In this document: piece by piece, positions 1-64,000 of the stretch
How the letters are laid out: every line of letters starts with the position of its first letter
How positions within the stretch are numbered: the first letter of the stretch is position 1
Source: a virus
IMG/VR virus record: IMGVR_UViG_3300032308_002092
Span: 87,208 to 151,207 of that record
Reading direction: 5' to 3' (one strand)
Length of the DNA: 64,000 nucleotides
Program-made: the position numbers and the translations under genes
Notes under the pieces: model-generated
Database searches by the model: none
Seen by the model: only the letters and a program-made list of their open reading frames with translations
What the model was told of the DNA's origin: nothing

Positions 1-612
1 GCAGCCATCGTTGATCACAGTCGTGCCGTTAGCGCAAGTGATAGTGGTCTGACCCAGCGAGTTAGTGCCTAGCGTACAGCCGACGCCATCTTTTCCGTCT
101 TTACCATCCTTACCAGCAACACCTGTGTTACCAGTATCGCCTTTGTCACCCTTAGGGCCTTGGAGGAGTTTGTAAGCAGTCGAGTCGGTACAGCGAACCC
201 ATCCGTCTGACGTGACTGTGCAAGACGTTCCGTTAGTTCCATTGGTTCCGTTAGTTCCATTAGCACCCTTGTCGCCTTTATCTCCCTTATCTCCTTTGTC
301 ACCCTTAACGGAGACAAACTCAAATGCCAATCCATTAGGACACTTAACCTTAACCATGCCGCTCTCTACTTTGGAGATGCACTGGTTACAGTCTTTTGAG
401 TTAGGAAAGGCAGGTGGCAGAGCAACTGTTTGACCGCCAGTACATGTAAGCGATGCGCCATCTGGTGTGACTGTGCAAAGCCCGAGTTCTTGGTCCTGCA
501 TGTCTACTGAGCCTTGTGGTGCTTCCTCACCCGGAAGAGGGACAGTCATTGTGGGCTCGCCACCACATGCGGAAATCAACAACGGAACTATAAAAACAAA
601 CCTCTTAAGCAT
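1..612 (-). CDS. Collagen-repeat lipoprotein (runs off window start)
   Basis: Not in the ORF track. ATG at 612 reads MLKRFVFIVPLLISAC (lipobox), then GDKGDKGDKGDKGANGTNGTNGT and GPKGDKGDTGNTG Gly-X-Y repeats; frame open to base 1. Confidence 0.8.
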   Translation of the reverse strand, partial: MLKRFVFIVPLLISACGGEPTMTVPLPGEEAPQGSVDMQDQELGLCTVTPDGASLTCTGGQTVALPPAFPNSKDCNQCISKVESGMVKVKCPNGLAFEFVSVKGDKGDKGDKGDKGANGTNGTNGTNGTSCTVTSDGWVRCTDSTAYKLLQGPKGDKGDTGNTGVAGKDGKDGKDGVGCTLGTNSLGQTTITCANGTTVINDGC

Positions 613-625
613 ACTCTCTCCTTGT

Positions 626-1207
626 TTAGAAATTAAATCCACCGGTTACATAGAAGCTTTGTTGTAAAGTAAAAGCAGCACCAAGCGACAAAGAACTGAA
701 GTCCCTGATATACATAAGCCCGACATCTGGCTCGTACTTGGCTTTAGCGGTTGCGGTACAGCACGAGTCAACCGTGGCATATGGTTGAGTCTTAGACATA
801 CCGAGCAAGAACATCAGTCTGTTTGGGTCAGACACAGTTACCTTCTTGATCTCGGTGCGGATGCGGACGCGTTCGATGTAACGCACTGGAGCTTCCTTCC
901 TAGATCCAGAAGTATCGCCAACGTTGATATTGAAACGGTTCACGTTGATGTTGTTAACATCTGTTTGAACACCGTCTTTGTCACAGCAAGGATCTACCTT
1001 ATCTACGACCTTAATCTCAGGCTTAGCAACCACTGGCTTGACAACCGCAGGCTTAGTAACTACAATGGTCTTCTTTGGCTTAGGCTTTGTCGCTTTTTTA
1101 AGCGGACACGGAGCCTCTGTTTTAGCTTTCTGCTCTGTTGCTTCGCAGACAGAACCCAAAGCAATACTGGGTAAAACCATTAGATACAAAATACCAAGAC
1201 GCTTCAT
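626..1207 (-). CDS. Exported protein with C-terminal amphipathic beta-strands (possible outer-membrane anchor)
   Basis: Signal-peptide-like N-terminus, Lys/Pro-rich linker, ends FYVTGGFNF; SD AAGGAG. Confidence 0.6.
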   Translation of the reverse strand: MKRLGILYLMVLPSIALGSVCEATEQKAKTEAPCPLKKATKPKPKKTIVVTKPAVVKPVVAKPEIKVVDKVDPCCDKDGVQTDVNNINVNRFNINVGDTSGSRKEAPVRYIERVRIRTEIKKVTVSDPNRLMFLLGMSKTQPYATVDSCCTATAKAKYEPDVGLMYIRDFSSLSLGAAFTLQQSFYVTGGFNF

Positions 1208-1217
1208 ACTATCTCCT

Positions 1218-1493
1218 TTACTTGATTTTCCTAAGACGCAACCTAGTACCTGATGGATTGATTCTCTCGTCTTTCGTTAGCGCACTAGACACAGCAGAGC
1301 TGCAGTACTGTGCAAGCTCTTCCTCGCTAGAGTTCTTCTTCGTTGTCAGCTCGCCTGACTTAAAGACATCAAACAGCTTTTGTGCCACTTGGCTTTTAAA
1401 GCTCTTGTTCTTTAAGAGCTCTTCGTCAATACTAAGCTTGAGCTCTTCTGCTAGCTGGCATACGATTTGATAAATAGCTTCTTTTTGCGACAT
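1218..1493 (-). CDS. Short divergent paralogue of the ribozyme-flanked protein family
   Basis: MSQKEAI..FKSGEL..AQYCSSAVSSALTKDERIN aligns by eye with MKQNEAV..FISGEV..RSYASSVVANWFNKAPQIN of 8106-8612. Confidence 0.6.
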   Translation of the reverse strand: MSQKEAIYQIVCQLAEELKLSIDEELLKNKSFKSQVAQKLFDVFKSGELTTKKNSSEEELAQYCSSAVSSALTKDERINPSGTRLRLRKIK

Positions 1494-1526
1494 GGCAATC
1501 TCCTTTGAGGAATGATAAGATCGGAA

Positions 1527-1814
1527 TCATTCGATGTTGTACCCTAGTTCCTTCGCTCGCTTTACGGAAAGGGTTCCTCTCTCTTCTCCAGGTCGCTTGG
1601 TTCGATCTACGCCGTAGCGTTCGAAGTTAACCCACTTGCCATCTAGCTCAGCTAACTGATAAACGATCTGCTGATCGTCGATGAACGAGTGGCCAACGCC
1701 ATGCTGTTTAACCAGAGCCTCTACGGTTTCTTTGTATTCCTCGAAGAACCGCTTAACCTCTGCTTTCTTGCGGTCTAGCTCGACTAATTTAAGATGCAGT
1801 TGTGTTAGTGACAT
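1527..1814 (-). CDS. Hypothetical phage protein
   Basis: ORF with SD AAGGAG, operon packing. Confidence 0.7.
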   Translation of the reverse strand: MSLTQLHLKLVELDRKKAEVKRFFEEYKETVEALVKQHGVGHSFIDDQQIVYQLAELDGKWVNFERYGVDRTKRPGEERGTLSVKRAKELGYNIE

Positions 1815-2205
1815 GATCTTCTCCTTTTAGTAGTGTTTCTATAGCTTTCTCGGTCTCGTAGATGTCTATGAACTTCTGGAAGTCTTTTCTGTAGATTGCA
1901 GAGTCGTGCAAGATGAACCAGGAGTATCCCATTGAGCGATCCGAGGATAGCTTGAAAGGACTACCCAAGCACTTGCGTGCGATTCTAACTGTGCTCAACC
2001 AATCTGCGGTAATATTCCTGCACATCCTACCAGCATCTGAGTACTCGCGAAGGGTACAGTTAGATCTAGATCTAATAGTGTTTCTTTTAGCCGAGGCCTT
2101 GTTCTTGACAACTGCATAGCGAAGCATGGTGATGATGTGTTCGCATGTTGTGTCATTATAGAGATTACGCAGATTACAGGGCTGCAAACCGCAAGACTTG
2201 TGCAT
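1789..2205 (-). CDS. Hypothetical protein
   Basis: SD GGAGG upstream; overlaps next gene. Confidence 0.6.
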   Translation of the reverse strand: MHKSCGLQPCNLRNLYNDTTCEHIITMLRYAVVKNKASAKRNTIRSRSNCTLREYSDAGRMCRNITADWLSTVRIARKCLGSPFKLSSDRSMGYSWFILHDSAIYRKDFQKFIDIYETEKAIETLLKGEDHVTNTTAS

Positions 2206-2245
2206 AACACCTCCGATAGATACTGATGTCTATCGGATCGGGATC

Positions 2246-2821
2246 TTAATCTTTGATTACTGAGAGGTGTCGTGGCTTGGCTAGCTTGGTGGGCTCTGGC
2301 TTCACTTTGGCTTTAGTGGGTTCTTGCTTTGGCTTGGGCTGAACACGTGGCTTAGTTCCATCCATCACGGACATCGCTTGCTTTAGCTGTGCAGCTATGA
2401 CCTCTGACATCTTGGTTGGCTCGCCGTTGAACTGAATCATTGGGTTGTACCCGGAATCGACTGCACGCTGAAGGTGCTCTAATCTCTCTACGTTAAGATT
2501 CATCAGCCTATCTCTAAGGTCGTTCTTATAGAGCGCATGCGAAGCATTTTTGTTAGGTTGCTCTATCTGAGCTAAAAGTTCTTTCATCTCGCTGTGGCTC
2601 TTGTTGGCTGCCTTCATATGTATCTGTGCAGCCTTGGGAACCTCTAGCTCTGCTAGGTGCTCTTTGTAAAAAGCTAGGATGTTGGTCATCATCCTTAGTA
2701 CGTATCTGTGCTTGCTTATCTTGCTAGATAGGTAGTACCAGGCTGTGAGAAAACCTAAAGCAAATGAACCAGAGATTAGTAGTGTAACGGCTACGGCGGT
2801 CTTATCCATGGTTGTGTCCAA
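2246..2821 (-). CDS. Membrane-anchored hypothetical protein
   Basis: N-terminal hydrophobic helix AVAVTLLISGSFALGFLTAWYYL. Confidence 0.65.
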   Translation of the reverse strand: MDTTMDKTAVAVTLLISGSFALGFLTAWYYLSSKISKHRYVLRMMTNILAFYKEHLAELEVPKAAQIHMKAANKSHSEMKELLAQIEQPNKNASHALYKNDLRDRLMNLNVERLEHLQRAVDSGYNPMIQFNGEPTKMSEVIAAQLKQAMSVMDGTKPRVQPKPKQEPTKAKVKPEPTKLAKPRHLSVIKD

Positions 2822-2829
2822 TCACAACT

Positions 2830-3354
2830 TCAATCGTTGTTCTGCTCATCTTCTTGAACCTTAGAGTACACTAGTGCTGCTAACTCAGCTGTTGTTAAGC
2901 CTGTTTTCTTAAGTCTATCCCTGAATTCTTTTAGCTTCTTGGGGTCGGCATTGTGGCGACCTCTGTTCGCCTTCTCTGGGATATGTCTTGTGTTATCAGC
3001 AGCGTACCCATTTGAGTTTTTCTTACGATCTGGGCTCAGCTTTTCTCCCGCTTTCTTCTCTGCGTTCTCGAAGCTACTTGCCAACTTAGCATTAGACTCT
3101 GATTTGCCTTTGGACTTTGGCGTCGCGGTGCCGTTGCCGTGGTTCTCACGGCGGCGCGCCTGTTGCGCCTTATTCTGGGCCCTTTCCGGGTGTCCCACTG
3201 TCTGCCTGGCTGAGTTGAGCTTCTTCCTACATGCCCCGCATCTGACACCAGGTCCACCACCTGGGACGTCGGTATTGCATCTAACGCACTTAGATTTCTC
3301 AAGTATTTCGTTTGCCATCTTGTTTATTTTCTCTGAGAGATCTAAGTCGTCCAC
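2830..3354 (-). CDS. Zn-finger / HNH-like protein
   Basis: CVRC..CGAC and SPDRKKNSNGYAADNTRHI..ANR, resembling the DRxxNxxGYxxDN beta-beta-alpha motif; SD GGAGG and GGTATAAT upstream. Confidence 0.5.
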   Translation of the reverse strand: MDDLDLSEKINKMANEILEKSKCVRCNTDVPGGGPGVRCGACRKKLNSARQTVGHPERAQNKAQQARRRENHGNGTATPKSKGKSESNAKLASSFENAEKKAGEKLSPDRKKNSNGYAADNTRHIPEKANRGRHNADPKKLKEFRDRLKKTGLTTAELAALVYSKVQEDEQNND

Positions 3355-3403
3355 GTGAAACCTCCGATAATAGCTATACTATTATACCACCGACACTGCC
3401 TCG

Positions 3404-3586
3404 TCAGTCTTGCTCTAAATGCTTGTATTTATTGAGAGTATAAGTTAGGCGCTTCATGATCTCTGTTATCACGGTCTTGAACTCTGAACTAGAAGATACA
3501 TCCGCCAATACGTCATAGTATAGGTCAGATTGGTTCTCTATGTGCTTCATCGCTTCTTTCTTTAGTTCTTGCTTTGTTGCGTTCAT
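3404..3586 (-). CDS. Hypothetical protein
   Basis: ORF in tightly packed operon. Confidence 0.5.
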   Translation of the reverse strand: MNATKQELKKEAMKHIENQSDLYYDVLADVSSSSEFKTVITEIMKRLTYTLNKYKHLEQD

Positions 3587-3752
3587 TCATTATCCTCGCG
3601 TATAGGTAGTACTCTAAGTATAGAACTCTGTCGAAGTTGTAGCCAAAGGTGTTCTCAAATATCGTCTCTGGCTCTATCAGCTCGAGATCTTTTAGCATGA
3701 TGATTAGGGCCATTAATAGGCTTCTGGGTTCGTCTCTATTTAGAACCATTGG

Positions 3753-4028
3753 TTATCCAAGTTTCATGGACAGATCATCTACTGACTTAAATGGGATTAT
3801 ACTTCTCTGATCTTGGTCCCAGGTGCATTCGTACACGCGACCGTTGCGAGTCACTACGCCCACCATGAAGCCATTGTCCTCTATATCGGTTACTATAGCA
3901 ATTCGATCGTCTTTCGTGTACCACATGCCTAGCAAATCAAACTCGTCAGGCTCGGTCGGCATGTCTTCAATCACTACATCTAATTCGACTAACTTCAGGT
4001 GTGAGTACTTCGTGTCTCTCAGATTCAT
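3753..4028 (-). CDS. Hypothetical protein
   Basis: SD AGGAG, operon packing. Confidence 0.65.
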   Translation of the reverse strand: MNLRDTKYSHLKLVELDVVIEDMPTEPDEFDLLGMWYTKDDRIAIVTDIEDNGFMVGVVTRNGRVYECTWDQDQRSIIPFKSVDDLSMKLG

Positions 4029-4174
4029 CTAAAACTCCTAGTGGTTTACAAACGTCTTCTAGGAGAAACAACCCACGATACAACATCGACCATCCGGTCT
4101 CGGTACGGAACTTAAACCAGACGAAGTCATTGACCTCTCCGCCTAGTGGTAGCACTATCTGCTTACCATTCAAC

Positions 4175-4663
4175 TCATAGAGAGACATCGGCTCCAACAT
4201 TAAGCCGCTCATACTCCCTCCTCTTCCTCTCGTTGACTATAGCCATGGTTGCTAACTTGTCTGCCATCTCGTTGTACTGGTCACCAGAGTGACCCTTAAC
4301 CCACTTAAACACCAGATCTCTTTGATCTATCATCGATAGGATTTTTACCCAGATATCTTTATGGGCTATTGGATTTCCGTTGGCGGTCTTCCAGTTTCTC
4401 TTGATCCACCCGTCGGTCCAACCTTTGTTTATAGAGTTCACGATGTACTGCGAGTCGGTGTAGACCGTAGTTTTAGTCTTAGGGTCGACACGCTTTAGGC
4501 CTTCGTGTACCGCAGAAAGTTCGCAAAAGTTGTTGGTAGTGTTCTCTGAAACGTATCCGCAGTGTTGAGCCACTTGCCCACTAGGGTAGATTATTACACA
4601 ACCCCACGAGCCCTCTCCGGGATTCGGAGAGCAGGCGCCGTCGGTGTAAAGCAGTATCGTCAT
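4175..4663 (-). CDS. rnhA: Ribonuclease HI
   Basis: YTDGACSPNPG, TNNFCEL, TDSQY, WVKGHSG, NEMADKLA: all RNase HI catalytic motifs. Confidence 0.96.
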   Translation of the reverse strand: MTILLYTDGACSPNPGEGSWGCVIIYPSGQVAQHCGYVSENTTNNFCELSAVHEGLKRVDPKTKTTVYTDSQYIVNSINKGWTDGWIKRNWKTANGNPIAHKDIWVKILSMIDQRDLVFKWVKGHSGDQYNEMADKLATMAIVNERKRREYERLNVGADVSL

Positions 4664-4875
4664 ACTTGTTTTGCTTTGATGTAACCTAAGAGCATCTTGT
4701 CATACTCGCTTAGGTTAAAGGTTACCTTGATCTTTTGAGAGATGAGCATTAACTCGTACGCTAATCTCTCTTGCTCTCTTTGTCTTTGCAGTCTTTCGCC
4801 ACTGTACTCGTTGTCGTAGTTACCATAATACTCAGGCTCTTCGTACGTGCCGTAGCCTTGGTAAGTACTATACAT
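4660..4875 (-). CDS. Hypothetical protein
   Basis: Start/stop overlap with neighbours. Confidence 0.6.
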   Translation of the reverse strand: MYSTYQGYGTYEEPEYYGNYDNEYSGERLQRQREQERLAYELMLISQKIKVTFNLSEYDKMLLGYIKAKQV

Positions 4876-5314
4876 TTTGCTTAGCCAGTGGTTTGTAAGA
4901 GAACTTATCTTTCCACGCTAGTCGTTGAGCTTCCGACCATGGTCCGCCACCTTCTTCGATGATCTTGGCTCTTTGCGCAAGCCATCGATCGCCATCCGAG
5001 GACTTATTGACTTGCTTTATGAACGGAGAGTCCTCAATTGGGACTAGGTAACCTTCCTTACCCTTCCTTAGAGTGATCTCTAGCGATTCGCTTGTTTCCA
5101 CGAAGAGCCTTAGATCTTCTAGACTGCACTCATAGTAGGTACTGCCACCAGCTTGGTGACCTAGTCTGATCTTAGTCACAGAGGCGTTCTCGTCTGCAAT
5201 CTCTTCGATGTCATCCATGCACAGAAAAAGAGTATTCTTGGTTGTATGTAACTTAGATGTCATAAATAGAATGTTACCGGTAACTTCGTATCCGCTTTTC
5301 AAAACTTTCTCCAA
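4868..5314 (-). CDS. Hypothetical protein
   Basis: 148-aa ORF; start uncertain. Confidence 0.6.
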   Translation of the reverse strand: MEKVLKSGYEVTGNILFMTSKLHTTKNTLFLCMDDIEEIADENASVTKIRLGHQAGGSTYYECSLEDLRLFVETSESLEITLRKGKEGYLVPIEDSPFIKQVNKSSDGDRWLAQRAKIIEEGGGPWSEAQRLAWKDKFSYKPLAKQNV

Positions 5315-5358
5315 TGCTGTTACTATTCGGTCTGGATGATATGATATCGGAATCGATA

Positions 5359-5703
5359 CTAATCTGGTGGTAGTTTGACTTTATACGCCGTATATGTGAT
5401 CGTTGGGAACCTGTAGGGGAACAAGAAACTCGAGAAGAAAGGATCTTGAGAATGGTCGCGGACTTTAAACGGTACTGGCTCGACAATGAAGCCATTGTCA
5501 TTGAGGTCTTCTAAGCAACCGTCGTAGTAAGACAGACCCTCTTTTCCTGACCATGTTAGAGACTTGTCCCGGGGAAATATTACTGGTGTCTTGCCCTCCA
5601 ATAGGACAGTCTCTACGTCTTTGAGTAGCTTCTCTCTAACTTCTTTATTTCGCTCTAACCTATTATTTTCAATCTGACTTTTAATCTTCTGAGCAAGATT
5701 CAT
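5359..5703 (-). CDS. Hypothetical protein
   Basis: SD AAGGAGG. Confidence 0.7.
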   Translation of the reverse strand: MNLAQKIKSQIENNRLERNKEVREKLLKDVETVLLEGKTPVIFPRDKSLTWSGKEGLSYYDGCLEDLNDNGFIVEPVPFKVRDHSQDPFFSSFLFPYRFPTITYTAYKVKLPPD

Positions 5704-5766
5704 ATTTACCTCCTTCTTTCTTGCTGTAGGTAAAATAAGCTACCTATGAATTTGTAAACCCCCACC

Positions 5767-5967
5767 TTAATCTTTTGTATCTTTGCCTCTGAAGATATCT
5801 CTGTAGTACTTAATGTCCTGCAGCTGACGCATGCGGTTAATATCATCTGCCATCCTGCGTCTGTCTTGCTCTTCGGAAGAGCCGTAGCTGCCGCGACCTA
5901 GGAATATAGGTATCATGCCAATCAATATAAAAACTGCCAACAATATAAAAAATACGTCCGTGCTCAT
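5767..5967 (-). CDS. Small membrane protein
   Basis: Single N-terminal TM helix, SD GAGGA. Confidence 0.6.
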   Translation of the reverse strand: MSTDVFFILLAVFILIGMIPIFLGRGSYGSSEEQDRRRMADDINRMRQLQDIKYYRDIFRGKDTKD

Positions 5968-5987
5968 TAATCCTCTAATTGAGATGG

Positions 5988-6137
5988 GTGAAGGGTGGGA
6001 ACCGCGTAGCCCAAGCTTCGAACTTGAAGGTACCGTTCCCTCTACGCAACTTAGGCGCGCGTAGCCTATCTAAGAACAACCCGGGGTTTTAAGTCCTTCG
6101 ATTCTTAGGGACAGCCTATGCTTTCTTCTCCCCTCAC
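5988..6137. ncRNA. Candidate structured non-coding RNA
   Basis: Intergenic. Ends pair (GTGAAGGG..CCCCTCAC, GGGAA..TTCTT, GCGTAG..CTATGC); internal stems CTAAGAA/TTCTTAG, TAGGC/GCCTA, CAAG/CTTG. Confidence 0.4.
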
Positions 6138-6165
6138 ATATTTGGGGCTTGCACGGACGCATCCG

Positions 6166-6672
6166 TCAAAGAGTCTTAAAGAGATTCTTATTGGATTTAT
6201 ACTCGTAAAAGAAATCATTAAGTAATTTCTCAACACCCCCTGCTTCACGTATTTCACTTAGTGTTAGTGTATATGTTCTCATTATGTGAGGTGCTGGACC
6301 TTCATTATGGTCTATGAAGAAGTAACAATGTATTAACTCATGATAAACTATTTGTTTAACCTCCTCCTCAGAGAGGTTTAGAGCATCAACAAAGCTTACT
6401 ATTATTAACGGCATTATGTATATGCCCATCACGCCTATGGCTTGACACGTGCCTACTGCGGTTTTGTCCGGCATATTTCCAAAGACTATTTGCGGTCTCT
6501 CTTTAGTAGAGCAGCTTAAGCCGTGACTATCGCATGTGGTGATAAAGCGGTCTACCAAGTCTTCTAGAAAGACATCAGATTTTCTTGGCCCATCATACCT
6601 AGTGGTGCAGCAAGATGCTAAGATAGAGTAGAGTATGATAAGTATTTTTATTCGATAGTGCAGTCTATACAA
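6166..6672 (-). CDS. Putative exported zinc metallopeptidase
   Basis: Hydrophobic N-terminus ending ASCC; HELIHCYFFIDH (HExxHxxxxxH) followed by Met-turn-like HIM. Confidence 0.75.
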   Translation of the reverse strand: MYRLHYRIKILIILYSILASCCTTRYDGPRKSDVFLEDLVDRFITTCDSHGLSCSTKERPQIVFGNMPDKTAVGTCQAIGVMGIYIMPLIIVSFVDALNLSEEEVKQIVYHELIHCYFFIDHNEGPAPHIMRTYTLTLSEIREAGGVEKLLNDFFYEYKSNKNLFKTL

Positions 6673-7024
6673 GGAGCGTCCTTCTTATTATCTCGTCTGT
6701 TATTAGTTTTGCTGCCTCTTTGTGTATCACAGAGTTGTCGCGTGGCACAGTGGTTACCCTATCTATGGACCCACTGGAACTCAATAGCAACACATTCACC
6801 TGATCTCCATTGGAGCTTAGTTGTATTACTTTAGCGTAATGGTTTCCGTAGCTGCAGTAAACAAACGGAGAATCTCCATAGCCTTCGCACAACCAGAAGT
6901 GCCAGTCGTCGCGAAGAAGAGAATTAGGAGGCATAGACACGTCAGGTTTGGTCTTAGGACGAGTGAACACTATTGTGTCTTCACCGTCTAGTCCTTTGAT
7001 TGTCTTAATCGATGAATTTGCCAT
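6665..7024 (-). CDS. Hypothetical protein
   Basis: ORF overlapping next gene. Confidence 0.6.
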   Translation of the reverse strand: MANSSIKTIKGLDGEDTIVFTRPKTKPDVSMPPNSLLRDDWHFWLCEGYGDSPFVYCSYGNHYAKVIQLSSNGDQVNVLLLSSSGSIDRVTTVPRDNSVIHKEAAKLITDEIIRRTLLV

Positions 7025-7187
7025 CTTTTATACAATGCCCCCTGAAGTAGTAGCCTTGTTTATCTAGGCACTCTTTTCTGTCTTGATCGATACACGACTT
7101 CACCATAAATAGAAACATCACAGAAACTAAGATCGTCAGCGCCAAGCTGTATGCAAACCTTGTCACGTAATTGTCCTTATCCATAGC

Positions 7188-7976
7188 CTACTCTTGTTGT
7201 GCTTTATTGAGATGGTCGGCAGCTGCTCTAGTCCACTCCACGTAGATTTGATCAGGGTACAGTCTGCCGAACCACGTTATGTCGCAGCCCGGAGTCCAGA
7301 AGTACCAGTTCCAGGTAGGGTGGTCGTTTAGCGCGTTGTTCCTAGCTGCTTTAGATCTGTTTGCTTCTTCTTGTAGCTTTTGCAGATCACCTTTTAGGTA
7401 GTAAAGTACTGCGTCTTCCATGCCTCTTATTGTTTCAAAGGCTTTGAGAACGTGTTTCTCCCATAGTTTACCAACGCCGTGTTGTCTATTGAGCATCAGC
7501 GTAGCATAAACTAAGTTCAACTGGTAGTGCTTGTAGACTGTAAGTGCCTCAATCAAAGCAAGTGGGCCTCTCAACCAATTGAGCAAGAAGTACCATATGA
7601 TGCGCCAGCCAGCAAAGTGCATCTTTAGCTTAAGGGTTGGGATACAGGCTATCAGCTGAGCAAACCCCAGTACTCCCAGCTTGTTTCGGCCATCTGTGGA
7701 CGACGGTGTTATCAGCCCACCAGTTTTAACTACGTATCTAAGCATAAGGATGTGGTCGATGGTTGACCCGCCAAGCATAGCACCTAGGAACATGTCCCTG
7801 CTAGATGAGTTTGGGTAATCCTTTTGCGCTATTGCCGCTTCTGGGTTGCGCCAGACTCTGCCGTCTCGGTCAATGCACTGAGACACGTATAGAGATGCTT
7901 CGTAGTCGCCAACATGAGAAAACATCCCTGCGTATAGGGTGCTGTCGCCATGTACTTCTTTGTATTTTGGGTTCAT
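7188..7976 (-). CDS. Hypothetical protein (late-type promoter)
   Basis: 262 aa, SD AGGAGG, GGTATAAC upstream. Confidence 0.75.
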   Translation of the reverse strand: MNPKYKEVHGDSTLYAGMFSHVGDYEASLYVSQCIDRDGRVWRNPEAAIAQKDYPNSSSRDMFLGAMLGGSTIDHILMLRYVVKTGGLITPSSTDGRNKLGVLGFAQLIACIPTLKLKMHFAGWRIIWYFLLNWLRGPLALIEALTVYKHYQLNLVYATLMLNRQHGVGKLWEKHVLKAFETIRGMEDAVLYYLKGDLQKLQEEANRSKAARNNALNDHPTWNWYFWTPGCDITWFGRLYPDQIYVEWTRAAADHLNKAQQE

Positions 7977-8027
7977 ATATCCTCCTACTCAGGGTTATAC
8001 CGAGAGGGTGGGGTGGTGTGGGCGCGC

Positions 8028-8041
8028 CGTAGCAGTGTCAG
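8028..8041 (+). repeat. CGTAGCAGTGTCAG box, copy 1 of 5
   Basis: Same 14-mer at 16045, 17705 (1 mismatch), 18999, 20258, all in the same orientation. Confidence 0.85.
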
Positions 8042-8045
8042 GTGT

Positions 8046-8105
8046 AGACTCGTCAGTCGCGTATACAACGCGAGACCAAGAGCGTGGCTACTCTTGGTTT
8101 CGTCT
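8046..8105 (-). ncRNA. Type II hammerhead ribozyme HH1 (3' of gene 8106-8612)
   Basis: Minus strand AGAC-GAAA-CCAAGAG(TAGCCACG)CTCTTGG-TC|TCGCGT(TGTAT)ACGCGA-CTGACGA-GTCT: full core, three perfect stems, GUC site; cleavage 8074/8073. Confidence 0.93.
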
Positions 8106-8612
8106 TTAGCCAACCAAAGCCCTAAGGTGCTCTGGGATTGAGGAGAGGTCGAGTTGCTTTGCTTTGTTTTGGCGAGGGGTCTTAGCTGGCTTGCTAGCTA
8201 CCATCTCAGCCCTAACATTAGCAATGAAGTTTTTCACTTCAACGATCTTAGTTTCTTCTGCGCCTGAAGCAATAAGATTCTTGAGTACCTCAGTTGCTTG
8301 CTTGATCTGTGGGTTAGTACGGCTACCAGGGTTTTTAGCTTCATACTTGCCGCCGCCGTTGATCTGAGGTGCCTTATTGAACCAGTTAGCTACGACGCTA
8401 GAAGCGTAAGACCTGAGTGCTTTGTCGTCATCTAGCTTACCAGCCGAGCGCTGTGCCAAGACGACTTCGCCAGAAATGAAGCCTTCAAGCATAAGGCTAA
8501 CGATCTCACGACGTTGCTCTTCAGTTACGTACGAAGAAATGGGGGCACTACTATTAAAACTAGAACCAAGGACCTGCTTAGTATACGTTACGACCGCTTC
8601 ATTTTGTTTCAT
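8106..8612 (-). CDS. Ribozyme-flanked family protein, paralogue A
   Basis: ATG 8612 with SD AGGAG; shares NWxxKxPxxNGGxKxxxKNPGSR and C-terminal xSxxPEHLxxLVG with 16919-17365 and 20305-20754. Confidence 0.85.
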   Translation of the reverse strand: MKQNEAVVTYTKQVLGSSFNSSAPISSYVTEEQRREIVSLMLEGFISGEVVLAQRSAGKLDDDKALRSYASSVVANWFNKAPQINGGGKYEAKNPGSRTNPQIKQATEVLKNLIASGAEETKIVEVKNFIANVRAEMVASKPAKTPRQNKAKQLDLSSIPEHLRALVG

Positions 8613-8636
8613 GGTAAAACTCCTATATAGAAACAT

Positions 8637-8693
8637 TGACTCATCAGTGCTGGAACCTACCAGCAGATACCCTTGGTATCGGGTATTTCGTCA
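8637..8693 (-). ncRNA. Type II hammerhead ribozyme HH2 (5' of gene 8106-8612)
   Basis: TGAC-GAAA-TACCC(GATACCAA)GGGTA-TC|TGCTGG(TAGGTT)CCAGCA-CTGATGA-GTCA; AUC site; cleavage 8666/8665. Confidence 0.93.
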
Positions 8694-8909
8694 TTAGTCT
8701 ATTGCTGCGTAGTCATCTGGGAAGAAGGTTTCTTCTTCCATCTGACGGCTATTGAAGTCTAGCTGCTCATACACATCGTCTTCATAGTCGGACAAATAGA
8801 TATAATCTTGGTTGATTTGCACCGTGTTCACGACCATACCATCGGGCATAACCACGGTTGAATTAGGATCTTGTTGCGAAAGAATCTTAATGAGTTCTGA
8901 AACCAGCAT
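8694..8909 (-). CDS. Small acidic hypothetical protein
   Basis: MLVSELIKILSQQDPN start, SD AAGGAGG. Confidence 0.7.
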   Translation of the reverse strand: MLVSELIKILSQQDPNSTVVMPDGMVVNTVQINQDYIYLSDYEDDVYEQLDFNSRQMEEETFFPDDYAAID

Positions 8910-8950
8910 ATCAAACCTCCTTTATTTACTTGTGCATATTGATTCGGGAA

Positions 8951-9355
8951 TCATGACCTGAGTGTTAGTCTAGTTCCATCTGGCATCGTCGTATAGCTTA
9001 CGTCGGATGGTAAGGCACTGGTCACTCTAGTGAAGGTTTCTAGTTGCTTGCCTTTACCATCGAACGATCGCGCGCAGCCTGTGCCATCACACAAGATGAA
9101 TGAGTCTTGGTTGTAAGTCTGAGCCATGCTCTTCATCAAGTCAAACAACGACCAGCCTATGGTGTTAGGCGAACCACTTACAAGCCAAACATTCTCCATC
9201 TGATCTTTGTAAGATCCTCTGACGTACGTAGTTTTAAACCCATTCATCCTAATGAAGAAGCCTAGCTGCTCATGATCCTGCATATTTCTAATGTCGTCTT
9301 TGTCGCTTTTGTCTGCGGAGATCAGAGCGAAGATAGTATCTAAATCTAGTTTCAT
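8951..9355 (-). CDS. Hypothetical phage protein
   Basis: ALISAD..GSYK..AQTYNQDSFI pattern (DUF3293-like, tentative). Confidence 0.6.
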   Translation of the reverse strand: MKLDLDTIFALISADKSDKDDIRNMQDHEQLGFFIRMNGFKTTYVRGSYKDQMENVWLVSGSPNTIGWSLFDLMKSMAQTYNQDSFILCDGTGCARSFDGKGKQLETFTRVTSALPSDVSYTTMPDGTRLTLRS

Positions 9356-9718
9356 GTTAACCCCACTTTCGTTTGTTTGCTAAAACACAAAGTACACCAA
9401 AGAATAAAGATATTAAGAACTTGAAAAAAGCATACTCAAGATTGCCGTTAATCAAATCAAACCATCCAAATACCTGTAGGAAGATACTTACGATAAACAG
9501 CGCGATGGCTAAGTTCACTTGCCTCTCCTTACGATCAGGAGGATCGCGGTAATTATTTTCTTAAAAAAGTCAATCATCTTTCTCTCCTTCTTTTTCTGGG
9601 TGAAATTTATCGAGCACCTTAGCGAAGATCATCAGCAGCAGTACTGTTACTGCGAGCCCACCGATTATTGATATCGGTATCGCGACTCCAATAGCTATAA
9701 CGTAAAGCAATATACTCA

Positions 9719-9925
9719 TTAGCTAACTTCCTCGCTTTCCTCGTAGATGTACCAGTCATTGGGCTTAAGACTAGCTGTCTTCTGCTCATACTCGTGTTTG
9801 CCGTATGAATACGCGAAGGCTCTGCCGTTCCAAACTATGAACGGAGCTGGGTGATCTTTGTGTGAGATCTTAGCTCCCTTGAGGGCCTCAATCAATGCTT
9901 CTTCTAGAGTCATGATCAGCTCCAA
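9719..9925 (-). CDS. Hypothetical protein
   Basis: MTLEEALIEALKGAKI...NDWYIY, a common phage small-protein pattern. Confidence 0.55.
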   Translation of the reverse strand: MELIMTLEEALIEALKGAKISHKDHPAPFIVWNGRAFAYSYGKHEYEQKTASLKPNDWYIYEESEEVS

Positions 9926-10060
9926 TCGTTAGGGTCTTTGTTTTTGCCCTTGACTTCTTCGTAGAAGATAATACAAAGCAATCCCACCATGAAGATGCCA
10001 CCAAAGAAACCCGCTATAGAAATTGCAGCCATGAATCCTGTTAATGCTGAGTCCACGATA

Positions 10061-10411
10061 TTACTCTCCTAGTATTTGTTGCTCTATTTGTTGCGTCATA
10101 TATTTGTCTAACGTGAACTGAATAACATGGTTGTGAACATCTTTTACCTTTAGATAAACCGAATGAGGTGTTAGATCGCCTCTTGAATTCAGATAGCAGT
10201 TCGCTACTAGCTTAAAGGAATAAGGGGTTTTTGGATGTTTTATGGTCTTAGATACTGTGGTGTACGACTTACCTTTTCGCTTAGCACACTCTTTAACAGC
10301 ATAATGGTAGTGAGAGATAAGGGCGTCTAGGGTAAATTCGCTGCCTTCTACTGGACCCAGGCTTAGGTCTATGATTGTTCTATGCTCTCCAGTAACCGTA
10401 AATAAACACAT
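10061..10411 (-). CDS. Hypothetical protein
   Basis: ORF downstream of a CCGAAAC motif. Confidence 0.6.
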   Translation of the reverse strand: MCLFTVTGEHRTIIDLSLGPVEGSEFTLDALISHYHYAVKECAKRKGKSYTTVSKTIKHPKTPYSFKLVANCYLNSRGDLTPHSVYLKVKDVHNHVIQFTLDKYMTQQIEQQILGE

Positions 10412-10459
10412 GTTGCTAACCCCTACTCGTTATCGTTGAATAGTATTGGTTTCGGATAC

Positions 10460-10696
10460 TCACTTAAGGTCTTGTGTCTCTGAGTAGAGAAGGTGTGACA
10501 TAGAGTCCATCACCACAAGAGTACTCTGCTTGCCATACTTAGACACCATGTCTGCCTTGAGGGAGCGAAACTCAGCTCTACACTTCTCTCGCTCTGCGAC
10601 TTCTCTGAAGTATTGTCTACCCTCGGCGGCCTCGTAGTAAGAGAGATCAGCTATGGATACTATAAATTTTTTGATTAGCTCGCAATTGTAGTTCAT
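10460..10696 (-). CDS. Hypothetical protein
   Basis: ATG 10696 with SD GGAGG. Confidence 0.65.
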   Translation of the reverse strand: MNYNCELIKKFIVSIADLSYYEAAEGRQYFREVAEREKCRAEFRSLKADMVSKYGKQSTLVVMDSMSHLLYSETQDLK

Positions 10697-10725
10697 GCAA
10701 CCTCCAATAAGATATTGGATCGGGA

Positions 10726-10956
10726 TCACCTATCGGATGGGTTGCCGTGGCCGTTATCGCATAAGTCTTCTCCACAGCCAGCGCCACCGCCACACCCATC
10801 ACCATAACCGTTGCCATCGCCATAGCCATCACCACTAGGGCTGCAATTACTTAAACCACAGCCATAACCATCGCCGCTTTTCTTAATATAGTTGTCACCA
10901 TTGGGTCTACCGTAATGGTAACCGTAGCTAAAACCATCTATTTCTAGAGATTCCAC
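10726..10956 (-). CDS. Gly/Asp/Tyr-rich IDG..PSD family micro-protein 1
   Basis: SLEIDG start, GYG/GDG repeats, PSDR end. Confidence 0.75.
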   Translation of the reverse strand: MESLEIDGFSYGYHYGRPNGDNYIKKSGDGYGCGLSNCSPSGDGYGDGNGYGDGCGGGAGCGEDLCDNGHGNPSDR

Positions 10957-10962
10957 GATAGC

Positions 10963-11181
10963 TCACCAATCAGATGGGTAGTGATCGAACCGATCTTCGG
11001 TGCCACTACCGCAACCATCACCATACTCATCGCTATGTCCATCACCTCTGCCATAACCGTCGCCGTCAGCAGTGCCACCACTTAAACCCCAACCATCACC
11101 ATCGCTGTAAGTATGACTATCGCCGTTGGCCATGCCGTAACGATCGCCGTAACCAAAAGCATCTATTTTTAGAGATTTCAT
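10963..11181 (-). CDS. IDG..PSD family micro-protein 2
   Basis: SLKIDA start, GDG repeats, PSDW end. Confidence 0.75.
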   Translation of the reverse strand: MKSLKIDAFGYGDRYGMANGDSHTYSDGDGWGLSGGTADGDGYGRGDGHSDEYGDGCGSGTEDRFDHYPSDW

Positions 11182-11201
11182 GGTTTATTCTCAGTCTGAG
11201 A

Positions 11202-11537
11202 TTAAAGCCACTTATTCAAGTCAGCTTTCATCACAAAGATATCCTTACCGAAGATCGTACCAGCTTCGTTTAGCACAGTCTCAGCCTGAGGACCTTCGAC
11301 GCACAGCTGGCCGAGACCCTTGGTCGTACCCCATCGGTGGATGTTGTAGGCGTTGTCAAGCCTGATTCTCTCGCTGGAGAGGCGAGTAACGAAGCCGATG
11401 AATACCCAACCGCGATCCATGACTGCGATGACTAGATCGCCGTTCTCATAGTCAAGCTTAGGCTGAGGTGCGCCTCGCAAAGACTCCTCAACCTGACTGT
11501 TGATTACATAATTACCGAATAACTTACTCTTAGCCAT
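11202..11537 (-). CDS. Conserved phage protein, possible Sm/SH3-like beta-barrel
   Basis: VIAVMDRGWVFIG...LDNAYNIHRWGTTKGLGQL; SD AAGGAGG. Confidence 0.7.
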   Translation of the reverse strand: MAKSKLFGNYVINSQVEESLRGAPQPKLDYENGDLVIAVMDRGWVFIGFVTRLSSERIRLDNAYNIHRWGTTKGLGQLCVEGPQAETVLNEAGTIFGKDIFVMKADLNKWL

Positions 11538-11674
11538 AATAAACCTCCTTTGTTTCTGTCTATATTTATATCGGAAATGATACTCTGTGGACCGTTACAA
11601 TCCTCTTTCGCTGTTATACATCAGAAATACAATCGCAACAGTGAAACCAAGTATAAGTAGCGCAAATACACTCA

Positions 11675-11890
11675 TTAAGAAATCTCGCTTGCTTCTACGT
11701 ATTGGCTGAAGATTTCTGGGTATCTTTGTACGTAACCGTTGTCTTCTAGGAAGTAGTACAGAGCTACACCAGGTGGTACTTCGTCATCGAAGTTGCTCCG
11801 CCAAGCGTAGTCTTCGAAGTCACTCGTAGTTAATCCCGTGACCTTAACACACAGCTTATCTACTTTGTTCATGTAAGACTTGAAAGACAT
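11675..11890 (-). CDS. Hypothetical protein
   Basis: ORF downstream of a CCGAAAC motif. Confidence 0.65.
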   Translation of the reverse strand: MSFKSYMNKVDKLCVKVTGLTTSDFEDYAWRSNFDDEVPPGVALYYFLEDNGYVQRYPEIFSQYVEASEIS

Positions 11891-11948
11891 ACAAACCCCT
11901 TATTGAAGACACCCCATCGTTGGGATATATAATCTGGTTTCGGGATTC

Positions 11949-12143
11949 TCACCAGTCTGATAGATCATCGTAGCCATAACAGTCACCGTAGCTCTCTCCA
12001 TCACCATTTCCATAGCCGTATCCGCTACCACTACCGTCGTATTCTGTAATGATGATGATATTAGGGCCTTCAGAGCCGCTGTCGCCGTCACCGTTATAGT
12101 GGCCGTCACCACAACCCCAGCCATCTATTTCTAGCTTGTCCAT
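11949..12143 (-). CDS. IDG..PSD family micro-protein 3
   Basis: MDKLEIDG...LSDW. Confidence 0.75.
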   Translation of the reverse strand: MDKLEIDGWGCGDGHYNGDGDSGSEGPNIIIITEYDGSGSGYGYGNGDGESYGDCYGYDDLSDW

Positions 12144-12149
12144 TGCTCT

Positions 12150-12389
12150 TCACTTATCTGACGGGCCGTGATGGCCCTTGCCACTGCCATCTCCAACAAC
12201 GAGATCTTGCCCCAGACAATTTAGATCATAACCATAGCCATCGCCATTAGGGAGGCTGTCTCCGTAGCCACAGCCATACCTCTCTCCATCGTAGCCATAA
12301 CCATAGTTCCCATGGACACCACTGCCATCGCCGCAGAAGTAACCGTGAAAGCGTCCATAACCTAAGCCGTCTATGTCTAGCTTGTCCAT
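12150..12389 (-). CDS. IDG..PSD family micro-protein 4
   Basis: MDKLDIDG...PSDK. Confidence 0.75.
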   Translation of the reverse strand: MDKLDIDGLGYGRFHGYFCGDGSGVHGNYGYGYDGERYGCGYGDSLPNGDGYGYDLNCLGQDLVVGDGSGKGHHGPSDK

Positions 12390-12392
12390 GGT

Positions 12393-12689
12393 TTATGCTT
12401 TACGCTTCTTCTTTTGGCCGTCTTTGATGGCCTGAACCTCTGCTTGGTCAAGCGGGACACCGTGGCGGTACCAGCTATCACCCCACACCGCGCCGTCTTC
12501 CCAGTAGGTTATAGCAGGGCTACCCTCACGATGTAACCTACCTTGGCAATACCAATACTCGGTGTCTACCTTGCCGTCTTCGCTATAGTAGACAATGGCA
12601 GGGCCATCCACACGATGTGGAACACCCTCCTCCAGGTATCGCTCGGACTCTACCTTACCGTTTTCGTAGTGTTTCTTAACGCACTCCAT
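12393..12689 (-). CDS. MORN-variant (HRxDGPA) repeat protein
   Basis: YENGKV..HRVDGPAI, EDGKV..LHREGSPAI repeats. Confidence 0.8.
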   Translation of the reverse strand: MECVKKHYENGKVESERYLEEGVPHRVDGPAIVYYSEDGKVDTEYWYCQGRLHREGSPAITYWEDGAVWGDSWYRHGVPLDQAEVQAIKDGQKKKRKA

Positions 12690-12701
12690 AAATCTCCTTG
12701 A

Positions 12702-12941
12702 TTACCAATCTGAAGGCATGTCATGATCATCACCTGAACCCCAGCCGTTGCCGTGGTTGTAGGACGTATCACCATAGCCAACACCATCGCGATAAATTGG
12801 GTGATAGCCACGACCATGGAGATCACTGCCACCATTGCCCCAGCCATCCCCACTCGCCATGGAGTATTCACCTTCTCCCTCGCCGTTACCATCCCACCAA
12901 CAGTCTGGTGAGCCGTCGCCATCTATGTCTAGCTTTTCCAT
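12702..12941 (-). CDS. IDG..PSD family micro-protein 5
   Basis: MEKLDIDG...MPSDW. Confidence 0.75.
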   Translation of the reverse strand: MEKLDIDGDGSPDCWWDGNGEGEGEYSMASGDGWGNGGSDLHGRGYHPIYRDGVGYGDTSYNHGNGWGSGDDHDMPSDW

Positions 12942-12948
12942 AAGTTAG

Positions 12949-13215
12949 TTACCAATCTGAGGGTTCTAAATCTTCCCCATCACCAGCACCATCTCCACCG
13001 GTGTCGCCACCAGAACCGTCGCAATAACCATCACCGCCGAGGGTGGTATAACCGCTGCCTCTTCCGTCGCCGGTTCCAGTGCCGCAGTCGCCGTCGCCAT
13101 AGCGATCGTCTGGTATAGAGGGGCTATAGCAACCTATACCGCCGTCCCCATTAGGGGACGTTCTGTCTACACCACAACCAAATCCATCCACAGCGAGCTT
13201 GCTTTCTAATATCAC
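12949..13215 (-). CDS. IDG..PSD family micro-protein 6
   Basis: KLAVDG...EPSDW. Confidence 0.75.
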   Translation of the reverse strand: MILESKLAVDGFGCGVDRTSPNGDGGIGCYSPSIPDDRYGDGDCGTGTGDGRGSGYTTLGGDGYCDGSGGDTGGDGAGDGEDLEPSDW

Positions 13216-13227
13216 TTAATATGTCCT

Positions 13228-13461
13228 CTACCAGTCAGAAGGGTCACCCTCAGGCTGTATCTCATGGAATTGGATGAATGTCATAGAATCGGATTTTGTG
13301 AGTTCGTGTTCGCCGTAGCCATAGCCGTCACCATTTGGTTTGGTTCTGCCTATGAAGCTATCTGGCGTTTTTACGCCCTCTCCAAAGCCGTCGCCATGTA
13401 TCCTACCGTATTGACCATAGCCGTAGCCAACTCCGTCTACGATCGTCTCGCCTATCTTCAT
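13228..13461 (-). CDS. IDG..PSD family micro-protein 7
   Basis: TIVDGVGYG...DPSDW. Confidence 0.75.
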   Translation of the reverse strand: MKIGETIVDGVGYGYGQYGRIHGDGFGEGVKTPDSFIGRTKPNGDGYGYGEHELTKSDSMTFIQFHEIQPEGDPSDW

Positions 13462-13927
13462 GGGTCCTCATATCCATTAAAGCTGCCCGCCAAGAAAAGC
13501 CGCCCGCCAAGAACGCTATTGAGCTTAACGTAGTTAAACTCTTCTTTTGAGGTTCGCTTAAGTGTTTCAAGCATAAATAGCTTCTTGGCTTCCTCTGATT
13601 CCATCACTTTGATACCATCTACCCAGATGCTGCATTCCGGACTACATATCTCTTCATACCCAGCCTTATATCCAGCAGCGGACACCTCTTCTAAAGTGAG
13701 AGGCTGGTCTTTGATGGCCTCATACATTTCTCGCACCTGTTCATACGACACTTCTGTTTTGCGATGAGGACCCCCAGTTTGTTGAGAGCCGTTCTCACTA
13801 CCTCCTTGACCATTATGGGAAACCATTAGGCCCATCACTATAAACGCCGCCGCCGCACCCATTACTTACCCTCCTCTTTCTTACACAACACCTATCTTCA
13901 TAGGTCCTCATATCCATTAAAGCTGCC
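13451..13927. repeat. 37-bp direct repeats (13451-13487, 13891-13927) flanking one gene
   Basis: CCTATCTTCAT[G/A]GGTCCTCATATCCATTAAAGCTGCC, 1 mismatch. Confidence 0.9.
13458..13862 (-). CDS. Hypothetical protein between direct repeats
   Basis: SD GAGGAGG; hydrophobic N-terminus. Confidence 0.6.
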   Translation of the reverse strand: MGAAAAFIVMGLMVSHNGQGGSENGSQQTGGPHRKTEVSYEQVREMYEAIKDQPLTLEEVSAAGYKAGYEEICSPECSIWVDGIKVMESEEAKKLFMLETLKRTSKEEFNYVKLNSVLGGRLFLAGSFNGYEDP

Positions 13928-14198
13928 ACCATTTACGTGGGGTGCGTGGGACACTTGCATGAGGATGCGGCTTTTCTATCTCAAGGTGCCGAATGGCTAC
14001 AACATCAAATAGCTCTATCCCATTCGTGTTGCGACCCTCTTTATCAACGTAAACACAGGAAGCAACCCCCGGAGCAAACAGCACCATTAAATAAAACGCC
14101 GGTGACCAATCAGCGCGTTCGTTGAATTCAACAAACGAACCCACTAGTCCGTTTCTAAGTGTGATCTCGTCCCAAGCCTTTAGTTTTGTAATATCCAT
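13917..14198 (-). CDS. Hypothetical protein
   Basis: SD AAGGAGG. Confidence 0.65.
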   Translation of the reverse strand: MDITKLKAWDEITLRNGLVGSFVEFNERADWSPAFYLMVLFAPGVASCVYVDKEGRNTNGIELFDVVAIRHLEIEKPHPHASVPRTPRKWWQL

Positions 14199-14238
14199 AA
14201 TGGCCTCCTTTTTATAGTAATTTTAATACACTAATCAT

Positions 14239-14548
14239 TCCCAAACTTCAATCTCACCAGTCAGCTCAACTACCTGAACCGGCTCACCTTAGGTATCTCA
14301 AATACAGAAACATCCTCGTCCCTTAGATTTTCAGTCTTGCCTATGGGAATTCTTATCTCATACAAAACCCCATCGCTACCTGTCACGCGAGTGTATCCAC
14401 GTTCTTTCAAGCTTGAGAGCTGCTCCCTCGTGAGGTCCTCAAAGATTTCTATGGGCACAGGTCCTTTGTCTGTCAAGAACCCTTCTTCAATTAACCGGTC
14501 AATTACTTTAGACATATTACAAACTACTCCCAAACTTCAATCTCACCA
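14239..14548. repeat. 21-bp direct repeats (14239-14259, 14528-14548) flanking one gene
   Basis: TCCCAAACTTCAATCTCACCA, exact. Confidence 0.85.
14270..14515 (-). CDS. Hypothetical protein
   Basis: ATG 14515 (MSKVID) with GGAG upstream. Confidence 0.55.
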   Translation of the reverse strand: MSKVIDRLIEEGFLTDKGPVPIEIFEDLTREQLSSLKERGYTRVTGSDGVLYEIRIPIGKTENLRDEDVSVFEIPKVSRFR

Positions 14549-14757
14549 CTCCGAAGGGGTCTCCCTTAGTATCCCTGTCTCTTGTACCTGCAAAATGGGC
14601 ACCGAACAACAGTCTAACATTACCTTGAGAACCGAAGTCCTCATCAAAGACTGGCAGGCTTCGTCCCATGCCTCACACTCCAACTACATACAGAACGAAG
14701 ATCCCTATCAGGATGGCAGCCCAAACCCCAATTAGTATCTCCATAGTCCCTATCCCC

Positions 14758-14952
14758 TTAAAGCAGGCTCAGTATGAAGCCTAGCACCACCAAGAACACC
14801 CAAAGCACCACAGAGTACAAAACAACAGTCAAGTACCATAGCCACAAAGCGGTCATCCCGACTATCTCTCTGAAGCCGGGGATAGACATCAAACCGCATA
14901 CTGCAGCTATAGCCAACACCAGTACGACCACCCTTGCCAGTAAGCGCCGCAT
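14758..14952 (-). CDS. Small membrane protein
   Basis: Two hydrophobic segments; SD GGAGG. Confidence 0.6.
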   Translation of the reverse strand: MRRLLARVVVLVLAIAAVCGLMSIPGFREIVGMTALWLWYLTVVLYSVVLWVFLVVLGFILSLL

Positions 14953-15023
14953 AACCCCTCCCCATATCGTGATTCATATACCTTCGGAATATAACTCAAG
15001 GGTCTGATGCCCACTTCCCACCC

Positions 15024-15233
15024 CTACTTAAACTTACAGCTCAAACCAGCTTTATTCAGGCCGTTATATCTATAGCAAATCACTTCGCTATTCTCTAGTC
15101 TGTACACACCAAAACCAACCGCCTTAGCTTCGCTAAAGCCATACTCACCGTCAACACCTCCATCAACGTTAGGCTCAGATACCCTAAAAGTACATCCGCT
15201 CAATACAATCAATCCAACCACTAGCACCTTCAT
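15024..15233 (-). CDS. Small lipoprotein
   Basis: MKVLVVGLIVLSGC lipobox; SD GGAGG. Confidence 0.7.
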   Translation of the reverse strand: MKVLVVGLIVLSGCTFRVSEPNVDGGVDGEYGFSEAKAVGFGVYRLENSEVICYRYNGLNKAGLSCKFK

Positions 15234-15289
15234 AAACCCCTCCCCACAATTACCCTACAACTATCCATTATCAATTCGGAATCCCATAC

Positions 15290-16250
15290 CTTACCTTCCC
15301 CAAACCCTGGGTGGAAGATATAGTAACCGCCGTAACTAACTTATAAACCCCTAAAATAACCTCTTATAACAACCTATACCCACCTATACCCAGTTATAAC
15401 TACCTACTAATCCCTATACCCTCAAATACCCTAATCCCCTACGTAACTACTACTATTAGATACACTTAAGTGCCAAAACCTACCGTAACTAACACGTACG
15501 TATCACCTTAACCCCATACCATTCCCAACCAACCACCTATACCAGTTAGTAGCACGAAAGGGATAGGGAGTGGACTGGTAGAGTTATAGTGATAATGATC
15601 CTCACCATTACTATAGGAAAGACATAAAAACTATAGTGATTTAACTAGCCTAGGGCGAGCCTATAGGCAGGTTGTTTCCGCCCACAACTATCCCTACTCT
15701 CGCAACAACATCTCTCACTTGTGGCCACGCCGCGGTAACCTATAGGGTTACAAATCACCACGGTTTTGCCCACCTATAGGTTTACAGGTCGGGTATCCTG
15801 CTCCCTCCTACCCTATCCCTACAGATACCTCCCGGGTGGTTTGCGTGTTGTCCTAGGGGTAAATCGGGTGTCGAGGAAATCATTAGGCTTTTTGGTAGTT
15901 GGGTTGGGAATGGTGCTTTCCCCTAGGGGTAAAATGAGATAGGTGGGTGGCTTTGTTGATATTGCTAGAGATTTTAGTTTCGGGATGATAGGAGTGAGAG
16001 AAGTCCTAGGGAGTTTTGCTCGTTTTAGGGCTTCGGGTGTGGGGCGTAGCAGTGTCAGGTGGTTTGGTGGGGTTGTTGGGCTACGGGGTGGGATAATGAT
16101 ATCAGTGAGTTACGGGTGTTTTGGTGGCGCGAGTTGGTGCGCTTAGGGCTGGGGGTTTATATACACTTTTATTTTGTGGTCTTGAGTTGTAGTTGGGAGA
16201 GTAGGATAAGTAGGGTGCGAATTCAAGTTGTTTGGGGGTGGCTATGATAA
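15290..16250. other. Mirror-symmetric non-coding region; candidate replication origin or terminus/packaging region
   Basis: C-rich left arm, G-rich right arm, iterated ACCTATACC and CCGTAACTAAC, central CCTATAGG/CCTAGG palindromes, 13-bp inverted repeat 15518-15530/15902-15914. Confidence 0.55.
16045..16058 (+). repeat. CGTAGCAGTGTCAG box, copy 2
   Basis: Exact 14-mer. Confidence 0.85.
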
Positions 16251-16263
16251 GCCCGTAGCCCAA

Positions 16264-16506
16264 TCAGACTATATACTCTTCGTCTAGTGGCTCATCGTAT
16301 AGGTGAGCTATGGAGTGCCATGGTCCTGGGACTGTGAAGAGGTCTAAGTTGCCAGAGCGTATAGCGTGAGCCTTAGCCATAGCTTCGTCCATGTCAGAGT
16401 GAGAGGAAACTACCCACGTCACTAGGTTGTGGACTTCGGAATCCACCTTCACGATAGTGTCGAAAGTAGAGTGGTCGTACATCACGAAGTACCTAATAGG
16501 TTGCAT
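16264..16506 (-). CDS. Hypothetical protein
   Basis: SD TAAGGAG. Confidence 0.6.
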   Translation of the reverse strand: MQPIRYFVMYDHSTFDTIVKVDSEVHNLVTWVVSSHSDMDEAMAKAHAIRSGNLDLFTVPGPWHSIAHLYDEPLDEEYIV

Positions 16507-16589
16507 AACATAGTCTCCTTACTTAATGGACAAGTTAATGAAGATGAGAGTCATTATCAACAAGAATATAGCCGCTGTGCCTGGATCCA

Positions 16590-16805
16590 TCACTCTGTCT
16601 CTTCCACGGTTATGGTGTAGGACTTGTCGTACTGGTCCTTCACTATGATGGTGCGCTTAGGTGACCTAAAGCTACCGTCTTCGTTTAAGTCCATCTTTAT
16701 CTCTACGTTCCTGAGCTTTATCTCAGTCGCCTTAGGTATGGCCGCAGTGATCACATGAGTGATATAGTCGCAGTATGCTAATCTCAACCCGCTTGACTTA
16801 AACAT
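16590..16805 (-). CDS. Hypothetical phage protein
   Basis: SD TAAGGAGG. Confidence 0.7.
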   Translation of the reverse strand: MFKSSGLRLAYCDYITHVITAAIPKATEIKLRNVEIKMDLNEDGSFRSPKRTIIVKDQYDKSYTITVEETE

Positions 16806-16843
16806 AGTCGTTCCTCCTTATATAGGGGATGGTATCGGAAACC

Positions 16844-16906
16844 GGACTCATCAGCATGGCTATCAGCCATGGACCTAGGATCTCGAGCGAGTCCTAGGTT
16901 TCGTCC
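16844..16906 (-). ncRNA. Type II hammerhead ribozyme HH3 (3' of gene 16919-17365)
   Basis: GGAC-GAAA-CCTAGGA(CTCGCTCGAGA)TCCTAGG-TC|CATGGC(TGATA)GCCATG-CTGATGA-GTCC; cleavage 16872/16871. Confidence 0.93.
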
Positions 16907-16918
16907 TCGGTTACGGAC

Positions 16919-17365
16919 TTATCCCACCAGGGATCTCAAGTGCTCGGGTAGTGCGGAGAGGTCCACAGTCTTGGCAGCAGACTTAGGCTGTGGGCGGTTA
17001 GCTTCAATGAACGCTTCGAGCTCAGCTGTAACTTCAGATCCCTTAGCGATCAGAGCCGCTTTGAGAGCTAGAGCTTGCTTGAACTCTGGGCTACCAGATC
17101 GGCTACCAGGGTTCTTGACTTCGTGCTTGACCCCACCGTTGAGGGCAGGTGACTTACGGAGCCAGTTGCTGAGCAGACCTGAAGCGTAGCTTCGCGCCTT
17201 AGCTTCGCTGTACTCCTTGCTCAAGCTGATCTCTCCGTTCATGAGTCCCGCTACGAGCATACCGATTGCTTCCTTGCGTTGCTCACTAGTTAGGGTGACT
17301 GCTTCCGCAGTTACTCCAACGATTGACTGTACGATCTCTACGACTGCCTTTGATTGTGACTTCAT
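16919..17365 (-). CDS. Ribozyme-flanked family protein, paralogue B
   Basis: ATG 17365 with SD TAAGGAG; NWLRKSPALNGGVKHEVKNPGSRSG..LPEHLRSLVG. Confidence 0.85.
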   Translation of the reverse strand: MKSQSKAVVEIVQSIVGVTAEAVTLTSEQRKEAIGMLVAGLMNGEISLSKEYSEAKARSYASGLLSNWLRKSPALNGGVKHEVKNPGSRSGSPEFKQALALKAALIAKGSEVTAELEAFIEANRPQPKSAAKTVDLSALPEHLRSLVG

Positions 17366-17383
17366 ATGTAACACTCCTTAATT

Positions 17384-17440
17384 AGACTCATCAGTGCCAG
17401 AACCTACTGGCAGATACCCTTGCTATCGGGTATTTCGTCT
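17384..17440 (-). ncRNA. Type II hammerhead ribozyme HH4 (5' of gene 16919-17365)
   Basis: AGAC-GAAA-TACCC(GATAGCAA)GGGTA-TC|TGCCAG(TAGGTT)CTGGCA-CTGATGA-GTCT; cleavage 17413/17412. Confidence 0.94.
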
Positions 17441-17444
17441 TAAG

Positions 17445-17594
17445 TTACCGACAGTAGTGATCGGCGTAGTTGCAGTAGAAGTCATAGACTTCGTCGTCAG
17501 TCCACGAGTCACAAGAGTAGTCTACGTCATCGTTTCCCGCTGCGATCATCTGAGCGAGGATGATGTTCACCGTAGTGCGAAGCGAACCTCTCAT
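17445..17594 (-). CDS. 49-aa hypothetical protein
   Basis: Not in track; MRGSLRTTVN...YADHYCR with SD AAGGAG. Confidence 0.5.
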   Translation of the reverse strand: MRGSLRTTVNIILAQMIAAGNDDVDYSCDSWTDDEVYDFYCNYADHYCR

Positions 17595-17704
17595 ATGAAG
17601 CACTCCTTGGTTAATCAACCTTGGTTGGTTGATAGTTATATATGGTATCGGGAAACTGGGGCTGCATCGGATCGTGGGGCCGAGGTGTGGGTTCGGGTGC
17701 TGGG

Positions 17705-17718
17705 CGTAGCAGTGTCGG
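17705..17718 (+). repeat. CGTAGCAGTGTC box, copy 3
   Basis: CGTAGCAGTGTCGG. Confidence 0.8.
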
Positions 17719-17741
17719 GCTTCACGCAGACACCCTCGGTA

Positions 17742-17924
17742 TCACTCCAGACCCTTGCAGGAGCTAGCGTCGTTGCTCTCGTTGGCCTGACAAGCCACGT
17801 ACTTCTCGCTGCTTTCCTTGGAGTTAGCCACCGAGATCTCACCTACTACGTTGATGGAGGTGTTGACTACAACTCCGCCCACGATAGCGTACACACAGTA
17901 CAAGACCACTAGTTCGATGCCCAT
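17742..17924 (-). CDS. Small membrane protein
   Basis: Hydrophobic N-terminus. Confidence 0.5.
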   Translation of the reverse strand: MGIELVVLYCVYAIVGGVVVNTSINVVGEISVANSKESSEKYVACQANESNDASSCKGLE

Positions 17925-18016
17925 TATAATGCCCCTTATAAACCTTAAAGCCCACTTAAACTGCCATTCTAATAGCTAGAATGGTATTCTAAAATCTAGT
18001 ATGTTATACTTTGCCC

Positions 18017-18334
18017 TTACCCCGGCAAGTTCTGCTTGTAGTACAAGTCACCCCAGTCGATGTAGAAGTCCTCGACCTTAGCGTGATCCCAAGCGTCGGA
18101 CCACAGCTTGATATCCTCGTAGCTATCCATGCTCATCTCCCTGCCAGTCACCAACTTAAAGGCATCGTTCATGAACATATTAGCGTCTACGTAGTCATGC
18201 GAAGCGCACTCATGCTTATGGTTGTGCTTGTTAGCTTCGCATATATCAACCATAGTGGCTAGACCAAGCTCAGCCATCAGTAACTCGGAGAACTTTTCTG
18301 CTATCTGTTCGTGTAGCTCTACTTCGAAATCCAT
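18017..18334 (-). CDS. Hypothetical phage protein
   Basis: CASHDYVDANM motif. Confidence 0.7.
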   Translation of the reverse strand: MDFEVELHEQIAEKFSELLMAELGLATMVDICEANKHNHKHECASHDYVDANMFMNDAFKLVTGREMSMDSYEDIKLWSDAWDHAKVEDFYIDWGDLYYKQNLPG

Positions 18335-18489
18335 CGTTCACCCCGGTAAGTTGTCTAGTATAAAGTTAAGCTCTTCTACTACTTCGTCGGAAACAGGTTG
18401 ATCTAGTGCCTCATCAGGTACATCTGGGTAGTATTCCAGCTTGAATTCGTCCCAAGCGAACTGCATTAACTGTCTAAGCGTAAGTTCGT

Positions 18490-18699
18490 TCATTGTCCAC
18501 CTCTTTCTTCTAAGGCTTGATACACTCGCTTCAGTAGCTCTGTGGGTTCGGTATAGAAATCATCCTTATCTAACTGCACCATATCCAGGTTTATCAGCGC
18601 CTGACTGAACCTCATATCGGGATAGGTCCTCAAGTAGGTCTCTAGTATCCGTAGTAGCTCCAAGTTAGCATGTAGTCGGACGCTCGTTGGTTGACTCAT
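18490..18699 (-). CDS. Hypothetical phage protein
   Basis: YPDMRFSQAL..DFYTEP pattern; SD AGGAGG. Confidence 0.7.
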   Translation of the reverse strand: MSQPTSVRLHANLELLRILETYLRTYPDMRFSQALINLDMVQLDKDDFYTEPTELLKRVYQALEERGGQ

Positions 18700-18998
18700 A
18701 ATAACCTCCTAGTTACATATAGATATAGATTCGGATACGACTATCAGAACCACTCACCCTTTCTTACAATCACCACTCTACTCGCTGTATTGACTATCAT
18801 CGCTCTTCTCCTTCTGCCATCGGAGAAGTATCTCATAGCCTCTTGTAAAGCAGAGAATGAGTGTATAGTCATGAAAGACCGTGCATCAGTTGAGCCGTGC
18901 CAAACCTGAACTTGATACATAATAAACTCCAATGTGTAAGAGAACTTTGTTATTCTCTTATTAATAATATATAGTTACGGGAATTAAATTCCCCTGGG

Positions 18999-19012
18999 CG
19001 TAGCAGTGTCAG
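18999..19012 (+). repeat. CGTAGCAGTGTCAG box, copy 4
   Basis: Exact 14-mer. Confidence 0.85.
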
Positions 19013-19047
19013 ATAGTGGTATAATACCCTTAGGTTAAGGAGAACAC

Positions 19048-19524
19048 ATGGAAAAGCTAATCAAGCATAGCAACGGGCAGTGGACACTAGTTAAGGCCAA
19101 GGACACTAGTAAGCACGGCAACTTCGGTGGTGGTAACTCCTTTGACGGAGGAGACCAGTATGTCCCCTCTAAAGAGGGTATTGCAGCAAACGCGGCTAGA
19201 GCAGCGGAGCAGAAACGCCTAGAAGCAGAAGCGAGCGCAGTATCGGCTGCACACAAAGATGTAGCCGACAGAGGCGAAGTTCGCCGACGCACCGAGCCGC
19301 CGAAAACCGTAGAAGATCACCCACTACACGGCGAGTTAGTTAATCACTTCAAGAACAAGCATGGGTTGGACCATCACGCTGCGTTTGCTGCGGCTACTCA
19401 TGTCATGACTTCGGGCCTCGGCGAAAAGACTCATGAAAGTGACTCAGATAAAGCAGCTACTGGTTCTGGAGCAGCCGAGGCCAAGAAGATCCTGGCTGGT
19501 AAGGTTAAGACCAAGATCTCTTAG
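19048..19524 (+). CDS. Hypothetical protein, possible internal virion protein
   Basis: Only well-supported plus-strand gene in the early region; GGTATAAT at 19018-19025 and SD TAAGGAG. Confidence 0.75.
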   Translation: MEKLIKHSNGQWTLVKAKDTSKHGNFGGGNSFDGGDQYVPSKEGIAANAARAAEQKRLEAEASAVSAAHKDVADRGEVRRRTEPPKTVEDHPLHGELVNHFKNKHGLDHHAAFAAATHVMTSGLGEKTHESDSDKAATGSGAAEAKKILAGKVKTKIS

Positions 19525-19529
19525 TCGTC

Positions 19530-19796
19530 TTATATAAGACCTTGTTCACTCAGTTGCTTCATCAGTGAATCATCATTCTTAGACCCAAAGACTCTCACTA
19601 CATCCTCATAATCACATAGTTCATCGGGGTCGTCGTGACATACGAACGCTAGTCCTTCGACTGTCTTCCACACTGAGAACTCATATATGCAGTGAACTCC
19701 TGTCTCTACGTAACCATCAGGTTCAGTGATTGAGCCATCGAACATCTTCCCCGCTTCTAACTCTGCAACAAGTTGATCGACTGTGAACTTACTCAT
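19530..19796 (-). CDS. Acidic hypothetical protein (tandem paralogue 1)
   Basis: TGVHxIYxFxVWxTxEGLxFxCxxDPDE shared with 19873-20139. Confidence 0.8.
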   Translation of the reverse strand: MSKFTVDQLVAELEAGKMFDGSITEPDGYVETGVHCIYEFSVWKTVEGLAFVCHDDPDELCDYEDVVRVFGSKNDDSLMKQLSEQGLI

Positions 19797-19813
19797 AGTG
19801 ACTCCTTAAAGTT

Positions 19814-19873
19814 AGACTCATCAGTGTGACTCTTAGTCACAGACTATCTTCGTTTCGGAAGATAGTTTCGTCT
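19814..19873 (-). ncRNA. Type II hammerhead ribozyme HH5
   Basis: AGAC-GAAA-CTATCTTC(CGAAAC)GAAGATAG-TC|TGTGAC(TAAGA)GTCACA-CTGATGA-GTCT; cleavage 19842/19841. Confidence 0.94.
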
Positions 19874-20139
19874 TATGCGAGACCTACTGCACTCAGCTGC
19901 TGATCAAGAGTGTCGTCTTCCTTATCCTCCTCGAAGAACCGCTTGACATCGTCGTAAGTTAGTATCTCATCGGGGTCTTCAGTGCATATGAACCTCAAAC
20001 CTTCGTCAGTGTCCCACACCTCGAAGTCGTATATGGAGTGAACACCGGTGCTCACGCCTCCGTGTGACAGGAACTCACCTGCAGTTAGTCTACCATCGGC
20101 GATCGCTTCTTCTAACTCTCTGACTGTGATCTTACTCAT
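19873..20139 (-). CDS. Acidic hypothetical protein (tandem paralogue 2)
   Basis: Paralogue of 19530-19796; SD GAGGAG. Confidence 0.8.
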   Translation of the reverse strand: MSKITVRELEEAIADGRLTAGEFLSHGGVSTGVHSIYDFEVWDTDEGLRFICTEDPDEILTYDDVKRFFEEDKEDDTLDQQLSAVGLA

Positions 20140-20257
20140 GACTTCTCCTCATGTTGTTCACACATTAATAGAATCGGAAAACACACTAATAAATATTTAA
20201 GTTTTTCAACTCATTTATTTATTAATAATATATAGTTTCGGAAACTATATCCCTGGG

Positions 20258-20271
20258 CGTAGCAGTGTCAG
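20258..20271 (+). repeat. CGTAGCAGTGTCAG box, copy 5
   Basis: Exact 14-mer, adjacent to GC hairpin 20273-20297. Confidence 0.85.
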
Positions 20272-20304
20272 TGGGTACGGGCACCACGCCCGCACCCAAC
20301 TCAC

Positions 20305-20754
20305 TTAGCCAACCAACTTCTGGAGGTGCTCGGGAAGCGCTGAGATATCCACGGTCTTCTCGGTCTTCACCGGAGCGTTGGCTGCGATGAACATCAGGAG
20401 CCCAGTAGGAATCTCCTTGCCTTGCTCAGCCAAGTACTTCTTAAGCGCGATCGCTTGCTTGTACTCATTGCTCCCACTTCGTGAGCCTGGGTTCTTAGCT
20501 ACGTACTTCACTCCGCCATTCAACTCGGGCGACTTACGTACCCAGTTGTCCAGCAGTCCCACCGAGTAACTCCTCATCTTCTCGGGAGTGTCGTGCTTAG
20601 CCCGAGCACCCGCGCTCATATCAATCTCACCATCAACCAAGCCTTGTGTGATCAGAGTCAAGCACTCTTCTTTCTGCTCCTTGGTCAACTTAACTCCGGG
20701 AGTAAATCCCTCGATCCCACTCACGATCGCTACGACTGCATCTACTTGCTTCAT
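20305..20754 (-). CDS. Ribozyme-flanked family protein, paralogue C
   Basis: NWVRKSPELNGGVKYVAKNPGSRSG..LPEHLQKLVG; SD TAAGGAG. Confidence 0.85.
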   Translation of the reverse strand: MKQVDAVVAIVSGIEGFTPGVKLTKEQKEECLTLITQGLVDGEIDMSAGARAKHDTPEKMRSYSVGLLDNWVRKSPELNGGVKYVAKNPGSRSGSNEYKQAIALKKYLAEQGKEIPTGLLMFIAANAPVKTEKTVDISALPEHLQKLVG

Positions 20755-20772
20755 GTAACACTCCTTAAAGTT

Positions 20773-20829
20773 AGACTCATCAGTGCAACCACTTAGTTGC
20801 AGATACCCTTGCTATCGGGTATTTCGTCC
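20773..20829 (-). ncRNA. Type II hammerhead ribozyme HH6 (5' of gene 20305-20754)
   Basis: GGAC-GAAA-TACCC(GATAGCAA)GGGTA-TC|TGCAAC(TAAGTG)GTTGCA-CTGATGA-GTCT; cleavage 20802/20801. Confidence 0.93.
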
Positions 20830-21173
20830 TCACTTCTTCTTGAACACTAGTTCCTTAATCACATCGGATACAGTCAGAACTGCGAATCCCCCGACTAGAA
20901 CAACCATCAACATCCACGAGAGTTGCCAGAGATAGATCAGGTAAATCAATTCCATCGGATCCTCCTTGTAGAGATAGTTAGAATCGGGGAGGTTATTCTC
21001 ACCCGTTTCCTTCAGTAAGGGGAGGTAATATCGGGAAGTATACCCGCTAGCCTCTGCTTACAGGGAACCCCTTGTTTCGGAAGTACCGATGAGGGTGCCT
21101 AAACACTCTCTACATACTACTTTTACAACTATTGCCATAAGGGATAAACAACCATACCCACCGCCCTTACCCT

Positions 21174-21836
21174 CTATAGACGCCCACTAGCCTTAAAACG
21201 ACTCTTGGGTACTGGTACCCCAAGCTCCTTACATGCCTTCTCAGTTATCTCCCGCTTCCTGAGCCACTCCTTAAGCCTTGCCTTCTCCGCTTCCACTTCT
21301 AGCGCTACCTCACGAGCTTCCCTCTCCCTCGCCTCTCTGTACTTAGCCTCGCCCTTAGCACGAGCCACGGCTATCATCTTAGCCTTTGCCTCTTCTCTCG
21401 TCATCCCGCTGTAGTCGGGTCTAGGCTCGGCCGGCTTAGGCGGCACCGCGTTTGCCACAACGGCGACACCGGATATCTCCGCATCTAGGTAACGAGCCTT
21501 GGCCCAGATCGCATCGATCTTGTCTTGGCTCAGCCATACCGATGCAGGCTTCTGGTTCTTGTCACGGTTGCAGGTCATGCACAAAGGAACCACGTTTAGG
21601 CGCTTGGTGCCGGTAGTCTCGACGAGGACGAAGTCACCGCCGTTGCACTTCGGCACGAAGAAGTGGTCTAGCTCCATGCCGTTGTCGTTGGCACCGCAGT
21701 TGGCACAGGCGCAGTCAAAGGCCTTTAGCAGCTTTAGGGTGTAGCTGCGGCGGAAGCCTTGCTCCCTAGCCGAGTAGCGCTTGTACGAGTTCTGATCTGT
21801 TTTGTATAGGGATGGGTCTTCACTTGGTCTTGTCAC
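21174..21836 (-). CDS. HNH endonuclease
   Basis: CANCG..ELDHFFVPKCNGG..NVVPLCMTCNRDK. Confidence 0.88.
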   Translation of the reverse strand: MTRPSEDPSLYKTDQNSYKRYSAREQGFRRSYTLKLLKAFDCACANCGANDNGMELDHFFVPKCNGGDFVLVETTGTKRLNVVPLCMTCNRDKNQKPASVWLSQDKIDAIWAKARYLDAEISGVAVVANAVPPKPAEPRPDYSGMTREEAKAKMIAVARAKGEAKYREAREREAREVALEVEAEKARLKEWLRKREITEKACKELGVPVPKSRFKASGRL

Positions 21837-21907
21837 GATTGTCTCCTCATATCACGTAGACGAGGAGGGTATGGGATCGGGGAATATTGGGGGTAGGGCC
21901 GATCGAC

Positions 21908-22507
21908 TTACTTCAGGAACAAGGCTCTTTCTGCTTGGCGGCGCCTAGTTAGGCCAGCCATCACTTGGCCTTTTGCTTTATCCCACTTTAAGAACTCATC
22001 TGCGGCTTCTTGGAACTTACCCTCGTTGACTCGCTTAAGTAGGGTGGATCCACTTAAGTTACCGACGCCGCAATTGTATGCGAAGCTAACTAGCGCGGAG
22101 AACTGGTTGTCGTTTATGTTCGAGGTGACTAGATCATTTACTTGTTTGCAGAACCTCTCTAGGTCTGTTGTCTTTCTCTGGTCCGCTTGGACTTGGGTCC
22201 ACTGCGTGTTTGGTCCGATCTTCGTGGGCTTGCCCTGCGCATCTAGGTTGAAGTAGTCTAAGCCGGTTGATCCCCAGCCGACTGTCCAAGGGTCGCCTGA
22301 CATATTTTCCCAACCCTTGACCCTCTTACTTAAAATCTTTCTTAGTTGTTGGGCTAGGGCTGAGGCCGGGTCCGCATAGGCCTTTAGGACGCAAGACTCG
22401 TAGGACTTTATCAAGTCCATGCCTTCTTTAGTTATAGTTCTCACTTTGTCGTCTCCTTCTTTTGGAGGTTCAGGGATAATATTCTTCACCATATCGAATA
22501 CGTTCAT
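21908..22507 (-). CDS. Endolysin (GH24 phage lysozyme)
   Basis: LIKSYE..LKAYADP, WTVGWGST, NQFSALVSFAYNCG, GLTRRRQAERALF. Confidence 0.94.
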   Translation of the reverse strand: MNVFDMVKNIIPEPPKEGDDKVRTITKEGMDLIKSYESCVLKAYADPASALAQQLRKILSKRVKGWENMSGDPWTVGWGSTGLDYFNLDAQGKPTKIGPNTQWTQVQADQRKTTDLERFCKQVNDLVTSNINDNQFSALVSFAYNCGVGNLSGSTLLKRVNEGKFQEAADEFLKWDKAKGQVMAGLTRRRQAERALFLK

Positions 22508-22722
22508 CTTTGCTCAACCTCTATTAGCTTATCTATTATGGCAGATACTGCGGCCCTAGAGTAGGAGCCATCCCCGGTTCGCTTAAAACCAACCGCGTCT
22601 GCGCAGCTAGTATAAGTTCCGTCTGCCCTCTTCTTCATCTTTGCTAGAGGGCAGGTTTCACAAACCGACTGTGAAAAACTGTTGCATGAGTCCGTGTCTG
22701 CTATGATATATAAGTGTTCCAT
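22504..22722 (-). CDS. Small Cys-containing protein upstream of endolysin
   Basis: Probable start MEHLYII at 22722, 6 nt after a TATAAT. Confidence 0.55.
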   Translation of the reverse strand: MEHLYIIADTDSCNSFSQSVCETCPLAKMKKRADGTYTSCADAVGFKRTGDGSYSRAAVSAIIDKLIEVEQR

Positions 22723-22746
22723 GTTTGTATTATAACAGGAAATGAG

Positions 22747-23529
22747 ATGACGAACCCAATAGATAAGCCAAACGCCCCTACTCCTGTATCGCCCCAATCC
22801 TATAATAGTTATATGCCACCCAATATACACGACTTTAGTGTAAAGAGGGATTCCTTTAATGAGCTTATACAGAACAGAGGGATCAGGTTCCTTCACTCTA
22901 AGGCTTACCCGTGCTCAAACATGAAGAGCCTGAGTGACAACAACCACGATCCGCTTTGTCCCCACTGCGATGGAAGCGGCATACTATACTACGATACAAA
23001 AGAGATATTTGGTTTCTTCTCGTCTAATTCAATCGAACGTCAGTTCGAGAAACAAGGCGTCTGGGAGATCGGTACCGTAGTGGTCACGTTCCCAACTGAG
23101 TATCCAGATGGCGTCGAAGCAGACTTTTCTATGTTCGATAAGGTACAAGTTACTGATTTTACAGTAAGATTATGGGAACTAAAGGAGTTTGAGACTAGGG
23201 TCGGGCTTATACAAAAACTAAGATATCCAATAGTTAAAACAGCTAGGATTGAAGCCGCCAATAACTCCACTAGAAAAGAATACATTGAGGGACAAGACTT
23301 TAATATAGTTGATGGAAGTATAGCCTGGATTCAAGGAAGACAGCCTCCCGAAGGACAGGTGTACTCTGCTAATTATTACTGTAAGCCAGTGTATATAGTG
23401 CTGAATCCGATGAGAGAACTAAGGGTGACACAAGAGATGTCAGGAACGGAGAAGACAGCTAGGAGAATGCCGCAGCAGGTTGTTCTTCGTAGGGACTTCT
23501 TTGTTAATGGCCCAGAAACACTGAAGTAA
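22747..23529 (+). CDS. Head completion / neck protein
   Basis: AYPC..DPLCPHCDGSG motif; first gene of structural module. Confidence 0.6.
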   Translation: MTNPIDKPNAPTPVSPQSYNSYMPPNIHDFSVKRDSFNELIQNRGIRFLHSKAYPCSNMKSLSDNNHDPLCPHCDGSGILYYDTKEIFGFFSSNSIERQFEKQGVWEIGTVVVTFPTEYPDGVEADFSMFDKVQVTDFTVRLWELKEFETRVGLIQKLRYPIVKTARIEAANNSTRKEYIEGQDFNIVDGSIAWIQGRQPPEGQVYSANYYCKPVYIVLNPMRELRVTQEMSGTEKTARRMPQQVVLRRDFFVNGPETLK

Positions 23530-23577
23530 GCCCCTTGAGACCGTATAATGGTCTATAGGGAATACGGAGATTAGCCA

Positions 23578-25041
23578 ATGCCACAGTTCGCGTCTAAGAA
23601 GCAGTACAGGATGATGATGGCTATCATGCACGGTGGCAAGGGCAAAACATCGCGTGGCGATAGTGGTCCACCAAAATCTGTAGCTGAGAAATACTCTGGG
23701 GGCGGCAAAGATCTGACCGAGTCTAAGGGTAAAGAAGACAGGGGTGGACGATGGGACAAAGAAAAGAAGGCCAAGCACTCCGAGAAGGCTAAGTTTAAAA
23801 AAGCAGACATCAAGGGTGTTGGAGTCATCGTTCAGAACGACGAAGGTGCTATCCTTATAGGCACCAACCCCGAAAACGGCCAGAAGATGCTTCCAGGTGG
23901 CGGTGTCGACGATGGCGAGCTTCCGATGGAAGCAGCTATTAGAGAGCTATCTGAAGAGTCTGGCTTAGAGGCTCAAGAGGCCAAAGAATTAGACGCTGAC
24001 GAATATGGCGCGGTGTTTCTGGTTAGGAAGTTTTCTGGTTCACTAAAAGATACTAAAGAGATGGTTGATGCCAAGTTCGTATCCGTTAAGGATATCCCCT
24101 GGCACAAACTAAGGGAATGCTGTATCCCTGGGCTTAGCAGATTTGTGTCAGAGCAAATGAAGAAGTCTAAGAAGCTCGACGACATGCTTTATCTAGAGAA
24201 GCTAGAGAAGAATATTATTCGCTCATCTCAAGTAGCTCATGCTGTGTACGAGATGACTCATGGCGATGCCTTAAAGCTGATTGGCAATAAAACATTTCGC
24301 ATACTTCGAGATGGCATCAAGGGCATGGGCGACGATGAAGTCAAAGAGATCGAGATGGGACCATATACGATGGTCGTCAGAAAGCACGTCAACGACGTGT
24401 ACTCTGGGCACATACGCGACGGACACAAAACAATCCATAATTTTGTAAACAGATCTCTCCCTGCTCTCACAGGTGAGCTGATGAGCGTGTTCGAGTGGTA
24501 CCTACCAGAAGATATCCCAGATCTAGAGATAGAAGAAGACGACAAGCTTTCTGACGATACCCTAGATAGTGGTATCGAAAAAATGATCCACAACTATAGA
24601 AACTACAATTTAGCAGATGTCTACGATGAGATGGAGTCAATCAGGCAAGAAGTCAGGCACGGCGTTGCGGTTGACCTACAGCAGATCGAAGATAGGGTTG
24701 GCAAGCTCATAGATAAGCTCGAGTCTAAGTTGGATGACATGTCTGATAAGCACAACTCTCTAGCGCGAGAGCTTGGCTCTGACATAGACGAGTTGGAATC
24801 TAAGTTAAGGGAACTTAGAAGCAAAGTGCCCGATAAAGACGATAAGACGGTTGTCAACGCTGTTTCTCAAGAAACACCTAATGTAGGTAGGGTTCTAGAC
24901 ACGTTTTACAACTATCTGTCAAAACCAACTGTGACGATAGAACCCAATGGAAGGATTCAGATATCCTTTTCTTCAGACTGGTCAACCCTGGATCAGGGTA
25001 ATTTCTTAACCGATCTGAAGGCGAAAGTTGCTAAAAAATGA
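23578..25041 (+). CDS. Nudix-domain protein with coiled coil, probably virion-associated
   Basis: Nudix box GGVDDGELPMEAAIRELSEESGL; TATAAT and SD upstream. Confidence 0.8.
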   Translation: MPQFASKKQYRMMMAIMHGGKGKTSRGDSGPPKSVAEKYSGGGKDLTESKGKEDRGGRWDKEKKAKHSEKAKFKKADIKGVGVIVQNDEGAILIGTNPENGQKMLPGGGVDDGELPMEAAIRELSEESGLEAQEAKELDADEYGAVFLVRKFSGSLKDTKEMVDAKFVSVKDIPWHKLRECCIPGLSRFVSEQMKKSKKLDDMLYLEKLEKNIIRSSQVAHAVYEMTHGDALKLIGNKTFRILRDGIKGMGDDEVKEIEMGPYTMVVRKHVNDVYSGHIRDGHKTIHNFVNRSLPALTGELMSVFEWYLPEDIPDLEIEEDDKLSDDTLDSGIEKMIHNYRNYNLADVYDEMESIRQEVRHGVAVDLQQIEDRVGKLIDKLESKLDDMSDKHNSLARELGSDIDELESKLRELRSKVPDKDDKTVVNAVSQETPNVGRVLDTFYNYLSKPTVTIEPNGRIQISFSSDWSTLDQGNFLTDLKAKVAKK

Positions 25042-25748
25042 TAGACTACAAGGTGAGTCAACTCAGACTCTACTTGTCGAGTAGAGGTGTCTCTCAAGAT
25101 ACGATCGAGACCATAATCGATAGTATTAACTCCTCAGCTCAAAGTCAGATAGCCTCAATACTTGAGAACAATGTATTCGCCGCCTCTCAAAGAGCAGAGG
25201 AGATGAGGGCAAAAGGCTTTATATCCGAGATCGTCGTCAGACCTACCGGGAGTGGTCTGGAGATAACGACCGATAGTGGTAATCATGATTTTAGTAAACA
25301 ACCCTTTCCAATGCTAGATAGGTTGCTCGCTAAGGGTAAGGTCTCTAAAGACGGATCTATGTATAAGACCATACCTATCGGCTCCAATAATAAAAATATG
25401 ACAACTGTGGTTAAGGATGTTGCTGCGGGTGTGAGTTCTATAAGGGACTCCAATGACAAGCCAAGATCTTTGACTGAAGCGGTTAATAGCATGGCCCAAT
25501 CTTTTGGACTGGGTGCTAGACCTATGATTAAGACGTCGGAGTCAAAACCCCAATCTCAAGTACAATTTAGAACAGCGAGCAGTAAGCAGGATAGAAACAC
25601 CCAGTGGGTTCAACCTGGCATAGATGCTGATATGACTCCTATCTTGAATGAGATAAATGCAACGATGGCAGCCGATATAGAAAACGCAATAGACTCTGCT
25701 ATTAGAGAGCACCAGATGGAGATAGACTATGCCATTCGCAATGCCTGA
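25038..25748 (+). CDS. Neck / tail completion protein
   Basis: Position; FRTASSK..WVQPG motif typical of myophage neck proteins. Confidence 0.55.
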   Translation: MIDYKVSQLRLYLSSRGVSQDTIETIIDSINSSAQSQIASILENNVFAASQRAEEMRAKGFISEIVVRPTGSGLEITTDSGNHDFSKQPFPMLDRLLAKGKVSKDGSMYKTIPIGSNNKNMTTVVKDVAAGVSSIRDSNDKPRSLTEAVNSMAQSFGLGARPMIKTSESKPQSQVQFRTASSKQDRNTQWVQPGIDADMTPILNEINATMAADIENAIDSAIREHQMEIDYAIRNA

Positions 25749-26379
25749 GATAGCTGTCTCTAAGTTAATAAGCCATGGATTACAACAACTTAGGGCGGAC
25801 GAAGAATCCTTTAGAGATCTTTTTTGCTACTTAAGTCACGACCCATTTATGATCGATGCTTACGGACCAGCCTACGTAGATAGGTTGTGGGAATGGTTTA
25901 ACACCGATAAAATAAGGGTTATTCAGGGCTGGTCTCTAAATATGCAGAGCGTGCCATGCTACTCTATAACTCTATCTTCTGAGGTTGAAGATGAGTCTAC
26001 GGCAGCTCTGAGCGACTACTATGGTGACGCTGAGTGCAGCGAGCTACTTGTATACCCAAAGATAGTGAATCTTGATATAGGGTGTCACGCAAGTAAATCC
26101 CCAGATCAAGTACTTTGGCTTTACTACATACTTTCATACCTTCTGTTTAAAAATAAAAGGTATGCAGAATCAATGGGTTTGGAGCTACAGACAGCTACAG
26201 CATCAGACTGGGCTAGGGAAAACGGCAAGACCCCAGAGAACATCTACACTAGATGGGTAAGAATGCGAGTAAAATCATGGGATACACTAATAGGAGATAG
26301 GTTCTCAGGACCTTACGATTTGGAAATAGAATTAGACGTAGAAAGGCTTAACAATGAGCAAGAAAACACAGAAGAATAA
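25729..26379 (+). CDS. Tail terminator / completion protein
   Basis: Synteny before sheath. Confidence 0.5.
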   Translation: MPFAMPEIAVSKLISHGLQQLRADEESFRDLFCYLSHDPFMIDAYGPAYVDRLWEWFNTDKIRVIQGWSLNMQSVPCYSITLSSEVEDESTAALSDYYGDAECSELLVYPKIVNLDIGCHASKSPDQVLWLYYILSYLLFKNKRYAESMGLELQTATASDWARENGKTPENIYTRWVRMRVKSWDTLIGDRFSGPYDLEIELDVERLNNEQENTEE

Positions 26380-26668
26380 CCCGCAACCTGCACCAGTGAG
26401 TCCAGAGCCTGCAGTGGTTGATTGGGCTGCTATTGCCGCTCTAGAGAAGCAGGCTCTAGAAGCCGCTAGAAAGATTGAGCCAATCGTAAGCAGTGAGCCA
26501 GAGGCTTTATCGTTTGAAGACTGGTGGTTACTCCGCGAAGTCCTCATCAATAAGCCCGGCCATTATAAAGAGATACTCAAGGCTGACTTCAATGCCCGCG
26601 GCCTGAGTAAGAAAGAGCCGCTTGAGCGGTGGGACTGGGCTGGTAAGCAGTTTGGACTTAAGTGGTGA
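26354..26668 (+). CDS. Hypothetical protein
   Basis: Overlaps previous gene. Confidence 0.6.
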   Translation: MSKKTQKNNPQPAPVSPEPAVVDWAAIAALEKQALEAARKIEPIVSSEPEALSFEDWWLLREVLINKPGHYKEILKADFNARGLSKKEPLERWDWAGKQFGLKW

Positions 26669-26762
26669 GCTAAGTAGGGTTTTTGAGTTAGATAATCCTC
26701 AACTACCCACATAGGTTATAATGAAGAGTGATCTTTTAGGACTAGGATTGGAGGTCAAATAA

Positions 26763-29321
26763 ATGGCTATTAGTGTAAGTTTCAACGGTGCGACGATTTT
26801 TAAGCCGGGCGCATATTCTCGTCGTTTCATCGACTTAGGCGGAAACCTGCCACTCGGACCTGCTGGTCTTATCGCTATCCTCGGGGAAGCAGATGCTGGT
26901 ACGCCAGGTGATGCAGAGGTTGACATCAAGGACAATTTCTTCACCGCAGACTCTATCTCTGTTGCTCGCGACAAGTATAGGTCGGGTCCGATTCTCGACG
27001 CTCTCAACTTCTTGTTCTCGCCTGCATCTGACGGCGCCATCCCAAATGGTGCCCAGGTAGTTTGGGTTTACAAGACGAACTCCTCTAGCAGAGCATCGCT
27101 TGCTTTAGCAAATAGCTACGGCACAGCAAGGGCTCGCGAATGGGGCGTTGGTGGTAACAGGGTTACTGCTCGCGTAACGCTCTCTGGTGCAGGTCAGGCA
27201 GAAGCGGCAAGCGCAGCACTCAACTTTAACGCTGAAGAGCTCCAACTCGGCGGCGGCACGCCAGTCGACGGATCTGTTCTTGCAGTTCCTCCTACTGGTT
27301 ACTACTTCGACGTTTCTTCTGCAACCACCAACTACAGAGTGTGGTTCGATGCTGGTTCACAGACCGCTCCTGCTGCTGCGAGTAAGACTCTTGTTCAAGT
27401 TGTTGTTGGGCCATCTGATACAACTGCTCAAGTTCTTACTGCACTTAAGGCTGCTCTTGAAGGCTTAAGTGGAAATCCATTCTGGGCAACCATCAATGGG
27501 ACCCATATCTTCATCAAGATTAGGTCGTTCGGTGCAGCTCTGCTTCCATCGAGTATCGGCACCATCCCAGCTACAGCAAGTATCTCTACTGATTCTGGCA
27601 GCGGTCATTGGCTCAACTCTAGGTCTTTCTCTTTCAGAGCAAACGGCGGATCAGTCGTAGGACCAGTAACGCTTTCTGGTGCAGAAGCGAACCATGACAC
27701 ACTCGCTGAGATCGCAAGTGAACTAAATGCTCTTCCAGCATTTAACGGCGACTTGGTTGCATCCGTATCTGGTCAAACAATCGTATTTAAGTCAATCGCT
27801 GTTGCCAACAAGCATCGCGACGGTTTCTCTGAGACCTTCGAGCTCGTTGACTCTACTGCTGGTGATTTGGCTGCTCTTGGTCAAACTGCTGGTCTCAAGC
27901 TTCCTTCTGCTGAGCCACGCGCTAGCATCAAGATCGACCAGAAGCGCGACCTGCTCGTCGAAGAGTCTACTCTCGGCGGAAACGCAGTTCTTACTTTTGG
28001 TCACGACGGCTCTGGCGGTGTAACTTCTGCAAGCGTGTCTGTGACAGCAAGCCAGGTTACTATCACTACGAACCTTGGATCTGAGTCTTTTGACAAGGCT
28101 GCATTCACAACCGTTAAGCAGCTAGCTGATGCAGTTGAGCTTCTTCCTGGTTGGGAAGCTGCTGTTTCGAACACTGTGTACAACTCCCTACCTCTTTCCG
28201 TACTTGACGTAGTTTCTACTGTCGGCGCTCTTAAGACAGCTGCTGGCGCTAAGCCTGCTCGTATCAAGAAAGATGCGTTTGAAGTTGCTCAGTTCTTCGC
28301 TCAATCCCAAAGCGTTGAAGCCGTCGGACAATCCGTAACTGGTCTTCCAGAGGCTCTGATTGAAACATTCCTTGCTGGCGGAGCAAAGGGCGCATCGCTC
28401 TCTAGCGACATCGTTGACGGTCTAGCTAAGTTCGAGAAGTTCCACGTTAACTTCGTTGTTCCTCTCTTTAGCCGCGACGCTACTGCTGATATTGCTGACA
28501 GCCTTACTGACGCTGGATCTACATACACGATCGACGGTATTCACCAAGCGGTTAAGACACACATCTCTTTGATGAAGACAACTAAGAGACGCAGTGAGCG
28601 CCAAGGCGTTCTCTCACTCAAGAAGAGCTACGATGACTGTAAGACTTCTGCTGGGACACTTGCAGATGCCAGACTCCAGTTGGTAATCCAAGATGCTCGT
28701 CAGATCGATGCAGCTGGTAACATCAAGTGGTTCCAACCATGGGCTCTTGCCTGCTTGGTCGCTGGCGCTCGTGGTGGAGCTCCTATCGGTCTACCTCTGA
28801 CGTTCAAGTTCTTGAACCTCTCTGGTATCCGTCAGACAGCTCAACCTATGACGACTGCAGAAGCAGATATCGTAGTCGACTTCGATCCAGATGTCCAGTA
28901 TGATGACGCAATCCAAAGCGGTATCACCTTCTTGGAAGCTCCTCAGACTGGCGGATTCCGCGTAGTTGTTGATAACACAACTTACGGCATCGACAACAAC
29001 TGGGTATACAATCGTGCCAACGTTCTGTATGCTGCTGACATCATTGAGTTCAACTTCCGTAATGCGATGGAATCGCGCTACGTAGGTGTTAAGAATACTG
29101 TTAGGGCTTCTGAAGTCAAATCGACTGCTGAATCCGTAATGGCTACGTTCTTGGCTCAAGGGATCACAGTTAGTACGAATGATGCCCCTCAAGGCTTCCG
29201 CGATATGAGCGTACGTATTGAAGGCAATACGATCTACATCACGGTAACCGTGAAGTTGGTCGAAGGAATTGACTTCGTACTCAACGACATCACTCTCCAG
29301 AGAGCTACTCAGCAAGCCTAA
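26763..29321 (+). CDS. Tail sheath protein
   Basis: FKPGAYS N-terminus, sheath-type C-terminus (VVDNTTY..VEGIDFVLNDITL), followed by tube genes. Confidence 0.9.
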   Translation: MAISVSFNGATIFKPGAYSRRFIDLGGNLPLGPAGLIAILGEADAGTPGDAEVDIKDNFFTADSISVARDKYRSGPILDALNFLFSPASDGAIPNGAQVVWVYKTNSSSRASLALANSYGTARAREWGVGGNRVTARVTLSGAGQAEAASAALNFNAEELQLGGGTPVDGSVLAVPPTGYYFDVSSATTNYRVWFDAGSQTAPAAASKTLVQVVVGPSDTTAQVLTALKAALEGLSGNPFWATINGTHIFIKIRSFGAALLPSSIGTIPATASISTDSGSGHWLNSRSFSFRANGGSVVGPVTLSGAEANHDTLAEIASELNALPAFNGDLVASVSGQTIVFKSIAVANKHRDGFSETFELVDSTAGDLAALGQTAGLKLPSAEPRASIKIDQKRDLLVEESTLGGNAVLTFGHDGSGGVTSASVSVTASQVTITTNLGSESFDKAAFTTVKQLADAVELLPGWEAAVSNTVYNSLPLSVLDVVSTVGALKTAAGAKPARIKKDAFEVAQFFAQSQSVEAVGQSVTGLPEALIETFLAGGAKGASLSSDIVDGLAKFEKFHVNFVVPLFSRDATADIADSLTDAGSTYTIDGIHQAVKTHISLMKTTKRRSERQGVLSLKKSYDDCKTSAGTLADARLQLVIQDARQIDAAGNIKWFQPWALACLVAGARGGAPIGLPLTFKFLNLSGIRQTAQPMTTAEADIVVDFDPDVQYDDAIQSGITFLEAPQTGGFRVVVDNTTYGIDNNWVYNRANVLYAADIIEFNFRNAMESRYVGVKNTVRASEVKSTAESVMATFLAQGITVSTNDAPQGFRDMSVRIEGNTIYITVTVKLVEGIDFVLNDITLQRATQQA

Positions 29322-29347
29322 TAGCCAACCTAAACAGTAGGTGAGTT

Positions 29348-29380
29348 AAACCCCATATCCTAGGATATGGGGTTTTACTT
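29348..29380 (+). terminator. Intrinsic terminator after sheath
   Basis: Perfect palindrome AAACCCCATATCCTAGGATATGGGGTTT followed by T-rich tract. Confidence 0.75.
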
Positions 29381-29467
29381 TATGCGTGATACAATATGAA
29401 AGTGATGTGCCATTGTGGCCTTCACTCTAAGTATTATGGGTTCTAGAGTCCCAAGGGAGATTATACA

Positions 29468-30046
29468 ATGGCAGGGAAGAAAACCTCTTTAATTACAGGC
29501 AGTAACGCCAAGATCAAGATCAATGGCGTTACGTTGGCTTATGCAACCGATGTGAGTTTTGACGTAACAGTCCAAACCATCCCAGTAGAGACAATGGGTC
29601 GCTACGAAGTTCTGAGCAATGAGCCAATTGCTACTACAGTTCAGGGTTCTTTCTCGGTGGTTCGATACACTAATCGCGCTAAGGCAAACAACATCTCAGG
29701 TGCTGCTGCAAACGGGAACGGTATTGGTCGCTGGGGAACTCGAGCTGGTGGCGAAGGCGGTGCAATTGCTGGTCAAAACAGCGGTATGTCTACGCATGTA
29801 AACCCTGGTGACATCTTGACATCGACAACTGTAGATATCGAGATCTATCAGAAGTTTGTAAACGATCCTAACGACCCAACTGGTCAGACTAGATTTAAGC
29901 GTCTTACGGACTGCCGAGTAACCAGACAGTCTGGCTCTGTAAACAAGCGCGGAATCCTTACAGAATCCTATCAGTTTGTTGGCGAGCTCGCGGATGACGA
30001 CAGCTTCACACAGAAGATCTCTGGTGAGGAAGACCTCAGTAACTAA
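29468..30046 (+). CDS. Tail tube protein
   Basis: ITGSNAKIKING..PVETMGRYE..; follows sheath. Confidence 0.8.
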   Translation: MAGKKTSLITGSNAKIKINGVTLAYATDVSFDVTVQTIPVETMGRYEVLSNEPIATTVQGSFSVVRYTNRAKANNISGAAANGNGIGRWGTRAGGEGGAIAGQNSGMSTHVNPGDILTSTTVDIEIYQKFVNDPNDPTGQTRFKRLTDCRVTRQSGSVNKRGILTESYQFVGELADDDSFTQKISGEEDLSN

Positions 30047-30111
30047 GTTCGCTTACAGCCCAATATAGCCTATCACTACGTAGAGTAGAATAGGCTATAT
30101 TGGGAGGTTTC

Positions 30112-30702
30112 ATGGCCAACAAAGCTCCATTCTTCATTAGTGGTGGAAATGCGAAGTTACGCGTAAACGGCGTAACCTTAGCGTATGTTACCGATTTCAA
30201 ATACTCTATTAAGATCAATCATACAGATGTCAGAATACTCGGCGTGTACGAACATGACACAGCAGAACCTATGTCTTACGACGTAGACGGAAGCTTTACT
30301 ATAATCCGTTACGTAGAGGGCATGGTCAAGAGAGCCAAAGACAAACGTCAAGCAGTACCCAACGGTGCCAGCAATGCCGGTAACGGTGTTGGCAGCTGGA
30401 CTAGGGGTTCGAGCACAGCTATTGGTAGACTTAAGGCGGGTCAGTTCAATGACGGTCGCGCCAATGAAGCTTTAGATCCGAGCACATTCCAAAACTCTAC
30501 GTGGTTCGATATAGAGTTCTATCAGAAGATCGGCAACGGCCAAACCGGCGTGGCTCGCATACGCAACTGTAAAATTACCAGTGCCGAGTCCCAAGTGGGT
30601 AAGCGAGGTCTCATGACCCAGACCTTCACGTTTATCGCGAATGCAGTAGATGAAGACTCCTTTATTGCAAACTCATCGGGCGTTGGTCAAACTACGGCGT
30701 AA
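30112..30702 (+). CDS. Tail tube paralogue 2
   Basis: Clear similarity to 29468 (NAKLRVNGVTLAY, GNGVGSW, KRGLMTQTF). Confidence 0.75.
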   Translation: MANKAPFFISGGNAKLRVNGVTLAYVTDFKYSIKINHTDVRILGVYEHDTAEPMSYDVDGSFTIIRYVEGMVKRAKDKRQAVPNGASNAGNGVGSWTRGSSTAIGRLKAGQFNDGRANEALDPSTFQNSTWFDIEFYQKIGNGQTGVARIRNCKITSAESQVGKRGLMTQTFTFIANAVDEDSFIANSSGVGQTTA

Positions 30703-30711
30703 GGATATCTA

Positions 30712-31293
30712 ATGTCTAGATCTGGTTTTGATAGAAGCGGCGGCAAAATAGTAGATAGGGTTGCCAATAACCTACTCTCTAATATAGGCAACATATCAAC
30801 CAAGCCTGAAGCTAAGTACCACACGGGTGCGCGGTGTGTAGTTAAGGTGAATGGTGTACTAGTCGGTTTTGCATTCTCAGTATCCTGGTCTATCCAAACA
30901 GAGAACCAAGAGATACGCACCATAGATGAGTATCTACCAGTAGAGCTAGCGCCCAGCATGGTCTCTGTAAGTGGGACAATGGGGACGTTTGTTATACCGG
31001 GCCGTAGTGCTACTTCAGAGCGACTACAGTCTAACGCGTTGTCTTTTATGCAAAACAAATACATCACCATAGAGATCTCAGACTCTGCTACTGGCACCCT
31101 GTTATTCAAGACTAACAAGGCGGTCATAACTGGACAGTCGACCAGCATTCAGTCAGAGCAGATGTCTGTGACACAGCTAACCTGGAAGGCAATCGGTTGG
31201 CAACATGAGTTTGCCCCAGAAGAGCCCACCGAATCCGGTGGCGATAGACTAGTCTCTGGTGTTAAGAATTTCGCTAAAACTTTGGGCTTTTAG
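30712..31293 (+). CDS. Tail tube-like protein 3 (tube initiator?)
   Basis: TGARCVVKVNGVLVGFA..EIRTIDEYLPVEL tube-like pattern. Confidence 0.65.
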   Translation: MSRSGFDRSGGKIVDRVANNLLSNIGNISTKPEAKYHTGARCVVKVNGVLVGFAFSVSWSIQTENQEIRTIDEYLPVELAPSMVSVSGTMGTFVIPGRSATSERLQSNALSFMQNKYITIEISDSATGTLLFKTNKAVITGQSTSIQSEQMSVTQLTWKAIGWQHEFAPEEPTESGGDRLVSGVKNFAKTLGF

Positions 31294-31318
31294 TATAATC
31301 CATTGATGGAGGATAATC

Positions 31319-31699
31319 ATGGAACTACCATCACGCGAGAAGACTTTCTACTTTGATCACACAGGTGAATCTGGCTTTAGGTATGAGGGTCACTTCACTA
31401 TTAAGTGTAGGCTGAATACAGCAGAGAAAATTTCTAGAGAGAACGAGATCTCTAGGCTACTTGGGGATTCAACCAACCCAACCAGGGAACTACAGTCCCT
31501 GGCACTATGCCTTGCGACGTGCCGCGTACATGTTATCGATGCCCCCGAGTGGTTTAAGCAGACTAGAGGTCTTTTAGAAGACGACTCTGCACTTGCTGAA
31601 CTATATATTAAGATTATGGACACCACCGACGAGTGGCGCAAAGAGGTGTCTAAGAACGCCTCTAAGACAGATAAAAAAGAAGAGCAAGTGGGAAACTAG
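31319..31699 (+). CDS. Tail assembly chaperone (G)
   Basis: Lies between tube and tape measure; ends in slippery G-GGA-AAC-TAG. Confidence 0.8.
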   Translation: MELPSREKTFYFDHTGESGFRYEGHFTIKCRLNTAEKISRENEISRLLGDSTNPTRELQSLALCLATCRVHVIDAPEWFKQTRGLLEDDSALAELYIKIMDTTDEWRKEVSKNASKTDKKEEQVGN

Positions 31700-32160
31700 A
31701 CGCGGATAGGGAAGATGATTCCCTCTCCGCTTTAGAAGCCATAGATAAACTCACCTACAACATAGCTCGTGCTGCTCTAAGCACCGAGCAATCACAACTA
31801 TTATTCCTACGCTCCTGGTGGTCTAAGTACTATAATCGTCCATTAAAAGATCCGCTATTACAAGAGTATACGCTAGAAGACCTGTATTACGAGTACAGGG
31901 ACAAGGTTGAGCGCGAAGAGGCTGCTCAAGAAGCCTCTGAAGAAGCTACTGATAATATAGAACAGAAGAAGATAGACGAAGCCATGGCTTGGGCGGAAGA
32001 GGAAGAGCTGAGAGAGCAAGAAGCGCTAGCTCAGGAGCCAACTGACACCGACACCTTATCTGAGGACGACAAGGCCTGGATGGAGGACCAGCTCGAGCAG
32101 GCTAAGGCTATCTACGGTGAAGACTTTGGCGAAGATATAGTAGAGGACTTCGATGGCTGA
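31690..32160 (+). CDS. Tail assembly chaperone -1 frameshift extension (GT)
   Basis: -1 frame from GGGAAAC (31690-31696) is open for 156 codons to TGA 32158-32160 with no start codon near its 5' end. Confidence 0.85.
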   Translation, partial: GKLDADREDDSLSALEAIDKLTYNIARAALSTEQSQLLFLRSWWSKYYNRPLKDPLLQEYTLEDLYYEYRDKVEREEAAQEASEEATDNIEQKKIDEAMAWAEEEELREQEALAQEPTDTDTLSEDDKAWMEDQLEQAKAIYGEDFGEDIVEDFDG

Positions 32161-35038
32161 CAACGACGATATCAATAGCCGTAAAGACAAGAAGCATATC
32201 AACGAGCGCACCGACAGCTTCATGAAGCCGTATGTAGAGGCTGTCGATAAGTTCAATAGATTGAAAAATCTAGAAACCAAAGGACTTAGAGACCAAGAGC
32301 GCGACTGGCACGAAGAGCAGGAATATTACGATACACTTCAAAAACGCTATGGCCACATATACGAAGACGCACTAGGCACTCCAGAAGGCTCTAAAGAAAG
32401 AGTCGCTCTAAATAGGATGGAGAATCGTCTAACTCAAACAAAAGAGAGAGTGTCTACTCTTGGCGATAATTATGTTCAAAATCTAACTGAACACGACCTG
32501 ATGCTTCGCGAGCGTATGGCTAACCAGGTGCGCGAGCATGCCAATAAGGACATGTCGCTAAAGTCCTTGCCTTTCGCTGCAAGAGCTCACGCCATGCATC
32601 GAGCAAAAATCCTGGTCGAGAGCGGTGGTATTAATGAATCAAGGATACAAGAGGGTAAGGAACAGCTAGCAGCTAAAGCAGATACTCAGCGAGCTTCGTT
32701 GTTTGAAACCATCAGCAATATGAGCAATACCGATGAGCTTGATAAGGAGTTTCTAGGCAAGGCAAAAAAGTTAGAGACAACTAAGAGAAGAGCTGTAACG
32801 CTAGAGGCCGCAGAGCAAGTAATAAAGAGCAAGGGCTTAGATACCGAGAGCGTACTAAAGTCAAGCGAAGCCAAGAGAGAAAAGATACTCGCCCAGAGAG
32901 ACAATCTAGCTCTACAATACAAGGTCTCGCAGGGTAAGACTGGTACCATGGACGAAGAGTCTAGTAAGCTTAATGATTTAACCAATAAGTTTCTAGATGC
33001 TCAGCAGAAATTTATCGACGCGCTCGACGAGTCACCAGAGGCCCTGGAAGATTTCAAGAAATCAGTGGTCGATGCTGGCAAAGCCATGGATGATCAGAAT
33101 AAGATCGTCAAGGAGATGAATAGGCAAGGCAAGGATAGCGGGAATCGTGGAAGCATGATTTCTGTCCTTGACGCGGCATCTGCTGGGATACAAGCAGCGG
33201 GTAAGTTGTATACTTACGGAGCAGTTACTTCTGAGAATCAACAGATGGCGCAAAGAGCGCAGTTTGCTAGAATACAAAACCAGACATTCATGGAGCACTA
33301 TGGTGCATCCCAAGGCGACATGATGGCGTTGGCAATGGTACAGTCGCAAGCCGCAGGTCGATCTACAGAGAAGGGCAACGAACAAGGCAAAGACATGTTA
33401 ATCGGTCAGACTATAGACGCAGCAGGTGCGGGTATTAGTGCTGGCCTAGATATATCTGCTGCGTCTGGTAGTACTTTAAATCCAGTAGGTATTGCTGCTA
33501 AGGCCGCAAAAGAAGCCGCAAGGCATGCAGAAGCGCTTGGTATGCGAGGCATAGATGTGACTCGAGGCATTTCTGTAAACCAAGCAAGCATAGAAGGCTA
33601 CCAAAACCGATACGATTTATCTAGAGCTACAAATGAGATCAAGGGCTCTGCGATGCAAGAGTTCTACAATCAGTCCGCAACCAACTTTGCTGCGTCTTCT
33701 GGTTTTGGCCAAAGAAGAAGCGACGTTTTCTCTGAGATGCAGAAGAGCAGACTAGGGATGGCAGGTCTAGGAGTTAGCACCGAAGAACAAGCAGCGATGT
33801 ACCAGACTGCGGCTCGCTCAATGGGTGACGTGTTCACGAAACGCGGCGCAGCAGGCATGCAGGCTGCGGTCAGTAGAGCTGCTGAGGTTGGAGTCTCTGG
33901 CGTAACTTCTGGACAAGATTACCTCGCTAGAATCGGCCAAGTAGCTCAGGTTGGTGGTAGCGATAAGCAGATAGAAGACATCTTGGCCAACGCTGTCGCA
34001 AGAGGCGTAGATGATGCTAAGTCATTTGGCGACATGGTAGACTCCCTAACTCAACTATCTGGATCGTCAGCTGCATCTGGTATAGATGTTACCGGAGCCA
34101 CTAACGCAGGCATGCTTCGTAGTTTGGACTCTACTAGAGGCAATGGTCTCGATCAGAGATTGAACTTAAATGCGGTAGAGAAAGGCATGCAAGCTGTAAA
34201 AGCAATGTCCTCCGATACTGGGCTGACATTTGCATCTCTGATAGAGCAGGCTGACCTGTCCAATAAGTTCTCAGATATGTCTATGCCTGGTAGGGCTAAC
34301 GCAGCTGCTGTGAGTACAGAGGAAGCAAGGACCGTTCAAGGACTATTGAAGGCCGGCGAAACGAAGCTAGCGAAGACCACTGCAGAGAGACTCGGTATCT
34401 CAGAGATGTTCTTTGATCAATCTGGGGAGCTGCGCGAAGACGCACAGAAAAGAGCTTCTGATTTTGTAGAGACGAAACGCTCTAAGATCATGTCGAATTT
34501 GTCAGCGCTGACGACCGATAAAGATCAAATTGAAAGAATAAAGAGCGGTAATCTAATACCGGGCGACGATGCGATAGTAAAGGCCAGTGGTTTAAATAGA
34601 GAGGGGCTTGCTTCACTTGGTAATGGCGAATTCTCTAAAGAGGAATTGAAACAAATAACAGGTGACGCAGCCGCAGCTCAGATGAGCACTAAAGTAGCTC
34701 CAGCTACCGGTAAGGCTAGGATGTCTGGTGCCGGGGAGGAAGTTGGTGGTGGTCTAGGCAAGATAGCAGCGGAGATGAGCAGGATAGCTACGTCACTCGA
34801 GCCACTAAAGGCAATGACTAAAGCTACTACAGCCGCAGGCGAGATGAAGTTGGATACAGGAGCATTCGATGGCTCTGTCGCCAACTTTACCGCAGCAGTG
34901 GATAAATTTATCGCAGCTATAGGCGAAAAAGGCGGACCTGGTTCTTCAGTAAAACCGGCAACATCGACGACCACAGTACAACCAGCTAGTGATATTCGGC
35001 CGAATATGAGGAAAAGCTCACCTAAGGCTTTACAATAA
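32153..35038 (+). CDS. Tape measure protein
   Basis: 961 aa, Ala/Gly/Gln-rich and helical, follows frameshifted chaperone. Confidence 0.85.
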   Translation: MADNDDINSRKDKKHINERTDSFMKPYVEAVDKFNRLKNLETKGLRDQERDWHEEQEYYDTLQKRYGHIYEDALGTPEGSKERVALNRMENRLTQTKERVSTLGDNYVQNLTEHDLMLRERMANQVREHANKDMSLKSLPFAARAHAMHRAKILVESGGINESRIQEGKEQLAAKADTQRASLFETISNMSNTDELDKEFLGKAKKLETTKRRAVTLEAAEQVIKSKGLDTESVLKSSEAKREKILAQRDNLALQYKVSQGKTGTMDEESSKLNDLTNKFLDAQQKFIDALDESPEALEDFKKSVVDAGKAMDDQNKIVKEMNRQGKDSGNRGSMISVLDAASAGIQAAGKLYTYGAVTSENQQMAQRAQFARIQNQTFMEHYGASQGDMMALAMVQSQAAGRSTEKGNEQGKDMLIGQTIDAAGAGISAGLDISAASGSTLNPVGIAAKAAKEAARHAEALGMRGIDVTRGISVNQASIEGYQNRYDLSRATNEIKGSAMQEFYNQSATNFAASSGFGQRRSDVFSEMQKSRLGMAGLGVSTEEQAAMYQTAARSMGDVFTKRGAAGMQAAVSRAAEVGVSGVTSGQDYLARIGQVAQVGGSDKQIEDILANAVARGVDDAKSFGDMVDSLTQLSGSSAASGIDVTGATNAGMLRSLDSTRGNGLDQRLNLNAVEKGMQAVKAMSSDTGLTFASLIEQADLSNKFSDMSMPGRANAAAVSTEEARTVQGLLKAGETKLAKTTAERLGISEMFFDQSGELREDAQKRASDFVETKRSKIMSNLSALTTDKDQIERIKSGNLIPGDDAIVKASGLNREGLASLGNGEFSKEELKQITGDAAAAQMSTKVAPATGKARMSGAGEEVGGGLGKIAAEMSRIATSLEPLKAMTKATTAAGEMKLDTGAFDGSVANFTAAVDKFIAAIGEKGGPGSSVKPATSTTTVQPASDIRPNMRKSSPKALQ

Positions 35039-35051
35039 GATGGGTCCATGA

Positions 35052-36779
35052 ATGACTATTAAACAACCAGACTGTAGAGTTATAGTTTTTAATCTCGATG
35101 AGAGAGAGGGCTCTAATTTAAAAAATTCTGCAGTAGCGCCAATCGGGTCTACCGAGATAGATATCAGTTCTAATGTGATATCTGTAAAAACAAGTAAAGC
35201 CAAGTCTTCCGCATCCGGCACATTTGCCATACAACTCGACTCATCCAGCAACTGGGTATCGCTGATAAGCGTCGGTAGCTGGATCTCTATTTTTATTGAC
35301 GAGAAACAAATCCCAGACCTCTCTCTTGTCCAATGGGAGCAAGACTCACTTAAATGGATTGGGCGCATAGATACGGTTAGAGCAACTCGTCAAGTCGATC
35401 AAACCACGGGTGCGTGGATAACGACCTACACCATATCTGGTAGAGACTGGGCTTCTGCCTTAGAAGCAATGATATACATCGATACTATTGCCTCAGAGTC
35501 TCCAAAGGCATTGGCGGCTGCACCGGGCAACTCTGGTGTTGGTCAGGCTACTCGTTTTGTTTTTGACGATAAGGTTAGAGGTCTGTACAACAAGGGCGTC
35601 GTAAGTTCAAGCGACATCGCAGAGATGCTGTTGGATATATGGGGCAAGCAAGGAAGCGCTTTCAATATAACATCTAGCCTAAGCGCAGAGATGGCAGAGC
35701 GCTTTATGCCATTCGCCCCATTTTACCTACCGGGTAGCATCCCACTATACATGGGTAAGACACCAGAGTTTCGCCTGTCATCTATTGTTGAGCGCAAGTA
35801 CGGTAAGCTCGTTAGAGAAGGTGAGTACGAGAATAATGTGGAAGCGGCTGGGGCATTTGACTACACGACCATATTAGGCGTGAACTCCATATGGCAGGTT
35901 CTTAACGCTACCACTACTGTTGGCGGTATCAACGAAATACTCGCTGATCTTGATTTTTCAGATGGGTCACCAAACATGACCATATTTAAGCGGATCAGGC
36001 CGTTCTCTCTGAAAAGAGAAGGGTTGTCGCTTTCTTCTTTGCTGCCTTTTTCTTCGCCATCTGTGTCTGTGCTTGGATCTGATCACAAATCTGAAATAAC
36101 ATCCTCCTTCTTCCTACTGCCTAAGACCTACATAGATACCGCGAACATCCTTTACGTTGACGTCGGCGGCAACTGGGGTGATGTGATTAACTTTATTGAG
36201 GTAATGCCGGTTCTATCGCTGTGGCCAAGCTTAGAAGTACCTAAGGCGGTATTCAAGGGCAATAACGCTATCTACAGTATACCCAGCTATACAATCAGTG
36301 GTTTTAAACCTATACGCATAGAAGTCACTATGTTCCCACTAAAGAGCGACGGAGCTCCTGACATAGTAGGAATCAGAGATTGGCTCGAAGTGCTACAAGA
36401 GTGGTACTTCGACACGCATAAAATGTTAAATGGTACTGTTGTATTCTCTGGTCAGAGTGGCTACATATCCGTTGGAAACAACATCTTGTTTTCAGCAAAC
36501 TCTATATCGGATGCTAGCTTCGTATCGACTAGTGGGATACCTAATTTTGGAAGCGGTAATGATCCGCACATCTTGGCCCACGTAGAGAGCGTTTCCCACT
36601 CAGTAGAAAAGAACCCAAATGGTGCACTAAACTACACAACTACGGTTCAGTTCGTTAGAGGTATTATTGTCGACAATGAAGGGTCTTCTAAGATAGCGAG
36701 CGGAAACAGTGGTTTTGGAGTTGATTCAAAGGCGCCGAGCGATCCTAAAAACAACAAAAATGTCTTGGTGACTAAGTGA
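35052..36779 (+). CDS. Baseplate hub protein
   Basis: Position after TMP; pattern SVKTSK..GTFAIQL..GRIDTV; HVESVSHS..TTTVQFVRG. Confidence 0.7.
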   Translation: MTIKQPDCRVIVFNLDEREGSNLKNSAVAPIGSTEIDISSNVISVKTSKAKSSASGTFAIQLDSSSNWVSLISVGSWISIFIDEKQIPDLSLVQWEQDSLKWIGRIDTVRATRQVDQTTGAWITTYTISGRDWASALEAMIYIDTIASESPKALAAAPGNSGVGQATRFVFDDKVRGLYNKGVVSSSDIAEMLLDIWGKQGSAFNITSSLSAEMAERFMPFAPFYLPGSIPLYMGKTPEFRLSSIVERKYGKLVREGEYENNVEAAGAFDYTTILGVNSIWQVLNATTTVGGINEILADLDFSDGSPNMTIFKRIRPFSLKREGLSLSSLLPFSSPSVSVLGSDHKSEITSSFFLLPKTYIDTANILYVDVGGNWGDVINFIEVMPVLSLWPSLEVPKAVFKGNNAIYSIPSYTISGFKPIRIEVTMFPLKSDGAPDIVGIRDWLEVLQEWYFDTHKMLNGTVVFSGQSGYISVGNNILFSANSISDASFVSTSGIPNFGSGNDPHILAHVESVSHSVEKNPNGALNYTTTVQFVRGIIVDNEGSSKIASGNSGFGVDSKAPSDPKNNKNVLVTK

Positions 36780-37774
36780 TAAAAGACTCCTCCATATGGC
36801 GTGATATAAGCAGTATCGCAGTAGTGCCGAACAACCCTATTGTTACTGGGGTTGTAGTGGATAAAACGGACGATAAAGAGCTCGGTAGCGTCAGATACTT
36901 TGTCGATGTGGCATCTAATGGTAGACGCTATCAGATACAATGCATTCAAATGGTTCGCTTCGGTAGCCCGTACAACTACGAGCAGTACACTTACACCAAG
37001 ATGGAGAACATAATCCCTCCGGCTTTGCCTGATGTCAACCCACTAGACTACGGTTTAAAATCTGGGGACACAGTTATAGTTGCTCAGTTGTCTGGCTCTG
37101 AGGGGGTGATACTCGGCGCTGTCAAACACCCTAAGCGTAAAAGCCAAGTGCCAGCCGATGACGTTGGCTACGAGTCTTGCTACAATGGCATTAAGACCCA
37201 GATAAAGAAAGATGGTAGCTACAAAATTACCTTTCAAGGCAAGCCGTTGCCCACAGTTGATGCGCAACTAAAGCTACCAATCATGACGCCAACCCTACCA
37301 GACGCATTAGCATATAACCCGCTCATATCGGGTAGTAGCTTTGGTTTCGACGAGAAGGGTGGCTACGAGGTTACTGATGCCTCCGTCGTCTTGCCGCAGA
37401 GCATCAAGATCGACAAAGCTGGCGGCACAACTACTATCACCTCTGGCTTGGTGACTATAGCGATCGACAAGAAGACTCAGAAGATAGATGTGTCTTGTAT
37501 CGACGCTGCAATATCTGCGAAGAAGTCAGTGAAGATAGATACAACTCAGCTCGAGATGTCTGGCCTTGCTGGAGTAAAGATCAAGGGTGCCAAGATAGCC
37601 ATTGGCTTCGGTGGCGTCGAGCTCATCGACTCTATCATACAACTAATCGACAACATTGGCCTTTTGGTCATACCACACCACTTGGGTCCCTGCTCACCTG
37701 TGTCTGCCTCTCCTACGTGGGCGCAGATACTGGCACTGAAGGTTAAACTATCCCTGATCAAAGGCAGTCTATAA
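36776..37774 (+). CDS. Baseplate central spike (gpV-like)
   Basis: OB-fold-like N-terminus (GDTVIVAQL..VILG), beta-helix-like repeats, His-containing tip. Confidence 0.7.
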   Translation: MIKDSSIWRDISSIAVVPNNPIVTGVVVDKTDDKELGSVRYFVDVASNGRRYQIQCIQMVRFGSPYNYEQYTYTKMENIIPPALPDVNPLDYGLKSGDTVIVAQLSGSEGVILGAVKHPKRKSQVPADDVGYESCYNGIKTQIKKDGSYKITFQGKPLPTVDAQLKLPIMTPTLPDALAYNPLISGSSFGFDEKGGYEVTDASVVLPQSIKIDKAGGTTTITSGLVTIAIDKKTQKIDVSCIDAAISAKKSVKIDTTQLEMSGLAGVKIKGAKIAIGFGGVELIDSIIQLIDNIGLLVIPHHLGPCSPVSASPTWAQILALKVKLSLIKGSL

Positions 37775-37794
37775 TAGTCGAGGGGGTGTTGTAG

Positions 37795-38736
37795 ATGCCA
37801 ATAAGAGAAGCAAGTAAAGCCGTAAATGATGCTGCACAAGCACAATTAGGAGGGCTAGTAACTTCTATTGCAAAATCTATTAATTCCAGAAAAAGCCCAT
37901 ACGAGCCAATAGTAGAGAACTGGTATAAGTCGCTCCCGTATGCCTTTATTGCTACTGACTCTAGTGGCGCACAAAAATCATTCAACCTCCCACTAAACCC
38001 CAACAACATCAGTATAACTACGCATTTTGCCACCAACGTTATTGCAACCATCGGTGGGACCGTAGAAGAGCATGCGCCACAGCGCTACTTCGATATCTCG
38101 ATATCTGGCACGACCGGTATAGCTCCTCAGCACATCGAGGAGTCGCCGGTAGTGTCTAGGCCTAACACGGCGATCGATGGCAGAACAGCCTATACGCCAG
38201 AGTTCAATCTAGGTGCGCTAACTGGTGGGTTCTTCGCCAAGACTACTGGACAGTTGGATAACGCTCTAAATAAAGCACGTGACATTCTTGGCGGATCTAA
38301 GAAGCACGAGTCTGGAGTTGCAGCTGCGTCTAGTGGGTACGCAGCGTTCCACAATTTCTATAAATTCTTACTAGCAAACAAGAACCAGCTGTCAGGCGGC
38401 GGCTCTTCTATTGCTGGGTTTGGCTCATCTAGCAAGGCGCAACCACTTAGGTTCCTTTCGTACAAAGACAACCAAGAGTATAAGTGTGCAATTTTGCGCT
38501 TTGAGCTGATTCGCTCAGCGGACAACCCAATGCTCTACAACTACAATATACAGCTTAGGGCTTACAGCCTTAGCAGCACTGGTTTTAGCGATTTTAAGGA
38601 GCTGGGAAACTTGCGTCTACAAGTACTTGGCTTGGGTGGTGACTCTTCTACGCTCTCTAGTTTTAAGAACAAAATATCGGGTGCGAAGGCAGGAATAGCT
38701 GCAGTGTCTGGCGCCTTTAAATCGTTTGGTAGGTAA
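37795..38736 (+). CDS. Baseplate / tube-initiator protein
   Basis: LNPNNISIT..DISISGTTG..RSADNPMLYNYNIQL. Confidence 0.6.
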   Translation: MPIREASKAVNDAAQAQLGGLVTSIAKSINSRKSPYEPIVENWYKSLPYAFIATDSSGAQKSFNLPLNPNNISITTHFATNVIATIGGTVEEHAPQRYFDISISGTTGIAPQHIEESPVVSRPNTAIDGRTAYTPEFNLGALTGGFFAKTTGQLDNALNKARDILGGSKKHESGVAAASSGYAAFHNFYKFLLANKNQLSGGGSSIAGFGSSSKAQPLRFLSYKDNQEYKCAILRFELIRSADNPMLYNYNIQLRAYSLSSTGFSDFKELGNLRLQVLGLGGDSSTLSSFKNKISGAKAGIAAVSGAFKSFGR

Positions 38737-38739
38737 CCG

Positions 38740-40335
38740 ATGACTAGTGCGATCGAGACTGGCTTCTCACAGATGTCAGACCTAAACCTCTGGCTGAAGA
38801 ACAAGCTGAGTGAGACCTTCACGCTCGCCGACATCCCTGCCATCATCAAGATACGCTACCCGTATATCGTTGAGAACTGGGGTATAGTCAAAGACTCACT
38901 ACTACAGCGTCTAGACAGTTATCAGGACCCATACCGTTTACAGCGTGAGATCGGCACCTTTGACTCACTGGTCAAGGCTCAGCTGGCTGGCGCAACCACT
39001 ACTCCATCTGAGACCAGGCTTCTATCCAGATATTACTCGGTGTTCGACGCGCTGACAATAGAAGAAGTAGTTCTCACGAAGCCAGAGTCAGTAATCGTTG
39101 ACTCCGAGACCAAGCGAGTAGAGACCTTCACGAAAACTACGTTTCTCAAGATCCGAGCGGATCTCGTTGTGGCTAGGGATCAAGTCGCCGACAACATCGG
39201 AGGCACTGACCCAGACTACAACCGCGTGTACAACAGAAGTCCAGTGCGCCAGACTCTAAACAAGGGCATAGACGAGATACAGCTGTCGTCACAGTTTCAG
39301 CAAGGTGTCTACCTAGTCGACACTATCCTGGCCAACGAGCAGATCATCAAGGGTGATGCAGCTATTGATCCCTTCGCGTTTGCTCGTTCTAACGCAAACA
39401 ACCCAGACTTCAATATCGGTCAGTATGCCTCAGGCAGGTTGGTTCGCATGCAGTACGGCGAGACTCTGCAGCAGCTGGCACAGCGCACCTTGGGTAACCC
39501 GGATCTTTGGTACGACATCGCTATCGCCAACGGGCTGAAACCACCGTACGTAGATGAGATCGGAGTCCAAGTGTCTCTGATCAGCAACGGTAACGGCAAC
39601 CGAGTCAACATCGCCCAGATCGGCCCCAACAACGTACTCAATCGTGACAGATTCTATTTGAATCAAATCATACTATTACAGTCCAACACTGAGCGAGTCC
39701 CAGACCAAAGGGTCATAAGGTCCATCACCGAGATCCCAGTATCTGGGGAGTTGGTGCTAGAGCTCTCTGGAGACGAGGATCTGGACAAATACGCTTTGGC
39801 GGACTCTGCGTACATACGGGTGTTTGCAGCGCAGACGATCAACTCTAGCTTCTTCGTCTTGATTCCATCTGGGACACCTCCGGATCCAAACCAGATCCAG
39901 AAGACAACACCTTGGTTTCTCAGGAGTAAGAGCGAGGACGAGCGCCAGGCAGGCGTGGATCTCTATATTGGCGACGACGGAGATCTGTCGTTCACGCCGG
40001 CCGGCGATGTTCAGCTGAGCTACGGCGCAGCCAACGGTATGCAGGCATTACTGATACTTCTGAGCACTGAGGCAGCCTCGCTCGCTAGACACCCAGAGTA
40101 TGGTGTGGCCTACAACATCGGCGACAAGAATACCAACGCAGCAATTACCCGCCAGAAGTTGGCAGAAGCCGTGGGAGATCAGATACTTCGTGACAGAAGG
40201 TTCGACCGCCTTAAGACTTTGACAGTAGAATTACTAGATGGGGCAAGTGGATACAAGGTGTTCGTAGAGGTGGTCTTGGCTGGTGGTCAGTCTGTTATAC
40301 CGATCTCATTCTCCGTCAACACCCAAGTAGATTGA
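38740..40335 (+). CDS. Baseplate wedge protein with LysM-like and C-terminal gp25-like domains
   Basis: GETLQQLAQRTLGNPDLWYDIAIANGL; GDL..G..RHPEYG. Confidence 0.75.
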   Translation: MTSAIETGFSQMSDLNLWLKNKLSETFTLADIPAIIKIRYPYIVENWGIVKDSLLQRLDSYQDPYRLQREIGTFDSLVKAQLAGATTTPSETRLLSRYYSVFDALTIEEVVLTKPESVIVDSETKRVETFTKTTFLKIRADLVVARDQVADNIGGTDPDYNRVYNRSPVRQTLNKGIDEIQLSSQFQQGVYLVDTILANEQIIKGDAAIDPFAFARSNANNPDFNIGQYASGRLVRMQYGETLQQLAQRTLGNPDLWYDIAIANGLKPPYVDEIGVQVSLISNGNGNRVNIAQIGPNNVLNRDRFYLNQIILLQSNTERVPDQRVIRSITEIPVSGELVLELSGDEDLDKYALADSAYIRVFAAQTINSSFFVLIPSGTPPDPNQIQKTTPWFLRSKSEDERQAGVDLYIGDDGDLSFTPAGDVQLSYGAANGMQALLILLSTEAASLARHPEYGVAYNIGDKNTNAAITRQKLAEAVGDQILRDRRFDRLKTLTVELLDGASGYKVFVEVVLAGGQSVIPISFSVNTQVD

Positions 40336-40342
40336 GGCAAAA

Positions 40343-43300
40343 ATGGCAGTAGAATTAAAGACGTACAACGAAATTTTGGGCCAACTGGTCCGTAAGATCA
40401 TTGCCGACACCTCGGTCAACGACCTCGCTACGGGTTCCGTGTTGCTTACCCTGCTTGAAGCAGTAGCAGCTAATGACTTCGACAACTCTACTTCCATACT
40501 GAGCGTCCTAGAGACCCTCAACATCGACGCTATCCGCAACCAAGACTTGGACTCCAGAGCTGCAGACTACGGTCTGACGAGAAAGCCTTCCCAGAGGGCA
40601 ACTGGCTTCATACAAATCTCTGACTCCGCGATCACCAAGAGAGCCACTTCGCTGTACGCGGTAAAGCCGCCACCGATCGCGGGCTCTAGCATCATCTACG
40701 TAAATAACGCAGCAGGATGGAGTCCCACTGGGACTTTGTTTATCGGCCGCGGCACTCAGCAGTTCGAAGGTCCAGTATCGTACACCTCTATCGTGAACAA
40801 CGGTAGCTTCTACACGATCACATTGGGTTCTGCACTGCAGAAAGACCACCTCATCTCTGACTCTGTGATTGACTCACAGGGCAACGCGGATCGCTTGATC
40901 CCAGCTGGTACCGAGGTGTCCATACCTGCGAACAACCAGAGCCCAGAGATCAAGTTCTCGACCCTGCGTGACGCAGTCCTTGCTTCCGGTGAAGACACCG
41001 TGGGCAACATTGGTATCGTGGCCCAAGCCGCGGGCGTGAGGAGCAACGCGAGTATCAATACTATCGTGGCTTTCGTGAACGCGCCGTTCGCTACCGCTGC
41101 AGTCACAAACACCTCGGTTCTATCAGATGGAGCAGACGCAGAGTCCGACGATGACCTGCGTGAGCGAATCAAGTCCTACGCGTCTACCTTGGCACGTGGA
41201 ACTAGAGATGCCATCCTCTCCGCTATCTTGAACGTATCGGACCCAGACGACGGCAAGCAAGTAGCATCTGCGGTGATCACGGAACCAGCTGAGATCGGCG
41301 ACCCATCTATCGTCTACATTGACGACGGCTCTGGCTTCCAGCCGAGCTACGAGGGTCAACCACTAGATACACTACTTGGTTCTGCTACTGGTAACGAAGA
41401 GTTCTTGCAGCTCGCAAACTTTCCGCTACCTAGACCTCAAGTCGTGAATGCAGCAGAAGGTCCGTACCAACTATCCGACGGCATGAAGCTTAGGGTCAAG
41501 ATAGACATTACGGAGGAGGAAGTAACATTCTCCAGCAGCCAGTTCTTGAACATCGCTGCGGCTACGCTGCAAGAAGTAGTGGTTGCGATCAACGACCAAG
41601 CGATCAACTTCCGCGCACGACTTACTGACAACTCTGCTAGATTGCTCCTGTCACCAGTTGACGACAAGGTAGAGCTCATCCAAGTGCCTGCGCTGAGGGA
41701 AGGCGAGTTACTGTCGACCTACGCCAACAACATCTTTAGATTCCCAACCAACGAATACTCGTATATCAAACTGTATCGTAACAACACCTTACTCAGAAGT
41801 ACACTGAGATCTGCTACGATCACGACTGCAGCATTCTCGTCTTGGACCATTACCGGACCAGGTAACCTAATCCTGCAAGTCGATGGCACGCCAGCGCAGA
41901 ACGTTTCTTTCACTACACTCGACTTCGGTGGCAACCCGTTCGCGTCACTAGACATCAATGACTGGGTAACCGCTTTCAACGCGAAGTATGCGGGTATCAC
42001 CGCATCTGCAACTAGTTCCGGTAGGGTGACCTTTATATCCAACCGAGACGGAGCCGCTTCGTCTATCACCGCTATCGGCGGCAGCTACATCACCCAAGTC
42101 TTCGGCACCAACGTAGTGTCGGACGTAGGACAAGACTCTGACTTCGTCTTGAATCGCCAGACCGGTAACCTGCAGCTTAAGTTCAAGCCAGACGTTGGTG
42201 ACACCATCGTCGCTGGTAACACAGATGCCAAGGGTTTCTTCTCTTCGTCTGAGTCAGGCACGGGCACATTCAACTTGTCTTCCGACCCACAGAGCAGAGC
42301 TTCCCAGCTGGTCATATCGGTGGATGGATCTACCGACGTAAGACAAGGCGTGTCTTTCTCACAAGGCAACACCATCACCATCCAAGACATGGGAAGCGGA
42401 GTGATGAGGGTTATCGGCAACACGCTCGCATCGTTCGCAGCTGCACAACTAGGTGACTACCTTTGGATCACGAACCGCGGCGACGTAGGTGGCGGTGGCG
42501 CTTGGGCTGCAGTTAGCAGCAGCGGCATCTACAAGATCCTCCGCAAGGGCGACCACCTCACCGCAGGCACAGATACCTGGGTCGAGGTCTACAACGACAG
42601 CATCGTAGCTGGCGGACCATACTCAGTCCAAGATACTGCAGACGTAGCAGTATTCGAGTCCAAGACATACCCACAGATCTGGAGTGCATCCACTCTACCT
42701 ACTCCAGCAGCTGCGACGCTGCAGTCGATAGTTGACTCTATCGCCAAAGAAGTAACCAATATCAAAACGTCGGTCTTCAAGACTAGTACGGTAAAGACCT
42801 CCTCCTCCACTGAGGAAGGCGGGTCGATCGGCCTACCGGTGTCTACTGGTAGGGGAACCAATATATTCGCGAAGACCTTGGTAGAGCAGCTTGGTAACCC
42901 AACTCATACCGCTACTAAGATCTCAGATCGTGATTTGTTTGGCAACCCACGCATGGGATCTGAGTCTAGCGCGTTTTTGAATCGAACCGTGTACAAAGAA
43001 CTAGTGGGTAGCTTAGACGCAGGCGCGACACCTGGTATCGATGGTGTTGATCCGTACAGCGAGCTGCTGAGTATCAACGCTTCGACGCTGAACACTAGCT
43101 CCGTAGAGCTCGACGATATCCTCATGCTCGGCAAGGCCAACAACTCTAGGCACTTCAGGAGCATCAAGGAGCTACAACCGACCAACGACATCGGTACCCA
43201 GCACCAACTACCTAAGACAATACTCGACCACGCTTCTGGCGACGAGGTCCTGATCAGCAGGCCTGTCTCTATTGCCTCAGATGACTCTGCGGTTTTTGTT

Positions 43301-46300
43301 CTCGACAGAGATCTAGTAACCAAGACCATCAACGTTAATTTCTGGCGCAGCGGCAAGGTCAACACGCAGTACTCTGCTAGCGTGACCGCATTCTCTGCCG
43401 ACGACTACGATAACGAGCCAGGCGTAAACTTCGGTTCTCCCGCTGTGTGGAGCAAGACTCTCACTGGAGCTGAGTTCAAGGACTACGGCGTACTGATGAG
43501 ATCACGCAACTGGTACCGTACTGGTGGTGCAGCAAACGCAGCTGGTGCAACCATGATCCTGCGGTCCAAGGAATACGGCAGAGCAGGCGATCGATTCAGA
43601 TTCAAACTAGAATACCCTACTATACCGAATCAGAGCACCATCGTAAGTCACAGCAACCTACCGAACTACTCCATCGTTACTGCAACGCTCGGCTCTGACA
43701 GCGTCAAGAACGCGGGCATCATCGGCGGTACTACTTTCAAAGTCACTTCCCCAGCAGCTGACATCTATCGCTACACGTTTGATCAAGCGTATGTAGACCT
43801 CACTCCGTTAGTTCCAAACGACGTGGTCTCCATACAGCCGTCATCCGGTGTATCTGCTGCGAACCGCGGCGTGTTCAACGTGCAAGCGTTCAACGTACCG
43901 GGTAGATGGATCGAGGTCTACAACCCAACTGGGGCAATTACCTCGGTCGGTCAGCCAGAGATCTCTTACATTACTGCTACCGTAGATGTGGTTGGTACAC
44001 CGCAGGTTACCGACGTGGTTTGTACAGCAGAAGGTGCTGGAGCCGGCAACATCGGAAATAGCGAGTACTTCACTCTGTTTGACGACGTAGGTATGGTCGT
44101 ATTCTGGTACGACATCAACAACTCGGGAGCAGTGGCTCCTGTAGTACCACTTGCTAGTAGGTATGTGGAAATTTCAACAGTAATATCTGCAGACACCGAT
44201 GCTGCAGTAGCGAGCAAGACTGCTGCGGTTGTAAACTCAGACCTCAAATTCTCTGCAACAGCATCCACCAACACGGTAACCGTCACCAATCTATTCAACG
44301 GAACAGTAGCGCTCGGCGTAGCTGGACCTAACACTGGCTTTGCGGTGAATTTGGTTACAGCGGGTACTGCTAATGCTTCCGTAGGTGGCAAGTACTTCAC
44401 TCTTGCGGACAAAGATGGCTCCGTAGCAGTGTGGTTCAACGTCTACTCCGAATCAGAACCTCCACACGGAGCAGACCGTAGTATTCAAGTAGTGATCGCT
44501 CCTGGAGACTCGGCGAACACAGTAGCAACAAAAACTGCGGCACAGATAAATGCCGACTCGCAGTATGCTTCGTCAGCATCTGGCGCCTTGATTACTATCA
44601 CCGATGCCTTCAATGGTGCTAGAACCAATATCGCGGTTGGAACCTCTGGCTTCACTATCCCCGTTTCGCCAGTACGACAAGACGGTATCGACGATGGCGT
44701 GGAGACCATCACGGTCGCTTCCCTGTTTCAGTTCTTCTCTCTCGCAGAGAACGATTGCCAGACCGTATGCGACGTGATCTCTACGTCCCAGTTGATCAAC
44801 GCAGTCCCAGTGGGTAACGCGGGTGCTCTGTTTCAGAAAGCAACGAGACAAGAGACCTACACCTACGGCGGGAATAGTACTGCTCTAGCTTTTGACCACG
44901 ATCCGAACCCACTGAATCTGAAGCACGACTTCGTGACGTTCTGGGACGGCTACTCGTTCGTAAAGACTTACGCCAACACCAACCCACAGTTCGTTCTGAA
45001 GAAGGACCTCGTACTACCTGGCGTAGTGCCTAGCATCTACAACATGGCTTCAGTCCCCAACCCAGACACGACCGACGTTGGTGAGATCTTCCGGTTGGTA
45101 CCGAAGACAGTGGCCAACGTCAAGCACCACATGTCGCACAAGGCTCTGTCGCAGCTACCACTAGTTGCAGACGTAGATACTGCGGGCAATTATCGTCGTA
45201 TCCAGGTCAAATCGAAGAAGCTTGGAACCGATGGTGCCGTAGAGATGGTCGGTGGTCGTGCAAATGCAGCCTCGTTCGAGCTTATCGGCGACGGCCAACT
45301 AGCAACACAGAGCGGCACGAACTACGCAGAGCTTCGCGTATCCGCCTACCCATCGTCAATAAGCGTAGGTGACTACGTTAAAATCAAGAACGCTCTACCA
45401 GCCAAGCGGTTGTCTAGATTGGTGTCCAGCGACAAGGTCAACGTGGTCAACACCGCGTCTGGGGTATTTGAGTACAGGCTGATGCCAAAGCTCACGAACT
45501 CTGGTCAGTACGTTCCATGGACCATCACGGATACATCTGGTAGCTACTCGCTGCCAGCTGGCACGGTGTGGCGCTGGACGCACGCTCAGGCAGGATCGAC
45601 TTGCTCCATCACTGCAGTAGCAAACGGCGCTGTACTCACTGGGCCAGCCGACTACCAAGACGACTCTACTCCAGATGCAGCTAACCTACATGTAGTCAGC
45701 TACACCAACGGTACGGCTAGCACCAAGGCCAACTTCGTACTCACGCTGAGCTCTTACCCCGTGTCTGGTGATTTCTTCTTGTTCCAGACTCAAGGCGGCT
45801 CGCCAGTGATCTTCGCCGTGTGGTTCGATGTGACCGGTTCAGATCCTACTCCTACTGGGGTAGCATTTGCTGGCGCGACACATCAGATCGCTGTTGACGT
45901 ATCTGGCGCATCTACTGCTGACGGCGCTATCGCACTGATGCAAGCTGCGCTTGCGGGCAACGTAAACTTCGTCGCAAACTTCACCTCGGTACAGACCAGC
46001 GCTACTACGCTTACAAACGTAAACGCAGGCGATTTGCTTGCTGCTAGACCTACTGCTGCCTACTCTTCTGGTAACTTCTTGGATCGTTGGAGCAACGGTA
46101 ACTTGGTTCGAGCTGCTGGCGACGGGAAGGTGTCTGGCTTACCCATCATTGCCGTCAACGCTGCCTCGCGCTACGTAGATGTCTTGAACCCATGGGGCAA
46201 GGCTATGTCAGCCGACTACACCGACTCTAGTGGCGTAATCGACTTCCTTCCTGCTGCTGCAATCAAGTGGAACCTGAGTAACCGCGCTAGGGTTCGCGTA

Positions 46301-47863
46301 ACCTCGGTCACTCTAGCTGGCGGAACCGCTACGGTGGTAACTGATGGTGAGCACGGACTCAACGTGGGCGACTCCTTCCTACTCGAGGGTGTAAGCACCT
46401 CGCCTGCAGTTGATGGCACTTACACCGTAGTCGATACGCTGTCTACAATCAGCTTCACGTTCGCCCTAGCTGGTACTGCTAGCTACGTCGGCGGCGTGGT
46501 GACCAAAGATACCGTCTCAGACGTGACGCGCTACCGCGTAGAGAACATGGGTATGAACAACCTGTTCAGGTACCGCAGGGTCTCTGGACCTAGCCCTAAG
46601 TTCGTGGACTTCGGAGTAGCAGTAGACGACTACGTGCTGATCTCTGGAAAGACTTTCTTGTCCCAGAATACCGGTAGGTTCCGAGTGCGAGCAGTCGCCA
46701 ACGACCACATCGTGGTAGAGAACTCTACTGGCACAGAGCAAATCAGCGGAGTTACTCCGTTCAACGAAGAAGAACTCTCTGCTACTTGGACTGGTGCAGC
46801 TACTACCGTCACGGGTACTAGATCTGCTCTACGCAGGGTAACAGTCGGAAGCTGGATCAAGAAGCAAGAAGACCCAGATACCTACTACGTACAGGTCGCT
46901 ACTATTACCGGCAGCACTGGACCTAGCGATCCCGTTACAATCACGTTGGCCCAACCATACCCAGGTCTAAGTGGAACCGCCAAGGGCGTTCTGCTGGAGC
47001 AGGACACTGGCGCAGAAGCCGGTGTTCCACTTCTATCCATCGGCGACATCCAAGTGCTCGAGGGTGATGCAGCGTTCTCTGGCGACTCCGTAGTCGTGGA
47101 GAATATCGTCAACCCGAACTGGTTCAACACCAGCAACTCTGGAGTCAGGGAGATTACCGCAGTAGGATCTACACTAACCGACCACACCCAGTTCCTACGT
47201 GTAACCAACGCTGGCGGTATCGCTGAGACCAACCGTCTGATGTCAGTGCAGCTAGATGGTCTCTATATCCTAGAGGACTCCGACTTCACTTACGAGACAA
47301 ACCGCTACGTACACCACGCTGCCATCAGCTCCTCCAACTCAAGTCAGAGGACCGTGTACACCAAGCCATCTGACCGCATCTACAAGTTGAGCGACCTGTA
47401 TCAGACCGCTGTATCCGTAGAGGGCAAGATGGGCATGGACGTTGGTGTAACCACTGGTGTCGACGGCTACACCTACTACACTGGCTTGATGCGCACGGTG
47501 CAAAGGATCATCGACGGCTTCGAGCCAGATCCATCCAACTACCCAGGTAGACGAGCAGTGGGATCGATCATCGAGACCTTGCCGCCACTCATTAGATCTG
47601 TGTCGTTGTCACTCAACGTAACCACGAGAGACGGTGTGAACTTGACGGATATCACTAACGACATCAAGTCTGCGGTTATAACCTACGTGAGCTCGCTCGG
47701 TGTTGGTGAAGACGTGATACTCTCTGAGATCATCGCTAGGGTCATGGCTATATCTGGAGTCGCGGCGGTAACGTTCACGAACCCAGTTCCGTCAACCGAG
47801 AGGATTGCTATCGCAGATGACGCCAAGGCGTTCGTCGCGCCAGAATCAATCAGCGTATCGTAA
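40343..47863 (+). CDS. Giant baseplate J-like wedge protein (2506 aa)
   Basis: N-terminal GSVLLTLLEA..LDSRAADYGLTRK..GADAESDDDLRERI; C-terminal YVSSLGVGEDVILSEII. Confidence 0.85.
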   Translation: MAVELKTYNEILGQLVRKIIADTSVNDLATGSVLLTLLEAVAANDFDNSTSILSVLETLNIDAIRNQDLDSRAADYGLTRKPSQRATGFIQISDSAITKRATSLYAVKPPPIAGSSIIYVNNAAGWSPTGTLFIGRGTQQFEGPVSYTSIVNNGSFYTITLGSALQKDHLISDSVIDSQGNADRLIPAGTEVSIPANNQSPEIKFSTLRDAVLASGEDTVGNIGIVAQAAGVRSNASINTIVAFVNAPFATAAVTNTSVLSDGADAESDDDLRERIKSYASTLARGTRDAILSAILNVSDPDDGKQVASAVITEPAEIGDPSIVYIDDGSGFQPSYEGQPLDTLLGSATGNEEFLQLANFPLPRPQVVNAAEGPYQLSDGMKLRVKIDITEEEVTFSSSQFLNIAAATLQEVVVAINDQAINFRARLTDNSARLLLSPVDDKVELIQVPALREGELLSTYANNIFRFPTNEYSYIKLYRNNTLLRSTLRSATITTAAFSSWTITGPGNLILQVDGTPAQNVSFTTLDFGGNPFASLDINDWVTAFNAKYAGITASATSSGRVTFISNRDGAASSITAIGGSYITQVFGTNVVSDVGQDSDFVLNRQTGNLQLKFKPDVGDTIVAGNTDAKGFFSSSESGTGTFNLSSDPQSRASQLVISVDGSTDVRQGVSFSQGNTITIQDMGSGVMRVIGNTLASFAAAQLGDYLWITNRGDVGGGGAWAAVSSSGIYKILRKGDHLTAGTDTWVEVYNDSIVAGGPYSVQDTADVAVFESKTYPQIWSASTLPTPAAATLQSIVDSIAKEVTNIKTSVFKTSTVKTSSSTEEGGSIGLPVSTGRGTNIFAKTLVEQLGNPTHTATKISDRDLFGNPRMGSESSAFLNRTVYKELVGSLDAGATPGIDGVDPYSELLSINASTLNTSSVELDDILMLGKANNSRHFRSIKELQPTNDIGTQHQLPKTILDHASGDEVLISRPVSIASDDSAVFVLDRDLVTKTINVNFWRSGKVNTQYSASVTAFSADDYDNEPGVNFGSPAVWSKTLTGAEFKDYGVLMRSRNWYRTGGAANAAGATMILRSKEYGRAGDRFRFKLEYPTIPNQSTIVSHSNLPNYSIVTATLGSDSVKNAGIIGGTTFKVTSPAADIYRYTFDQAYVDLTPLVPNDVVSIQPSSGVSAANRGVFNVQAFNVPGRWIEVYNPTGAITSVGQPEISYITATVDVVGTPQVTDVVCTAEGAGAGNIGNSEYFTLFDDVGMVVFWYDINNSGAVAPVVPLASRYVEISTVISADTDAAVASKTAAVVNSDLKFSATASTNTVTVTNLFNGTVALGVAGPNTGFAVNLVTAGTANASVGGKYFTLADKDGSVAVWFNVYSESEPPHGADRSIQVVIAPGDSANTVATKTAAQINADSQYASSASGALITITDAFNGARTNIAVGTSGFTIPVSPVRQDGIDDGVETITVASLFQFFSLAENDCQTVCDVISTSQLINAVPVGNAGALFQKATRQETYTYGGNSTALAFDHDPNPLNLKHDFVTFWDGYSFVKTYANTNPQFVLKKDLVLPGVVPSIYNMASVPNPDTTDVGEIFRLVPKTVANVKHHMSHKALSQLPLVADVDTAGNYRRIQVKSKKLGTDGAVEMVGGRANAASFELIGDGQLATQSGTNYAELRVSAYPSSISVGDYVKIKNALPAKRLSRLVSSDKVNVVNTASGVFEYRLMPKLTNSGQYVPWTITDTSGSYSLPAGTVWRWTHAQAGSTCSITAVANGAVLTGPADYQDDSTPDAANLHVVSYTNGTASTKANFVLTLSSYPVSGDFFLFQTQGGSPVIFAVWFDVTGSDPTPTGVAFAGATHQIAVDVSGASTADGAIALMQAALAGNVNFVANFTSVQTSATTLTNVNAGDLLAARPTAAYSSGNFLDRWSNGNLVRAAGDGKVSGLPIIAVNAASRYVDVLNPWGKAMSADYTDSSGVIDFLPAAAIKWNLSNRARVRVTSVTLAGGTATVVTDGEHGLNVGDSFLLEGVSTSPAVDGTYTVVDTLSTISFTFALAGTASYVGGVVTKDTVSDVTRYRVENMGMNNLFRYRRVSGPSPKFVDFGVAVDDYVLISGKTFLSQNTGRFRVRAVANDHIVVENSTGTEQISGVTPFNEEELSATWTGAATTVTGTRSALRRVTVGSWIKKQEDPDTYYVQVATITGSTGPSDPVTITLAQPYPGLSGTAKGVLLEQDTGAEAGVPLLSIGDIQVLEGDAAFSGDSVVVENIVNPNWFNTSNSGVREITAVGSTLTDHTQFLRVTNAGGIAETNRLMSVQLDGLYILEDSDFTYETNRYVHHAAISSSNSSQRTVYTKPSDRIYKLSDLYQTAVSVEGKMGMDVGVTTGVDGYTYYTGLMRTVQRIIDGFEPDPSNYPGRRAVGSIIETLPPLIRSVSLSLNVTTRDGVNLTDITNDIKSAVITYVSSLGVGEDVILSEIIARVMAISGVAAVTFTNPVPSTERIAIADDAKAFVAPESISVS

Positions 47864-47871
47864 GGTGAACC

Positions 47872-49974
47872 ATGACCACTAGATCAGCAAGCAAGCTACA
47901 CAGTCAGCTGAACCCTTACTTCAAGAGTAAGCTGAACAAGAACTGGAGCGCGTTGGTAGAGGCTATCGGCGACATGGACGAGGAGACCGCTACTCTAGTA
48001 GAAGAAGTGCGCAAGCAGTTCTTTATTCAGACTGCGGAGAGACCTTACATCGACCGACTTGCTGCGAACCTGAACGTCCAGCGACCAAAGATCGTGGGCA
48101 TGAGCGATACTGATTTCCGTAGGTATGTGCCAGTGATGGCGTATCAGCCCAAGCAGGTCAAGCTCATCATCGACAAACTAGTGGACATCTTCTTTTTCAA
48201 GGAGGCAACTACTGCCTTCGCGCAGTCAGTTGCTTACGAGCCGTACGCGCTAGAAGACAACTGGGAGATCATCTACGACGTAGATGGCTCGATTACCGAG
48301 CAGCTCATCTTCAAGGCAGAGGACTTCACCTCGATCACGAGTGCTACTGCAGAAGAAGTAGCCTCGTCCATCAACCGTCAGGCACAGCACTCCTTTGCCA
48401 TCGTGTTCGACGACCGCATCCAGAAGCGCAAGTACGTCAGGGTCTTCACCGAGACGGTGGGTTCCAAGGGGTCGATAGAAGTCACCGGCGGCAGAGCCAA
48501 CATCGCGCTAGAGTTTACTGGCTCGCTGCAGAACTCTGGTAGCGGAGCTACTACACAGTGGGTTATCACCAAAGTGGGAAGTACCACCACGTTTCAGTGG
48601 GTCGGCGGTGACTCGCCTGGACTCAACTTCGTGCAAGCCGGCGACAACGTCATCATCGACATCCAAGACAACTCGGGCACGTTCGATGTGACTGAGGTCG
48701 ACATCTCCAACAACTCGTTCAGCTTCGAGAACCTGTTCTCTACTCCGACTTCGTTCGACCACGGTCTGACGCCAAACTCCTACGTACGGTTCATCCGTCC
48801 GGTGAAGTCCATCGTGTGGAACCGCAACAACCGAGCTGCGGTGTGGGAAGTCTCACCGGGCGAGGTGATCGTGGAGATCCCAGCTACACCGCCAGTAGTA
48901 AGACGTAATCTGAAGGGCTCTGCTCACCTGAACGGTATCGTGGGCGAGATGGTTGCTAGACCTAGCGACACCTCCCTAGTACTCAGTGACGCCTCAGAGT
49001 GGCCGACTGCGGGTATGTTCGCATTAGAGCCACAACACTCCATCGACGCCCACATCCTCACACCAGGTGCAGACCTTATCACATCGACTACTATCGATGG
49101 TAGGTTCGACATCAGCGAACTGAGGTTCACTTACACCAGTAAGTCGGGCAACAATATCCTCGGTATCTCACCGCCTCTCCCTCGCGCAGCAGAGGTCTCA
49201 GAGATGGCTACCACTTCTGCGACCAGATTCTCCAGCCAGGTCTCTGTGCTGACCATACCTCCACACAAACTGAGGGTAGGTCAAGCCGTAAGGGTCCTAG
49301 ACATGGCAGACGCTACCTTCAACGGTGTATTCACGGTCACCGAGATCGTGAGTCCTACGGTGTTCAAATACAACAACCCAGGCCCAAACGCATCTACTGC
49401 TGGTGGCTACGTCAGAGCGGAGTTCGTGGGTCTGTCTAATGCCGGCAGCAAGGTCTTCCTCACGAGCGCCAAAGTAAACACCGGTATATTGGGTCCTTAC
49501 CTTTGGGACGCAAGCTCTGCCTTCGTACTCTCGTCGTACACAGCAAACACAACTACAGACGTAAGAGCGGGTAACATCGTTCTGAATTTGCAGATCCAGA
49601 CACCCAACAACGTTCCATTCGAGCAAGGCTTCCTGATATTCGACTACGGTCTAGAGACCCAGGAGGGTCCGGTTAGGTATCTGTACAAAGCGTCTGATTC
49701 TATCGTGGCGCTAGACCCTAGCTACGTATTTAGGTTCGATCACCCTCCCAGTAGCTCTATCACTGCGATACGTCGCAAGGGTGGGCATGTGCTGTCTGGG
49801 TTGGGAACTGAGTATCCATTCTATGTTTCTGATCCGGCTGCTGCTAGAGCAGTACTGCAGGGACTCATTGCAGACATAAAATCGGTAGGTGTTTTCTTGC
49901 GGTTTATCGTGCGATACCCTGAGCTCTTCTACGCGACCATAGACACCTACGGAAGCGGGATAGATCCTGGGTAG
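47872..49974 (+). CDS. Baseplate wedge protein (gpI-like, extended)
   Basis: TAERPYIDRLA..GMSDTDFR N-terminus; IKSVGV C-terminus. Confidence 0.7.
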   Translation: MTTRSASKLHSQLNPYFKSKLNKNWSALVEAIGDMDEETATLVEEVRKQFFIQTAERPYIDRLAANLNVQRPKIVGMSDTDFRRYVPVMAYQPKQVKLIIDKLVDIFFFKEATTAFAQSVAYEPYALEDNWEIIYDVDGSITEQLIFKAEDFTSITSATAEEVASSINRQAQHSFAIVFDDRIQKRKYVRVFTETVGSKGSIEVTGGRANIALEFTGSLQNSGSGATTQWVITKVGSTTTFQWVGGDSPGLNFVQAGDNVIIDIQDNSGTFDVTEVDISNNSFSFENLFSTPTSFDHGLTPNSYVRFIRPVKSIVWNRNNRAAVWEVSPGEVIVEIPATPPVVRRNLKGSAHLNGIVGEMVARPSDTSLVLSDASEWPTAGMFALEPQHSIDAHILTPGADLITSTTIDGRFDISELRFTYTSKSGNNILGISPPLPRAAEVSEMATTSATRFSSQVSVLTIPPHKLRVGQAVRVLDMADATFNGVFTVTEIVSPTVFKYNNPGPNASTAGGYVRAEFVGLSNAGSKVFLTSAKVNTGILGPYLWDASSAFVLSSYTANTTTDVRAGNIVLNLQIQTPNNVPFEQGFLIFDYGLETQEGPVRYLYKASDSIVALDPSYVFRFDHPPSSSITAIRRKGGHVLSGLGTEYPFYVSDPAAARAVLQGLIADIKSVGVFLRFIVRYPELFYATIDTYGSGIDPG

Positions 49975-50057
49975 GAGTCACACTTGCTGCGTATAACCTA
50001 TTCGTAGATGGGATATTATATCTATAGATTTGTACCTTACCCTCCAGGAGATAAGTG

Positions 50058-53000
50058 ATGGCCGTTTTAGGAAGAGTCCTCATTGGCTCACAACAACGAG
50101 TTGATTTAACAGACTTTTTGGCGATCGACAGCTATTCTGGTGGGGACTGGAAATACTTTGTACAGTCGCTCACGGCTAACCCACTGGTACTCAAGGGCTT
50201 CGAAGTCATCGACGCACCACTCAGTATCGGTACTACTGGCATCTCTATTAAGGTAGCAGATTCAGTGGTTTACGCGCCAGGCTCTACTGCTGGCTGCTTC
50301 TTCTACGGCTTGCCCGAGGGCAGCGCACTGTCTACGCCTCTGGTACCAGAGCTTCGTGTAAGTGCCACTAACTTTGTCTACCTGACCTTGACTGCAGAGG
50401 GTGTAGCACAGGACTCTAGGGCATTCTGGGACGTTGACTTGAATGGTGGCCAAGGCGGCGAGTTCAACCAAGACGTGAACACAGAATCGGTACTCCGAGC
50501 TCAAATCGGTGTATCTGTGTCTACCTTCCCAGATGGCGCCATCCCATTGTGCAAAGTGACGATGAGTGCTACTGTCATCACCTCTATCGAAGACTGCCGC
50601 GACATGATGTTTCGGCTGGGCAAGGGCGGTGTAAACCCGGACCCCTTCTACAGCTTCGCTTGGAAGAACGAGCCGTCTGCTACATACGCTAGAAACGAGA
50701 CCCCGAACAGCATCATCAGCTCCGCGCAGCCAACACCTTTCGCTGGTGGCGACAAGAACATCGAGACACTGAAAGAGTGGATGGACGCAGTGATGTCCAA
50801 ACTACTCGAGATCAGCGGTACTACCTTCTGGTACGAGAGCACTGGTGGTGCTAGCATCCCCACTATATTCGACGACGCTTTGTCGAGCACCATCAAGTCC
50901 AAGGGTCAGTGGACCCACTCCGGTACTGTACCTGGTTTGGTGACATGGTCCGAAGACATCATCTACAAAAAAGTAAACGACAACCGCGACATCATCATCC
51001 GCGAGAACCCCATCACTGGTGCACAGCTCGCCAACGAGGAAGTGCTCTATCTGAAGATGGAGCGAGACGATGCGATCAACGCCATTAACTCCCCAGTGAG
51101 TTGGGCTTTCGGCTCGGTGTTCGTCAACGGCGTAGCGGGCAACTTCGAGTACCTCCGCAAAGGCGACTGGATCCGTAAGCAGAGCGACGACGCTAGACTC
51201 TACTACCGAGTCGAGGAGCTTTACTCTGCGATTAGCGGTGGTGGTAGCTCAGGCGTAGCCGGCAACGTAGCTCAGAGTATCAGACTCTCTGGGACATATG
51301 CTGGCGTGACTGAAGTCTCTGTGGCGCAGCGCACGAAAGGTGAGTTCCGCCAGTCTCCAGCCGAGTATAGTATCGCAGCAAGAGACGCAGTAGCTTTGAC
51401 TACAGCCGGCGGTGATGCTTACTGGCTCGCACTGCGTAGTGACTCCATACTGAACATCGCTTCTATCGACACCGTTTACTTCGGTGCTACGGTAAATATC
51501 TCTGACTCCGACGGCACTAAGGCCAAGCTTACTTTTCCTTCGGCACACGGGCTTAGTGACGGCGAGCGCATCGTAGTTGCAGGCGCGGGTTCCTACAACG
51601 GAACTCACGCCGTAGAAGTCAGCAGCACCACCGAAGTCTACATCGACACCACTGCAGTAAACAACCCAAGCGGCGTGACCGCTTCGTGGGCGGTAGTCAC
51701 TACCGCAGCTAGAACCAACGGCTACAGTTTCCAACTAGAATCCGCAGACCACGGTTTCTCAACGGGCGAGAGCGTCCAGATCTCTGGCACTGCTACGGCT
51801 TACGACACGTATACCGATATCGCTCCTGGCCTCTACGGCTTGAGTGTAAGGACAAGCACTACGTTCCAGATCCCGTACGACGCCAACACCCCGGACGTGG
51901 GCGCAGTTGGCCAGTCGACGGTAGCTAGGGTAATCCTACGTACCGAGTTCGGTGCCATCAGCGTAGTCCAAGGCGAGTCCGTGGATATCGGCGGCGACAT
52001 TCAGAACGTGATGGACTTCATCGGCATGCAGTCTTTGTCACAGACCTCTCCTGCGTACGCGATCCCAGGGGATGCGGCAGGACAAACTTTGCTTGTTGGT
52101 TCCCAGGACTACAACTCTGGTATCACTGACTCCCTTACTGTTCGCGTCAGTCGCTTGACCGGTATGATGCAGGGTCGAGTGCAAGACCGAGGACTCGCGT
52201 TCAATGGCAGACTCACCGTAAGAAACACGAATCCTACCGATGGTAGTAGCCAGACATTGACCATTACTGGCACACAGTTTCTCTCCAAGCCTGGTTCGCC
52301 AGAGCAGACCATCTCCTACGCTGGTAGCTACAACCTCGCCGCGAATACGGCGCTAGTAGCTACACTCAGTCGCGATGGCAGCTCGGCCATGGTACCTACG
52401 GTAGAGAGTCTAGGTAGTCCGTTCTTACTTGCTGAGAACAAGTTGGTTCTCTACAGTCGTTTCAATACATCGAGTGTATACGCGTGGGACGGTACCGAGA
52501 TATTAGAATCTTCCTCGTATACTGTAGGAGCTCTAGAGGACTCACAGTCGAAGAACCTACTTGTACACGACCAAGCCGGCATGAAGATGGATCCGCTTAC
52601 GGGCGAGTTTGATTTCAACAACACCCTCGCAGACATTACGCTCTTCTTCCCTGGTCCGTCGTCTACATCTAACGTGATCGACACCTCTTCTATCGCGATG
52701 TTGAGCTCTGGACAGCGCACTATACCTAGCGGTAGCTGTTTGTGGGTAAGGGTAAATAGGAGAGTAAGTAAGACCTTCACCACCACTACTACCTCACCTA
52801 CGTATGAGGATACAGACTCTGCTGGTGCTTTGTACATCACCACTCTGGCAGATGTGCCTGCCGACCAAGACGCATTCGTGCTGTTCGTAAACAACGGCGG
52901 CGCGCTACTTGCACCATGGAACACCAACCCAGTGGGCAACGTCTACGAGGAAGACAAGGTCGTGGTCTCAACCCCACCGGCAAATGACAACGAACTCCTC

Positions 53001-55418
53001 GGTCCAGTCACTAGCGGCAGCATCATCACGCTCCCAAGTGACTCACGTAATTTCGACGAAGTGCAGTACTACGTCGTGGGTAGCGGTCAACTAGAGGTAT
53101 ATCTCTCTGGTCAAAGGCTTCTTGCAGGCTCAGACTGGCTCGAAGTTGGCAGCAGCGGAACTCTCTCAAGTCAGATCCAGATCCAGCAGAACCTAGTCGT
53201 TGGTGACATCCTCACCTTCCGCATCGGTACTACTGGCGCAGTATACTTTACGACACAGCCACCAAGCTCGGCTACGCTGCAGACCGCTTACGACAACGGC
53301 AACGTAGTCAATGTCAACACCGGTACTCCGGTTACGATCAACGGCACCAGCGGTAAGCTGCTGGTAGTAAACGGTGACGTAGAGATCACGGGCGTCATTG
53401 ACCCCAAGGGTATCGAGTTCATACGCCAGGGTTCCGATCCACTTGGCTCTGGTTCAGACGGTCTTTGGGTAGATGGTGCTGGTCACTTACAGCAGAAGCG
53501 TGGATCAGACCCCACGCTAGACATAACGGAAGCGATACTAAACCCAAGCTACTTCGTGACTGCGGGCGACGGCCTATCGTGGACTGGCTCGGTACTCGAT
53601 GTTAACACAGACTCTACTTCTGGTATCGCGATCGTAGCAGACGAAGTTACTCTGGTCAAGGACGCAGCTGGTGCCATCACCGGCGACTCTACTACTGGTA
53701 TCAAGGTAAATCTAGAGCCATCCAACGCTTCCTTGGAAGTCAACACCAACCAACTGCGCTTGAAGCGTAGGACTGACTCCGGCTTGGAAGTGGACTCTAA
53801 CGGTGTTGGTATCGATCTAGAGGCTACAAACCCTTCGCTGCAGATCTCATCCAATGAGCTCGGTGTTAAACTAGACGCTGCTGGTGCGATCGTCAAGGGC
53901 GCTGGCGGAGTTGCCGTACAGCTCGAGGCTTCCAACCCATCGTTGCAGATCTCATCCAACCGATTGGGTGCAAAACTGAATCCAAGCGGAGCGATCGTAA
54001 GTGGCGTGAGCGGACTTGGACTACAGATCGACTCCAGTCTGAACATTACTGGCAACACACTCTCGGTCTCCAACGTTGGAACCATCCTCGTTGATTTGAC
54101 CAACAACACTGGTGCTACTGCAGCACCTGGTACACCTATCTCTGCAGACGTCACTACTGGCCAATACATCCTTGCGAACGCTGGTTCACTTGGTTCTGCG
54201 CAACGCTACATCGGTATCGTCTACGCTAGCACCGCCAACACAGCCGTAGGCAAGGTGCAGATCGGTGGTCTAGCTACTGTCCCTGGTGCTTCATTCATTG
54301 TGGGTCAGCCGGTGTACCTGGGCGTGACCCCGGGTACCTTTACTACTACATCGCCTACTGCAACTTCAGCCGCCATCTTGGTGGTTGGTGTCGCAGTAGC
54401 AGTCGATCAGTTCGTGATGAACCAAGACGTCATCGCGGTCAAAGGCAACATCTACGAGGAAACCTACACCGCAGTTGGAACCGTAACTGCCGGTGACCCG
54501 ATCTCGTTACCAGTCGACTCTCGTGACGGCTCTAGCTTCCAGAACTACTTGGTTGGATCTGGTGACCTAGAGGTCTTCCTCAACGGCCAGAAGATGATCG
54601 TGGCCAGCGACTATACCGAAGTAGGTTTGGTCAACACCTTCTCGTCTTCAATTCAGATGACGCAAGATCTAGTTGACGGCGATGCAATATTCTTCCGCGT
54701 GTCACCTACCCAGACCAGCTACGCTGGCGGTGGACTCATCGACGTCATGACTTCGTCTGGTGACTTACTCTACCGCAACGTAAGCAACGTGACCACCAGA
54801 CTCCCAGCTGGAACTACGGGTCAAGTACTCCAGGTCACTGCACCGGGTGTAGTAGCTTGGGCTGCGAACCCAGCAGGCTTCTCGGACCCGATGACCACGG
54901 CTGGTGATTTCATCTACAAGAACTCCGGCGGCACGACCACTAGGTTACCGCTAGGTACGATAGGCCAGGTACTCTCGGTAACTGGTGCAGGTACTGCGGC
55001 ATGGTCTAGTCCAGCTGCGGTGGCGCAAGAGATCCTACTCGAGAACAACTCGGGCTCTACGATCGCTACGTTCACCCCAGTCAGAGCCGACACCAACGGC
55101 GACATGGATGTAGTCGATGTTGCAGTAGAAGCAGAGTCGCTGGCCATCGTAGGTATCACCAAGACCAGCGTGCCAGACGCCACTACGGGTGCTATGGTTA
55201 CTAGTGGTCGCTTGGAGAACGTTACTGGGACCTTCGTGTTTGGTGAAGTCATCTACGTTTCCAAGACTGGCGGTCTGACCAGCACCAAGCCAGATATCGG
55301 CGTGGATGGATTCTTGGCGGGCGATTGGGTTATTAAGCTAGGGGTTGTCACGAAGAACCAAGTCAACCCACTGAACAAAGATCTCATCATCCAGATCCAG
55401 CTCATGGGGCAGCTATAG
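50058..55418 (+). CDS. Large tail fibre / baseplate-attached fibre protein
   Basis: ~1786 aa, Gly/Thr/Ser-rich modular repeats (LEVYLSGQ, TTRLPxGTxGQVL). Confidence 0.75.
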   Translation: MAVLGRVLIGSQQRVDLTDFLAIDSYSGGDWKYFVQSLTANPLVLKGFEVIDAPLSIGTTGISIKVADSVVYAPGSTAGCFFYGLPEGSALSTPLVPELRVSATNFVYLTLTAEGVAQDSRAFWDVDLNGGQGGEFNQDVNTESVLRAQIGVSVSTFPDGAIPLCKVTMSATVITSIEDCRDMMFRLGKGGVNPDPFYSFAWKNEPSATYARNETPNSIISSAQPTPFAGGDKNIETLKEWMDAVMSKLLEISGTTFWYESTGGASIPTIFDDALSSTIKSKGQWTHSGTVPGLVTWSEDIIYKKVNDNRDIIIRENPITGAQLANEEVLYLKMERDDAINAINSPVSWAFGSVFVNGVAGNFEYLRKGDWIRKQSDDARLYYRVEELYSAISGGGSSGVAGNVAQSIRLSGTYAGVTEVSVAQRTKGEFRQSPAEYSIAARDAVALTTAGGDAYWLALRSDSILNIASIDTVYFGATVNISDSDGTKAKLTFPSAHGLSDGERIVVAGAGSYNGTHAVEVSSTTEVYIDTTAVNNPSGVTASWAVVTTAARTNGYSFQLESADHGFSTGESVQISGTATAYDTYTDIAPGLYGLSVRTSTTFQIPYDANTPDVGAVGQSTVARVILRTEFGAISVVQGESVDIGGDIQNVMDFIGMQSLSQTSPAYAIPGDAAGQTLLVGSQDYNSGITDSLTVRVSRLTGMMQGRVQDRGLAFNGRLTVRNTNPTDGSSQTLTITGTQFLSKPGSPEQTISYAGSYNLAANTALVATLSRDGSSAMVPTVESLGSPFLLAENKLVLYSRFNTSSVYAWDGTEILESSSYTVGALEDSQSKNLLVHDQAGMKMDPLTGEFDFNNTLADITLFFPGPSSTSNVIDTSSIAMLSSGQRTIPSGSCLWVRVNRRVSKTFTTTTTSPTYEDTDSAGALYITTLADVPADQDAFVLFVNNGGALLAPWNTNPVGNVYEEDKVVVSTPPANDNELLGPVTSGSIITLPSDSRNFDEVQYYVVGSGQLEVYLSGQRLLAGSDWLEVGSSGTLSSQIQIQQNLVVGDILTFRIGTTGAVYFTTQPPSSATLQTAYDNGNVVNVNTGTPVTINGTSGKLLVVNGDVEITGVIDPKGIEFIRQGSDPLGSGSDGLWVDGAGHLQQKRGSDPTLDITEAILNPSYFVTAGDGLSWTGSVLDVNTDSTSGIAIVADEVTLVKDAAGAITGDSTTGIKVNLEPSNASLEVNTNQLRLKRRTDSGLEVDSNGVGIDLEATNPSLQISSNELGVKLDAAGAIVKGAGGVAVQLEASNPSLQISSNRLGAKLNPSGAIVSGVSGLGLQIDSSLNITGNTLSVSNVGTILVDLTNNTGATAAPGTPISADVTTGQYILANAGSLGSAQRYIGIVYASTANTAVGKVQIGGLATVPGASFIVGQPVYLGVTPGTFTTTSPTATSAAILVVGVAVAVDQFVMNQDVIAVKGNIYEETYTAVGTVTAGDPISLPVDSRDGSSFQNYLVGSGDLEVFLNGQKMIVASDYTEVGLVNTFSSSIQMTQDLVDGDAIFFRVSPTQTSYAGGGLIDVMTSSGDLLYRNVSNVTTRLPAGTTGQVLQVTAPGVVAWAANPAGFSDPMTTAGDFIYKNSGGTTTRLPLGTIGQVLSVTGAGTAAWSSPAAVAQEILLENNSGSTIATFTPVRADTNGDMDVVDVAVEAESLAIVGITKTSVPDATTGAMVTSGRLENVTGTFVFGEVIYVSKTGGLTSTKPDIGVDGFLAGDWVIKLGVVTKNQVNPLNKDLIIQIQLMGQL

Positions 55419-55459
55419 TATAAGGTTTAGGTCTGCCCACTACATAAAAGGAGTCAACC

Positions 55460-55663
55460 ATGGCAACCAAACGTAAAGCCAACCTAGAAGCCATGAGCCC
55501 AGAGGCCGTCGACAACCTCGCCGAGCAGGCAGGTATTAAGATCAATGAAATCCTCCAGAAAGCAAAGCGCGACTGCGACAAGCTACTGAGCAAGATGGGG
55601 CTTGAGCTTGACCTAGGGTATGAGTTAAAATCTAAGAGTGAGGATCACAAACCCAAGGAGTAA
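55460..55663 (+). CDS. Small hypothetical protein (fibre chaperone?)
   Basis: SD AAGGAG. Confidence 0.6.
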   Translation: MATKRKANLEAMSPEAVDNLAEQAGIKINEILQKAKRDCDKLLSKMGLELDLGYELKSKSEDHKPKE

Positions 55664-55667
55664 ATAG

Positions 55668-58490
55668 ATGGCTGATATTACAATCATTTCCAGGCTAGTT
55701 GCCGGCATTAGCCGCAACGTCAACCTACAGAACAACTCTCTAGTCGTAGGTAGCCTGAAGGTAGGGTCATCTAGCCCTACCGAGTTGACCAAGGCTATCT
55801 TGGACCAACTCATTGATTTGACTGACGGTGGCGACGCCGGGTCACTTCACCACCATGACGCTGCGTACTTCACCCAGACTCAGTTGGGATCTGTTACAGG
55901 CGTAACTGGTTCCGATCGCATCGGTGACGACAATACCTACACCAACTTCACTCCTGCTGCAGCTACGGTAAAGGGTGCTCTTTCGGGCATCGACAGTGCC
56001 TTGGCTTCTGCTGGTGGCGGTCTGGTCAAAGTTACTGCTGCTGACACAACCTCTGGGTACTTGAACAGCAAGATCGTGGCTGGTGCTGGTTTGGCCAGCT
56101 CTGTGTTGAACGGTGGCGGCGACGAGGACTTGAACCTCGCGGTCAACGTAGATGACTCCACGATCGAGATCAACGCAGACGCACTTAGGGTTAAGGCTGG
56201 CGGGATCGCCGATGCACAGGTAAGTGCTTCTGCAGCTATCGCCTACAGTAAGTTGGCTTTGACCGGGAGCATCGTCGACGCAGACGTAAACGCTTCTGCT
56301 GCTATTGCCTACTCGAAGTTGGCTCTTACTGGCAGCATCGTCAATGCTGATATCAACGCTTCTGCAGCTATTGCCTACTCGAAGTTGGCTCTTACATCCA
56401 GTATCGTCAACGCAGACATCTCTGGATCTGCAGCTATTGCATACTCGAAGTTGGCTCTTACTGGTAGTATCGTAAACGCGGATATTGCTTCTGGCGCTGC
56501 TATCGCAGTAAACAAGCTTGCGGCTTTGACCGCCAACCGCGCAACCGCCACAGACGCTTCTGGCTTCTTGGTTGCCTCTGCTGCTACTGACACAGAGCTC
56601 GGTTACCTGACCGGCGTGACCTCCAACATCCAGACCCAGTTCGGCGACAAGCTGTCGTTGAGCGGTGGCACGATGACTGGCATCCTTAACATGGGTGGCT
56701 TCAAGATTGCCTCGGTTGGATCTCCGACGAATGCTGGGGACGCTACGACTAAGGCTTACGTAGATGCTCTTGTAAGTGCTGGAAACGTCTGGCTTGATCC
56801 AGTCTTAGAACCAGACCTAGTCGACGACAGTCTCAGTACTCCGCCAGGTAGTCCAGTCAGCGGAGCTGCATACCTCATCGGTTCTTCTCCTACTGGAGCG
56901 TGGTCTGGTCTAGCTGGTCGCTTAGTCTACTGGGACGGCGCTAGTTGGGTAGATATCCTCGGTCGCGTCGTAGCGATTGGCGACAGATTCGGTATTACGA
57001 TCATCCACGGAGCTGGCTCCGAGGGTGGCAACATGGCCACTCGCGGAAACCAGATCGCCGAGCTCACCAACGCAACCCCTGGATCCTACGCGTATACTTT
57101 TACTACACCTAGTGCTGGTGACGCCATATTCGTCAGCGAACCAGACTCGCAACACTTCGGTAAGTCCTACACCTACAACGGAACCGACTGGATTCAGTTC
57201 GGTGGACCTGGTGCTACCAACGCTGGTATCGGTCTCCAGTGGGATGGCAACACCCTGAACGTCAAGCTAGGCGCTGGTATCGTCGAGCTTCCAAGTGACG
57301 AAGTCGGTATCGACGTCCACACCTCCGGCGGCTTGTTCCTGACGGTAGACAACTCTGCTGCGAGCTCTAGTAGTGCGGCCCAACTGGCAGTTAGACTTGA
57401 TGGCAGCACGCTGGCCAAGTCCGCTAGCGGTCTGAAAGTAGCTGACGGCGGTATCTCAAATACCCAAGTCAGTGGTTCTGCAGCTATCGCCTACTCGAAA
57501 CTAAACCTCGCTGGCAGCATCGTCAACGCCGATGTAGCTACTGGTGCGGCTATCGCATACAGCAAGTTGGCTCTTACTGGTAGTATCGTTGACGCAGACG
57601 TGAATGCTTCTGCGGCCATCGCTTACTCGAAGTTGGCTTTGACTGGCAGCATCGTCAATGCTGATATCAACTCTGCAGCTGCTATCGCCTACAGCAAACT
57701 AAGCCTTACTGGCAGCATCGTAAACGCAGACATCTCTGGATCTGCTGCTATCGCCTACAGCAAGCTCTCACTCGGTAACAGTATCTTGGATGCGGACATC
57801 AACGCATCTGCCGCTATTGCCTACAGCAAGCTCGCACTAACCTCCAGCATCGTAAACGCGGACATCGCCGCAGCTGCAGCTATCGCTCGCAGCAAGCTCG
57901 CTTCCGGCACGGCCAACCATGTAGTCATCAACGATGGCTCCGGTGTCCTGAGCTCCGAAGCTAGACTCTCACTGAGCCGCTTCTCTACTGGCGCTTCTGG
58001 CTCTTTGCTCATCGGCCAAGGTGCAGGCGACGCTGCCTTCACGGCTATGTCTGGCGACGTAACCATCGACAACACTGGTGTTGCTACCGTAGGCGCTGCA
58101 GCTAAGTCTGCGGTATACCTCACGTTCACTGCTGGTGAAGCTTTGACTGCAGGCGACATCGTGTACCTCAGTACCACTGTGGCTGGCGAAGTACTCAAGG
58201 CTGACTCCGACGCTCTGGCTACCTGCGAAGGTGTCGTCGGTATCGCGGATCAAACCGTGTCTGCTGCTGCTAGCGTCAGGGTTCAGGTTGCGGGACAAAG
58301 AGCTGTTTCTGGATCTGGCTTCGTAGCTGGCGACAGAGGCAAGAGGATGTACGTCGGTGGTACTGCTGGTGCAGCTACTCCAACTGCACCTAGCGCAACT
58401 AACTCGGTCGTGTTCTTGATTGGGCATCTGGTCAACCACACTGCAGGTACGATCGTGATCGCGCCTAGCTTGATCGCGGTCAACGACTAG
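55668..58490 (+). CDS. Fibre protein with 22-aa tandem repeats and DUF2793-like domain
   Basis: AAIAYSKLALTGSIVNADINAS repeats; TPPGSP..YLIG..TGAWSG. Confidence 0.75.
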   Translation: MADITIISRLVAGISRNVNLQNNSLVVGSLKVGSSSPTELTKAILDQLIDLTDGGDAGSLHHHDAAYFTQTQLGSVTGVTGSDRIGDDNTYTNFTPAAATVKGALSGIDSALASAGGGLVKVTAADTTSGYLNSKIVAGAGLASSVLNGGGDEDLNLAVNVDDSTIEINADALRVKAGGIADAQVSASAAIAYSKLALTGSIVDADVNASAAIAYSKLALTGSIVNADINASAAIAYSKLALTSSIVNADISGSAAIAYSKLALTGSIVNADIASGAAIAVNKLAALTANRATATDASGFLVASAATDTELGYLTGVTSNIQTQFGDKLSLSGGTMTGILNMGGFKIASVGSPTNAGDATTKAYVDALVSAGNVWLDPVLEPDLVDDSLSTPPGSPVSGAAYLIGSSPTGAWSGLAGRLVYWDGASWVDILGRVVAIGDRFGITIIHGAGSEGGNMATRGNQIAELTNATPGSYAYTFTTPSAGDAIFVSEPDSQHFGKSYTYNGTDWIQFGGPGATNAGIGLQWDGNTLNVKLGAGIVELPSDEVGIDVHTSGGLFLTVDNSAASSSSAAQLAVRLDGSTLAKSASGLKVADGGISNTQVSGSAAIAYSKLNLAGSIVNADVATGAAIAYSKLALTGSIVDADVNASAAIAYSKLALTGSIVNADINSAAAIAYSKLSLTGSIVNADISGSAAIAYSKLSLGNSILDADINASAAIAYSKLALTSSIVNADIAAAAAIARSKLASGTANHVVINDGSGVLSSEARLSLSRFSTGASGSLLIGQGAGDAAFTAMSGDVTIDNTGVATVGAAAKSAVYLTFTAGEALTAGDIVYLSTTVAGEVLKADSDALATCEGVVGIADQTVSAAASVRVQVAGQRAVSGSGFVAGDRGKRMYVGGTAGAATPTAPSATNSVVFLIGHLVNHTAGTIVIAPSLIAVND
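56205..57905 (+). repeat. Two arrays of 66-bp coding repeats (about 5 and 7 units)
   Basis: Arrays at about 56205-56525 and 57452-57905. Confidence 0.85.
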
Positions 58491-58517
58491 TCCCCGAATA
58501 TTGGTGCAGTACAATAG

Positions 58518-58546
58518 AGGGGTGGGAAGTGATTCTCACCCCTTCG
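58518..58546 (+). terminator. Stem-loop (terminator or mRNA leader hairpin)
   Basis: AGGGGTGGGAA-GTGA-TTCTCACCCCT; weak T tract. Confidence 0.45.
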
Positions 58547-58563
58547 TACTATAGAGGTAGATG

Positions 58564-58851
58564 ATGGCCAAGGTAGTAAAACTGATCAGTGGACTCTTGC
58601 GGTATCAAGAGCTTGCCTCTTCTGCCTACGAGGGTATCCTAAACGTGGGCAGCACTATTACCGCTGGGACTAACGTTACTTTGCCCACTAGCGGCACCTA
58701 CACGGACACCGACCTAGTGATCTTCTTGAACGGTCAGCGCCTAAACTACGTAGAAGACTTCGCGTACGTAGGTAGCCCACCTAGGACCCAAGTCAGCTTT
58801 ACTTTCAATCTGATCGCTGGCGACATAGTTACCTTCCGCCGAGAGATCTAA
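58564..58851 (+). CDS. Small virion protein
   Basis: LVIFLNGQRL..DF domain also repeated in 50058-55418. Confidence 0.65.
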   Translation: MAKVVKLISGLLRYQELASSAYEGILNVGSTITAGTNVTLPTSGTYTDTDLVIFLNGQRLNYVEDFAYVGSPPRTQVSFTFNLIAGDIVTFRREI

Positions 58852-58949
58852 GGCTTTCGTCTGATACAATACCTCTAGAAACTTGACGGGAGGGTTCAAG
58901 TGACCATGGCTTACTAGAGCCATACCTCCTGCTACAGGAGGATGAATCC

Positions 58950-60398
58950 ATGGTAACCCGCATAGATGCCCGTCAGTCTCGTCAGAGAGCTCTGTTAGAT
59001 CAGCTCTCGCTAAACACAGACGTCAAACTAGACACCCTACTTAATTTGATCAACGACGAGCTGCAGCCACTGCTACGGCTACGTCAAGCGAATCCGTCTT
59101 CCCTGGTCCTGAACGTGGATGCCATCTCGGTGACCACCTCGGACTCTGGTGATGGTCACGGCAGAACTAGAACCATACAGCCCATCTCAGGCGTGTTGCC
59201 ATCCTTCACTCCCGGTAGCATCACCTTCCCTGGCGCTACTGGCGGCAGCATTACCGCTACCGGCGTAACCCTTGCTGCCGCTTACACGCTAACGGTAGCT
59301 CCCAACAACTGGATTAAGGTGCTCTTGGCACTCAATACCGACGGCCAGATCGTACTGACCTTCGGGACCACAGGTGCGAGCGAAGCTGCAGCTGGCTTCC
59401 CAGACGTGGATACGGGCACGTTGCCAATCGGCTACGTAAGCATGCAGAACGACGGCTCTGGTACCATCCAGAACGTAACTGGCTCCAGGATCTACCAGTT
59501 CGCTGGCGGTGGTGGCGGCGGAAGCGGTACTGGTAGCGGGACTTTCAAGAACTATTTGAGCAAGTGGTTCGATGGCGAAGCCAACATTACCGGCGTCAAC
59601 AACGGCGGCGTTAGTGACACGGGCAACCGTAGTGCGGCAGACACGGTCTGGGCTAGCACCAACACCACCAATATCACGGTAGGACGCAACGCCGGTATTA
59701 TTCTGCGTGGCAAGAACTCTATTCTGGTAAACAGCATCACTGGCTCAGGTACAGGCTCTACCTTCGTAGAGACCCCAGTGTTCACGCTTGATACCGCAGA
59801 CCGCGACCTAACTTCTAGCGCTTTCCTCTTCTACGTGTCTTTCGTATTCAGCGTACCAAGCAGCAACGTGTTTGATGTGGTGCTAGTGCGATACAACTCA
59901 GCTGGCGTCTTCCAAGAGAAGATCCCAGTGTACGGGGTGTTTGGCAACAGCGGTGCCGTTCCTCCATCGCAGTTCGTCAGCACCAACACTACGAACAACC
60001 GCTACTTTGGCTACAGCGCCAAGATCGCAAGCGGCGTAGCTGCCACCGACAAGCTCGCACTCCGTATCCGGGGTCTGGGCAACCTCGGCATGTACTTGGA
60101 AGATCTCTACGTCGGCCCCAACGCAGACATGAACAACGGCAACCAAAGGTTCATCGGGCAGAAAGAGCACGCAGACCGAGTCCAGCACAGACAGGGAACT
60201 AACTTCCCGCTGAACATGGACCTGACTGTTCCAGGCACACCGCTATCGGTATTGAACAACGAAACCAAGATGGTAGGCAAGCTAGACATCCTAACCGGCA
60301 CCGGTATCTTCGTGGATACTGGTTGTAACCTGGTTACCGTCGGCAGCATCACTGGACCAGGCACGCTTAGTGGTGCTGGTACCGTAACTAGTATTTAA
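58950..60398 (+). CDS. Fibre / receptor-binding-associated protein
   Basis: Gly-rich hinge GGGGGGSGTGSG, beta-rich. Confidence 0.6.
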   Translation: MVTRIDARQSRQRALLDQLSLNTDVKLDTLLNLINDELQPLLRLRQANPSSLVLNVDAISVTTSDSGDGHGRTRTIQPISGVLPSFTPGSITFPGATGGSITATGVTLAAAYTLTVAPNNWIKVLLALNTDGQIVLTFGTTGASEAAAGFPDVDTGTLPIGYVSMQNDGSGTIQNVTGSRIYQFAGGGGGGSGTGSGTFKNYLSKWFDGEANITGVNNGGVSDTGNRSAADTVWASTNTTNITVGRNAGIILRGKNSILVNSITGSGTGSTFVETPVFTLDTADRDLTSSAFLFYVSFVFSVPSSNVFDVVLVRYNSAGVFQEKIPVYGVFGNSGAVPPSQFVSTNTTNNRYFGYSAKIASGVAATDKLALRIRGLGNLGMYLEDLYVGPNADMNNGNQRFIGQKEHADRVQHRQGTNFPLNMDLTVPGTPLSVLNNETKMVGKLDILTGTGIFVDTGCNLVTVGSITGPGTLSGAGTVTSI

Positions 60399-60413
60399 GT
60401 AGGGGTTTAACAC

Positions 60414-61286
60414 ATGGCTTTCATACCAGGCAACAGCGGGACTCCGTCTACCTTCCCAGATGGGTTTCAGATCGCGAACGGCACAGTCACCGCGCCTACA
60501 CTTAGATTCTCTGACACACAGACAGGATGGTATCGATCTGGTCTGAACCAGATGGCGTTGGCTAGCAATGGCGTGCAGACAATTTTAGTGAGTGCGGCTG
60601 GGGCGGTGACGGTTGGTCCTTCAGTAGTTGTAGCAACCACAGCTCAACCCTTCAATGTGTTTGGAGGCATAAACAGCCTAGCCACTGGAACGGCCGATGC
60701 GGCCCGTCGCCTCATCCTGAACACAAACACACACATCGCTGGCGAAACAACTAGAGGCACAAGAAACAGCAACACTAACACTCTTGGTGGAGCTGCTCTA
60801 CAGCTGATTGCCAGAACTACAGACAGCAGCAATGCAGTCATATTCCAGACAAACTTGGCAGCTAACGGTGACACCACTGATGCAACCGCTATCGCAACTG
60901 CAACACAAGCAGGCGCATGGACGCTGGGGCCTGCTTCGTCTACCAACCTTAATCTGACGGTTAATGGGCTAGCGCTCGCCGGCGCATTCAGGGTTGCAAG
61001 AATCAGCTCAGTTTCAGGTACAGTAAACGACTTTGCTTTGGGTGCAAATGGGTACATCAGTACATCAGCTGGTGCAACTACCTTTACAGGGATAGCTGAT
61101 GGAGTGGATGGCAGAGTTGTTTACATTACTGCAGCTTCTGGCCTTACTTGCCAGATTAATCACCAAGATGCAGGGTCAACTGCAACAAACAGAATTATCA
61201 CTAAGACTGGCGCAAATACATCAACTTCAGGCGGATTCACGCTAATTTATGATACAAACTTAAACCGATGGGTGCAGGTGGGATAA
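60414..61286 (+). CDS. Tail fibre / RBP
   Basis: MAFIPGNSGTP start; GTVTAPTLRFSDTQTGWYR fibre motif. Confidence 0.7.
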   Translation: MAFIPGNSGTPSTFPDGFQIANGTVTAPTLRFSDTQTGWYRSGLNQMALASNGVQTILVSAAGAVTVGPSVVVATTAQPFNVFGGINSLATGTADAARRLILNTNTHIAGETTRGTRNSNTNTLGGAALQLIARTTDSSNAVIFQTNLAANGDTTDATAIATATQAGAWTLGPASSTNLNLTVNGLALAGAFRVARISSVSGTVNDFALGANGYISTSAGATTFTGIADGVDGRVVYITAASGLTCQINHQDAGSTATNRIITKTGANTSTSGGFTLIYDTNLNRWVQVG

Positions 61287-61350
61287 TGACTAAACTCCAC
61301 GCCGAACTACAGACCGCAAGAATCGCAACTCTAGAAGGAGGCCAATAACC

Positions 61351-63087
61351 ATGGCAATTATCCCCGGAAATACTGGCACACCCGCCAGAGCAGTAGACGG
61401 ACTAGAGGGTCCTACCGCTGGCTCACCAGTTGTCTTCCCCTCTGGACTCAGTGGTAACTTCGTGCCTACTGCCCTAGCAGACGCGAATGCTACCTTGACC
61501 TCAGCTAACTCTATCGTAGTGATGACACCTAGTGCGAACCGAGTTCTCACACTCCCGAGCTCAGTGCCATCTGCAGCGTTCGCCATCACGGTGATCAACC
61601 GGTCGGCCAGCTTCACCATCGCTTTGAATGCAAGCGGCGGTGGAACGGTAGCTACGGTGGGATTGGGTGAGGTAACGATACTCAGTACGATCACCAACCC
61701 GACGACTACGGCGCACTGGACCATCAGTACCAACGGAGCCGCTCTACAAGGTGGGAATAGCTTTGGCGCTACGATGCTGCTTGGGACCAACGATAGCTTC
61801 GGTTTGGACTTCGAGACGAATGGGACGGTGAAGCTGGGGATATCGGCGGCGGGGGCGGTGACGCTGGGGCCTCCAGTAGTCCCAGCAACAAACGGCGTCT
61901 TGCATCGTATACGAACAGGAGACCAGGGCAGTACAATTAGTATAGCCACAGCAGAGCATGGAATACTGCAGCTAGGAAACCAGGCAGGGTCTGAAGGAAG
62001 TCCGTCTTTAGCTGGCGTAACGACCGACAACATCGCAGGTCTTGCATTTTTTAGTGGAAGTACCGACACCAACACTGCTGGCGATATGCTTTTTGATGTT
62101 AGACTTAATAGCAATGCCTCCTTCACTACTACCGGCAACAAAGCTTTCGTCTGGCGGCATGCCGGTTCAGAAATATCCTCAATGACCAGAGCAGGCGCAT
62201 GGACGCTAGGTGTTTCTGGTGGTACTCCTAACTTTCACAACATCGTTGCCAACATAAGCAGCAACTACGCTTGTCGTATAGAAAATATGGCTGGAGCTGA
62301 CGCCACTTGCAGCGTTTTAAGGCTCAACTCTAATACCGCTTCTGGTGCAAGAATTCTTTCTTGCCAAAACGCTAACGTAGAGAGATTCAGTGTAGATGGG
62401 GCTGGAAACATCGGTTTTGGGAATAGTGGTTCTCTTGGTCTCATAGCCGCAACAGGCGCATGGACGCTGGGGCCTGCAAGCTTTAGCGGAACCCATACTG
62501 TAAACGGTAGCGATACCTTCTTCCAGCGCGACTTCAATGGCACCACACAAGTCAGCGTATCCAACCAAGACGCCGGTTCAAGTGTTTACGCTGGATTCAG
62601 GTGTAGAAGCAATGCTGGCGATGCTTTTTTCATCAAGAACTCTATTGCCAACACAGCAGGAGCAGCCGAAGCCCTGCGGGTGATAAACGAGACTGGTGGT
62701 GTTTACCTTGCGGTTGGCGGTACCTCCTGGCTTGCAATCTCCGACATGCGTCACAAGACCAAAGTCCAAGACCTGGGTAACGTCCTCGCAGGTATCCAAG
62801 GACTGAGTACCTTTACTTACAAACTGAATGGTGACGACGGTCTTATTGGAGAGGGACCAACCGAACTCGGTCTATCCGCACAAGAACTCAAGCTTGTTGC
62901 CCCTGAGATAGTAAACGGCTCAGACGATACGTCCTACTCGGTGAGCTATGACCGACTGTCTGTAGTCCTCGTCAAAGCCATCCAGGAACAACAAGTCCTT
63001 ATTCAGTCCTTGTCGGCCAAAGTAGAAGAACTTAAGGCAGAGCTAGATGCAGCCAAAAACCGCATCACAGAACTAGAAGGAGCTTAA
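61351..63087 (+). CDS. Tail fibre with C-terminal intramolecular chaperone (peptidase S74-like)
   Basis: SDMRHKTKVQDL..GLSAQEL..PEIV..VSYDRLSVVLVKAIQEQQ plus coiled coil. Confidence 0.88.
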   Translation: MAIIPGNTGTPARAVDGLEGPTAGSPVVFPSGLSGNFVPTALADANATLTSANSIVVMTPSANRVLTLPSSVPSAAFAITVINRSASFTIALNASGGGTVATVGLGEVTILSTITNPTTTAHWTISTNGAALQGGNSFGATMLLGTNDSFGLDFETNGTVKLGISAAGAVTLGPPVVPATNGVLHRIRTGDQGSTISIATAEHGILQLGNQAGSEGSPSLAGVTTDNIAGLAFFSGSTDTNTAGDMLFDVRLNSNASFTTTGNKAFVWRHAGSEISSMTRAGAWTLGVSGGTPNFHNIVANISSNYACRIENMAGADATCSVLRLNSNTASGARILSCQNANVERFSVDGAGNIGFGNSGSLGLIAATGAWTLGPASFSGTHTVNGSDTFFQRDFNGTTQVSVSNQDAGSSVYAGFRCRSNAGDAFFIKNSIANTAGAAEALRVINETGGVYLAVGGTSWLAISDMRHKTKVQDLGNVLAGIQGLSTFTYKLNGDDGLIGEGPTELGLSAQELKLVAPEIVNGSDDTSYSVSYDRLSVVLVKAIQEQQVLIQSLSAKVEELKAELDAAKNRITELEGA

Positions 63088-63088
63088 A

Positions 63089-64000
63089 ATGAGTTTTATC
63101 CCAGGCGGAACTGGAACCGCATCAAGCTTCCCAGACGGATTCACTGGCTCCCCACTAGCCAACGTGGAGACGATTTCTGCTACCAAGGTGCTCACCACCT
63201 CGGACCGCAGGACCCAGATTATTACTCCTTCTGGAGCTCTGCGAATTGCACAGCTTCCAGCCACCGCCATCATCGGCGAAGGCTGGTCTTTTATATGTGC
63301 AGCTGGCTCTTCTTTCTCACTGCAGATCAACTCCAGCAACGGTAGCCAACTGGCTTTAATCGTGCCTGGGCAGAGCATCACCATCAACGCTTCTTCTGCT
63401 ACTCCTACCACACCATCCAACTGGTCCATCCAGTCTGGTGGTGGTGGACTAGACCCGGTAGAAGTAAGTTCCAGCGTGGCTTTGGCCGCGAACCGTACCC
63501 AGTACCTCTGCAACACTAGCGGCGGCGCTTTCTCCATCACCCTACCTACGGGAGCAAGTAAGACGAGTATCGGCATCGCGGATGCTAGGGATACCTTCGC
63601 CACCAATAACCTGACGGTGATTCCTGCTACCGGCCAGACCATCGACGGACTGGCAGTGAACGAGACCTTGGTCTTGGACTTGAACGGTAGCTGGGTGATT
63701 TTGACTTGGAGCGTGGCGGACAGCAGGTGGGTAATCCAGAGCTCGGCACCAGGAAGTAGTAGCCAGGCGATCGTTCAGAACGGTAACACCCTTGGCGCAG
63801 CGATGCTCATCGGGACCAATGACAACTTTGGCGTCAACATTGAGACCAATGGTACGACTAAGCTGGCTGTATCTAGTGCTGGGGCGGTGACGCTGGGGGT
63901 AGCCTCAGGAACACAGGCTCATGTTGTCAACGGAGCGACTCTTACCGTAACGGCTCCTTCTGGCACCAACGCCCAAGTTAGAGCGGATGCAGTCTCACCA
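63089..64000 (+). CDS. Tail fibre / RBP (runs off window end)
   Basis: Not in track; MSFIPGGTGTASSFPDG start, paralogous to 60414 and 61351 (QNGNTLGAAMLIGTND). Confidence 0.8.
   Translation, partial: MSFIPGGTGTASSFPDGFTGSPLANVETISATKVLTTSDRRTQIITPSGALRIAQLPATAIIGEGWSFICAAGSSFSLQINSSNGSQLALIVPGQSITINASSATPTTPSNWSIQSGGGGLDPVEVSSSVALAANRTQYLCNTSGGAFSITLPTGASKTSIGIADARDTFATNNLTVIPATGQTIDGLAVNETLVLDLNGSWVILTWSVADSRWVIQSSAPGSSSQAIVQNGNTLGAAMLIGTNDNFGVNIETNGTTKLAVSSAGAVTLGVASGTQAHVVNGATLTVTAPSGTNAQVRADAVSP

Follow-up and report, generated by a model that had tools for sequence, protein, structure and literature searches.

Genes and RNA elements at the locus

The DNA considered here, a window of 64,000 nucleotides from a 151,207-bp phage genome, carries three full paralogous genes and a set of RNA elements around them (Table 1). 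Translations and their alignment give identities of 37-54% among the three proteins, with 42% and 37% as the values relative to the first sequence of the alignment. All three share NW-x2-K-x-P-x2-NGG, [YH]-x2-KNPGSR and a terminal PEHLxxLVG. The ORF caller began paralogues 1 and 2 at positions 8636 and 17374, but on the basis of the family alignment and the SD sequences we prefer the ATG codons given in Table 1. A fourth ORF, described earlier as a truncated and divergent copy with no ribozyme, is confirmed as such. In its version of the family's invariant loop the Trp and the NGG-Y-KN stretch are gone, neither a hammerhead nor the 16-nt word discussed below was found near it, and a single-sequence search with it found no relatives of its own. 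The four-member family reported in the preliminary description, including the motifs assigned to the full ORFs, is real.

Table 1. Family genes, predicted ribozymes and word copies in the window
Feature	Position	Strand	Remarks
Truncated, divergent N-terminal-domain copy (P0004)	1218-1493	-	91 aa; profile E 3.2e-11, profile positions 2-85 only
Word copy just past the downstream hammerhead of paralogue 1	8028-8041	-	
Type II hammerhead directly after the paralogue 1 stop codon	8046-8105	-	core CUGACGA; predicted cut 8074/8073
Family paralogue 1 (P0005/P0001)	8106-8612	-	168 aa from ATG 8612; profile E 2.5e-49
Type II hammerhead upstream of paralogue 1	8637-8693	-	predicted cut 8666/8665; RF02276 26.1 bits, below GA 37
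Word copy	16045-16058	-	
Type II hammerhead after paralogue 2	16844-16906	-	predicted cut 16872/16871; excised RNA would be 541 nt
Family paralogue 2 (P0002)	16919-17365	-	148 aa from ATG 17365; profile E 1.7e-57
Type II hammerhead upstream of paralogue 2	17384-17440	-	predicted cut 17413/17412; RF02276 29.4 bits, E 0.004
Word copy, CGACAC variant	17705-17718	-	head of the unit with paralogue 2
Word copy	18999-19012	-	
Type II hammerhead number six, lying between unrelated 88-aa ORFs (two in tandem)	19814-19873	-	from the descriptor
GC hairpin (20273-20297) and word (20258-20271) after paralogue 3	20258-20297	-	arrangement of most family genes elsewhere
Family paralogue 3 (P0003)	20305-20754	-	149 aa; profile E 3.2e-58; AF2 model pLDDT 86.9
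Type II hammerhead upstream of paralogue 3	20773-20829	-	predicted cut 20802/20801

Distribution and sequence of the family

The family search returned 525 matches, and there are 837 clusters at 50% identity. Family members occur in viruses only, the matches in prokaryote genomes being mis-binned phage contigs and nothing else. They are standalone proteins of about 150-170 aa, and a search for fusions gave none; a KGG stress-repeat motif in the N-terminal extension of one relative of 265 aa was judged uninformative. A genome typically holds two to four anciently diverged copies, with two or three on one strand in many loci, and the tree indicates that the paralogue types predate the phage lineages. 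The genes sit in a hypervariable accessory region and have no conserved neighbor, the best non-family neighbor being found in 13 of 109 locus groups.

The protein has an invariant basic and aromatic loop, NW-x2-K-x4-NGG-x2-Y-x2-KNPGSR-x-GS, accompanied by a conserved C-terminal tail, LPExLxxLV. In the family alignment, all invariant columns are basic, aromatic, Gly, Ser, Asn or Pro, and none is acidic or His. Profile searches of the kind proposed in the preliminary description assigned the paralogues to no characterized family, and the family remains, as first described, an uncharacterized one: no significant profile match was found in Pfam-A, PHROGs v4, NCBIfam or PDB sequences. The three full paralogues have no match at all in Pfam or PHROGs, the best NCBIfam match is NusB at 16.6 bits (cut-off 131), and the profile search of PDB sequences reached E 1.6. 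A scan of 32 family members gave scattered matches, to one or two members each and all far below family level. Resemblances to NusB and to acyl carrier protein were dropped as noise. Nothing similar to the window's DNA or proteins was found in 50,697 GenBank phage records.

Hammerhead ribozymes in this genome and in other phages

A strict descriptor (core CUGANGA plus GAAA, three helices and an NUH site) picks out six type II hammerheads, and no more, across the whole genome. It has no match in shuffled DNA, and all six hammerheads are on the minus strand within the window. Every core reads CUGAUGA or CUGACGA with GAAA, and AUC or GUC stands at the junction. Each element has the three helices expected of this type, in which loops close stems I and III while stem II stays open, and 10 of 15 predicted stem pairs show compensatory changes. 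Rfam at its gathering threshold (37 bits for RF02276) gives no match over the window; RF02276 matches are reported for just two of the six, at 26.1 and 29.4 bits, both below gathering. No exact match to the upstream-ribozyme sequence was found in IMG/VR. Judged by core and helices, the six elements are type II hammerheads, for which self-cleavage is predicted.

Five of the six adjoin the three full family genes, three ending 22-27 nt ahead of family start codons and two starting 0-12 nt past family stop codons. If about 70 gene junctions are assumed for the minus-strand block, the placement of five of six ribozymes on six family flanks has a p of about 3e-6. As the sixth hammerhead lies ahead of an unrelated 88-aa ORF, the family is the main cargo here and not the sole cargo.

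The comparison then extends to 147 other family genes and the 603 kb of DNA surrounding them, all outside the group of closest relatives (54-87% identity). This DNA contains five hammerheads, four of them distinct, on three contigs, and all adjoin a family gene: upstream in L062, on both sides in L109 and downstream in L050. The tree places these family genes in another clade of the family than the window's genes, and the ribozyme lineage is different as well. In L050, the hammerhead is exactly in the slot that holds the hairpin, word and promoter-like motif of other copies. About 95% of family loci, on the other hand, have neither a hammerhead nor any other Rfam ribozyme; searches with type I and type III descriptors gave no hammerhead in the neighborhood of family genes, and Rfam at gathering on 40 related loci gave two tRNAs and nothing more. 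Conversely, the family is present at only one of 120 unrelated hammerhead-bearing phage loci. The preliminary description had made the family the cargo of ribozyme cassettes and had suggested looking for co-occurrence of homologues with hammerheads. That association stands in this genome and on three distantly related contigs, but it extends neither to most family loci nor to hammerhead-bearing loci in general. The link is real but lineage-limited.

Gene-flanking phage hammerheads are already known (Perreault et al. 2011, PMC3088659). In prophages, clustered hammerheads flank one gene or a short block of genes, which genes these are varies from case to case, and the ribozymes are proposed to divide long transcripts into mRNAs of gene length (Perreault et al. 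2011, PMC3088659). The present arrangement is similar: the ribozymes are of type II, their catalytic core is complete, and they lie on the coding strand to either side of single genes within a polycistronic region. It differs in that one protein family is the repeated cargo, on at least four contigs and in two family clades, in that the ribozymes occupy the slot of the relatives' hairpin-plus-word, and in that the Rfam scores are below gathering.

Since many different phage genes are flanked by hammerheads, the adjacency of ribozyme and family gene might mean nothing, with a hammerhead-plus-SD leader acting as a portable cassette that is co-copied or randomly inserted. The sixth hammerhead does share its SD-bearing tail with the one upstream of paralogue 3, and the three upstream ribozymes are far more alike than the genes downstream of each. 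Yet the five ribozymes that adjoin the family include two unrelated downstream ones with different stems, and the four distinct hammerheads elsewhere all adjoin a family gene despite belonging to a different clade and ribozyme lineage. We regard a meaningless adjacency as very improbable.

Hairpins and discrete messages

Among 114 non-redundant family genes, 89% have a strong hairpin within 90 nt past the stop codon, against 21-26% of control ORFs, which come from crude ORF calling (p 4e-36 and 3e-24). A U-rich tail is found at only 9 of the 114, thus the hairpins may not be terminators and may instead serve RNA processing, message stability or some other purpose. In most phages of the clade, a CCGAnnCTA-type promoter-like motif lies 40-60 nt ahead of the start. 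The suggestion that family genes have dedicated elements forming their RNA ends is borne out, by hammerheads here and by the 3' hairpin across the family, and the notion that the message is discrete and probably stable extends in the same way beyond this phage.

The best explanation, which we favor with moderate confidence, is that ribozymes and hairpins make discrete messages of an uncharacterized family. The clade-wide design would be expression of family genes as hairpin-ended single-gene messages. Most phages would achieve this with the promoter-like motif before the start and the strong hairpin, often followed by the word, just past the stop, while type II hammerheads would give the same outcome at the RNA level in the few phages, this one included, that carry them. 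A cut about 45-50 nt before the AUG would leave a 5'-OH end with the stem I hairpin as a cap, and a cut past the stop would leave a 3' end with the stem III hairpin as a cap and a 2',3'-cyclic phosphate. Such ends would be expected to insulate the message from its neighbors and slow end-dependent decay, giving a high or long-lasting dose. No biological role of bacterial or phage hammerheads has been agreed upon so far; the finding of one family with hammerheads in few lineages and hairpin signals in most is a natural swap, which argues that the ribozymes make defined, hairpin-capped ends. The analysis demonstrates the family with its spread and paralogy, the ribozyme positions and the hairpin statistics; that the ribozymes cut in the cell, that the messages are stable and when they are expressed are matters that we infer, early expression being suggested by gene position only. 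As a whole, the earlier interpretation of a high-dose or long-lived early product made with dedicated RNA processing is partly supported.

Synthetic insulators of the RiboJ type offer a parallel. In these, a hammerhead or satellite ribozyme in the 5' leader cuts itself upstream of the RBS, so that the mRNA begins with a 5'-OH and a hairpin and its expression no longer depends on what lies upstream. Unlike these, the arrangement here occurs in nature and has a partner ribozyme on the 3' side, and the closing stem II extends towards the SD region.

A different fate can be imagined for doubly flanked genes, namely excision and circularization. All six ribozymes have a GAC/GUC stem II core in common (and both L109 ribozymes have GGUC/GACC), so hybrid hammerheads could form by re-pairing of the upstream ribozyme's 5' half with the downstream ribozyme's 3' half, and ligation by the ribozyme or by host RtcB would then give an exonuclease-proof circular mRNA. 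The 5'-OH and 2',3'-cyclic phosphate ends left by hammerhead cleavage are RtcB substrates, and the predicted cleavage ends would suit this enzyme. However, paralogue 3 has no downstream ribozyme, L062 and L050 have one ribozyme each, and most family genes have plain hairpins. A stem II formed in this way would have no more than 3-4 bp, and neither RtcB nor an Rnl2-type ligase was found in the phage genome. Perreault et al. sought circular or spliced products of flanking prophage hammerheads and found none (PMC3088659). Circularization is, in our estimation, highly unlikely.

Fold and possible function of the protein

The protein has an all-helical fold in two parts, as modeled with AF2 for paralogue 3. 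Structure prediction, another of the checks first suggested, yielded a model with no match clearly above noise beyond a family member. Foldseek against the PDB reached a best E of 1.1, and a wide VIA-align search gave a best Z of 5.3, inside the noise range for helical models. In BFVD, the sole significant structural neighbor is A0A6J5KXM4 of an uncultured Caudovirales phage (Foldseek E 3.7e-6, TM 0.67, 29% identity), which belongs to the same family and, being unannotated, brings no functional information. The family is widespread and phage-only, and it matched no known family or fold in these searches. With more than 800 clusters and an invariant loop, it is a good target for structure and binding studies.

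The model has no functional match, and the case for ligand binding comes from residue chemistry. The invariant residues, with nothing acidic and no His, would favor ligand or nucleic-acid binding over metal catalysis. Our leading suggestion, which is tentative, is that the protein may bind, through the invariant loop, a phosphate-bearing ligand common to many hosts, such as RNA, DNA or a nucleotide.

The protein could also act at high dose in counter-defense or host takeover, for instance by soaking up nucleotide immune signals as a sponge or by binding some conserved host machine, in which case ribozymes and hairpins would only raise the dose. A small, phage-only, multi-copy protein encoded in a hypervariable accessory region, with message-stabilizing ends, would fit such a role, and the invariant residues (Tyr, Trp, Lys, Arg, Asn and Ser among them) may be read as typical of nucleotide pockets. 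But no likeness to a known sponge or anti-defense fold was found in the PDB or BFVD, and the strong conservation across very different GC contents and habitats is unlike that of arms-race proteins. We think this role rather unlikely.

An ultraconserved word downstream of the hairpins

The sequence box mentioned in the preliminary description proved to be an ultraconserved 16-nt word, acTGACACTGCTACGCc, which co-occurs and co-localizes with the family across the clade. The box in the form CGTAGCAGTGTCAG has seven matches at two or fewer mismatches, where 0.6 are expected, and five of the seven are in transcript sense inside the block with family genes. Family loci contain the word in 195 unique contexts, all on the gene strand, compared with one in 1.06 Mb of unrelated phage loci. 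It lies within 120 nt past the stop of 44% of family genes, the figure for controls being 9%. Of 114 family genes, 23 form word-to-word single-gene units. A hairpin precedes 182 of the 195 words, at a distance of 0-3 nt in 71% of cases, and a CCGAnnCTA motif follows the word at a variable 0-35 nt. The words are located in a variable accessory region. The word is identical across phages whose proteins are about 35% identical, and for a clade of uncultured phages it gives unusually sharp access to regulation.

T4-type phages have composite terminator/promoter cassettes called PeSL (Arbiol et al. 2010, PMC2839356; Comeau et al. 2014, PMC4122927). These too place a stem-loop and then a promoter-like sequence, repeatedly, between small ORFs of accessory type, where the genome of a large myovirus is hyperplastic. 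PeSL sequences, however, are alike only within close phage pairs and have sigma70-like -35 and -10 boxes, whereas the word keeps its identity among distant phages, hugs the hairpin and has no -10 at a fixed distance.

The association raises the question of whether the family protein is itself a sequence-specific reader of the word, in DNA or in nascent RNA past the hairpin, and so a regulator of its own small-gene module; terminator, antiterminator, activator and processing cofactor are roles that such a regulator might have. Searching from the word alone retrieves the family in 41 of 46 multi-word loci and in 32 of 36 non-redundant groups (the next commonest genes occur in 14 and 13), and five genomes of 126-177 kb have 3-11 words each, clustered in the 10-20 kb with family genes. 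An invariant protein loop would also suit an invariant target. Against this, the co-occurrence may merely mirror one phage clade with conserved synteny, since lysozyme and Cys-rich genes are nearby too. The family is present without the word in the 24-kb record of L062 and in about ten loci of 3 kb or more, the structure searches found neither an HTH nor a known RNA-binding fold in the protein, and word variants and the protein motif show no co-variation. It seems to us unlikely that the protein reads the word. We hold an equally low opinion of the broader proposal that a large clade of uncultured freshwater and soil myoviruses has a two-part system, in which the word directly past the hairpin at gene ends and the family as its reader would set the ends of a few messages and hammerheads would be an interchangeable RNA-only substitute. 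If true, word and reader would give these phages a new kind of gene punctuation, built on a defined pair of protein and nucleic acid.

Other explanations of the word were discarded. As a sigma70 -35 box (cTGACA) it has no -10 at fixed spacing, and as the substrate of a trans-acting hammerhead it would need a ribozyme with matching arms, of which the genome has none. No virion or single-subunit RNA polymerase was found as a reader, the giant ORFs being baseplate and fiber proteins. A PF00940 search gave no match, nor did its positive controls, and a sigma search of the genome found a gp55-like sigma region 2 only. A 12-nt antisense match to the word just outside the window is at an ordinary gene junction and at chance level.

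A phage-only protein family

The three full paralogues in the window belong to a new protein family that is large and restricted to phages; to judge from sequence anatomy, its messages appear to be individually end-capped. The preliminary description had grouped these ORFs together; what it observed is borne out, and its reading is supported in part. Their translations and alignment are clearly related, with a central NW..K.P..NGG / [YH]..KNPGSR stretch and a C-terminal PEHLxxLVG common to all three. Its start codons at 8612 and 17365 are favoured over longer mechanical ORFs by alignment with relatives and by Shine-Dalgarno (SD) sequences, and its fourth member is, as claimed, a truncated, fast-diverging copy, matching the family profile over the N-terminal 85 positions only (E 3.2e-11) and keeping a shrunken loop remnant, INPSGTR, before it stops; a single-sequence search with this copy found no relatives. 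A 90-aa ORF outside the window matches the family profile weakly, in the C-terminal tail only (positions 135-159, E 0.006).

A profile search returned 525 relatives; an exhaustive search, clustered at 50% identity, returned 837 representatives, of which 248 have E below 1e-30. All members are standalone proteins of about 150-170 aa; fused forms were looked for and none found, which is weak evidence. Pfam, PHROGs, NCBIfam and PDB sequences hold no family-level match, and the ESM Atlas neighbours are hypothetical, virus-only clusters. Among prokaryotes (one genome per species, 185,579 species), only four loci match, all on MAG contigs, and two of these share one contig of 146,658 bp, which IMG/VR also lists as a phage record.

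AlphaFold2 gives a confident, all-helical model (mean pLDDT 86.9): residues 1-80 form an N-terminal bundle, followed by a conserved loop of lower confidence (80-95), a helical hairpin and a short terminal helix. The best PDB hit by Foldseek has E 1.1, VIA-align against 48,161 chains gave a top Z of 5.3, within the stated noise range for helical models, and the sole return of a BFVD fold search was an unannotated family member. Suggestions as to function come from residue chemistry. The invariant columns are Q3, V7, Y63, N70, K74, N79, K87, N88, P89, G90, S91 and P141, and the near-invariant ones W71, G80, Y84, R92, G94 and S95, with no acidic or histidine residue among them; the overall median pI is 7.9, with an acidic N-terminal domain and a basic loop segment.

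The 192 family ORFs in related loci are all on the same strand, and two or three copies occur within 3-6 kb in 35 of the 147 loci. In a maximum-likelihood tree the paralogue types predate the phage lineages; the window's three full genes each have an orthologue of their own elsewhere (53-87% identity), and several other genome sets keep one copy of each of two paralogue types. The family thus characteristically keeps several diverged copies.

Hammerhead ribozymes around the family genes

Under a strict descriptor the whole genome has exactly six type II hammerheads, all in the window and on the - strand, and shuffled sequence has none. Their cores are canonical and their stems vary between copies with compensatory changes; the Rfam type II model reports only two of the six (26.1 and 29.4 bits, both under its gathering score of 37). 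Three end 22-27 nt 5' of family start codons, and two, those after paralogues 1 and 2, begin 0-12 nt 3' of the stop codon. The sixth separates two unrelated 88-aa ORFs in tandem, and its SD-bearing tail is the same as that of the hammerhead before paralogue 3. Downstream (3') of the second of these ORFs, TAAGACGACTAAGAG looks like the beginning of a decayed hammerhead.

Cutting at the predicted sites would free an RNA of 592 nt carrying paralogue 1 and one of 541 nt carrying paralogue 2. With stem II as the open helix, each excised RNA would start with a stem I hairpin and a 5'-OH and end with a stem III hairpin and a cyclic phosphate. All six ribozymes share a GAC/GUC stem II, so that the ends of an excised RNA could in principle form a hybrid ribozyme and close it into a circle. 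We consider such circles very unlikely, as one paralogue lacks a 3' ribozyme, other hammerhead contigs mostly have a single one, no RtcB or Rnl2-type ligase was found in the genome, and Perreault et al. (PMC3088659) detected none.

The family had been proposed to be the cargo of ribozyme cassettes. We scanned around other family genes in IMG/VR and JGI metagenomes (147 loci, 603 kb, about 109 non-redundant groups, with records very near the window left out) using a relaxed, energy-based descriptor. Every hammerhead found adjoins a family gene; there are five in the 147 loci, four of them distinct, on three contigs. In locus L062 the hammerhead is 26 nt upstream of a family start, in L109 hammerheads lie upstream and downstream of the gene in the same cassette as in the window, and in L050/L048 one lies directly 3' of the stop codon of a second family copy. 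The genes at these loci belong to a different family clade from those of the window, and their ribozymes, which have a GGUC/GACC stem II, are also of another lineage. In the reverse direction, 120 viral loci (1.06 Mb) were picked for a type II hammerhead of the GGUC...GACC form and nothing else; the family occurs in them once, on the L062 contig, in agreement with Perreault et al. (PMC3088659). The ribozyme link is thus general only in part. Gene-flanking hammerheads are an arrangement of a known kind, and the novelty is a single family recurring as cargo; end-capping of family messages by hammerheads, as it appears here and in a few other lineages, is a variant of that arrangement. An unrelated phage contig (IMGVR_UViG_3300014059_000106, 2701-4801) carries five type II hammerheads in 2.1 kb, a dense case of gene-by-gene ribozyme punctuation.

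Hairpin-ended messages

A hairpin of -15 kcal/mol or lower lies within 90 nt 3' of 89% of 114 non-redundant family genes (median -22.6), as against 21% of all other same-strand ORFs and 26% of ORFs conserved between loci (p 4e-36 and 3e-24, with crude control ORFs). A U-rich tail follows 9 of the 114. In L050 the hammerhead occupies the exact place that the hairpin, the conserved word described below and a promoter-like motif take in sister copies, and in the window paralogue 3 ends in a hairpin and the word, paralogues 1 and 2 in ribozymes. Because of these hairpin statistics, the L050 substitution and the mixed endings, we read the ribozymes as a probable RNA-level route to the same single-gene, hairpin-capped message, an equivalence that we infer from anatomy.

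A CCGAnnCTA-type motif is common 40-60 nt before family start codons. The core of this motif as it precedes family genes in other phages, YCCGAWA, recurs in the loop of stem III in each of the four hammerheads that lead genes, and 17 of the 19 YCCGAWA matches in the 1-22 kb block are on the - strand. In one other phage a family gene is preceded by a near-identical CCGATACCAAG-GGTATC stretch, with no ribozyme around it.

Features of the family module and its surroundings (window positions, or genome positions where marked C1)
Feature	Position	Strand
Truncated family copy	1218-1493	-
RNase H gene, accessory block	4175-4663	-
Word acTGACACTGCTACGCc, five copies	8028-8041, 16045-16058, 17705-17718, 18999-19012, 20258-20271	-
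Paralogue 1	8106-8612	-
YCCGAWA, stem III loops of four gene-leading hammerheads	8677-8683, 17424-17430, 20813-20819, 19853-19859	-
C-rich, G-poor tracts	15900-17720	-
Paralogue 2	16919-17365	-
Tandem paralogous acidic 88-aa ORFs, sixth hammerhead between	19530-19796, 19873-20139	-
Paralogue 3	20305-20754	-
Lysozyme with N-terminal Cys-rich domain (C..C...C.CP type)	21908-22507, about 22507-22914	-
gp55-like sigma region 2 match	C1:39083-39226	
90-aa ORF, C-terminal tail match	C1:74936-75205	-

The conserved word

The most striking feature of the analysis is a 16-nt word, noted as the box CGTAGCAGTGTCAG in the preliminary description and borne out here, which reads acTGACACTGCTACGCc in transcript sense. 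It is identical across phages (L069-L147, L272-L386) whose family proteins share only about 35% identity. Family loci hold it in 195 unique contexts, all on the gene strand, and the 1.06 Mb of unrelated hammerhead loci once. When IMG/VR was searched by the 15-mer alone, 41 of the 46 loci with at least two copies held a family gene in the fetched stretch; single-match loci are perhaps chance, since by our estimate a collection of this size should contain chance occurrences of a 15-mer. Among non-redundant groups of multi-word loci, 32 of 36 have the family, followed by two related small Cys-rich proteins near lysozyme (14 and 13 of 36). In each of five genomes of 126-177 kb there are 3-11 words and no match to the reversed control pattern, and the words cluster within the 10-20 kb that carry the family genes; in the window, words and full family genes both span about 8.0-20.8 kb. 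The ultraconserved word is tied to the same module as the family genes.

Of the family genes, 44% have the word within 120 nt 3' of the stop, versus 9% of other ORFs. In 129 of 182 cases (71%) the word is preceded at 0-3 nt by the end of a hairpin, whose sequence varies. No conserved sequence was found at a fixed distance downstream, and a standard -35 box was rejected on that ground; no relation as a trans-hammerhead substrate was found, and the genome gave no sign of a phage early RNA polymerase of its own. The nearest published analogues are the PeSL terminator/promoter cassettes of T4-type phages (PMC2839356, PMC4122927), which, unlike the word, are conserved only between close relatives. 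That the family protein binds the word, with which its genes are so often found, stays a minority hypothesis, because the family also exists without it, in the 24-kb L062 record and in about ten loci of at least 3 kb. Strongly C-rich, G-poor tracts surround some words (near those at 16058 and 17718); their composition is rut-like and might mark Rho-dependent termination.

Genome setting

The virus record is 151,207 bp, about 91% complete by the CheckV estimate, and the window is its final 64 kb. The + strand carries tail sheath, baseplate and fibre genes from ~22.7 kb onwards; the - strand, from ~22.5 kb back to position 1, carries a block of small ORFs that includes the family genes. This accessory block contains an RNase H gene, and a gp55-like sigma region 2 match elsewhere in the genome scores 20.4 bits, slightly under the cut-off. 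Free proteins of 80-90 aa with the Cys-rich domain of the lysozyme also adjoin the family module in 13-14 of the 36 groups of related phages.

Follow-up and report, generated by a model that had tools for sequence, protein, structure and literature searches.

Six type II hammerhead ribozymes among the early genes of an uncultured phage and their possible role in intercistronic processing

The role of bacterial and phage hammerhead ribozymes is still an open question (review PMC6765202), and it takes a concrete form in an uncultured virus that carries such ribozymes on both sides of single genes: what might a phage do with a gene boxed between two self-cleaving RNAs? The window that we analysed is a stretch of 64,000 nucleotides (positions 87,208 to 151,207) of the IMG/VR record IMGVR_UViG_3300032308_002092, the 91% complete, 151-kb genome of a phage that its terminase and portal genes mark as tailed. 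A sequence-only reading of this DNA had noticed four hammerheads around two paralogous genes and proposed that double cleavage may yield circular or end-protected mRNAs for one protein family. We confirm the observation itself, and the interpretation is partly supported.

Inventory and structure of the hammerheads

When the entire 151-kb genome was scanned with structure taken into account, six good motifs emerged, all of them type II hammerheads on the minus strand inside one 13-kb stretch, where they lie on the coding strand between small early genes. HH-A (8046..8105, core CUGACGA, predicted cut 8074/8073, 59.6 bits with model R1) is both the trailer of paralogue 1 and the leader of a 262-aa gene, and its stem II directly adjoins the stop codon of gene 1; HH-B (8637..8693, predicted cut 8666/8665, R1 73.4 bits) leads paralogue 1. 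HH-C (16844..16906, predicted cut 16872/16871) is the trailer of paralogue 2 and the leader of a 71-aa gene, with an orthologous hammerhead at the equivalent site in the related L144 and L018, whereas HH-D (17384..17440, predicted cut 17413/17412) leads paralogue 2. For these four ribozymes, the coordinates on the minus strand given previously are confirmed, the cut sites and the lengths of the two units between them (592 and 541 nt) are correct on reading the positions, and so are the quoted compensatory stem pairs (TGCTGG/CCAGCA, TGCCAG/CTGGCA, TCGCGT/ACGCGA, CATGGC/GCCATG). The remaining two are HH-E (19814..19873, predicted cut 19842/19841, R1 70.9 bits), between two 88-aa open reading frames, and HH-F (20773..20829, predicted cut 20802/20801, R1 74.2 bits), the leader of paralogue 3. 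The pattern CGAAA-N(10-40)-CTGATGAG was observed four times, against 0.06 expected.

All six combine the core CUGANGA ... GAAA with an NUH cut site; hairpins close their stems I and III, and stem II, of 4 bp, is open. The CUGANGA and GAAA core is invariant in the six copies of the window and in 22 of 22 related copies; the C in the CUGACGA of HH-A falls at position 7, the N of the consensus, which is U or C among the 22 hammerheads. The cleavage triplet, at the 3' end of stem III, reads GUC or AUC in the six window copies, and the leader ribozyme of the relative L147 has A in place of C at the cut-site position, as the NUH rule permits. The G10.1-C11.1 pair beside the core occurs in all 22. 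Within a set of 10 sequences, 100% of the stem cells are paired and 13 of the 16 pairs have changed on both sides; in the set of 22, drawn from nine related loci, the paired share of stem positions is 99.4%, falling to 27–36% on sliding the partners, and compensatory changes affect 13 of 16 pairs, in agreement with the selection on structure that had been claimed. None of 500 shuffles reached the covariation score, which was computed on an alignment that had been fitted to the model. Judged by sequence comparison, the six elements are genuine type II hammerheads maintained by selection.

Five of the six (HH-B to HH-F) have the canonical three-way junction as their minimum-energy fold, and the predicted energies of the end hairpins range from −6.7 to −15.1 kcal/mol. 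When 60 nt of upstream context are included, stem II of HH-A, HH-C and HH-E is assigned a low probability by the thermodynamic model, so that cleavage of these three may be conditional or slow. A pseudoknot of loop I has been reported for most type II hammerheads (PMC3088659); here, a fixed-register 4-bp version, formed with the nucleotides just 3' of stem II, pairs in 61% of cells, and other registers are possible because the loop lengths differ. At the gathering score, Rfam returns no match to any of the six. In the previously suggested search with a type II model, RF02276 (Hammerhead_II) at E-value thresholds reports HH-D (29.4 bits, E 0.011) and HH-B (26.1 bits) and does not report HH-A, HH-C, HH-E or HH-F, and none reaches the gathering cut-off of 37 bits, a score that denotes membership in one curated model and not a defining property of the class. 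This locus shows that well-formed phage hammerheads escape the Rfam type II model when its curated cut-off is applied.

A virus-only protein family and its ribozyme cassette

The three paralogous genes encode basic proteins of a virus-only family that is new and unannotated; all lie on the minus strand. Paralogue 1 (8106..8612) is a basic (pI 9.6), all-helical protein of 168 aa; its start at 8612 is preceded by an AGGAG site and coincides in the alignment with the N-termini of its paralogues. Paralogue 2 (16919..17365, 148 aa) is 80% identical to a copy in L144 that is also boxed by two hammerheads, and paralogue 3 (20305..20754, 149 aa) is 87% identical to a copy in L143 while sharing 37–44% identity with paralogues 1 and 2. 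A fourth, shorter relative of 91 aa (1218..1493, minus strand) has the N-terminal part of the family as its best match (E 4.5e-10) and no hammerhead nearby. The earlier count of four hammerheads and two paralogues, all of them real, was therefore short: HH-E at 19814-19873, HH-F at 20773-20829, paralogue 3 and the 91-aa relative had been missed.

Each of the three full paralogues is led by a hammerhead, and paralogues 1 and 2 are fully boxed. Among 14 full-length family copies from related uncultured phages, 12 have a leader hammerhead and seven a trailer; orthologues at 50–87% identity have retained the leader, the trailer or both. The previously suggested link to one protein family is thus real and conserved in the orthologues of related phages. 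As to whether homologues elsewhere are also bracketed, all 14 of these copies have at least one hammerhead and five of the 14 have both, whereas the more distant homologues of the family lack hammerheads. The hammerhead-linked copies form well-supported clades. The cassette of leader, gene and trailer can be traced by comparison through both orthologues and paralogues, and it would be an old unit that has outlasted both duplication and speciation within this group of phages.

Placement between genes and proposed processing

A stop codon lies 0–11 nt before each of the six hammerheads, and a ribosome site with a start codon follows each of them within 21–73 nt. The longest of these distances (73 nt) separates HH-A from the 262-aa gene (7188..7976, minus strand). 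HH-C leads the 71-aa gene (16590..16805, minus strand), whose 65-aa homologue in L018-L020 is likewise hammerhead-led, and HH-E leads the 88-aa gene immediately downstream of it (19530..19796, minus strand). The arrangement is general. In a sample of 135 type II hammerheads from 86 other phage contigs, 71 (53%) have a stop codon at most 5 nt upstream and a start codon at most 40 nt downstream, against 1.2% of random positions. These contigs contain 49 adjacent hammerhead pairs, 206–3335 nt apart; runs of four to five consecutive boxed genes occur in phage contigs, and other families are repeatedly hammerhead-led, including DUF932 (12 loci), DUF3846 and SNF2, as is ardA in the work of Perreault et al. 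2011 (PMC3088659). Gene boxing by hammerheads is therefore not unusual in phages. With flanking of genes known since 2011 and adjacent pairs and other led families so frequent, the sequence-only reading overstated its case in presenting family-specific bracketing as the unusual part.

We consider that the six hammerheads are probably active, host-independent processing sites in polycistronic early transcripts, which they would convert into hairpin-capped single-gene mRNAs. The ribozymes would cut the long transcript of the small early genes without any host enzyme. Each of them would occupy the gap from the stop codon of one gene to the ribosome-binding site of the next, so that self-cleavage would leave two products: an upstream message that has stem III as its terminal hairpin and carries a 2',3'-cyclic phosphate, and a downstream message beginning with the stem I hairpin, with a 5'-hydroxyl and no unpaired nucleotide, and with its ribosome site and start codon within 21–73 nt of that hairpin. 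Cutting on both sides of a gene would free an mRNA for that gene alone, both of its ends folded into hairpins, and would thereby uncouple its stability and translation from those of its neighbours. The tight packing of stop codon, ribozyme and ribosome site, which is the rule in the 135-hammerhead sample, argues for such intercistronic processing and insulation devices. From the motifs, their covariation, placement and conservation, we infer that cleavage may take place in vivo and affect mRNA stability or translation. Whether it stabilises or destabilises the messages would depend on the RNases of the host; where RNase J is present, an RNA can be tagged for decay by its 5'-hydroxyl, as in the case of the glmS ribozyme. 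The outcome would resemble that of two other systems, RNase III processing of the early polycistronic transcript of phage T7 and the synthetic ribozyme insulator RiboJ, in which intercistronic cuts give hairpin-ended single-gene messages and expression is uncoupled from transcript context. T7 needs a host enzyme and produces other end chemistry, and RiboJ is engineered, whereas here a natural RNA is predicted to cut itself.

The closest precedents are the prophage clusters of Perreault et al. 2011 (PMC3088659), in which several same-strand hammerheads, type II included, flank single genes or short blocks, as do the six found within 13 kb on one strand of this phage. These authors proposed processing into single-gene mRNAs, demonstrated co-transcriptional cleavage of the clustered ribozymes, and considered spliced or circular products, neither of which was detected. 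The present locus differs from theirs in its new virus-only paralogue family, its uncultured 151-kb phage and its traced cassette, and in that cleavage is here a prediction. In Desulfovibrio vulgaris, two type II hammerheads next to each other cleave in vivo according to cyPhyRNA-seq (PMC8782182). They are similar in their close spacing, the small phage-like genes beside them and their products with 5'-hydroxyl and cyclic-phosphate ends, but they lie in a prophage-like context of a bacterial chromosome, next to different genes, and their activity is demonstrated while ours is inferred. Processing into single-gene messages is a known phage habit. This locus does not establish a new mechanism. 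It does offer a clean test case for the function of phage hammerheads, because it has three paralogues with near-identical leader ribozymes, two of them fully boxed, and orthologous cassettes that show which parts are retained.

Alternative readings of the locus

Instead of cutting constitutively, the ribozymes might be coupled to translation of the upstream gene and tune the ratio of neighbouring proteins. The stop codon would lie in or beside a small alternative hairpin, in which the 5' strand of stem II is bound by a copy of the 3' strand. Exact copies of the stem II 3' strand do occur 6–9 nt before stem II at HH-C (GUCC) and HH-E (GUCU), as well as in the L144 orthologues of both and at the L147 trailer, where the copy has changed to GCCU in step with stem II; the alternative hairpins are present in minimum-energy folds, and stem II of most phage hammerheads borders on a stop codon. 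Nevertheless, the independent cases are only three among about 16 lineages, a 4-mer matches by chance in a 12-nt window about once in 25, and the exact copy is absent from the family leader ribozymes HH-B, HH-D and HH-F. We therefore give such a switch a small chance, well below that of simple intercistronic processing.

Circular mRNA was proposed in the sequence-only reading: after double cleavage, the 5'-hydroxyl and 2',3'-cyclic-phosphate ends would be joined, by reverse hammerhead ligation or a host RtcB-type ligase, into an exonuclease-resistant, translatable circle. Double cleavage would indeed release units with a ribosome-binding site and a whole open reading frame, the end chemistry is suitable, and tandem hammerheads of one type always allow a hybrid hammerhead to form from the ends of a unit, here with 3 bp in unit 1 (GUCA/AGAC) and 4 bp in unit 2 (GUCU/GGAC). 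Retrozymes and viroid-like RNAs use this route (PMC6765202; PMC7229834), and they share with our units the two same-polarity hammerheads that delimit a unit, ends able to rebuild a hybrid hammerhead and chemistry that fits RtcB or tRNA ligase. They are eukaryotic or subviral, mostly non-coding, of type I or III, and replicate or transpose via circles, whereas the phage units are type II, protein-coding cistrons of bacterial type with ribosome sites in a DNA phage, and any circles from them are putative. We rejected the notion that the units are themselves retrozyme-like or viroid-like, since they are coding, have ribosome sites, are of type II and have syntenic copies in related phages.

Several results speak against circles. 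The search for a ligase that had been recommended gave neither an RtcB nor a PF09414 RNA ligase, in a genome that is 91% complete (a PF09511 search gave no match, but neither did its control). The hybrid stem II would close a loop of about 500 nt with 3–4 bp, at predicted pair probabilities of 0.03 (unit 1) and 0.004 (unit 2). Stem II covaries inside each ribozyme and not between leader and trailer, the L147 trailer having switched to GGC/GCC while the L147 leader stayed GAC/GUC. Both ribozymes are present in only about a third of the family copies (5/14), no circles were detected from the clustered prophage hammerheads of Perreault et al. (PMC3088659), and the units, whose lengths are not divisible by three, have stop codons, hence no endless reading frame. 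A scan for junction patterns gave no match, in a collection from which the native sequence is absent as well. Circular mRNA is thus unproven and unlikely on the sequence evidence, and ligation of the ends after double cleavage seems very improbable to us; we set equally little store by the broader idea that the boxed cistrons become natural circular translatable mRNAs in the infected cell, or that the basic virus-only protein acts on the RNA ends left by its flanking ribozymes.

It is even less probable that some phage factor also recognises stem III of the leaders, either in the RNA, as a hairpin, or in the DNA, as an inverted repeat or promoter element, so that ribozyme and regulatory site would overlap. 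HH-B, HH-D and HH-F share stem III and its loop, bar one loop base, while their stem I differs through compensatory changes, the orthologous ribozymes of L144 and L147 have different stem III sequences, and the early-region coding strand has 13 occurrences of the loop motif YCCGAWAS against about 2 expected, an estimate obtained by scaling the window-wide 12.1 by the region's share of sequence. Gene conversion between copies would give an identical pattern, though; the motif is not enriched window-wide (17 against 12.1 expected, with 12 of 100 shuffles reaching 17), and no factor was identified. That the hammerheads are selfish or relic elements of no benefit to the phage, as their great but patchy abundance in phage contigs and their lack in distant family members could suggest, is the least credible reading of all, given their perfectly preserved cores, the compensatory changes at orthologous positions while the proteins diverged to 50–87% identity, and their exact placement between stop codon and ribosome site.

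Hammerhead ribozymes around three paralogous genes

Our analyses show that the window, which derives from an uncultured tailed phage, is a well-preserved further example of a known arrangement in which genes are boxed by hammerhead ribozymes, that is, have one on each side; the protein family associated with it is newly recognised. The sequence-only reading had described four type II hammerheads, all of which we confirm at their places, but this number was too low. Six are present, all on the minus strand: HH-A (8046-8105), HH-B (8637-8693), HH-C (16844-16906), HH-D (17384-17440), HH-E (19814-19873) and HH-F (20773-20829). HH-B, HH-D and HH-F are the leaders, lying 5' of paralogous genes 1 (8106-8612), 2 (16919-17365) and 3 (20305-20754), at 12-18 nt from the gene in all three cases, counting from where the model match ends. 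The cut sites predicted earlier (8666/8665, 8074/8073, 17413/17412 and 16872/16871) and the lengths of the excised units 1 (8665-8074, 592 nt) and 2 (17412-16872, 541 nt) were right. Between predicted cuts at 20802/20801 and 19842/19841, a third unit extends from 20801 to 19842 (960 nt), containing gene 3, a GC hairpin, a conserved 14-nt motif, an AT-rich spacer and an 88-aa ORF. All six motifs share one layout: an open stem II of 4 bp (RGAC/GUCY or UGAC/GUCA), then GAAA, stem III as a hairpin, U-H at the cut site, stem I as a hairpin, and CUGANGA. When the 151,207-nt virus record was scanned with structure taken into account, good motifs were found at these six sites only, and the simple hammerhead pattern is present 4 times where 0.06 would be expected.

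Covariation supports the ribozyme structure of these sequences. When the six hammerheads were aligned with four from related contigs, all 160 stem cells were paired, with two-sided changes in 13 of the 16 pairs, and sliding the partners lowered pairing to 27-38%. R1, a covariance model built from this alignment, retrieved twelve more hammerhead copies (47-77 bits) from related loci; in the resulting 22-sequence alignment 99.4% of stem cells are paired and the core is invariant. For HH-B to HH-F the predicted minimum-energy fold is the exact three-way junction. A loop I-tail pseudoknot, examined in one register in the 22 hammerheads, was not confirmed in that register. Searches with Rfam at the gathering score gave no match in the window and only tRNAs in 17 homologous loci. 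The type II model search suggested as a check of the ribozymes did detect HH-D (29.4) and HH-B (26.1), but below the Hammerhead_II cut-off of 37, and HH-A, HH-C, HH-E and HH-F had no reported score; this outcome reflects how the threshold of the model is set and is no sign of a structural defect. The sequence of stem III with its loop is the same, save one loop base, in HH-B (8668-8685), HH-D (17415-17432) and HH-F (20804-20821), stem I shows compensatory differences among these three leaders, and the orthologous ribozymes of two other phage contigs (L144 and L147) have unlike stem III sequences. This stem III identity points to concerted evolution or to a genome-specific recognition site.

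The three paralogues encode proteins of 168, 148 and 149 aa with 37-44% mutual identity, and a 91-aa relative is found at 1218-1493, where there is no ribozyme. In metagenomes and phage contigs 674 members of the family can be detected, and no Pfam, PHROGs or NCBIfam assignment exists for any of them. A sequence search of the PDB with the family protein gave no match, nor did GenBank phages when searched by megablast of the region and tblastn of the protein. AlphaFold predicts with confidence (pLDDT 89) an all-helical protein, for which Foldseek retrieved nothing at E 0.001 or better and the best VIA Z-score was 5.9, spanning a helical hairpin only, with no convincing structural neighbour; the sole structure-atlas matches above TM 0.5 were three unnamed virus-only clusters. 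The family proteins are basic (pI 8.6-9.6), which speaks against their being an acidic DNA mimic like ArdA. Functional parts may include a conserved N-W...K-x-P...N-G-G and K-N-P-G-S-R loop and the L-P-E-H-L tail at the C-terminus.

Hammerhead-boxed genes in related and other phages

Family-specific bracketing had been taken for the unusual part of this system. Hammerhead-boxed genes have, however, been known since Perreault et al. 2011 (PMC3088659) and are common in phage contigs. These authors showed cleavage for such hammerhead arrays, found ardA to be repeatedly hammerhead-led, proposed processing into single-gene mRNAs, and considered spliced or circular products, neither of which was detected. 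Our pattern scan of IMG/VR yielded at least 120 stretches, and the scanner confirmed a hammerhead in 86 of those listed. Among the matches listed, these 86 loci contain 49 adjacent same-strand hammerhead pairs, 206-3335 nt apart, and 135 hammerheads. An ORF stop lies no more than 5 nt upstream of 97 of these, and 100 are followed within 40 nt by a ribosome site and start; both occur together in 71 of the 135, compared with 1.2% of random same-strand positions. In some phage contigs, 4-5 small boxed genes follow one another, with a type II hammerhead before each (L046, 5,560-6,980; L070, 170-2,870; L093, 270-1,640; L133, 4,500-7,040). The commonest hammerhead-led gene in the sample is DUF932 (12 loci among the matches listed), and DUF3846, DUF6011 and SNF2 helicases also recur behind hammerheads. 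What is peculiar to the window is that the arrangement is carried by all three paralogues of one genome.

Scoring the contigs of close homologues with R1 indicates that the link between this family and the ribozymes is conserved within a clade. Bracketing extends to other phages, as both a leader and a trailer (a hammerhead 3' of the gene) accompany the orthologues of gene 1 in L147 (50%), of gene 2 in L144 (80%) and of gene 3 in L143 (87%). In further related phages, L018 and L146 each have a first copy with a leader only and a second with a trailer only, and leaders precede both copies of L021 and those of L148 and L016. Altogether, 12 of 14 full-length family copies have a leader, 7 a trailer and all 14 at least one of them. 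In the maximum-likelihood tree, ribozyme-linked copies group into clades with good support (96/91 for the one of eleven rows, 99/97 for that uniting gene 1 and L147), and hammerheads are absent from the 17 non-redundant copies on the tree from more distant phages (L001-L015), where the family is still multi-copy per genome. One of these, L002, has a cluster of nine tRNA-like genes (1584-2639), one scored as tRNA-Sec, just upstream of a hammerhead-free family copy. Leader ribozymes are alike in the type of their stem I and loop (UGCCAG-UAGGUU-like), and a CCUAGG-type stem III is common to the trailers of the lineages of genes 1 and 2; since these types are shared across lineages, the leader-gene-trailer cassette seems to predate the paralogue split. 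We reject the idea of a recently copied mobile ribozyme-gene unit, as each paralogue is closer to its orthologue elsewhere than to its siblings and the copies are syntenic.

Proposed processing of the messages

Each ribozyme takes up the whole intercistronic gap. Upon cleavage, the upstream message would end with the stem III hairpin (predicted at -7.6 to -15.1 kcal/mol) and a cyclic phosphate, and the downstream message would carry a 5'-OH and start flush at the stem I hairpin (predicted at -6.7 to -8.7 kcal/mol). RNase E gains access less readily to messages with a hairpin at the 5' terminus or with a 5' end that is not a monophosphate, and a 3' hairpin stops 3' exonucleases; where the host has RNase J, a 5'-OH can instead favour decay, as in glmS. 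Considering their gap-filling placement, their hairpin ends and this behaviour of RNases, the hammerheads are probably a self-contained means of processing and insulating cistrons, a ribozyme counterpart of the RNase III processing of T7 early RNA. We infer from the sequences that cleavage occurs in vivo.

Cleavage might also be gated by translation, a possible reading suggested by exact copies of the stem II 3' strand just upstream of HH-C (GUCC; 16907-16918), HH-E (GUCU; 19874-19883) and the L147 trailer (GCCU; about 1349-1366). Each copy is predicted to be able to pair with the 5' strand of stem II, giving a hairpin that surrounds the stop codon upstream, and in the L147 trailer the copy and stem II are altered together (one concerted change).

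Circularisation of the excised units into circular mRNAs, the interpretation raised by the sequence-only reading, is very improbable. The ends of the units could formally rebuild a hybrid hammerhead, but its stem II would have 3-4 bp across ~500 nt, and predicted folding of the excised units gives pair probabilities of 0.03 and 0.004, with no stable hybrid stem II. Moreover, compensatory changes in stem II are confined to the individual ribozyme and do not link leader with trailer, both ribozymes are present in only about a third of family copies, and the search for a ligase, also proposed earlier, revealed neither RtcB nor PF09414 in the phage genome. A PF09511 profile search of that genome gave no match, and neither did its control; likewise, the predicted circular junction was found 0 times in metagenome contigs, where the native leader ribozyme was also found 0 times. 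The initial observation is confirmed and extended and its interpretation supported in part.

Other features of the phage and its early region

The phage encodes a Pol III alpha/exonuclease fusion, a chaperonin, SbcC, ribonucleotide reductase, a portal protein and a terminase, the latter with its best match in Myxococcus phage Mx1 (27% identity). The ribozymes sit within a cluster of small minus-strand ORFs packed closely together, as is usual for an early region. Neither the phage genome nor the control gave a match to the PF00940 profile (phage-type RNA polymerase). The 14-nt motif CTGACACTGCTACG has five coding-strand copies in the early region (8028-8041, 16045-16058, 17705-17718, 18999-19012 and 20258-20271, minus strand), one of them with one mismatch; including two plus-strand matches elsewhere, the window holds 7 at up to two mismatches where 0.5 would be expected. 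The copies lie mostly between genes, and C-rich sequence follows most of them; one resembles a sigma-70 -35 element with TATAGT 16 nt on, the others being without a -10. The motif is a candidate promoter or regulatory site specific to the phage.

A stretch of ~1 kb (15234-16263) has no convincing ORF in a packed region. Its minus strand is C/A-rich in the first half and G/T-rich in the second, plus-strand GC skew switches sharply from -0.68 to +0.62 near 15,750, and CCTATAGG-like and TCACTATAG-like palindromes are numerous; the stretch is a candidate replication origin or promoter cluster. The loop motif YCCGAWAS has 13 coding-strand copies in the early region (2,230-21,081, minus strand) for ~2 expected, an estimate obtained by scaling, and several are intergenic and outside hammerheads; across the whole window the count is 17 against 12.1, which is not significant. 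Finally, near gene 3, a 220-aa ORF (21174-21836, minus strand) probably encodes an HNH-type endonuclease; its match to the nuclease portion of IscB is partial and weak (E 3.9e-5, well short of the cut-off).

Follow-up and report, generated by a model that had tools for sequence, protein, structure and literature searches.

A promoter-like core conserved within stem III of gene-leading hammerhead ribozymes in a phage clade

Hammerhead ribozymes are common in phages, and to our knowledge their purpose there is largely unknown. The window analysed here (64,000 nt, positions 87,208 to 151,207 of virus record IMGVR_UViG_3300032308_002092) raises a more specific question: what does a promoter-like sequence do inside a ribozyme? 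A pattern scan with a stem check returned six type II hammerheads in the window, each on the minus strand, and none elsewhere in the 151,207-bp genome:

HH1, 8105-8046, minus strand: hammerhead, predicted cut 8074/8073, no core in stem III
HH2, 8693-8637, minus strand: hammerhead, predicted cut 8666/8665, leads a 168-aa gene (8106-8612)
HH3, 16906-16844, minus strand: hammerhead, predicted cut 16872/16871, no core in stem III
HH4, 17440-17384, minus strand: hammerhead, predicted cut 17413/17412, leads a 148-aa paralogue (16919-17365)
HH5, 19873-19814, minus strand: hammerhead, predicted cut 19842/19841, leads an 88-aa gene (19530-19796)
HH6, 20829-20773, minus strand: hammerhead, predicted cut 20802/20801, leads a 149-aa paralogue (20305-20754)

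All six carry CUGANGA and GAAA cores, and the triplet before the cut is AUC or GUC, in keeping with the NUH rule. Folding HH2, HH5, HH6 and three relatives gave a three-way junction with closed stems I and III and an open stem II as the minimum-energy structure, and stem I covaries among HH2, HH4 and HH6. The Rfam model Hammerhead_II (RF02276) scores HH4 at 29.4 bits and HH2 at 26.1 bits, both below its gathering score of 37, and finds no match to HH1, HH3, HH5 or HH6 even at E values up to 10; stem II is short, at 3-4 bp, and the loops of stem III are unusual. Judged by core and fold, HH1 to HH6 are predicted type II hammerheads.

The initial annotation had placed a CCGAWA core at the junction of stem III and its loop in HH2, HH4, HH5 and HH6 and had found none in HH1 and HH3. 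Both observations hold: in all four, the core reaches from the top of the stem III 5' arm into the beginning of the loop, and CCGAW is absent from the other two. The copies are as follows, with predicted starts in the sigma-28 numbering of PMC12784957:

HH2 core CCCGATA, 8677..8683, minus strand: within CCCGATAC (8683-8676), A at 8679 as position -11, predicted start about 8668
HH4 core CCCGATA, 17424..17430, minus strand: within CCCGATAG (17430-17423), predicted start about 17415
HH5 core TCCGAAA, 19853..19859, minus strand: within TCCGAAAC (19859-19852), predicted start about 19844
HH6 core CCCGATA, 20813..20819, minus strand: within CCCGATAG (20819-20812), predicted start about 20804

A Shine-Dalgarno sequence and ATG follow 17-24 nt past the ends of these four ribozymes (starts at 8612, 17365, 19796 and 20754), while HH1 and HH3 come after a stop codon, with 69 and 38 nt, respectively, to the next start. 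The genes led by HH2, HH4 and HH6 share only 37-44% identity, and stem III and loop of their ribozymes differ at one base. Since these three ribozymes are paralogous copies, the window offers two independent core-bearing cases, not four.

Where else does the core occur? A position weight matrix built with the hammerheads masked, at a cut-off of 11.5 bits, identifies 28 intergenic sites. Each is oriented like the genes, and a start codon follows the core after 31-57 nt. The motif reads (A/T)T-YCCGAW-N3-A with a TA-rich run behind it and forms a single, strand-specific block. Its bias in strand and position is observed directly: of 15 genomic matches to T[CT]CCGA[AT]A, 13 are intergenic and in minus orientation, and six related phages together have 90 sense and 9 antisense copies of YCCGAW in their early regions, the expectation being 28 for each strand. 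The motif is present in about half of the early intergenic regions. Three sites and a repeated box are referred to here:

16823..16844, minus strand: full motif copy (15.8 bits, position 16838), at most 6 nt past HH3 and 33 nt before the ATG at 16805
17636..17657, minus strand: intergenic motif site (19.9 bits)
20226..20247, minus strand: best-scoring intergenic motif site (21.3 bits), with a GACACTGCTACG box upstream at 20269
8039-8028, minus strand: repeated GACACTGCTACG box after HH1

HH3, itself free of the motif, thus has a full copy directly downstream. Across 35 aligned sites there is no information content upstream of the motif that would mark a -35 block, and no TAAA about 11-15 nt upstream. 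Canonical sigma-70-like sites are rarer in this region than chance predicts (7 versus 19.7 +/- 4.6 in shuffles). From these sequence features, the intergenic motif most likely represents a -10-only promoter class.

The core of the motif resembles the -10 box of sigma-28 promoters. The sigma-28 -10 box is numbered (-15)GCCGATAA(-8), with A-11 flipped and -7 not conserved (PMC12784957, PMC2859248). The phage core equals the CCGATA of this box, with A at -11, and YCCGAW(A) is found at the 28 intergenic sites and in HH2, HH4, HH5 and HH6; the non-conserved -7 position of sigma-28 promoters fits the absence of a conserved T in the phage motif. Compared with complete sigma-28 (FliA/WhiG) promoters, TAAAGTTT-N11-GCCGATAA, the phage motif shares the CCGATA core, the A at -11 and the lack of a conserved -7 T, but it has no -35 TAAA, has C or T instead of G-15 before CCGA, and features an additional invariant A at -6 and the TA-rich run. 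A candidate reader is encoded by a phage open reading frame at genome positions 38984-39649, which matches FliA_WhiG (E 2e-5), Sigma70_r2 (E 7e-4) and a PHROG sigma factor family. These sequence matches, the best being FliA/WhiG, are weak and far below family cut-offs; the best PDB match of the family profile is FliA (E 0.015). Among the Foldseek matches listed for the structural model, almost all are sigma region 2, with probabilities of 0.9-1.0 for all but one and rmsd values of 2.1-2.5 A for the best. The protein thus shows a sigma region-2 fold and is closest to FliA. Region 4 was not detectable in this protein, so that the candidate differs from sigma-28 in having region 2 only. No phage RNA polymerase was found. 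We infer that the intergenic motif is a promoter read by this sigma-like protein, although the position of its gene among structural genes counts against that assignment. 

T4 gp55 is a small phage protein with sigma region 2 and without region 4 that serves -10-only late promoters and needs co-activators. The candidate system would resemble it in combining a region-2-only phage protein with a single-block promoter lacking a -35 element, but its box sequence is different and the genes served are small early-region genes.

Whether the copies inside the ribozymes act in the same way is less certain. The HH2 copy has 11 nt in common with the intergenic site at 17636..17657. However, the four embedded copies score only -1.7 to 4.2 bits on the full matrix, against at least 11.5 at the intergenic sites, and all four lack the TA-rich stretch that every intergenic site contains. 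In HH2, HH4 and HH6, positions -4 and -3 are G, a base found at neither position in any intergenic site. Such a G-rich stretch between box and start should hinder melting, which counts against a promoter.

Comparative evidence comes from the relatives. The core is present in 7 of the 16 stem III types of the clade, as opposed to a control set of 123 distinct stem III sequences (unrelated viral type II hammerheads), of which 2 contain YCCGAW and 4 contain CCGAW (Fisher p = 4e-6, calculated with the first 88 controls). The annotated identity between the ribozyme core and the motif upstream of many early genes therefore exceeds chance. The register of the core is likewise a direct observation: its first C lies 17 nt from the cut in five of the seven types and 16 and 14 nt in the other two, while its distance from the 5' side varies from 5 to 13 and stem III length from 19 to 28 nt. 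In simulations, a cut register this constant had p = 2e-4 for the seven types and 0.012 for four lineages, about the number that are independent, all within one phage clade. The HH2 orthologue in L258 (771-835) keeps flanks and stem I and has a wholly different stem III, in which the core occupies the same alignment column and is joined by the TA-rich part of the motif. In the HH5 orthologue of L257, the stem III arms are identical and the loop changes only at degenerate motif positions; in the HH6 orthologue of L255/L256, stems III and I are both identical. Even the best embedded copies of the relatives reach only 6.7-9.6 bits on the matrix of this phage. Together, the near-invariant stem III and loop and the enrichment over controls indicate, at the level of sequence, that the embedded core is under selection. 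The initial claim that only gene-leading ribozymes carry the core stands in one direction: all seven motif-bearing types lead a gene, but so do four of the nine motif-free types (p = 0.03).

What could be selected? We regard it as plausible, if somewhat short of probable, that the CCGAWA of stem III is a working promoter core in the DNA overlaid on a working ribozyme in the RNA. Host RNA polymerase, together with the FliA-like phage protein, would read the -10-only motif much as T4 late promoters are read with gp55. With the core 17 nt before the scissile bond, initiation 11 nt past the flipped A would start transcripts 3 nt before the cut; the annotation had reasoned that a -10 element here would place the start a few nucleotides before the cleavage site, and the sigma-28 numbering puts it inside the ranges named there. 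Read-through transcripts from the upstream gene would self-cleave to give a 5'-OH mRNA that begins with the stem I hairpin. Internally initiated transcripts would be 5'-triphosphate mRNAs only 3 nt longer, with identical hairpin, Shine-Dalgarno sequence and gene, and could not cleave because the 5' half of the catalytic core is missing. That the embedded copies fire as promoters is, on sequence grounds, a reasonable supposition that we would put slightly below an even chance. A little more tentative is the extension that one 57-60-bp element is read twice, as hammerhead RNA and as a -10 box without a -35, and that selection holds the 17-nt spacing so that initiation and cleavage yield one hairpin-headed mRNA whose ends lie 3 nt apart and bear a triphosphate or a hydroxyl.

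A protein-binding signal in the RNA, already named as an option by the initial annotation, is an alternative that we consider unlikely but worth weighing. Here, a phage or host protein would bind the core at a fixed distance from the cut; after cleavage, the core lies inside the terminal hairpin of the upstream mRNA, 17 nt from its 2',3'-cyclic-phosphate end. The binder could be a 3'-end protector, a ligase or repair factor, a cleavage regulator or a translational regulator, and would also bind 5' leaders with intergenic copies. The constant register could equally serve such a function, and the core always sits at the top of the 5' arm or in a loop or bulge of stem III, which leaves it at least partly unpaired. 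Stem III loops measure 6-18 nt here versus 4 nt in 79 of the 123 control hammerheads, suggesting that the loop carries extra information. Moreover, the embedded copies of the window lack the TA-rich part that DNA melting would favour, and a block conserved across four phages and situated upstream of the HH6 unit contains a similar hairpin (three C, a 7-nt loop starting with GAW, three G). However, the predicted pairs of this block show no covariation, the core is not enclosed by a hairpin at most intergenic sites, and the sequences downstream of these copies fold with energies no different from those of controls. An A is conserved four bases past the core; some hammerheads have it in a loop, others in the paired 3' arm, so that it behaves as part of a linear rather than a structural motif. 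If the intergenic sites are promoters, the core would not even be part of their RNA. Finally, no RNA-binding candidate was found, and the genes behind the ribozymes encode a family of all-helical proteins that matches nothing in the PDB.

Rather improbable, in our view, is a promoter relic or silent overlap, in which stem III arose from promoter sequence or drifted across it and the core persists merely as part of a stem, its C run pairing with a G run, neither firing nor binding anything. Ribozymes and promoters both crowd short gene junctions, and with the motif in about half of the early intergenic regions, a ribozyme junction is likely to have one nearby. The motif also occurs before (L113 at 2608 and 822), inside or after the ribozyme (HH3; L002 at 12636) in this clade, the embedded copies of the window are incomplete, and type II hammerheads often have a C-rich top of the 5' arm ('CC' in 21 of 88). 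Yet a relic would not hold a constant distance to the cut while stem III varies from 19 to 28 nt, nor survive the full replacement of the arms seen between HH2 and its L258 orthologue. The core is found in only 2-3% of controls, and within the HH2/HH4/HH6 and HH5/L257 groups differences are confined to degenerate motif positions. Least probable by far is a sigma-dependent pause: -10-like pause elements occur in lambdoid late operons, and by analogy a box in fixed register to the downstream sequence might halt a polymerase still holding a sigma-like factor just after stem III is made, giving the ribozyme time to fold or coupling cleavage to translation of the downstream gene, but it is not obvious that the intergenic copies lie within transcripts requiring a pause, and sequence data do not separate a pause from a promoter.

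How would a promoter within a ribozyme compare with known systems? In RiboJ-type synthetic insulators, a hammerhead is placed between promoter and ribosome binding site. As in RiboJ, the ribozymes here stand directly before the Shine-Dalgarno sequence, and cleavage would produce a defined 5'-OH leader with a hairpin start; the RiboJ order of promoter-like box, ribozyme and gene is found naturally in L113 at both loci named above. In this window, by contrast, the box is inside the ribozyme, and initiated transcripts would bypass cleavage. Type II hammerheads are known from polycistronic transcripts of phages and prophages (Perreault et al. 2011, PMC3088659; Rfam RF02276), and those described here share with them the catalytic core, the topology, the intergenic sense-strand placement and the flanking of single genes by several of them. 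A Shine-Dalgarno sequence and start within 45 nt downstream are present in 98 of the 123 unrelated viral type II hammerheads. What sets the present ribozymes apart is stem III: its loops exceed the customary 4 nt, and at a fixed spacing from the cut it contains a lineage-specific motif that recurs at about 30 intergenic sites; PMC3088659 contains no description of a stem III motif of this kind. In peach latent mosaic viroid, initiation and hammerhead self-cleavage sites share one short motif (Delgado et al. 2005, reviewed in PMC3185496). As proposed here, the start lies within a few nucleotides of the cut and the same end arises by initiation and cleavage, but the viroid case involves a replicating circular RNA and a plastid polymerase on an RNA template, whereas here a bacterial polymerase would make an mRNA leader from phage DNA.

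If the embedded copies are promoters, the same bases would serve both a DNA signal and a catalytic RNA fold, a rarity in nature for which the viroid is the only close precedent we found. The downstream gene could then be expressed both by read-through and alone, and the two routes might differ in their timing during infection or in the fate of the mRNA. It would also give phage hammerheads a concrete purpose: an mRNA 5' end that is independent of where transcription began and whose chemistry is switched. Two points do not depend on the function of the embedded copies: the motif, together with the region-2-only sigma-like protein, constitutes a new candidate class of phage promoters, and placing a promoter inside a ribozyme is a layout that designers of synthetic insulators could use. 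The chemistry of the 5' end governs decay, via 5'-end-dependent RNases and pyrophosphohydrolases, and ligation by RtcB-type enzymes. Beside this region, the phage encodes a conserved NUDIX protein.

Many genes of the early region are preceded by a motif whose core also occurs in four of the ribozymes. Coordinates below are those of the window unless marked as genome (whole contig). Expectation-maximisation on the upstream regions of minus-strand genes, with hammerheads masked, recovered a single block: (A/T)T, YCCGAW, three loosely constrained bases, a near-invariant A and a TA-rich run. All 28 intergenic sites scoring at least 11.5 bits lie in gene orientation, with the core 31-57 nt upstream of the start codon. 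In six related phages, taken from public assemblies, the motif also dominates the early regions, with 90 occurrences in sense and 9 in antisense (28 expected per strand). The aligned intergenic sites show no conservation upstream of the block and hence no -35 element, and canonical sigma-70-like sites are depleted in the early region (7 versus 19.7 +/- 4.6 in shuffled sequence). The sigma-28 promoter consensus is TAAAGTTT-N11-GCCGATAA (PMC2859248), and its -10 box is numbered (-15)GCCGATAA(-8), with the A at -11 flipped out and -7 not conserved (PMC12784957). The centre of this box is CCGATA, as in the phage core, and the phage motif likewise has no conserved T at -7, which suits the sigma-28 box better than a sigma-70 hexamer. 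The alternative of a sigma-70 -10 hexamer preceded by a separate upstream box was dropped in favour of the sigma-28-like numbering, because it would need a conserved T at -7 and would make the shortest leaders start within the SD. Hairpins at the 5' terminus, which might have replaced stem I downstream of the intergenic sites, were not enriched (mean -6.7 versus -8.5 kcal/mol in controls).

A core-plus-stem scan of the whole genome found six type II hammerheads (HH1-HH6), all on the minus strand within 8046-20829, and no further ones elsewhere in the genome. The canonical three-way junction is the minimum-energy fold of HH2, HH5 and HH6. Rfam returned no match at gathering thresholds; when E values up to 10 were allowed, it matched HH4 at 29.4 bits and HH2 at 26.1 bits, short of the required 37, and neither the other four nor any further ribozyme class. 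HH2, HH4, HH5 and HH6 occupy the whole gap between stop codon and SD, their 3' ends 17-24 nt from the ATG; HH1 and HH3 lie immediately 3' of a stop codon, with the next start 69 and 38 nt away, respectively. Since a position in front of a gene is the norm for type II hammerheads of viruses (98 of 123 distinct ones on 119 unrelated viral contigs have an SD and start codon within 45 nt downstream), the ribozymes themselves are ordinary, and phage and prophage genes flanked by clustered hammerheads are already known (PMC3088659). The stem III loop has 4 nt in 79 of the same 123, and a search of viral contigs for the exact stem III pattern gave no match.

The four gene-leading ribozymes carry the core at the junction of the stem III 5' arm with the loop, as CCCGATA in HH2, HH4 and HH6 and as TCCGAAA in HH5, and the stem III of HH1 and HH3 holds nothing resembling it. 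This confirms the distribution described in the initial annotation, which the comparative data below strengthen. HH2, HH4 and HH6 are paralogous, and so are the genes that they lead, whose products are 37-44% identical. Differences in stem I among the three are compensatory, but only one base varies across stem III and its loop, which argues that selection acts on the bases of stem III themselves and not on pairing alone. The ribozyme-led paralogues are:

8106-8612, minus strand, ribozyme-led gene
16919-17365, minus strand, ribozyme-led gene
20305-20754, minus strand, ribozyme-led gene

Their protein family counts at least 674 metagenomic members of about 150 aa with conserved motifs, is modelled as all-helical (pLDDT 90) and has no match in Pfam, PHROGs or, by Foldseek, the PDB. 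A hammerhead lies near only 1 of 78 loci encoding homologues in IMG/VR; the flanking of this family by ribozymes is confined to the close clade.

The proposed match of the embedded sequence to the early-gene motif holds for the 5' half, which scores 10.7 bits in HH2, HH4 and HH6 (a score within the best 1.2e-4 of positions genome-wide) and 7.7 bits in HH5, and for the invariant A, which all four copies retain. It fails for the TA-rich run, whose absence leaves full-motif scores of only -1.7 to 4.2 bits and is the main argument against promoter activity. The window copies are in fact the weakest of the embedded set, and, at the level of sequence, related phages alter the picture drawn from these incomplete copies. 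The HH6 and HH5 orthologues in L255 and L256 have unchanged stems III and I, and an HH5-type stem III in L257 keeps both arms, with loop changes confined to degenerate motif positions. The HH2 orthologue (L258:771-835) has the same flanks on both sides and the same stem I, and leads a gene whose product shows 51% identity. Its stem III, by contrast, has 8 nt more and is otherwise of unrelated sequence, yet the core stands in the same alignment column as that of HH2, followed by a TA-rich run. Still other stem III contexts contain the core in L004, L113 (at 1799) and L259 (two ribozymes).

CCGAW occurs in 7 of the 16 distinct stem III types of the clade; unrelated viral type II hammerheads, represented by 123 distinct stem III sequences, have it in 4, and YCCGAW in 2 (Fisher p = 4e-6 for clade versus the first 88 control sequences). 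In five of the seven types the first C of the core stands 17 nt from the predicted cut, in the other two 16 and 14 nt; measured from the 5' side of stem III, its position varies between 5 and 13. Such agreement in register would arise under random placement with p = 2e-4 when all seven types are counted, and with p = 0.012 when just four lineages are taken as independent. All seven motif-bearing types lead genes, versus 4 of 9 motif-free types (p = 0.03). A motif copy appears to lie 25-34 nt upstream of three of these four motif-free leaders; for two, L113 at 2608 and at 822, its score is above the threshold, and for L002 at 9930 it is a weaker match recognized by eye. Directly downstream of the trailing HH3, and of its L002 counterpart, there is a copy as well. 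We conclude that the stem III sequence and the intergenic motif are very probably one and the same functional element, under selection; the original interpretation is partly supported. Hammerheads were found in none of 24 relatives at 38-54% NUDIX identity.

What, then, could the element do inside a ribozyme? We tentatively favor the possibility, based on sequence comparison, that the embedded copies fire as promoters. With the A of CCGA at -11, starts are predicted at ~8668, 17415, 19844 and 20804, in all four cases 3 nt before the cut (8666/8665, 17413/12, 19842/41 and 20802/01); sigma-28 numbering thereby bears out the earlier suggestion that a -10 element here would place the start a few nucleotides before the cleavage site. 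Starts at intergenic sites are predicted near 16824, 17637 and 20227. A transcript initiated inside a ribozyme would be missing GAAA, one of the two stem II strands and the stem III 5' arm, and so could not cleave. Compared with the product of read-through and cleavage, it would have 3 nt more and a triphosphate in place of the hydroxyl. Read-through is expected, as the minus strand has no intrinsic terminator-like sites between the upstream genes and the leading ribozymes. The nearest precedent for an initiation site at a hammerhead cut is peach latent mosaic viroid, where initiation sites lie within a short motif that also contains the cleavage triplet of the hammerhead (PMC3185496); neither PMC3088659 nor PMC3185496 describes a ribozyme with an internal promoter-like box kept in register with its cut. 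A NUDIX-domain protein of 487 aa (23578-25041, plus strand) adjoins the early region and is kept in every relative retrieved, whether or not hammerheads are present; should RNA 5' ends be its target, the protein would be relevant to the idea of two 5' chemistries.

That the core is instead read in RNA, not DNA, seems unlikely to us. In its favour, the stem III loops are long and expose the core, whose fixed distance from the cut is also its distance from the 3' end that cleavage gives the upstream mRNA; a hairpin like that of stem III also occurs in a conserved block at 21010-21135. This reading is weakened because most intergenic copies lie outside hairpins and the conserved A after the core is paired in some cases and unpaired in others. 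Less probable again is a promoter relic left over in stem III: it would account for motifs before, inside or after ribozymes, but explains neither the register nor the survival of the core through replacement of stem III. Sigma-dependent pausing, which looks the same as a promoter at the level of sequence, we consider highly improbable.

A promoter of this kind calls attention to a sigma-like protein of the phage:

genome 38984-39649 (L001:1402-2067), outside the window, 221 aa, among structural genes

Its matches to FliA_WhiG (E 2e-5), Sigma70_r2 (E 7e-4) and a PHROG sigma factor stay under the curated cut-offs. It has 11 homologues in metagenomes, and a profile of its 12 homologues has FliA as its first PDB match (E 0.015). 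In the predicted structure the N-terminal 100 residues reach pLDDT 85-93, the remainder is disordered and region 4 is lacking. Foldseek matched this N-terminus almost only to sigma region-2 domains (best rmsd 2.1-2.5 A), with probability 0.9-1.0 for all but one among the matches listed. The protein is confidently modelled as a sigma region-2 fold, closest to FliA/WhiG. T4 gp55 is a region-2-only sigma that works with a -10-only promoter, a mode that the phage protein and the -35-less motif resemble, and we infer that the protein reads the CCGAWA motif. It has no similarity to the sigma gene of the distant relative L006. A second region-2-only candidate (genome 59955-60365) was rejected, with no support from Pfam or PHROGs; none of ten large ORFs scanned is an RNA polymerase, and PF00940 matched nothing in the phage, nor in control genomes.

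Two further conserved elements accompany the ribozymes:

8028-8039, minus strand, intergenic 12-nt box GACACTGCTACG
16045-16056, minus strand, same box
17705-17716, minus strand, same box
18999-19010, minus strand, same box
20258-20269, minus strand, same box
21010-21135, minus strand, conserved block of ~100 nt, shared by four phages (L002:9690-9800, L113:530-640, L004:9500-9610)

The five box copies, in gene orientation, usually stand just 3' of a G+C-rich hairpin or a ribozyme (HH1) and tend to precede a CCGAW core by 21-30 nt. The box is kept in all related phages, inverted in some (L256, L259), and contains a TGACA that a sigma-70 scan calls as a -35 box at 20271. The block lies upstream of a small ORF and the HH6 unit and contains two CCGAW cores and a predicted hairpin like the stem III loop of HH2, HH4 and HH6. 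Consensus folding predicted hairpins with no covariation, Rfam gave no match, and a pattern scan of metagenomes hit unrelated coding sequence.

The viral contig has 151,207 bp, of which the window is the final 64 kb. The phage is a new myovirus: its nearest tail sheath, from Myxococcus phage Mx1, is 27.6% identical, and the annotated phages searched include no near-identical DNA record. Small genes on the minus strand fill 1-22,600, followed by structural genes on the plus strand. The early block is interrupted by a single, well-scoring plus-strand ORF of 158 aa (19048-19524), which separates the HH5 unit from the genes that follow and has no family match. Canonical extended -10 sequences (TGnTATAAT-like) occur on the minus strand in the intergenic stretches 22639-22746 and 3355-3403; these are probably host sigma-70 promoters, which would supply read-through transcription to the ribozyme-bearing operons.

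Follow-up and report, generated by a model that had tools for sequence, protein, structure and literature searches.

Seven small open reading frames (ORFs), alike at both ends and diverse in between, lie around a single gene for a predicted beta-barrel protein in the 64,000-nucleotide stretch of phage DNA analysed here (the window), part of a 151-kb genome. Are these ORFs genes, and what links them to the barrel gene? All seven are present on the minus strand (Table 1), with the constant ends and the variable Gly-rich core that had been described for them. The N-terminal consensus is (K/S)L-x-[IV]-D-[GA]-x-[GS]. At the C terminus PSDW occurs four times, and LSDW, PSDK and PSDR once each; the pattern of the family is P-S-[DE]-[W/R/K]. 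The core between the ends is rich in Gly, Asp and Tyr. Pairwise identity among the seven micro-proteins is 23-51%, and they are not simple repeats. Their interleaving with the barrel gene, called the hub in this work, and with a MORN-variant gene is borne out, although the MORN_2 match is weak, and a third interleaved gene has been recognized at 11675-11890. No support was found for the MORN_2-like gene as part of the module.

Table 1. Micro-protein genes W1 to W7, hub and interleaved genes (positions in the window)
Feature	Coordinates	Strand	Length (aa)	N terminus	C terminus	Net charge	Remarks
W1	13228..13461	-	77	..ETIVDGVGYG	PSDW	-7	start overlaps the stop of a 134-aa gene upstream
W2	12949..13215	-	88	..KLAVDGFGCG	PSDW	-14	
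W3	12702..12941	-	79	MEKLDIDGDG	PSDW	-14	
Interleaved gene	12393..12689	-	98				weak MORN_2, 19.7 bits (cutoff 29.6); not a family member
W4	12150..12389	-	79	MDKLDIDGLGYG	PSDK	-7	
W5	11949..12143	-	64	MDKLEIDGWGCG	LSDW	-14	
Interleaved gene	11675..11890	-	71				DUF5419/phrog_519-like, weak; not a family member
Hub	11202..11537	-	111				divergent DUF6948-like; single copy in genome
W6	10963..11181	-	72	MKSLKIDAFGYG	PSDW		
W7	10726..10956	-	76	.ESLEIDGFSYG	PSDR		GTG start; 11 Gly-X dipeptides in a row, longest run of the family

The array of seven is real, yet it is only part of a larger family. A family profile search identified exactly 16 members in the phage genome (E 1e-22 to 4e-12): the seven of the window, a tandem array of eight at a distance of 28 kb, and a solitary copy. 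Distances of 12-28 kb separate the nine paralogs outside the window from the hub, and no further hub accompanies the second array. From 1.84 billion representative proteins the same profile retrieved only a few relatives, and the family pattern, with 16 matches in one genome and so few elsewhere, exceeds chance. A 456-aa protein matched by the profile (P0010) is an unrelated repeat protein, and was discarded. A Ser near the C terminus is the sole invariant residue of the family; ten of the 16 tips end in an acidic residue followed by Trp, one in an acidic residue followed by Phe, five in R, K or A. Codons of the end motif vary synonymously (CCA/CCT/CCC/CCG for P, TCA/TCG/TCC/TCT for S, GAT/GAC/GAA/GAG for D or E), and the C-terminal motif is therefore selected at the protein level. 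The paralogs tested each have their own ortholog in related phages, with 67-73% identity and the reading frame kept. W2 is 73% identical to P0006, which comes from another assembly, W3 71% to P0008 and 67% to P0009. The tested paralogs thus appear individually conserved, and their cores, judged from these alignments, do not look like a freely variable library.

Searches against catalogued sequences were mostly negative. No family was found for the micro-proteins in Pfam and PHROGs, searched with all ten ORFs of the region, or among PADLOC-type families; weak TrAA12 and phrog matches are compositional. One micro-protein compared by tblastn to 50,697 phage records gave no match, and blastn of the region against phages a single irrelevant match of 58 nt. 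No Rfam family reached the gathering threshold over positions 7000-22000, and nothing was found within the micro-protein region itself. Promoter-like sites were fewer than in shuffled sequences, so that the promoter and terminator scan was uninformative.

The hub gene is preceded by a strong AAAGGAGG Shine-Dalgarno sequence, located 7 nt before the ATG. The original prediction of a beta-barrel is supported by the AF2 model (pLDDT 88), in which a helix (residues 5-20) is followed by a bent, Sm/LSm-like barrel of five (five to six) strands. An extra helix and an invariant WGT-x-KGLG loop are inserted between strands 3 and 4. The top Foldseek matches of the model in the PDB are all Sm/LSm proteins (E about 2e-3, TM(target) about 0.66). 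In VIA-align (wide) chains of the same fold dominate the top 30, the best of them with Z 8.2 and rmsd 2.2 A over 65 residues; these scores are moderate, and a Z of about 8 can, according to VIA-align, reflect a common arrangement. The hub is thus predicted to be Sm/LSm-like in fold, with an N-terminal helix and a strongly bent five-stranded antiparallel sheet. Among the matches are LSm domains bound to partner peptides, as LSM14 with the 4E-T peptide (6f9w) and EDC3 in decapping complexes. Invariant columns in the hub alignment are I37, R42, G43, G48, W69, G70, T71, G74, L75, G76, G82 and T87. In the model these columns, which include residues of the RGW and WGT-x-KGLG motifs, cluster at the turn between strands 1 and 2 and in the connection between strands 3 and 4, apparently away from the expected Sm pocket loops. 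The Sm-like label is used here for the fold only; classical Sm1/Sm2 RNA-binding motifs are not evident. A natural protein made of two hubs in tandem (L072) hints that hubs may self-associate.

The hub matches Pfam PF22253 (DUF6948) over residues 37-87 with 23.1 bits (E 8.5e-5), short of the 27-bit gathering cutoff, and only 21 of 60 aligned hub homologues match PF22253 at E <= 1e-3. It is therefore a divergent relative of DUF6948 and not a member by the Pfam criterion. The structural neighbours in BFVD include DUF6948 domain-containing entries (E 3.7e-7 to 2e-4) and a Rheinheimera phage protein (E 1e-9), and the nearest ESM Atlas clusters carry PF22253 (TM 0.66/0.85). The modelled hub therefore seems to have the same fold as DUF6948-annotated proteins. 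The hub profile found only a chance match among PDB sequences (E 0.13). A weak match of P0039 to the Lsr2 DNA-binding domain, below the cutoff (E 0.006), was set aside as evidence.

What accompanies the hub in other genomes is more telling. Single-protein queries with P0006, P0007 and the hub retrieved no related loci from viral contigs, and a metagenome search with the single hub also failed; related loci were found with alignments of hub homologues. A (Gly-X)n gene resides directly downstream of the hub homologue in 142 of the 158 testable loci from three collections (68/73 in IMG/VR, 44/53 in metagenomes, 30/32 in prokaryote assemblies), and the suggested inspection of the gene neighbourhood has thus revealed strong co-occurrence with Gly-rich partners. 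The start of the partner usually overlaps the hub stop, typically by 16-19 nt, and 67 of 68 IMG/VR loci provide a coupled start for the Gly frame. Next to hubs 132 Gly-X runs were counted, against a background of 6 elsewhere in 404 kb of flanking DNA. Besides hub and partner, no conserved neighbour or enzyme emerged from 80 loci, and antisense “conserved neighbours” are spurious ORFs opposite the hub and the repeat. In two natural fusions (P0043 and P0044) a (GYGDG)n stretch and the hub domain are joined in one chain. The pair is found in phages or prophages from assemblies assigned to many phyla, among which Cyanobacteria, Planctomycetota, Bacteroidota, Actinomycetota and Patescibacteria.

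In canonical partners about 40% of the residues are Gly, 16% Tyr and 14% Asp, and Gly alternates with other residues over a median of 28 dipeptides. Though Trp makes up 0.2% of their residues, it is the last residue in 8 of 67 (P about 1e-12). The window family can be connected to these proteins by position and by sequence. W6 occupies the canonical partner slot, as it starts 20 nt after the hub stop on the same strand, and the other six copies lie within 2 kb of the hub, again on the same strand. The loci of the closest hub relatives (L086-L088) host one to five micro-proteins each, which start with K-L-x-I-D-G and end with S-[DE]-x; their genes adjoin the hub in L087 and L088, and are about 650 nt downstream in L086. 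When the window family was aligned to canonical partners by hhalign, 13 N-terminal columns matched (probability 94.6%, E 6e-8). By this alignment, the micro-proteins appear to carry the canonical N-terminal anchor (hydrophobic-x-hydrophobic-acidic-Gly) before the Gly-rich part.

What the window family has lost is periodicity. The longest Gly-X run in the 16 paralogs is 3-11 dipeptides, against the median of 28 in 67 canonical partners; long strict Gly-X periodicity is absent, which makes the family a de-repeated version of the (Gly-X)n partner. Other repeat architectures do not fit: RTX/beta-roll nonapeptides (GG-x-G-x-D-x-U-x) are missing from all 16 paralogs, Gly-X-Y runs of collagen type stop at 1-4 triplets, and poly-Gly-II, which has period 3, is ruled out on periodicity. 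All 16 proteins are acidic (pI 4.0-4.6, net charge -7 to -19). W6, the sole member modelled, is predicted to be disordered: the AF2 model has pLDDT 44.5, with higher values over the first ~10 residues only, and shows no ordered beta structure and no beta-roll.

A simpler version of the system is found in a cultured phage. In Rheinheimera phage Barba the barrel gene gp018 is followed by the Gly-Tyr gene gp017, and a similar order is found in a Manatee Spring phage. The gp018 product is 40% identical to the window hub over residues 37-110, RGW and WGT-x-KGLGEL included. As in the window phage, the Barba partner is located directly downstream of the hub, and has a strand-like N-terminal anchor before the Gly-rich part. 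Barba, however, has one partner made of near-perfect (Gly-Tyr/Asn/Asp) repeats; in the window phage the partners number 16 and have diverged, their Gly-X runs are short, each paralog has a core of its own, and a P-S-[DE]-[W/R/K] tip has been added. In barba18A, a different phage from the window phage that carries a distant homologous pair, transcripts of both gp018 and gp017 are present and peak at the earliest time point in published RNA-seq data (PMC9305737 Table S2). The barba18A pair is expressed together with replication genes. The Barba pair and stand-alone DUF6948 (PF22253) phage proteins are annotated as 'hypothetical', and no functional study of them was found. A full-text literature search for 'DUF6948' or the repeat motifs yielded no phage paper, and no publication on the pair was found.

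We regard it as probable, though well short of certain, that the seven ORFs are real genes and represent the (Gly-X)n partner of a DUF6948-type Sm-like barrel, amplified to 16 copies and stripped of its long repeats, and that their products dock on the hub. According to this view, the short strand-like N-terminal anchor (hydrophobic-x-hydrophobic-Asp-Gly, here L-x-I-D-G) would bind the barrel, a probable oligomer like other Sm-fold proteins, and the acidic Gly/Tyr chain would project as a flexible tail. The P-S-[DE]-[W/R/K] tip may be a second short linear motif, which either folds back on the hub or binds a target in the host or the phage. Up to 16 alternative tails could thus be available to a single hub early in infection. 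The notion of one hub and many interchangeable tails, advanced in the original prediction, is reasonable because of the hub-partner linkage, the natural fusions and the ratio of one hub to 16 partners; it is qualified by the individual conservation of the tested cores and by the array of eight genes with no hub beside it.

Other explanations have to be weighed. The ORFs might be by-products of a tandem DNA repeat of biased composition, open in several frames, the functional unit being the repeat as DNA or RNA. Other frames of this DNA are indeed open as well ('MAMAMV'-type ORFs), and at certain related loci the repeat is covered only in other frames by ORFs that have a start codon. We find this hardly credible, as the window copies have diverged beyond simple repeats, the end motifs vary synonymously, the reading frame is preserved in orthologs, nearly all IMG/VR loci offer the Gly frame a coupled start, and no Rfam RNA family is found in the region. 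Small size, multiple copies, fixed ends and variable cores would also suit RiPP-like precursors processed by an enzyme encoded elsewhere, a reading that had been considered from the start. It is very improbable: neither a conserved enzyme nor an RRE-type gene goes with the pair in the 80 loci, matches in Pfam, PHROGs and PADLOC-type families are lacking, the proteins are not divided into leader and core and have a single Ser as their sole invariant residue, and the hub is Sm-like, not PqqD-like/RRE-type, in its predicted fold.

Alternatively, the micro-proteins may be acidic decoys acting independently of the hub, disordered mimics of nucleic acids or SSB tails which titrate host DNA/RNA-binding or defence proteins, hub adjacency being a remnant of ancestry. 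C-terminal tails of SSB and T7 gp2.5 consist of a Gly-rich disordered linker and an acidic tip with a terminal aromatic residue, and the tip of the micro-proteins recalls those of E. coli SSB and T7 gp2.5. The likeness lies in composition, a flexible Gly-rich chain whose end is acidic and, in 11 of 16 paralogs, closes with Trp or Phe. Unlike SSB and gp2.5, the phage system has a core other than an OB fold, its tip reads P-S-D-W rather than D-D-D-I-P-F, and the last residue of five paralogs is R, K or A, which also weighs against decoys. Acidity, the predicted disorder of W6, the enrichment of C-terminal Trp in canonical partners, and the remoteness of nine paralogs from the hub, eight of which form a hub-less array, are in favour of this explanation. 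It nonetheless seems unlikely, since joint function is indicated by co-occurrence with the hub at about 90% of loci and by the overlap of start and stop, in many phyla, and a free decoy would not need the N-terminal anchor, the most conserved element that the micro-proteins share with canonical partners. A self-assembling material is less probable still. Gly-Tyr/Asp chains could form silk- or FUS-like fibrils, gels or droplets, for instance in a replication compartment, with the hub as nucleator, adaptor or anti-aggregation chaperone. LSm domains of the LSM14/EDC3 type have a role in condensates, and peptide-bound domains of this type are among the fold matches of the hub; the expression of the barba18A module with replication genes points the same way. 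Canonical partners resemble silk fibroin and the [G/S]Y[G/S] motifs of FUS in the alternation of Gly with Tyr, Ser or Asp, and GYGYGYG peptides are reported to self-assemble into polar-zipper fibrils (PMC8163036). Unlike silk and FUS, however, the proteins are tiny and highly acidic, and the window family is largely de-repeated; scaffold assembly is disfavoured because long repeats have been lost and the chains are heavily charged. The AF2 model of W6, devoid of ordered beta structure, does not support it either.

Docking of the micro-proteins on the hub remains the explanation that we prefer, although the nine distant paralogs, the moderate scores of the fold matches and the loss of long Gly-X periodicity weigh against it. 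Disordered Gly-rich or acidic tails of Hfq, SSB and eukaryotic Sm proteins tune binding by the core, and by analogy the tail would here be split into separate genes. Sm/LSm/Hfq proteins with disordered tails (SmD1/SmD3 with Gly-Arg, LSm4 with RGG, Hfq with an acidic C-terminal tip) are alike in the N-terminal helix and the bent five-strand barrel predicted for the hub, and in combining the core with a low-complexity Gly-rich tail; P0043 and P0044 are single-chain versions. In contrast to Sm/LSm proteins, the phage tail forms a polypeptide of its own, which is Tyr-rich and has acidic instead of basic character, and the hub lacks evident Sm1/Sm2 motifs and has the additional helix and WGT-x-KGLG loop. 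A bolder version, in our opinion doubtful and offered as speculation, is a split Sm core with a programmable tail: a Sm-like ring would be loaded combinatorially with up to 16 acidic Gly/Tyr tails, each with its own ortholog and docking tip, and the various assemblies would trap or imitate different host proteins of defence or nucleic-acid binding, or nucleate separate condensates, early in infection.

The Sm-like barrel and its Gly-X tail are among the most regularly linked gene pairs measured here (about 90% of 158 loci), and the simple one-tail form occurs in hundreds of phages from many bacterial phyla. The window phage is an extreme case, with one hub and 16 tails, individually conserved where tested, and provides a natural series for the roles of anchor, core and tip. 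As Rheinheimera sp. BAL341 and the Barba phages are cultured, and both genes are expressed according to RNA-seq, the question is directly testable. Should the tails modulate or imitate nucleic-acid binding, or form condensates, a widespread early-gene strategy would be added to phage biology, and a bacterial-virus counterpart to the regulation of Sm proteins and Hfq by their tails. If the programmable-tail reading is true, phages would possess a novel type of modular machinery for host takeover, whose simpler one-tail form is carried by hundreds of them.

By comparative criteria, the Gly/Asp/Tyr-rich micro-protein ORFs of the window qualify as real genes. The ORF listing of the window region 9500-15000 shows seven ORFs of 64-88 aa each, all on the minus strand, at precisely the positions given in the original prediction; the fixed ends it had reported are recovered in the alignment consensus M-x-K-L-x-I-D-G-x-G-Y-G ... 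G-D-G-x-G ... P-S-D-W. Genes are spaced by 3-12 nt, save where three other genes intervene (see Table). The window is the final 64 kb of a 151,207-bp IMG/VR virus record (completeness estimate 91%), and the phage is a myovirus; its tail sheath comes closest (27.6%) to the one of Myxococcus phage Mx1. In the half of the window that holds the structural genes, two very large ORFs lie beside baseplate-like genes. No Rfam family reaches the gathering score in 7000-22000, and nothing was found inside the micro-protein/hub region; between 8000 and 21000 a single ribozyme-like signal was picked up, a Hammerhead_II match below threshold.

Table. Positions of genes and signals in the phage genome and related loci (window coordinates unless stated otherwise).
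Feature	Position	Remarks
Hub, 111-aa barrel gene	11202-11537 (-)	interrupts micro-protein series
Ribosome-binding site of hub	11538-11552	AAAGGAGG; strong
71-aa DUF5419/phrog_519-like protein	11675-11890	interrupts micro-protein series
Weak MORN_2 protein	12393-12689	interrupts micro-protein series
Seven family members	within window	
Eight family members	genome 69399-71462	strict tandem
One family member	genome 85890-86186	singleton
ThyX-like thymidylate synthase, 468-aa metallopeptidase/VWA-like and 374-aa MoxR-like ATPase genes	L002 1681-3087, 3952-4869, 9473-10597	same strand as eight-gene array; by motif reading only
Alternative-frame ORFs ('MAMAMV..', 'TATAT..' types)	10647-10835, 10944-11081, 11900-12124, 12221-12358, 12650-12922 (-)	same strand, overlap family genes
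46-aa hydrophobic non-family peptide	9916-10056 (-)	C-terminus DPNDWS
68-aa non-family protein	9719-9925 (-)	KPNDW near C-terminus
Hammerhead_II match	17377-17440 (-)	29.4 bits vs gathering 37, E 0.014
Very large ORF, 2506 aa	40343-47863 (+)	
Very large ORF, 1787 aa	50055-55418 (+)	
243-aa protein with two tandem hub domains	L072 2860-3591 (+)	viral contig

When the complete genome was scanned for composition and motifs and then searched with a profile, exactly 16 members of the family emerged, all acidic (pI 4.0-4.6, net charge -7 to -19). The expansion of paralogs is old, because their pairwise identity is only 23-51%. The C-terminal consensus across the 16 proteins is P-S-[DE]-[W/R/K/F/A], and in an alignment of 20 sequences no column other than the Ser of this tip is invariant. 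The tip codons for Pro, Ser and Asp/Glu differ synonymously among copies, which shows that selection acts on the peptide, not on the DNA, and speaks against the notion of a non-coding repeat. The profile of the seven proteins retrieved from 1.84 billion representative proteins eight matches, made up of proteins of the phage itself, the relatives P0007-P0009 and a repeat protein that is spurious; one more relative, P0006, was found by word-indexed search. P0006 is 73% identical to the product of 12949-13215, P0008 and P0009 are 71% and 67% identical to that of 12702-12941, and the best hub ortholog (P0016) shares 89% identity with the hub. Thus, each of the two paralogs for which orthologs could be detected is maintained individually, and evolves at a faster rate than the hub. 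The variable cores had been taken to suggest a library of interchangeable partners, but the individual orthologs of these two paralogs indicate that the cores are paralog-specific, and not freely shuffled.

The hub is preceded by a strong ribosome-binding site. Most micro-protein genes lack such a site and start 3-12 nt past the preceding stop, which suggests that they are translated by coupling or re-initiation; the output per gene copy is possibly lower. At many junctions the W-stop TGGTGA is found 3-8 nt ahead of the next start, and may, judging from sequence, additionally serve as a weak ribosome-binding site. Coding rich in GGY-GAY-GGY-TAY gives rise, as by-products, to alternative-frame ORFs overlapping family genes; these ORFs could be mistaken for genes. 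The P-N-D-W found in two neighbouring ORFs resembles the P-S-D-W tip, and may be due to chance, be a relic, or mean that further proteins bear this docking motif.

The family micro-protein 10963-11181, modelled by AF2 from the 20-sequence family alignment, is predicted to be disordered (mean pLDDT 44.5, no secondary structure), higher scores (pLDDT 61) being confined to the first ten residues. Such a model fits a disordered chain with short linear motifs at its two ends. The hub, a single-copy gene, has a predicted Sm-like fold, which bears out its earlier description as a beta-barrel. In the AF2 model (60-sequence alignment, pLDDT 88) an N-terminal helix precedes a bent sheet of five to six strands, and a short helix (75-81) comes behind the invariant W-G-T-x-K-G loop. 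Sm/LSm proteins occupy every top rank in a Foldseek search of PDB (E about 2e-3), and nearly all of the top 30 matches among 48,161 chains in the independent VIA-align comparison (best match Z 8.2, rmsd 2.2 A over 65 residues). In BFVD and ESM Atlas the hub groups with viral DUF6948 proteins; its Pfam score for DUF6948 is 23.1 bits, below the 27-bit cutoff. Invariant hub residues do not appear to match classical Sm RNA-pocket motifs. The hub domain is also found duplicated in tandem in a protein of the viral contig L072, which hints that it acts as a dimer or higher oligomer. It also forms the C-terminal part of several longer chains (P0035, P0033, P0043/P0044). One of these contains a Prim-Pol domain (PF09250, 86 bits), and in another a Cas1-like fragment (25 bits) lies at the N-terminus; fusion to nucleic-acid enzymes suggests a DNA/RNA-related context. 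In the protein P0039 the W-G-T-x-x-G-L-G-E-L region (residues 153-178) weakly resembles, below threshold, the Lsr2 DNA-binding domain (PF23359, E 0.006, 16 bits vs cutoff 27).

The hub and a Gly-rich partner form a conserved two-gene module, usually translationally coupled. In a tblastn search of 50,697 phage records, hub matches were detected in 115 Rheinheimera Barba phages, three Manatee Spring phages and two Rhodobacter phages. In Barba1A gp017, which encodes a 69-aa Gly-Tyr/Asn/Asp protein, begins 3 nt past gp018, the hub homologue; in MW202613 a downstream 104-aa Gly-Tyr/Asp gene, mis-annotated as 'lamprin', overlaps the hub homologue. In the cultured phage barba18A the gp018/gp017 pair belongs to the first temporal cluster of transcription, as do replication genes; log cpm at the earliest time point is 13.0 for gp018 and 10.1 for gp017 (PMC9305737, Table S2). 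The neighbourhood analysis of hub homologues called for by the original prediction was carried out on loci fetched by hub-homologue alignment, a (Gly-X)n stretch of 20 residues or more immediately behind the hub being counted as a partner. Partners were found in 68/73 testable loci from IMG/VR (80 fetched), in 44/53 from metagenome contigs (80 fetched; looser repeats in three more), and in 30/32 from prokaryote assemblies (34 fetched), the labels of which range from Cyanobacteria to Patescibacteria. Usually, hub stop and partner start overlap by 16-19 nt. A control search in six frames found 132 long Gly-X runs adjoining hubs, vs 6 elsewhere in 404 kb of flanks. P0043 and P0044 are natural fusions, in which a TIGR02996-type N-domain, a (GYGDG)n stretch and the hub domain reside in one chain.

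The window family descends from these canonical partners. Precisely 13 N-terminal columns align in hhalign (probability 94.6%), ..L-x-I-D-G-x-G-x-G in the family matching ..L-T-L-D-G-x-G-Y-G in the partners. Micro-protein genes just like those of the window accompany the closest hub relatives: in L088 three tandem genes, which start M-[DN]-K-[FL]-x-I-x-G and end S-[DE]-R, come after the hub; in L087 five genes of this kind lie upstream of the hub, and in L086 one lies about 650 nt downstream. C-terminal Trp is enriched in canonical partners (8/67, P about 1e-12).

The longest Gly-X run spans 3-11 dipeptides in window proteins vs a median of 28 in canonical partners; this loss of long periodicity weakens, for the window proteins in particular, the view that the chains are silk- or amyloid-like. 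RTX, collagen-like and non-coding-repeat readings fail specific tests. The idea of RiPP-like precursors is not supported, as clustering of all ORFs flanking the hub in 80 loci revealed no conserved neighbour besides the partner. The second array lies among three same-strand genes (genome 64000-76000), and inspection of neighbouring genes revealed no hub copy beside its eight paralogs, which counts against the hub idea: micro-proteins may act independently of the hub.

Full-text literature searches retrieved no paper on the hub/Gly-rich module. In the mechanism proposed, the N-terminal anchor of micro-proteins would dock on the hub, the hub would oligomerise, and the C-terminal tip would provide a second docking motif. 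The nearest analogies for the putative role of the module are offered by Sm/Hfq/SSB-type barrels, whose disordered tails, Gly-rich or acidic, control binding, and by LSm domains, which bind short motifs in disordered partners.
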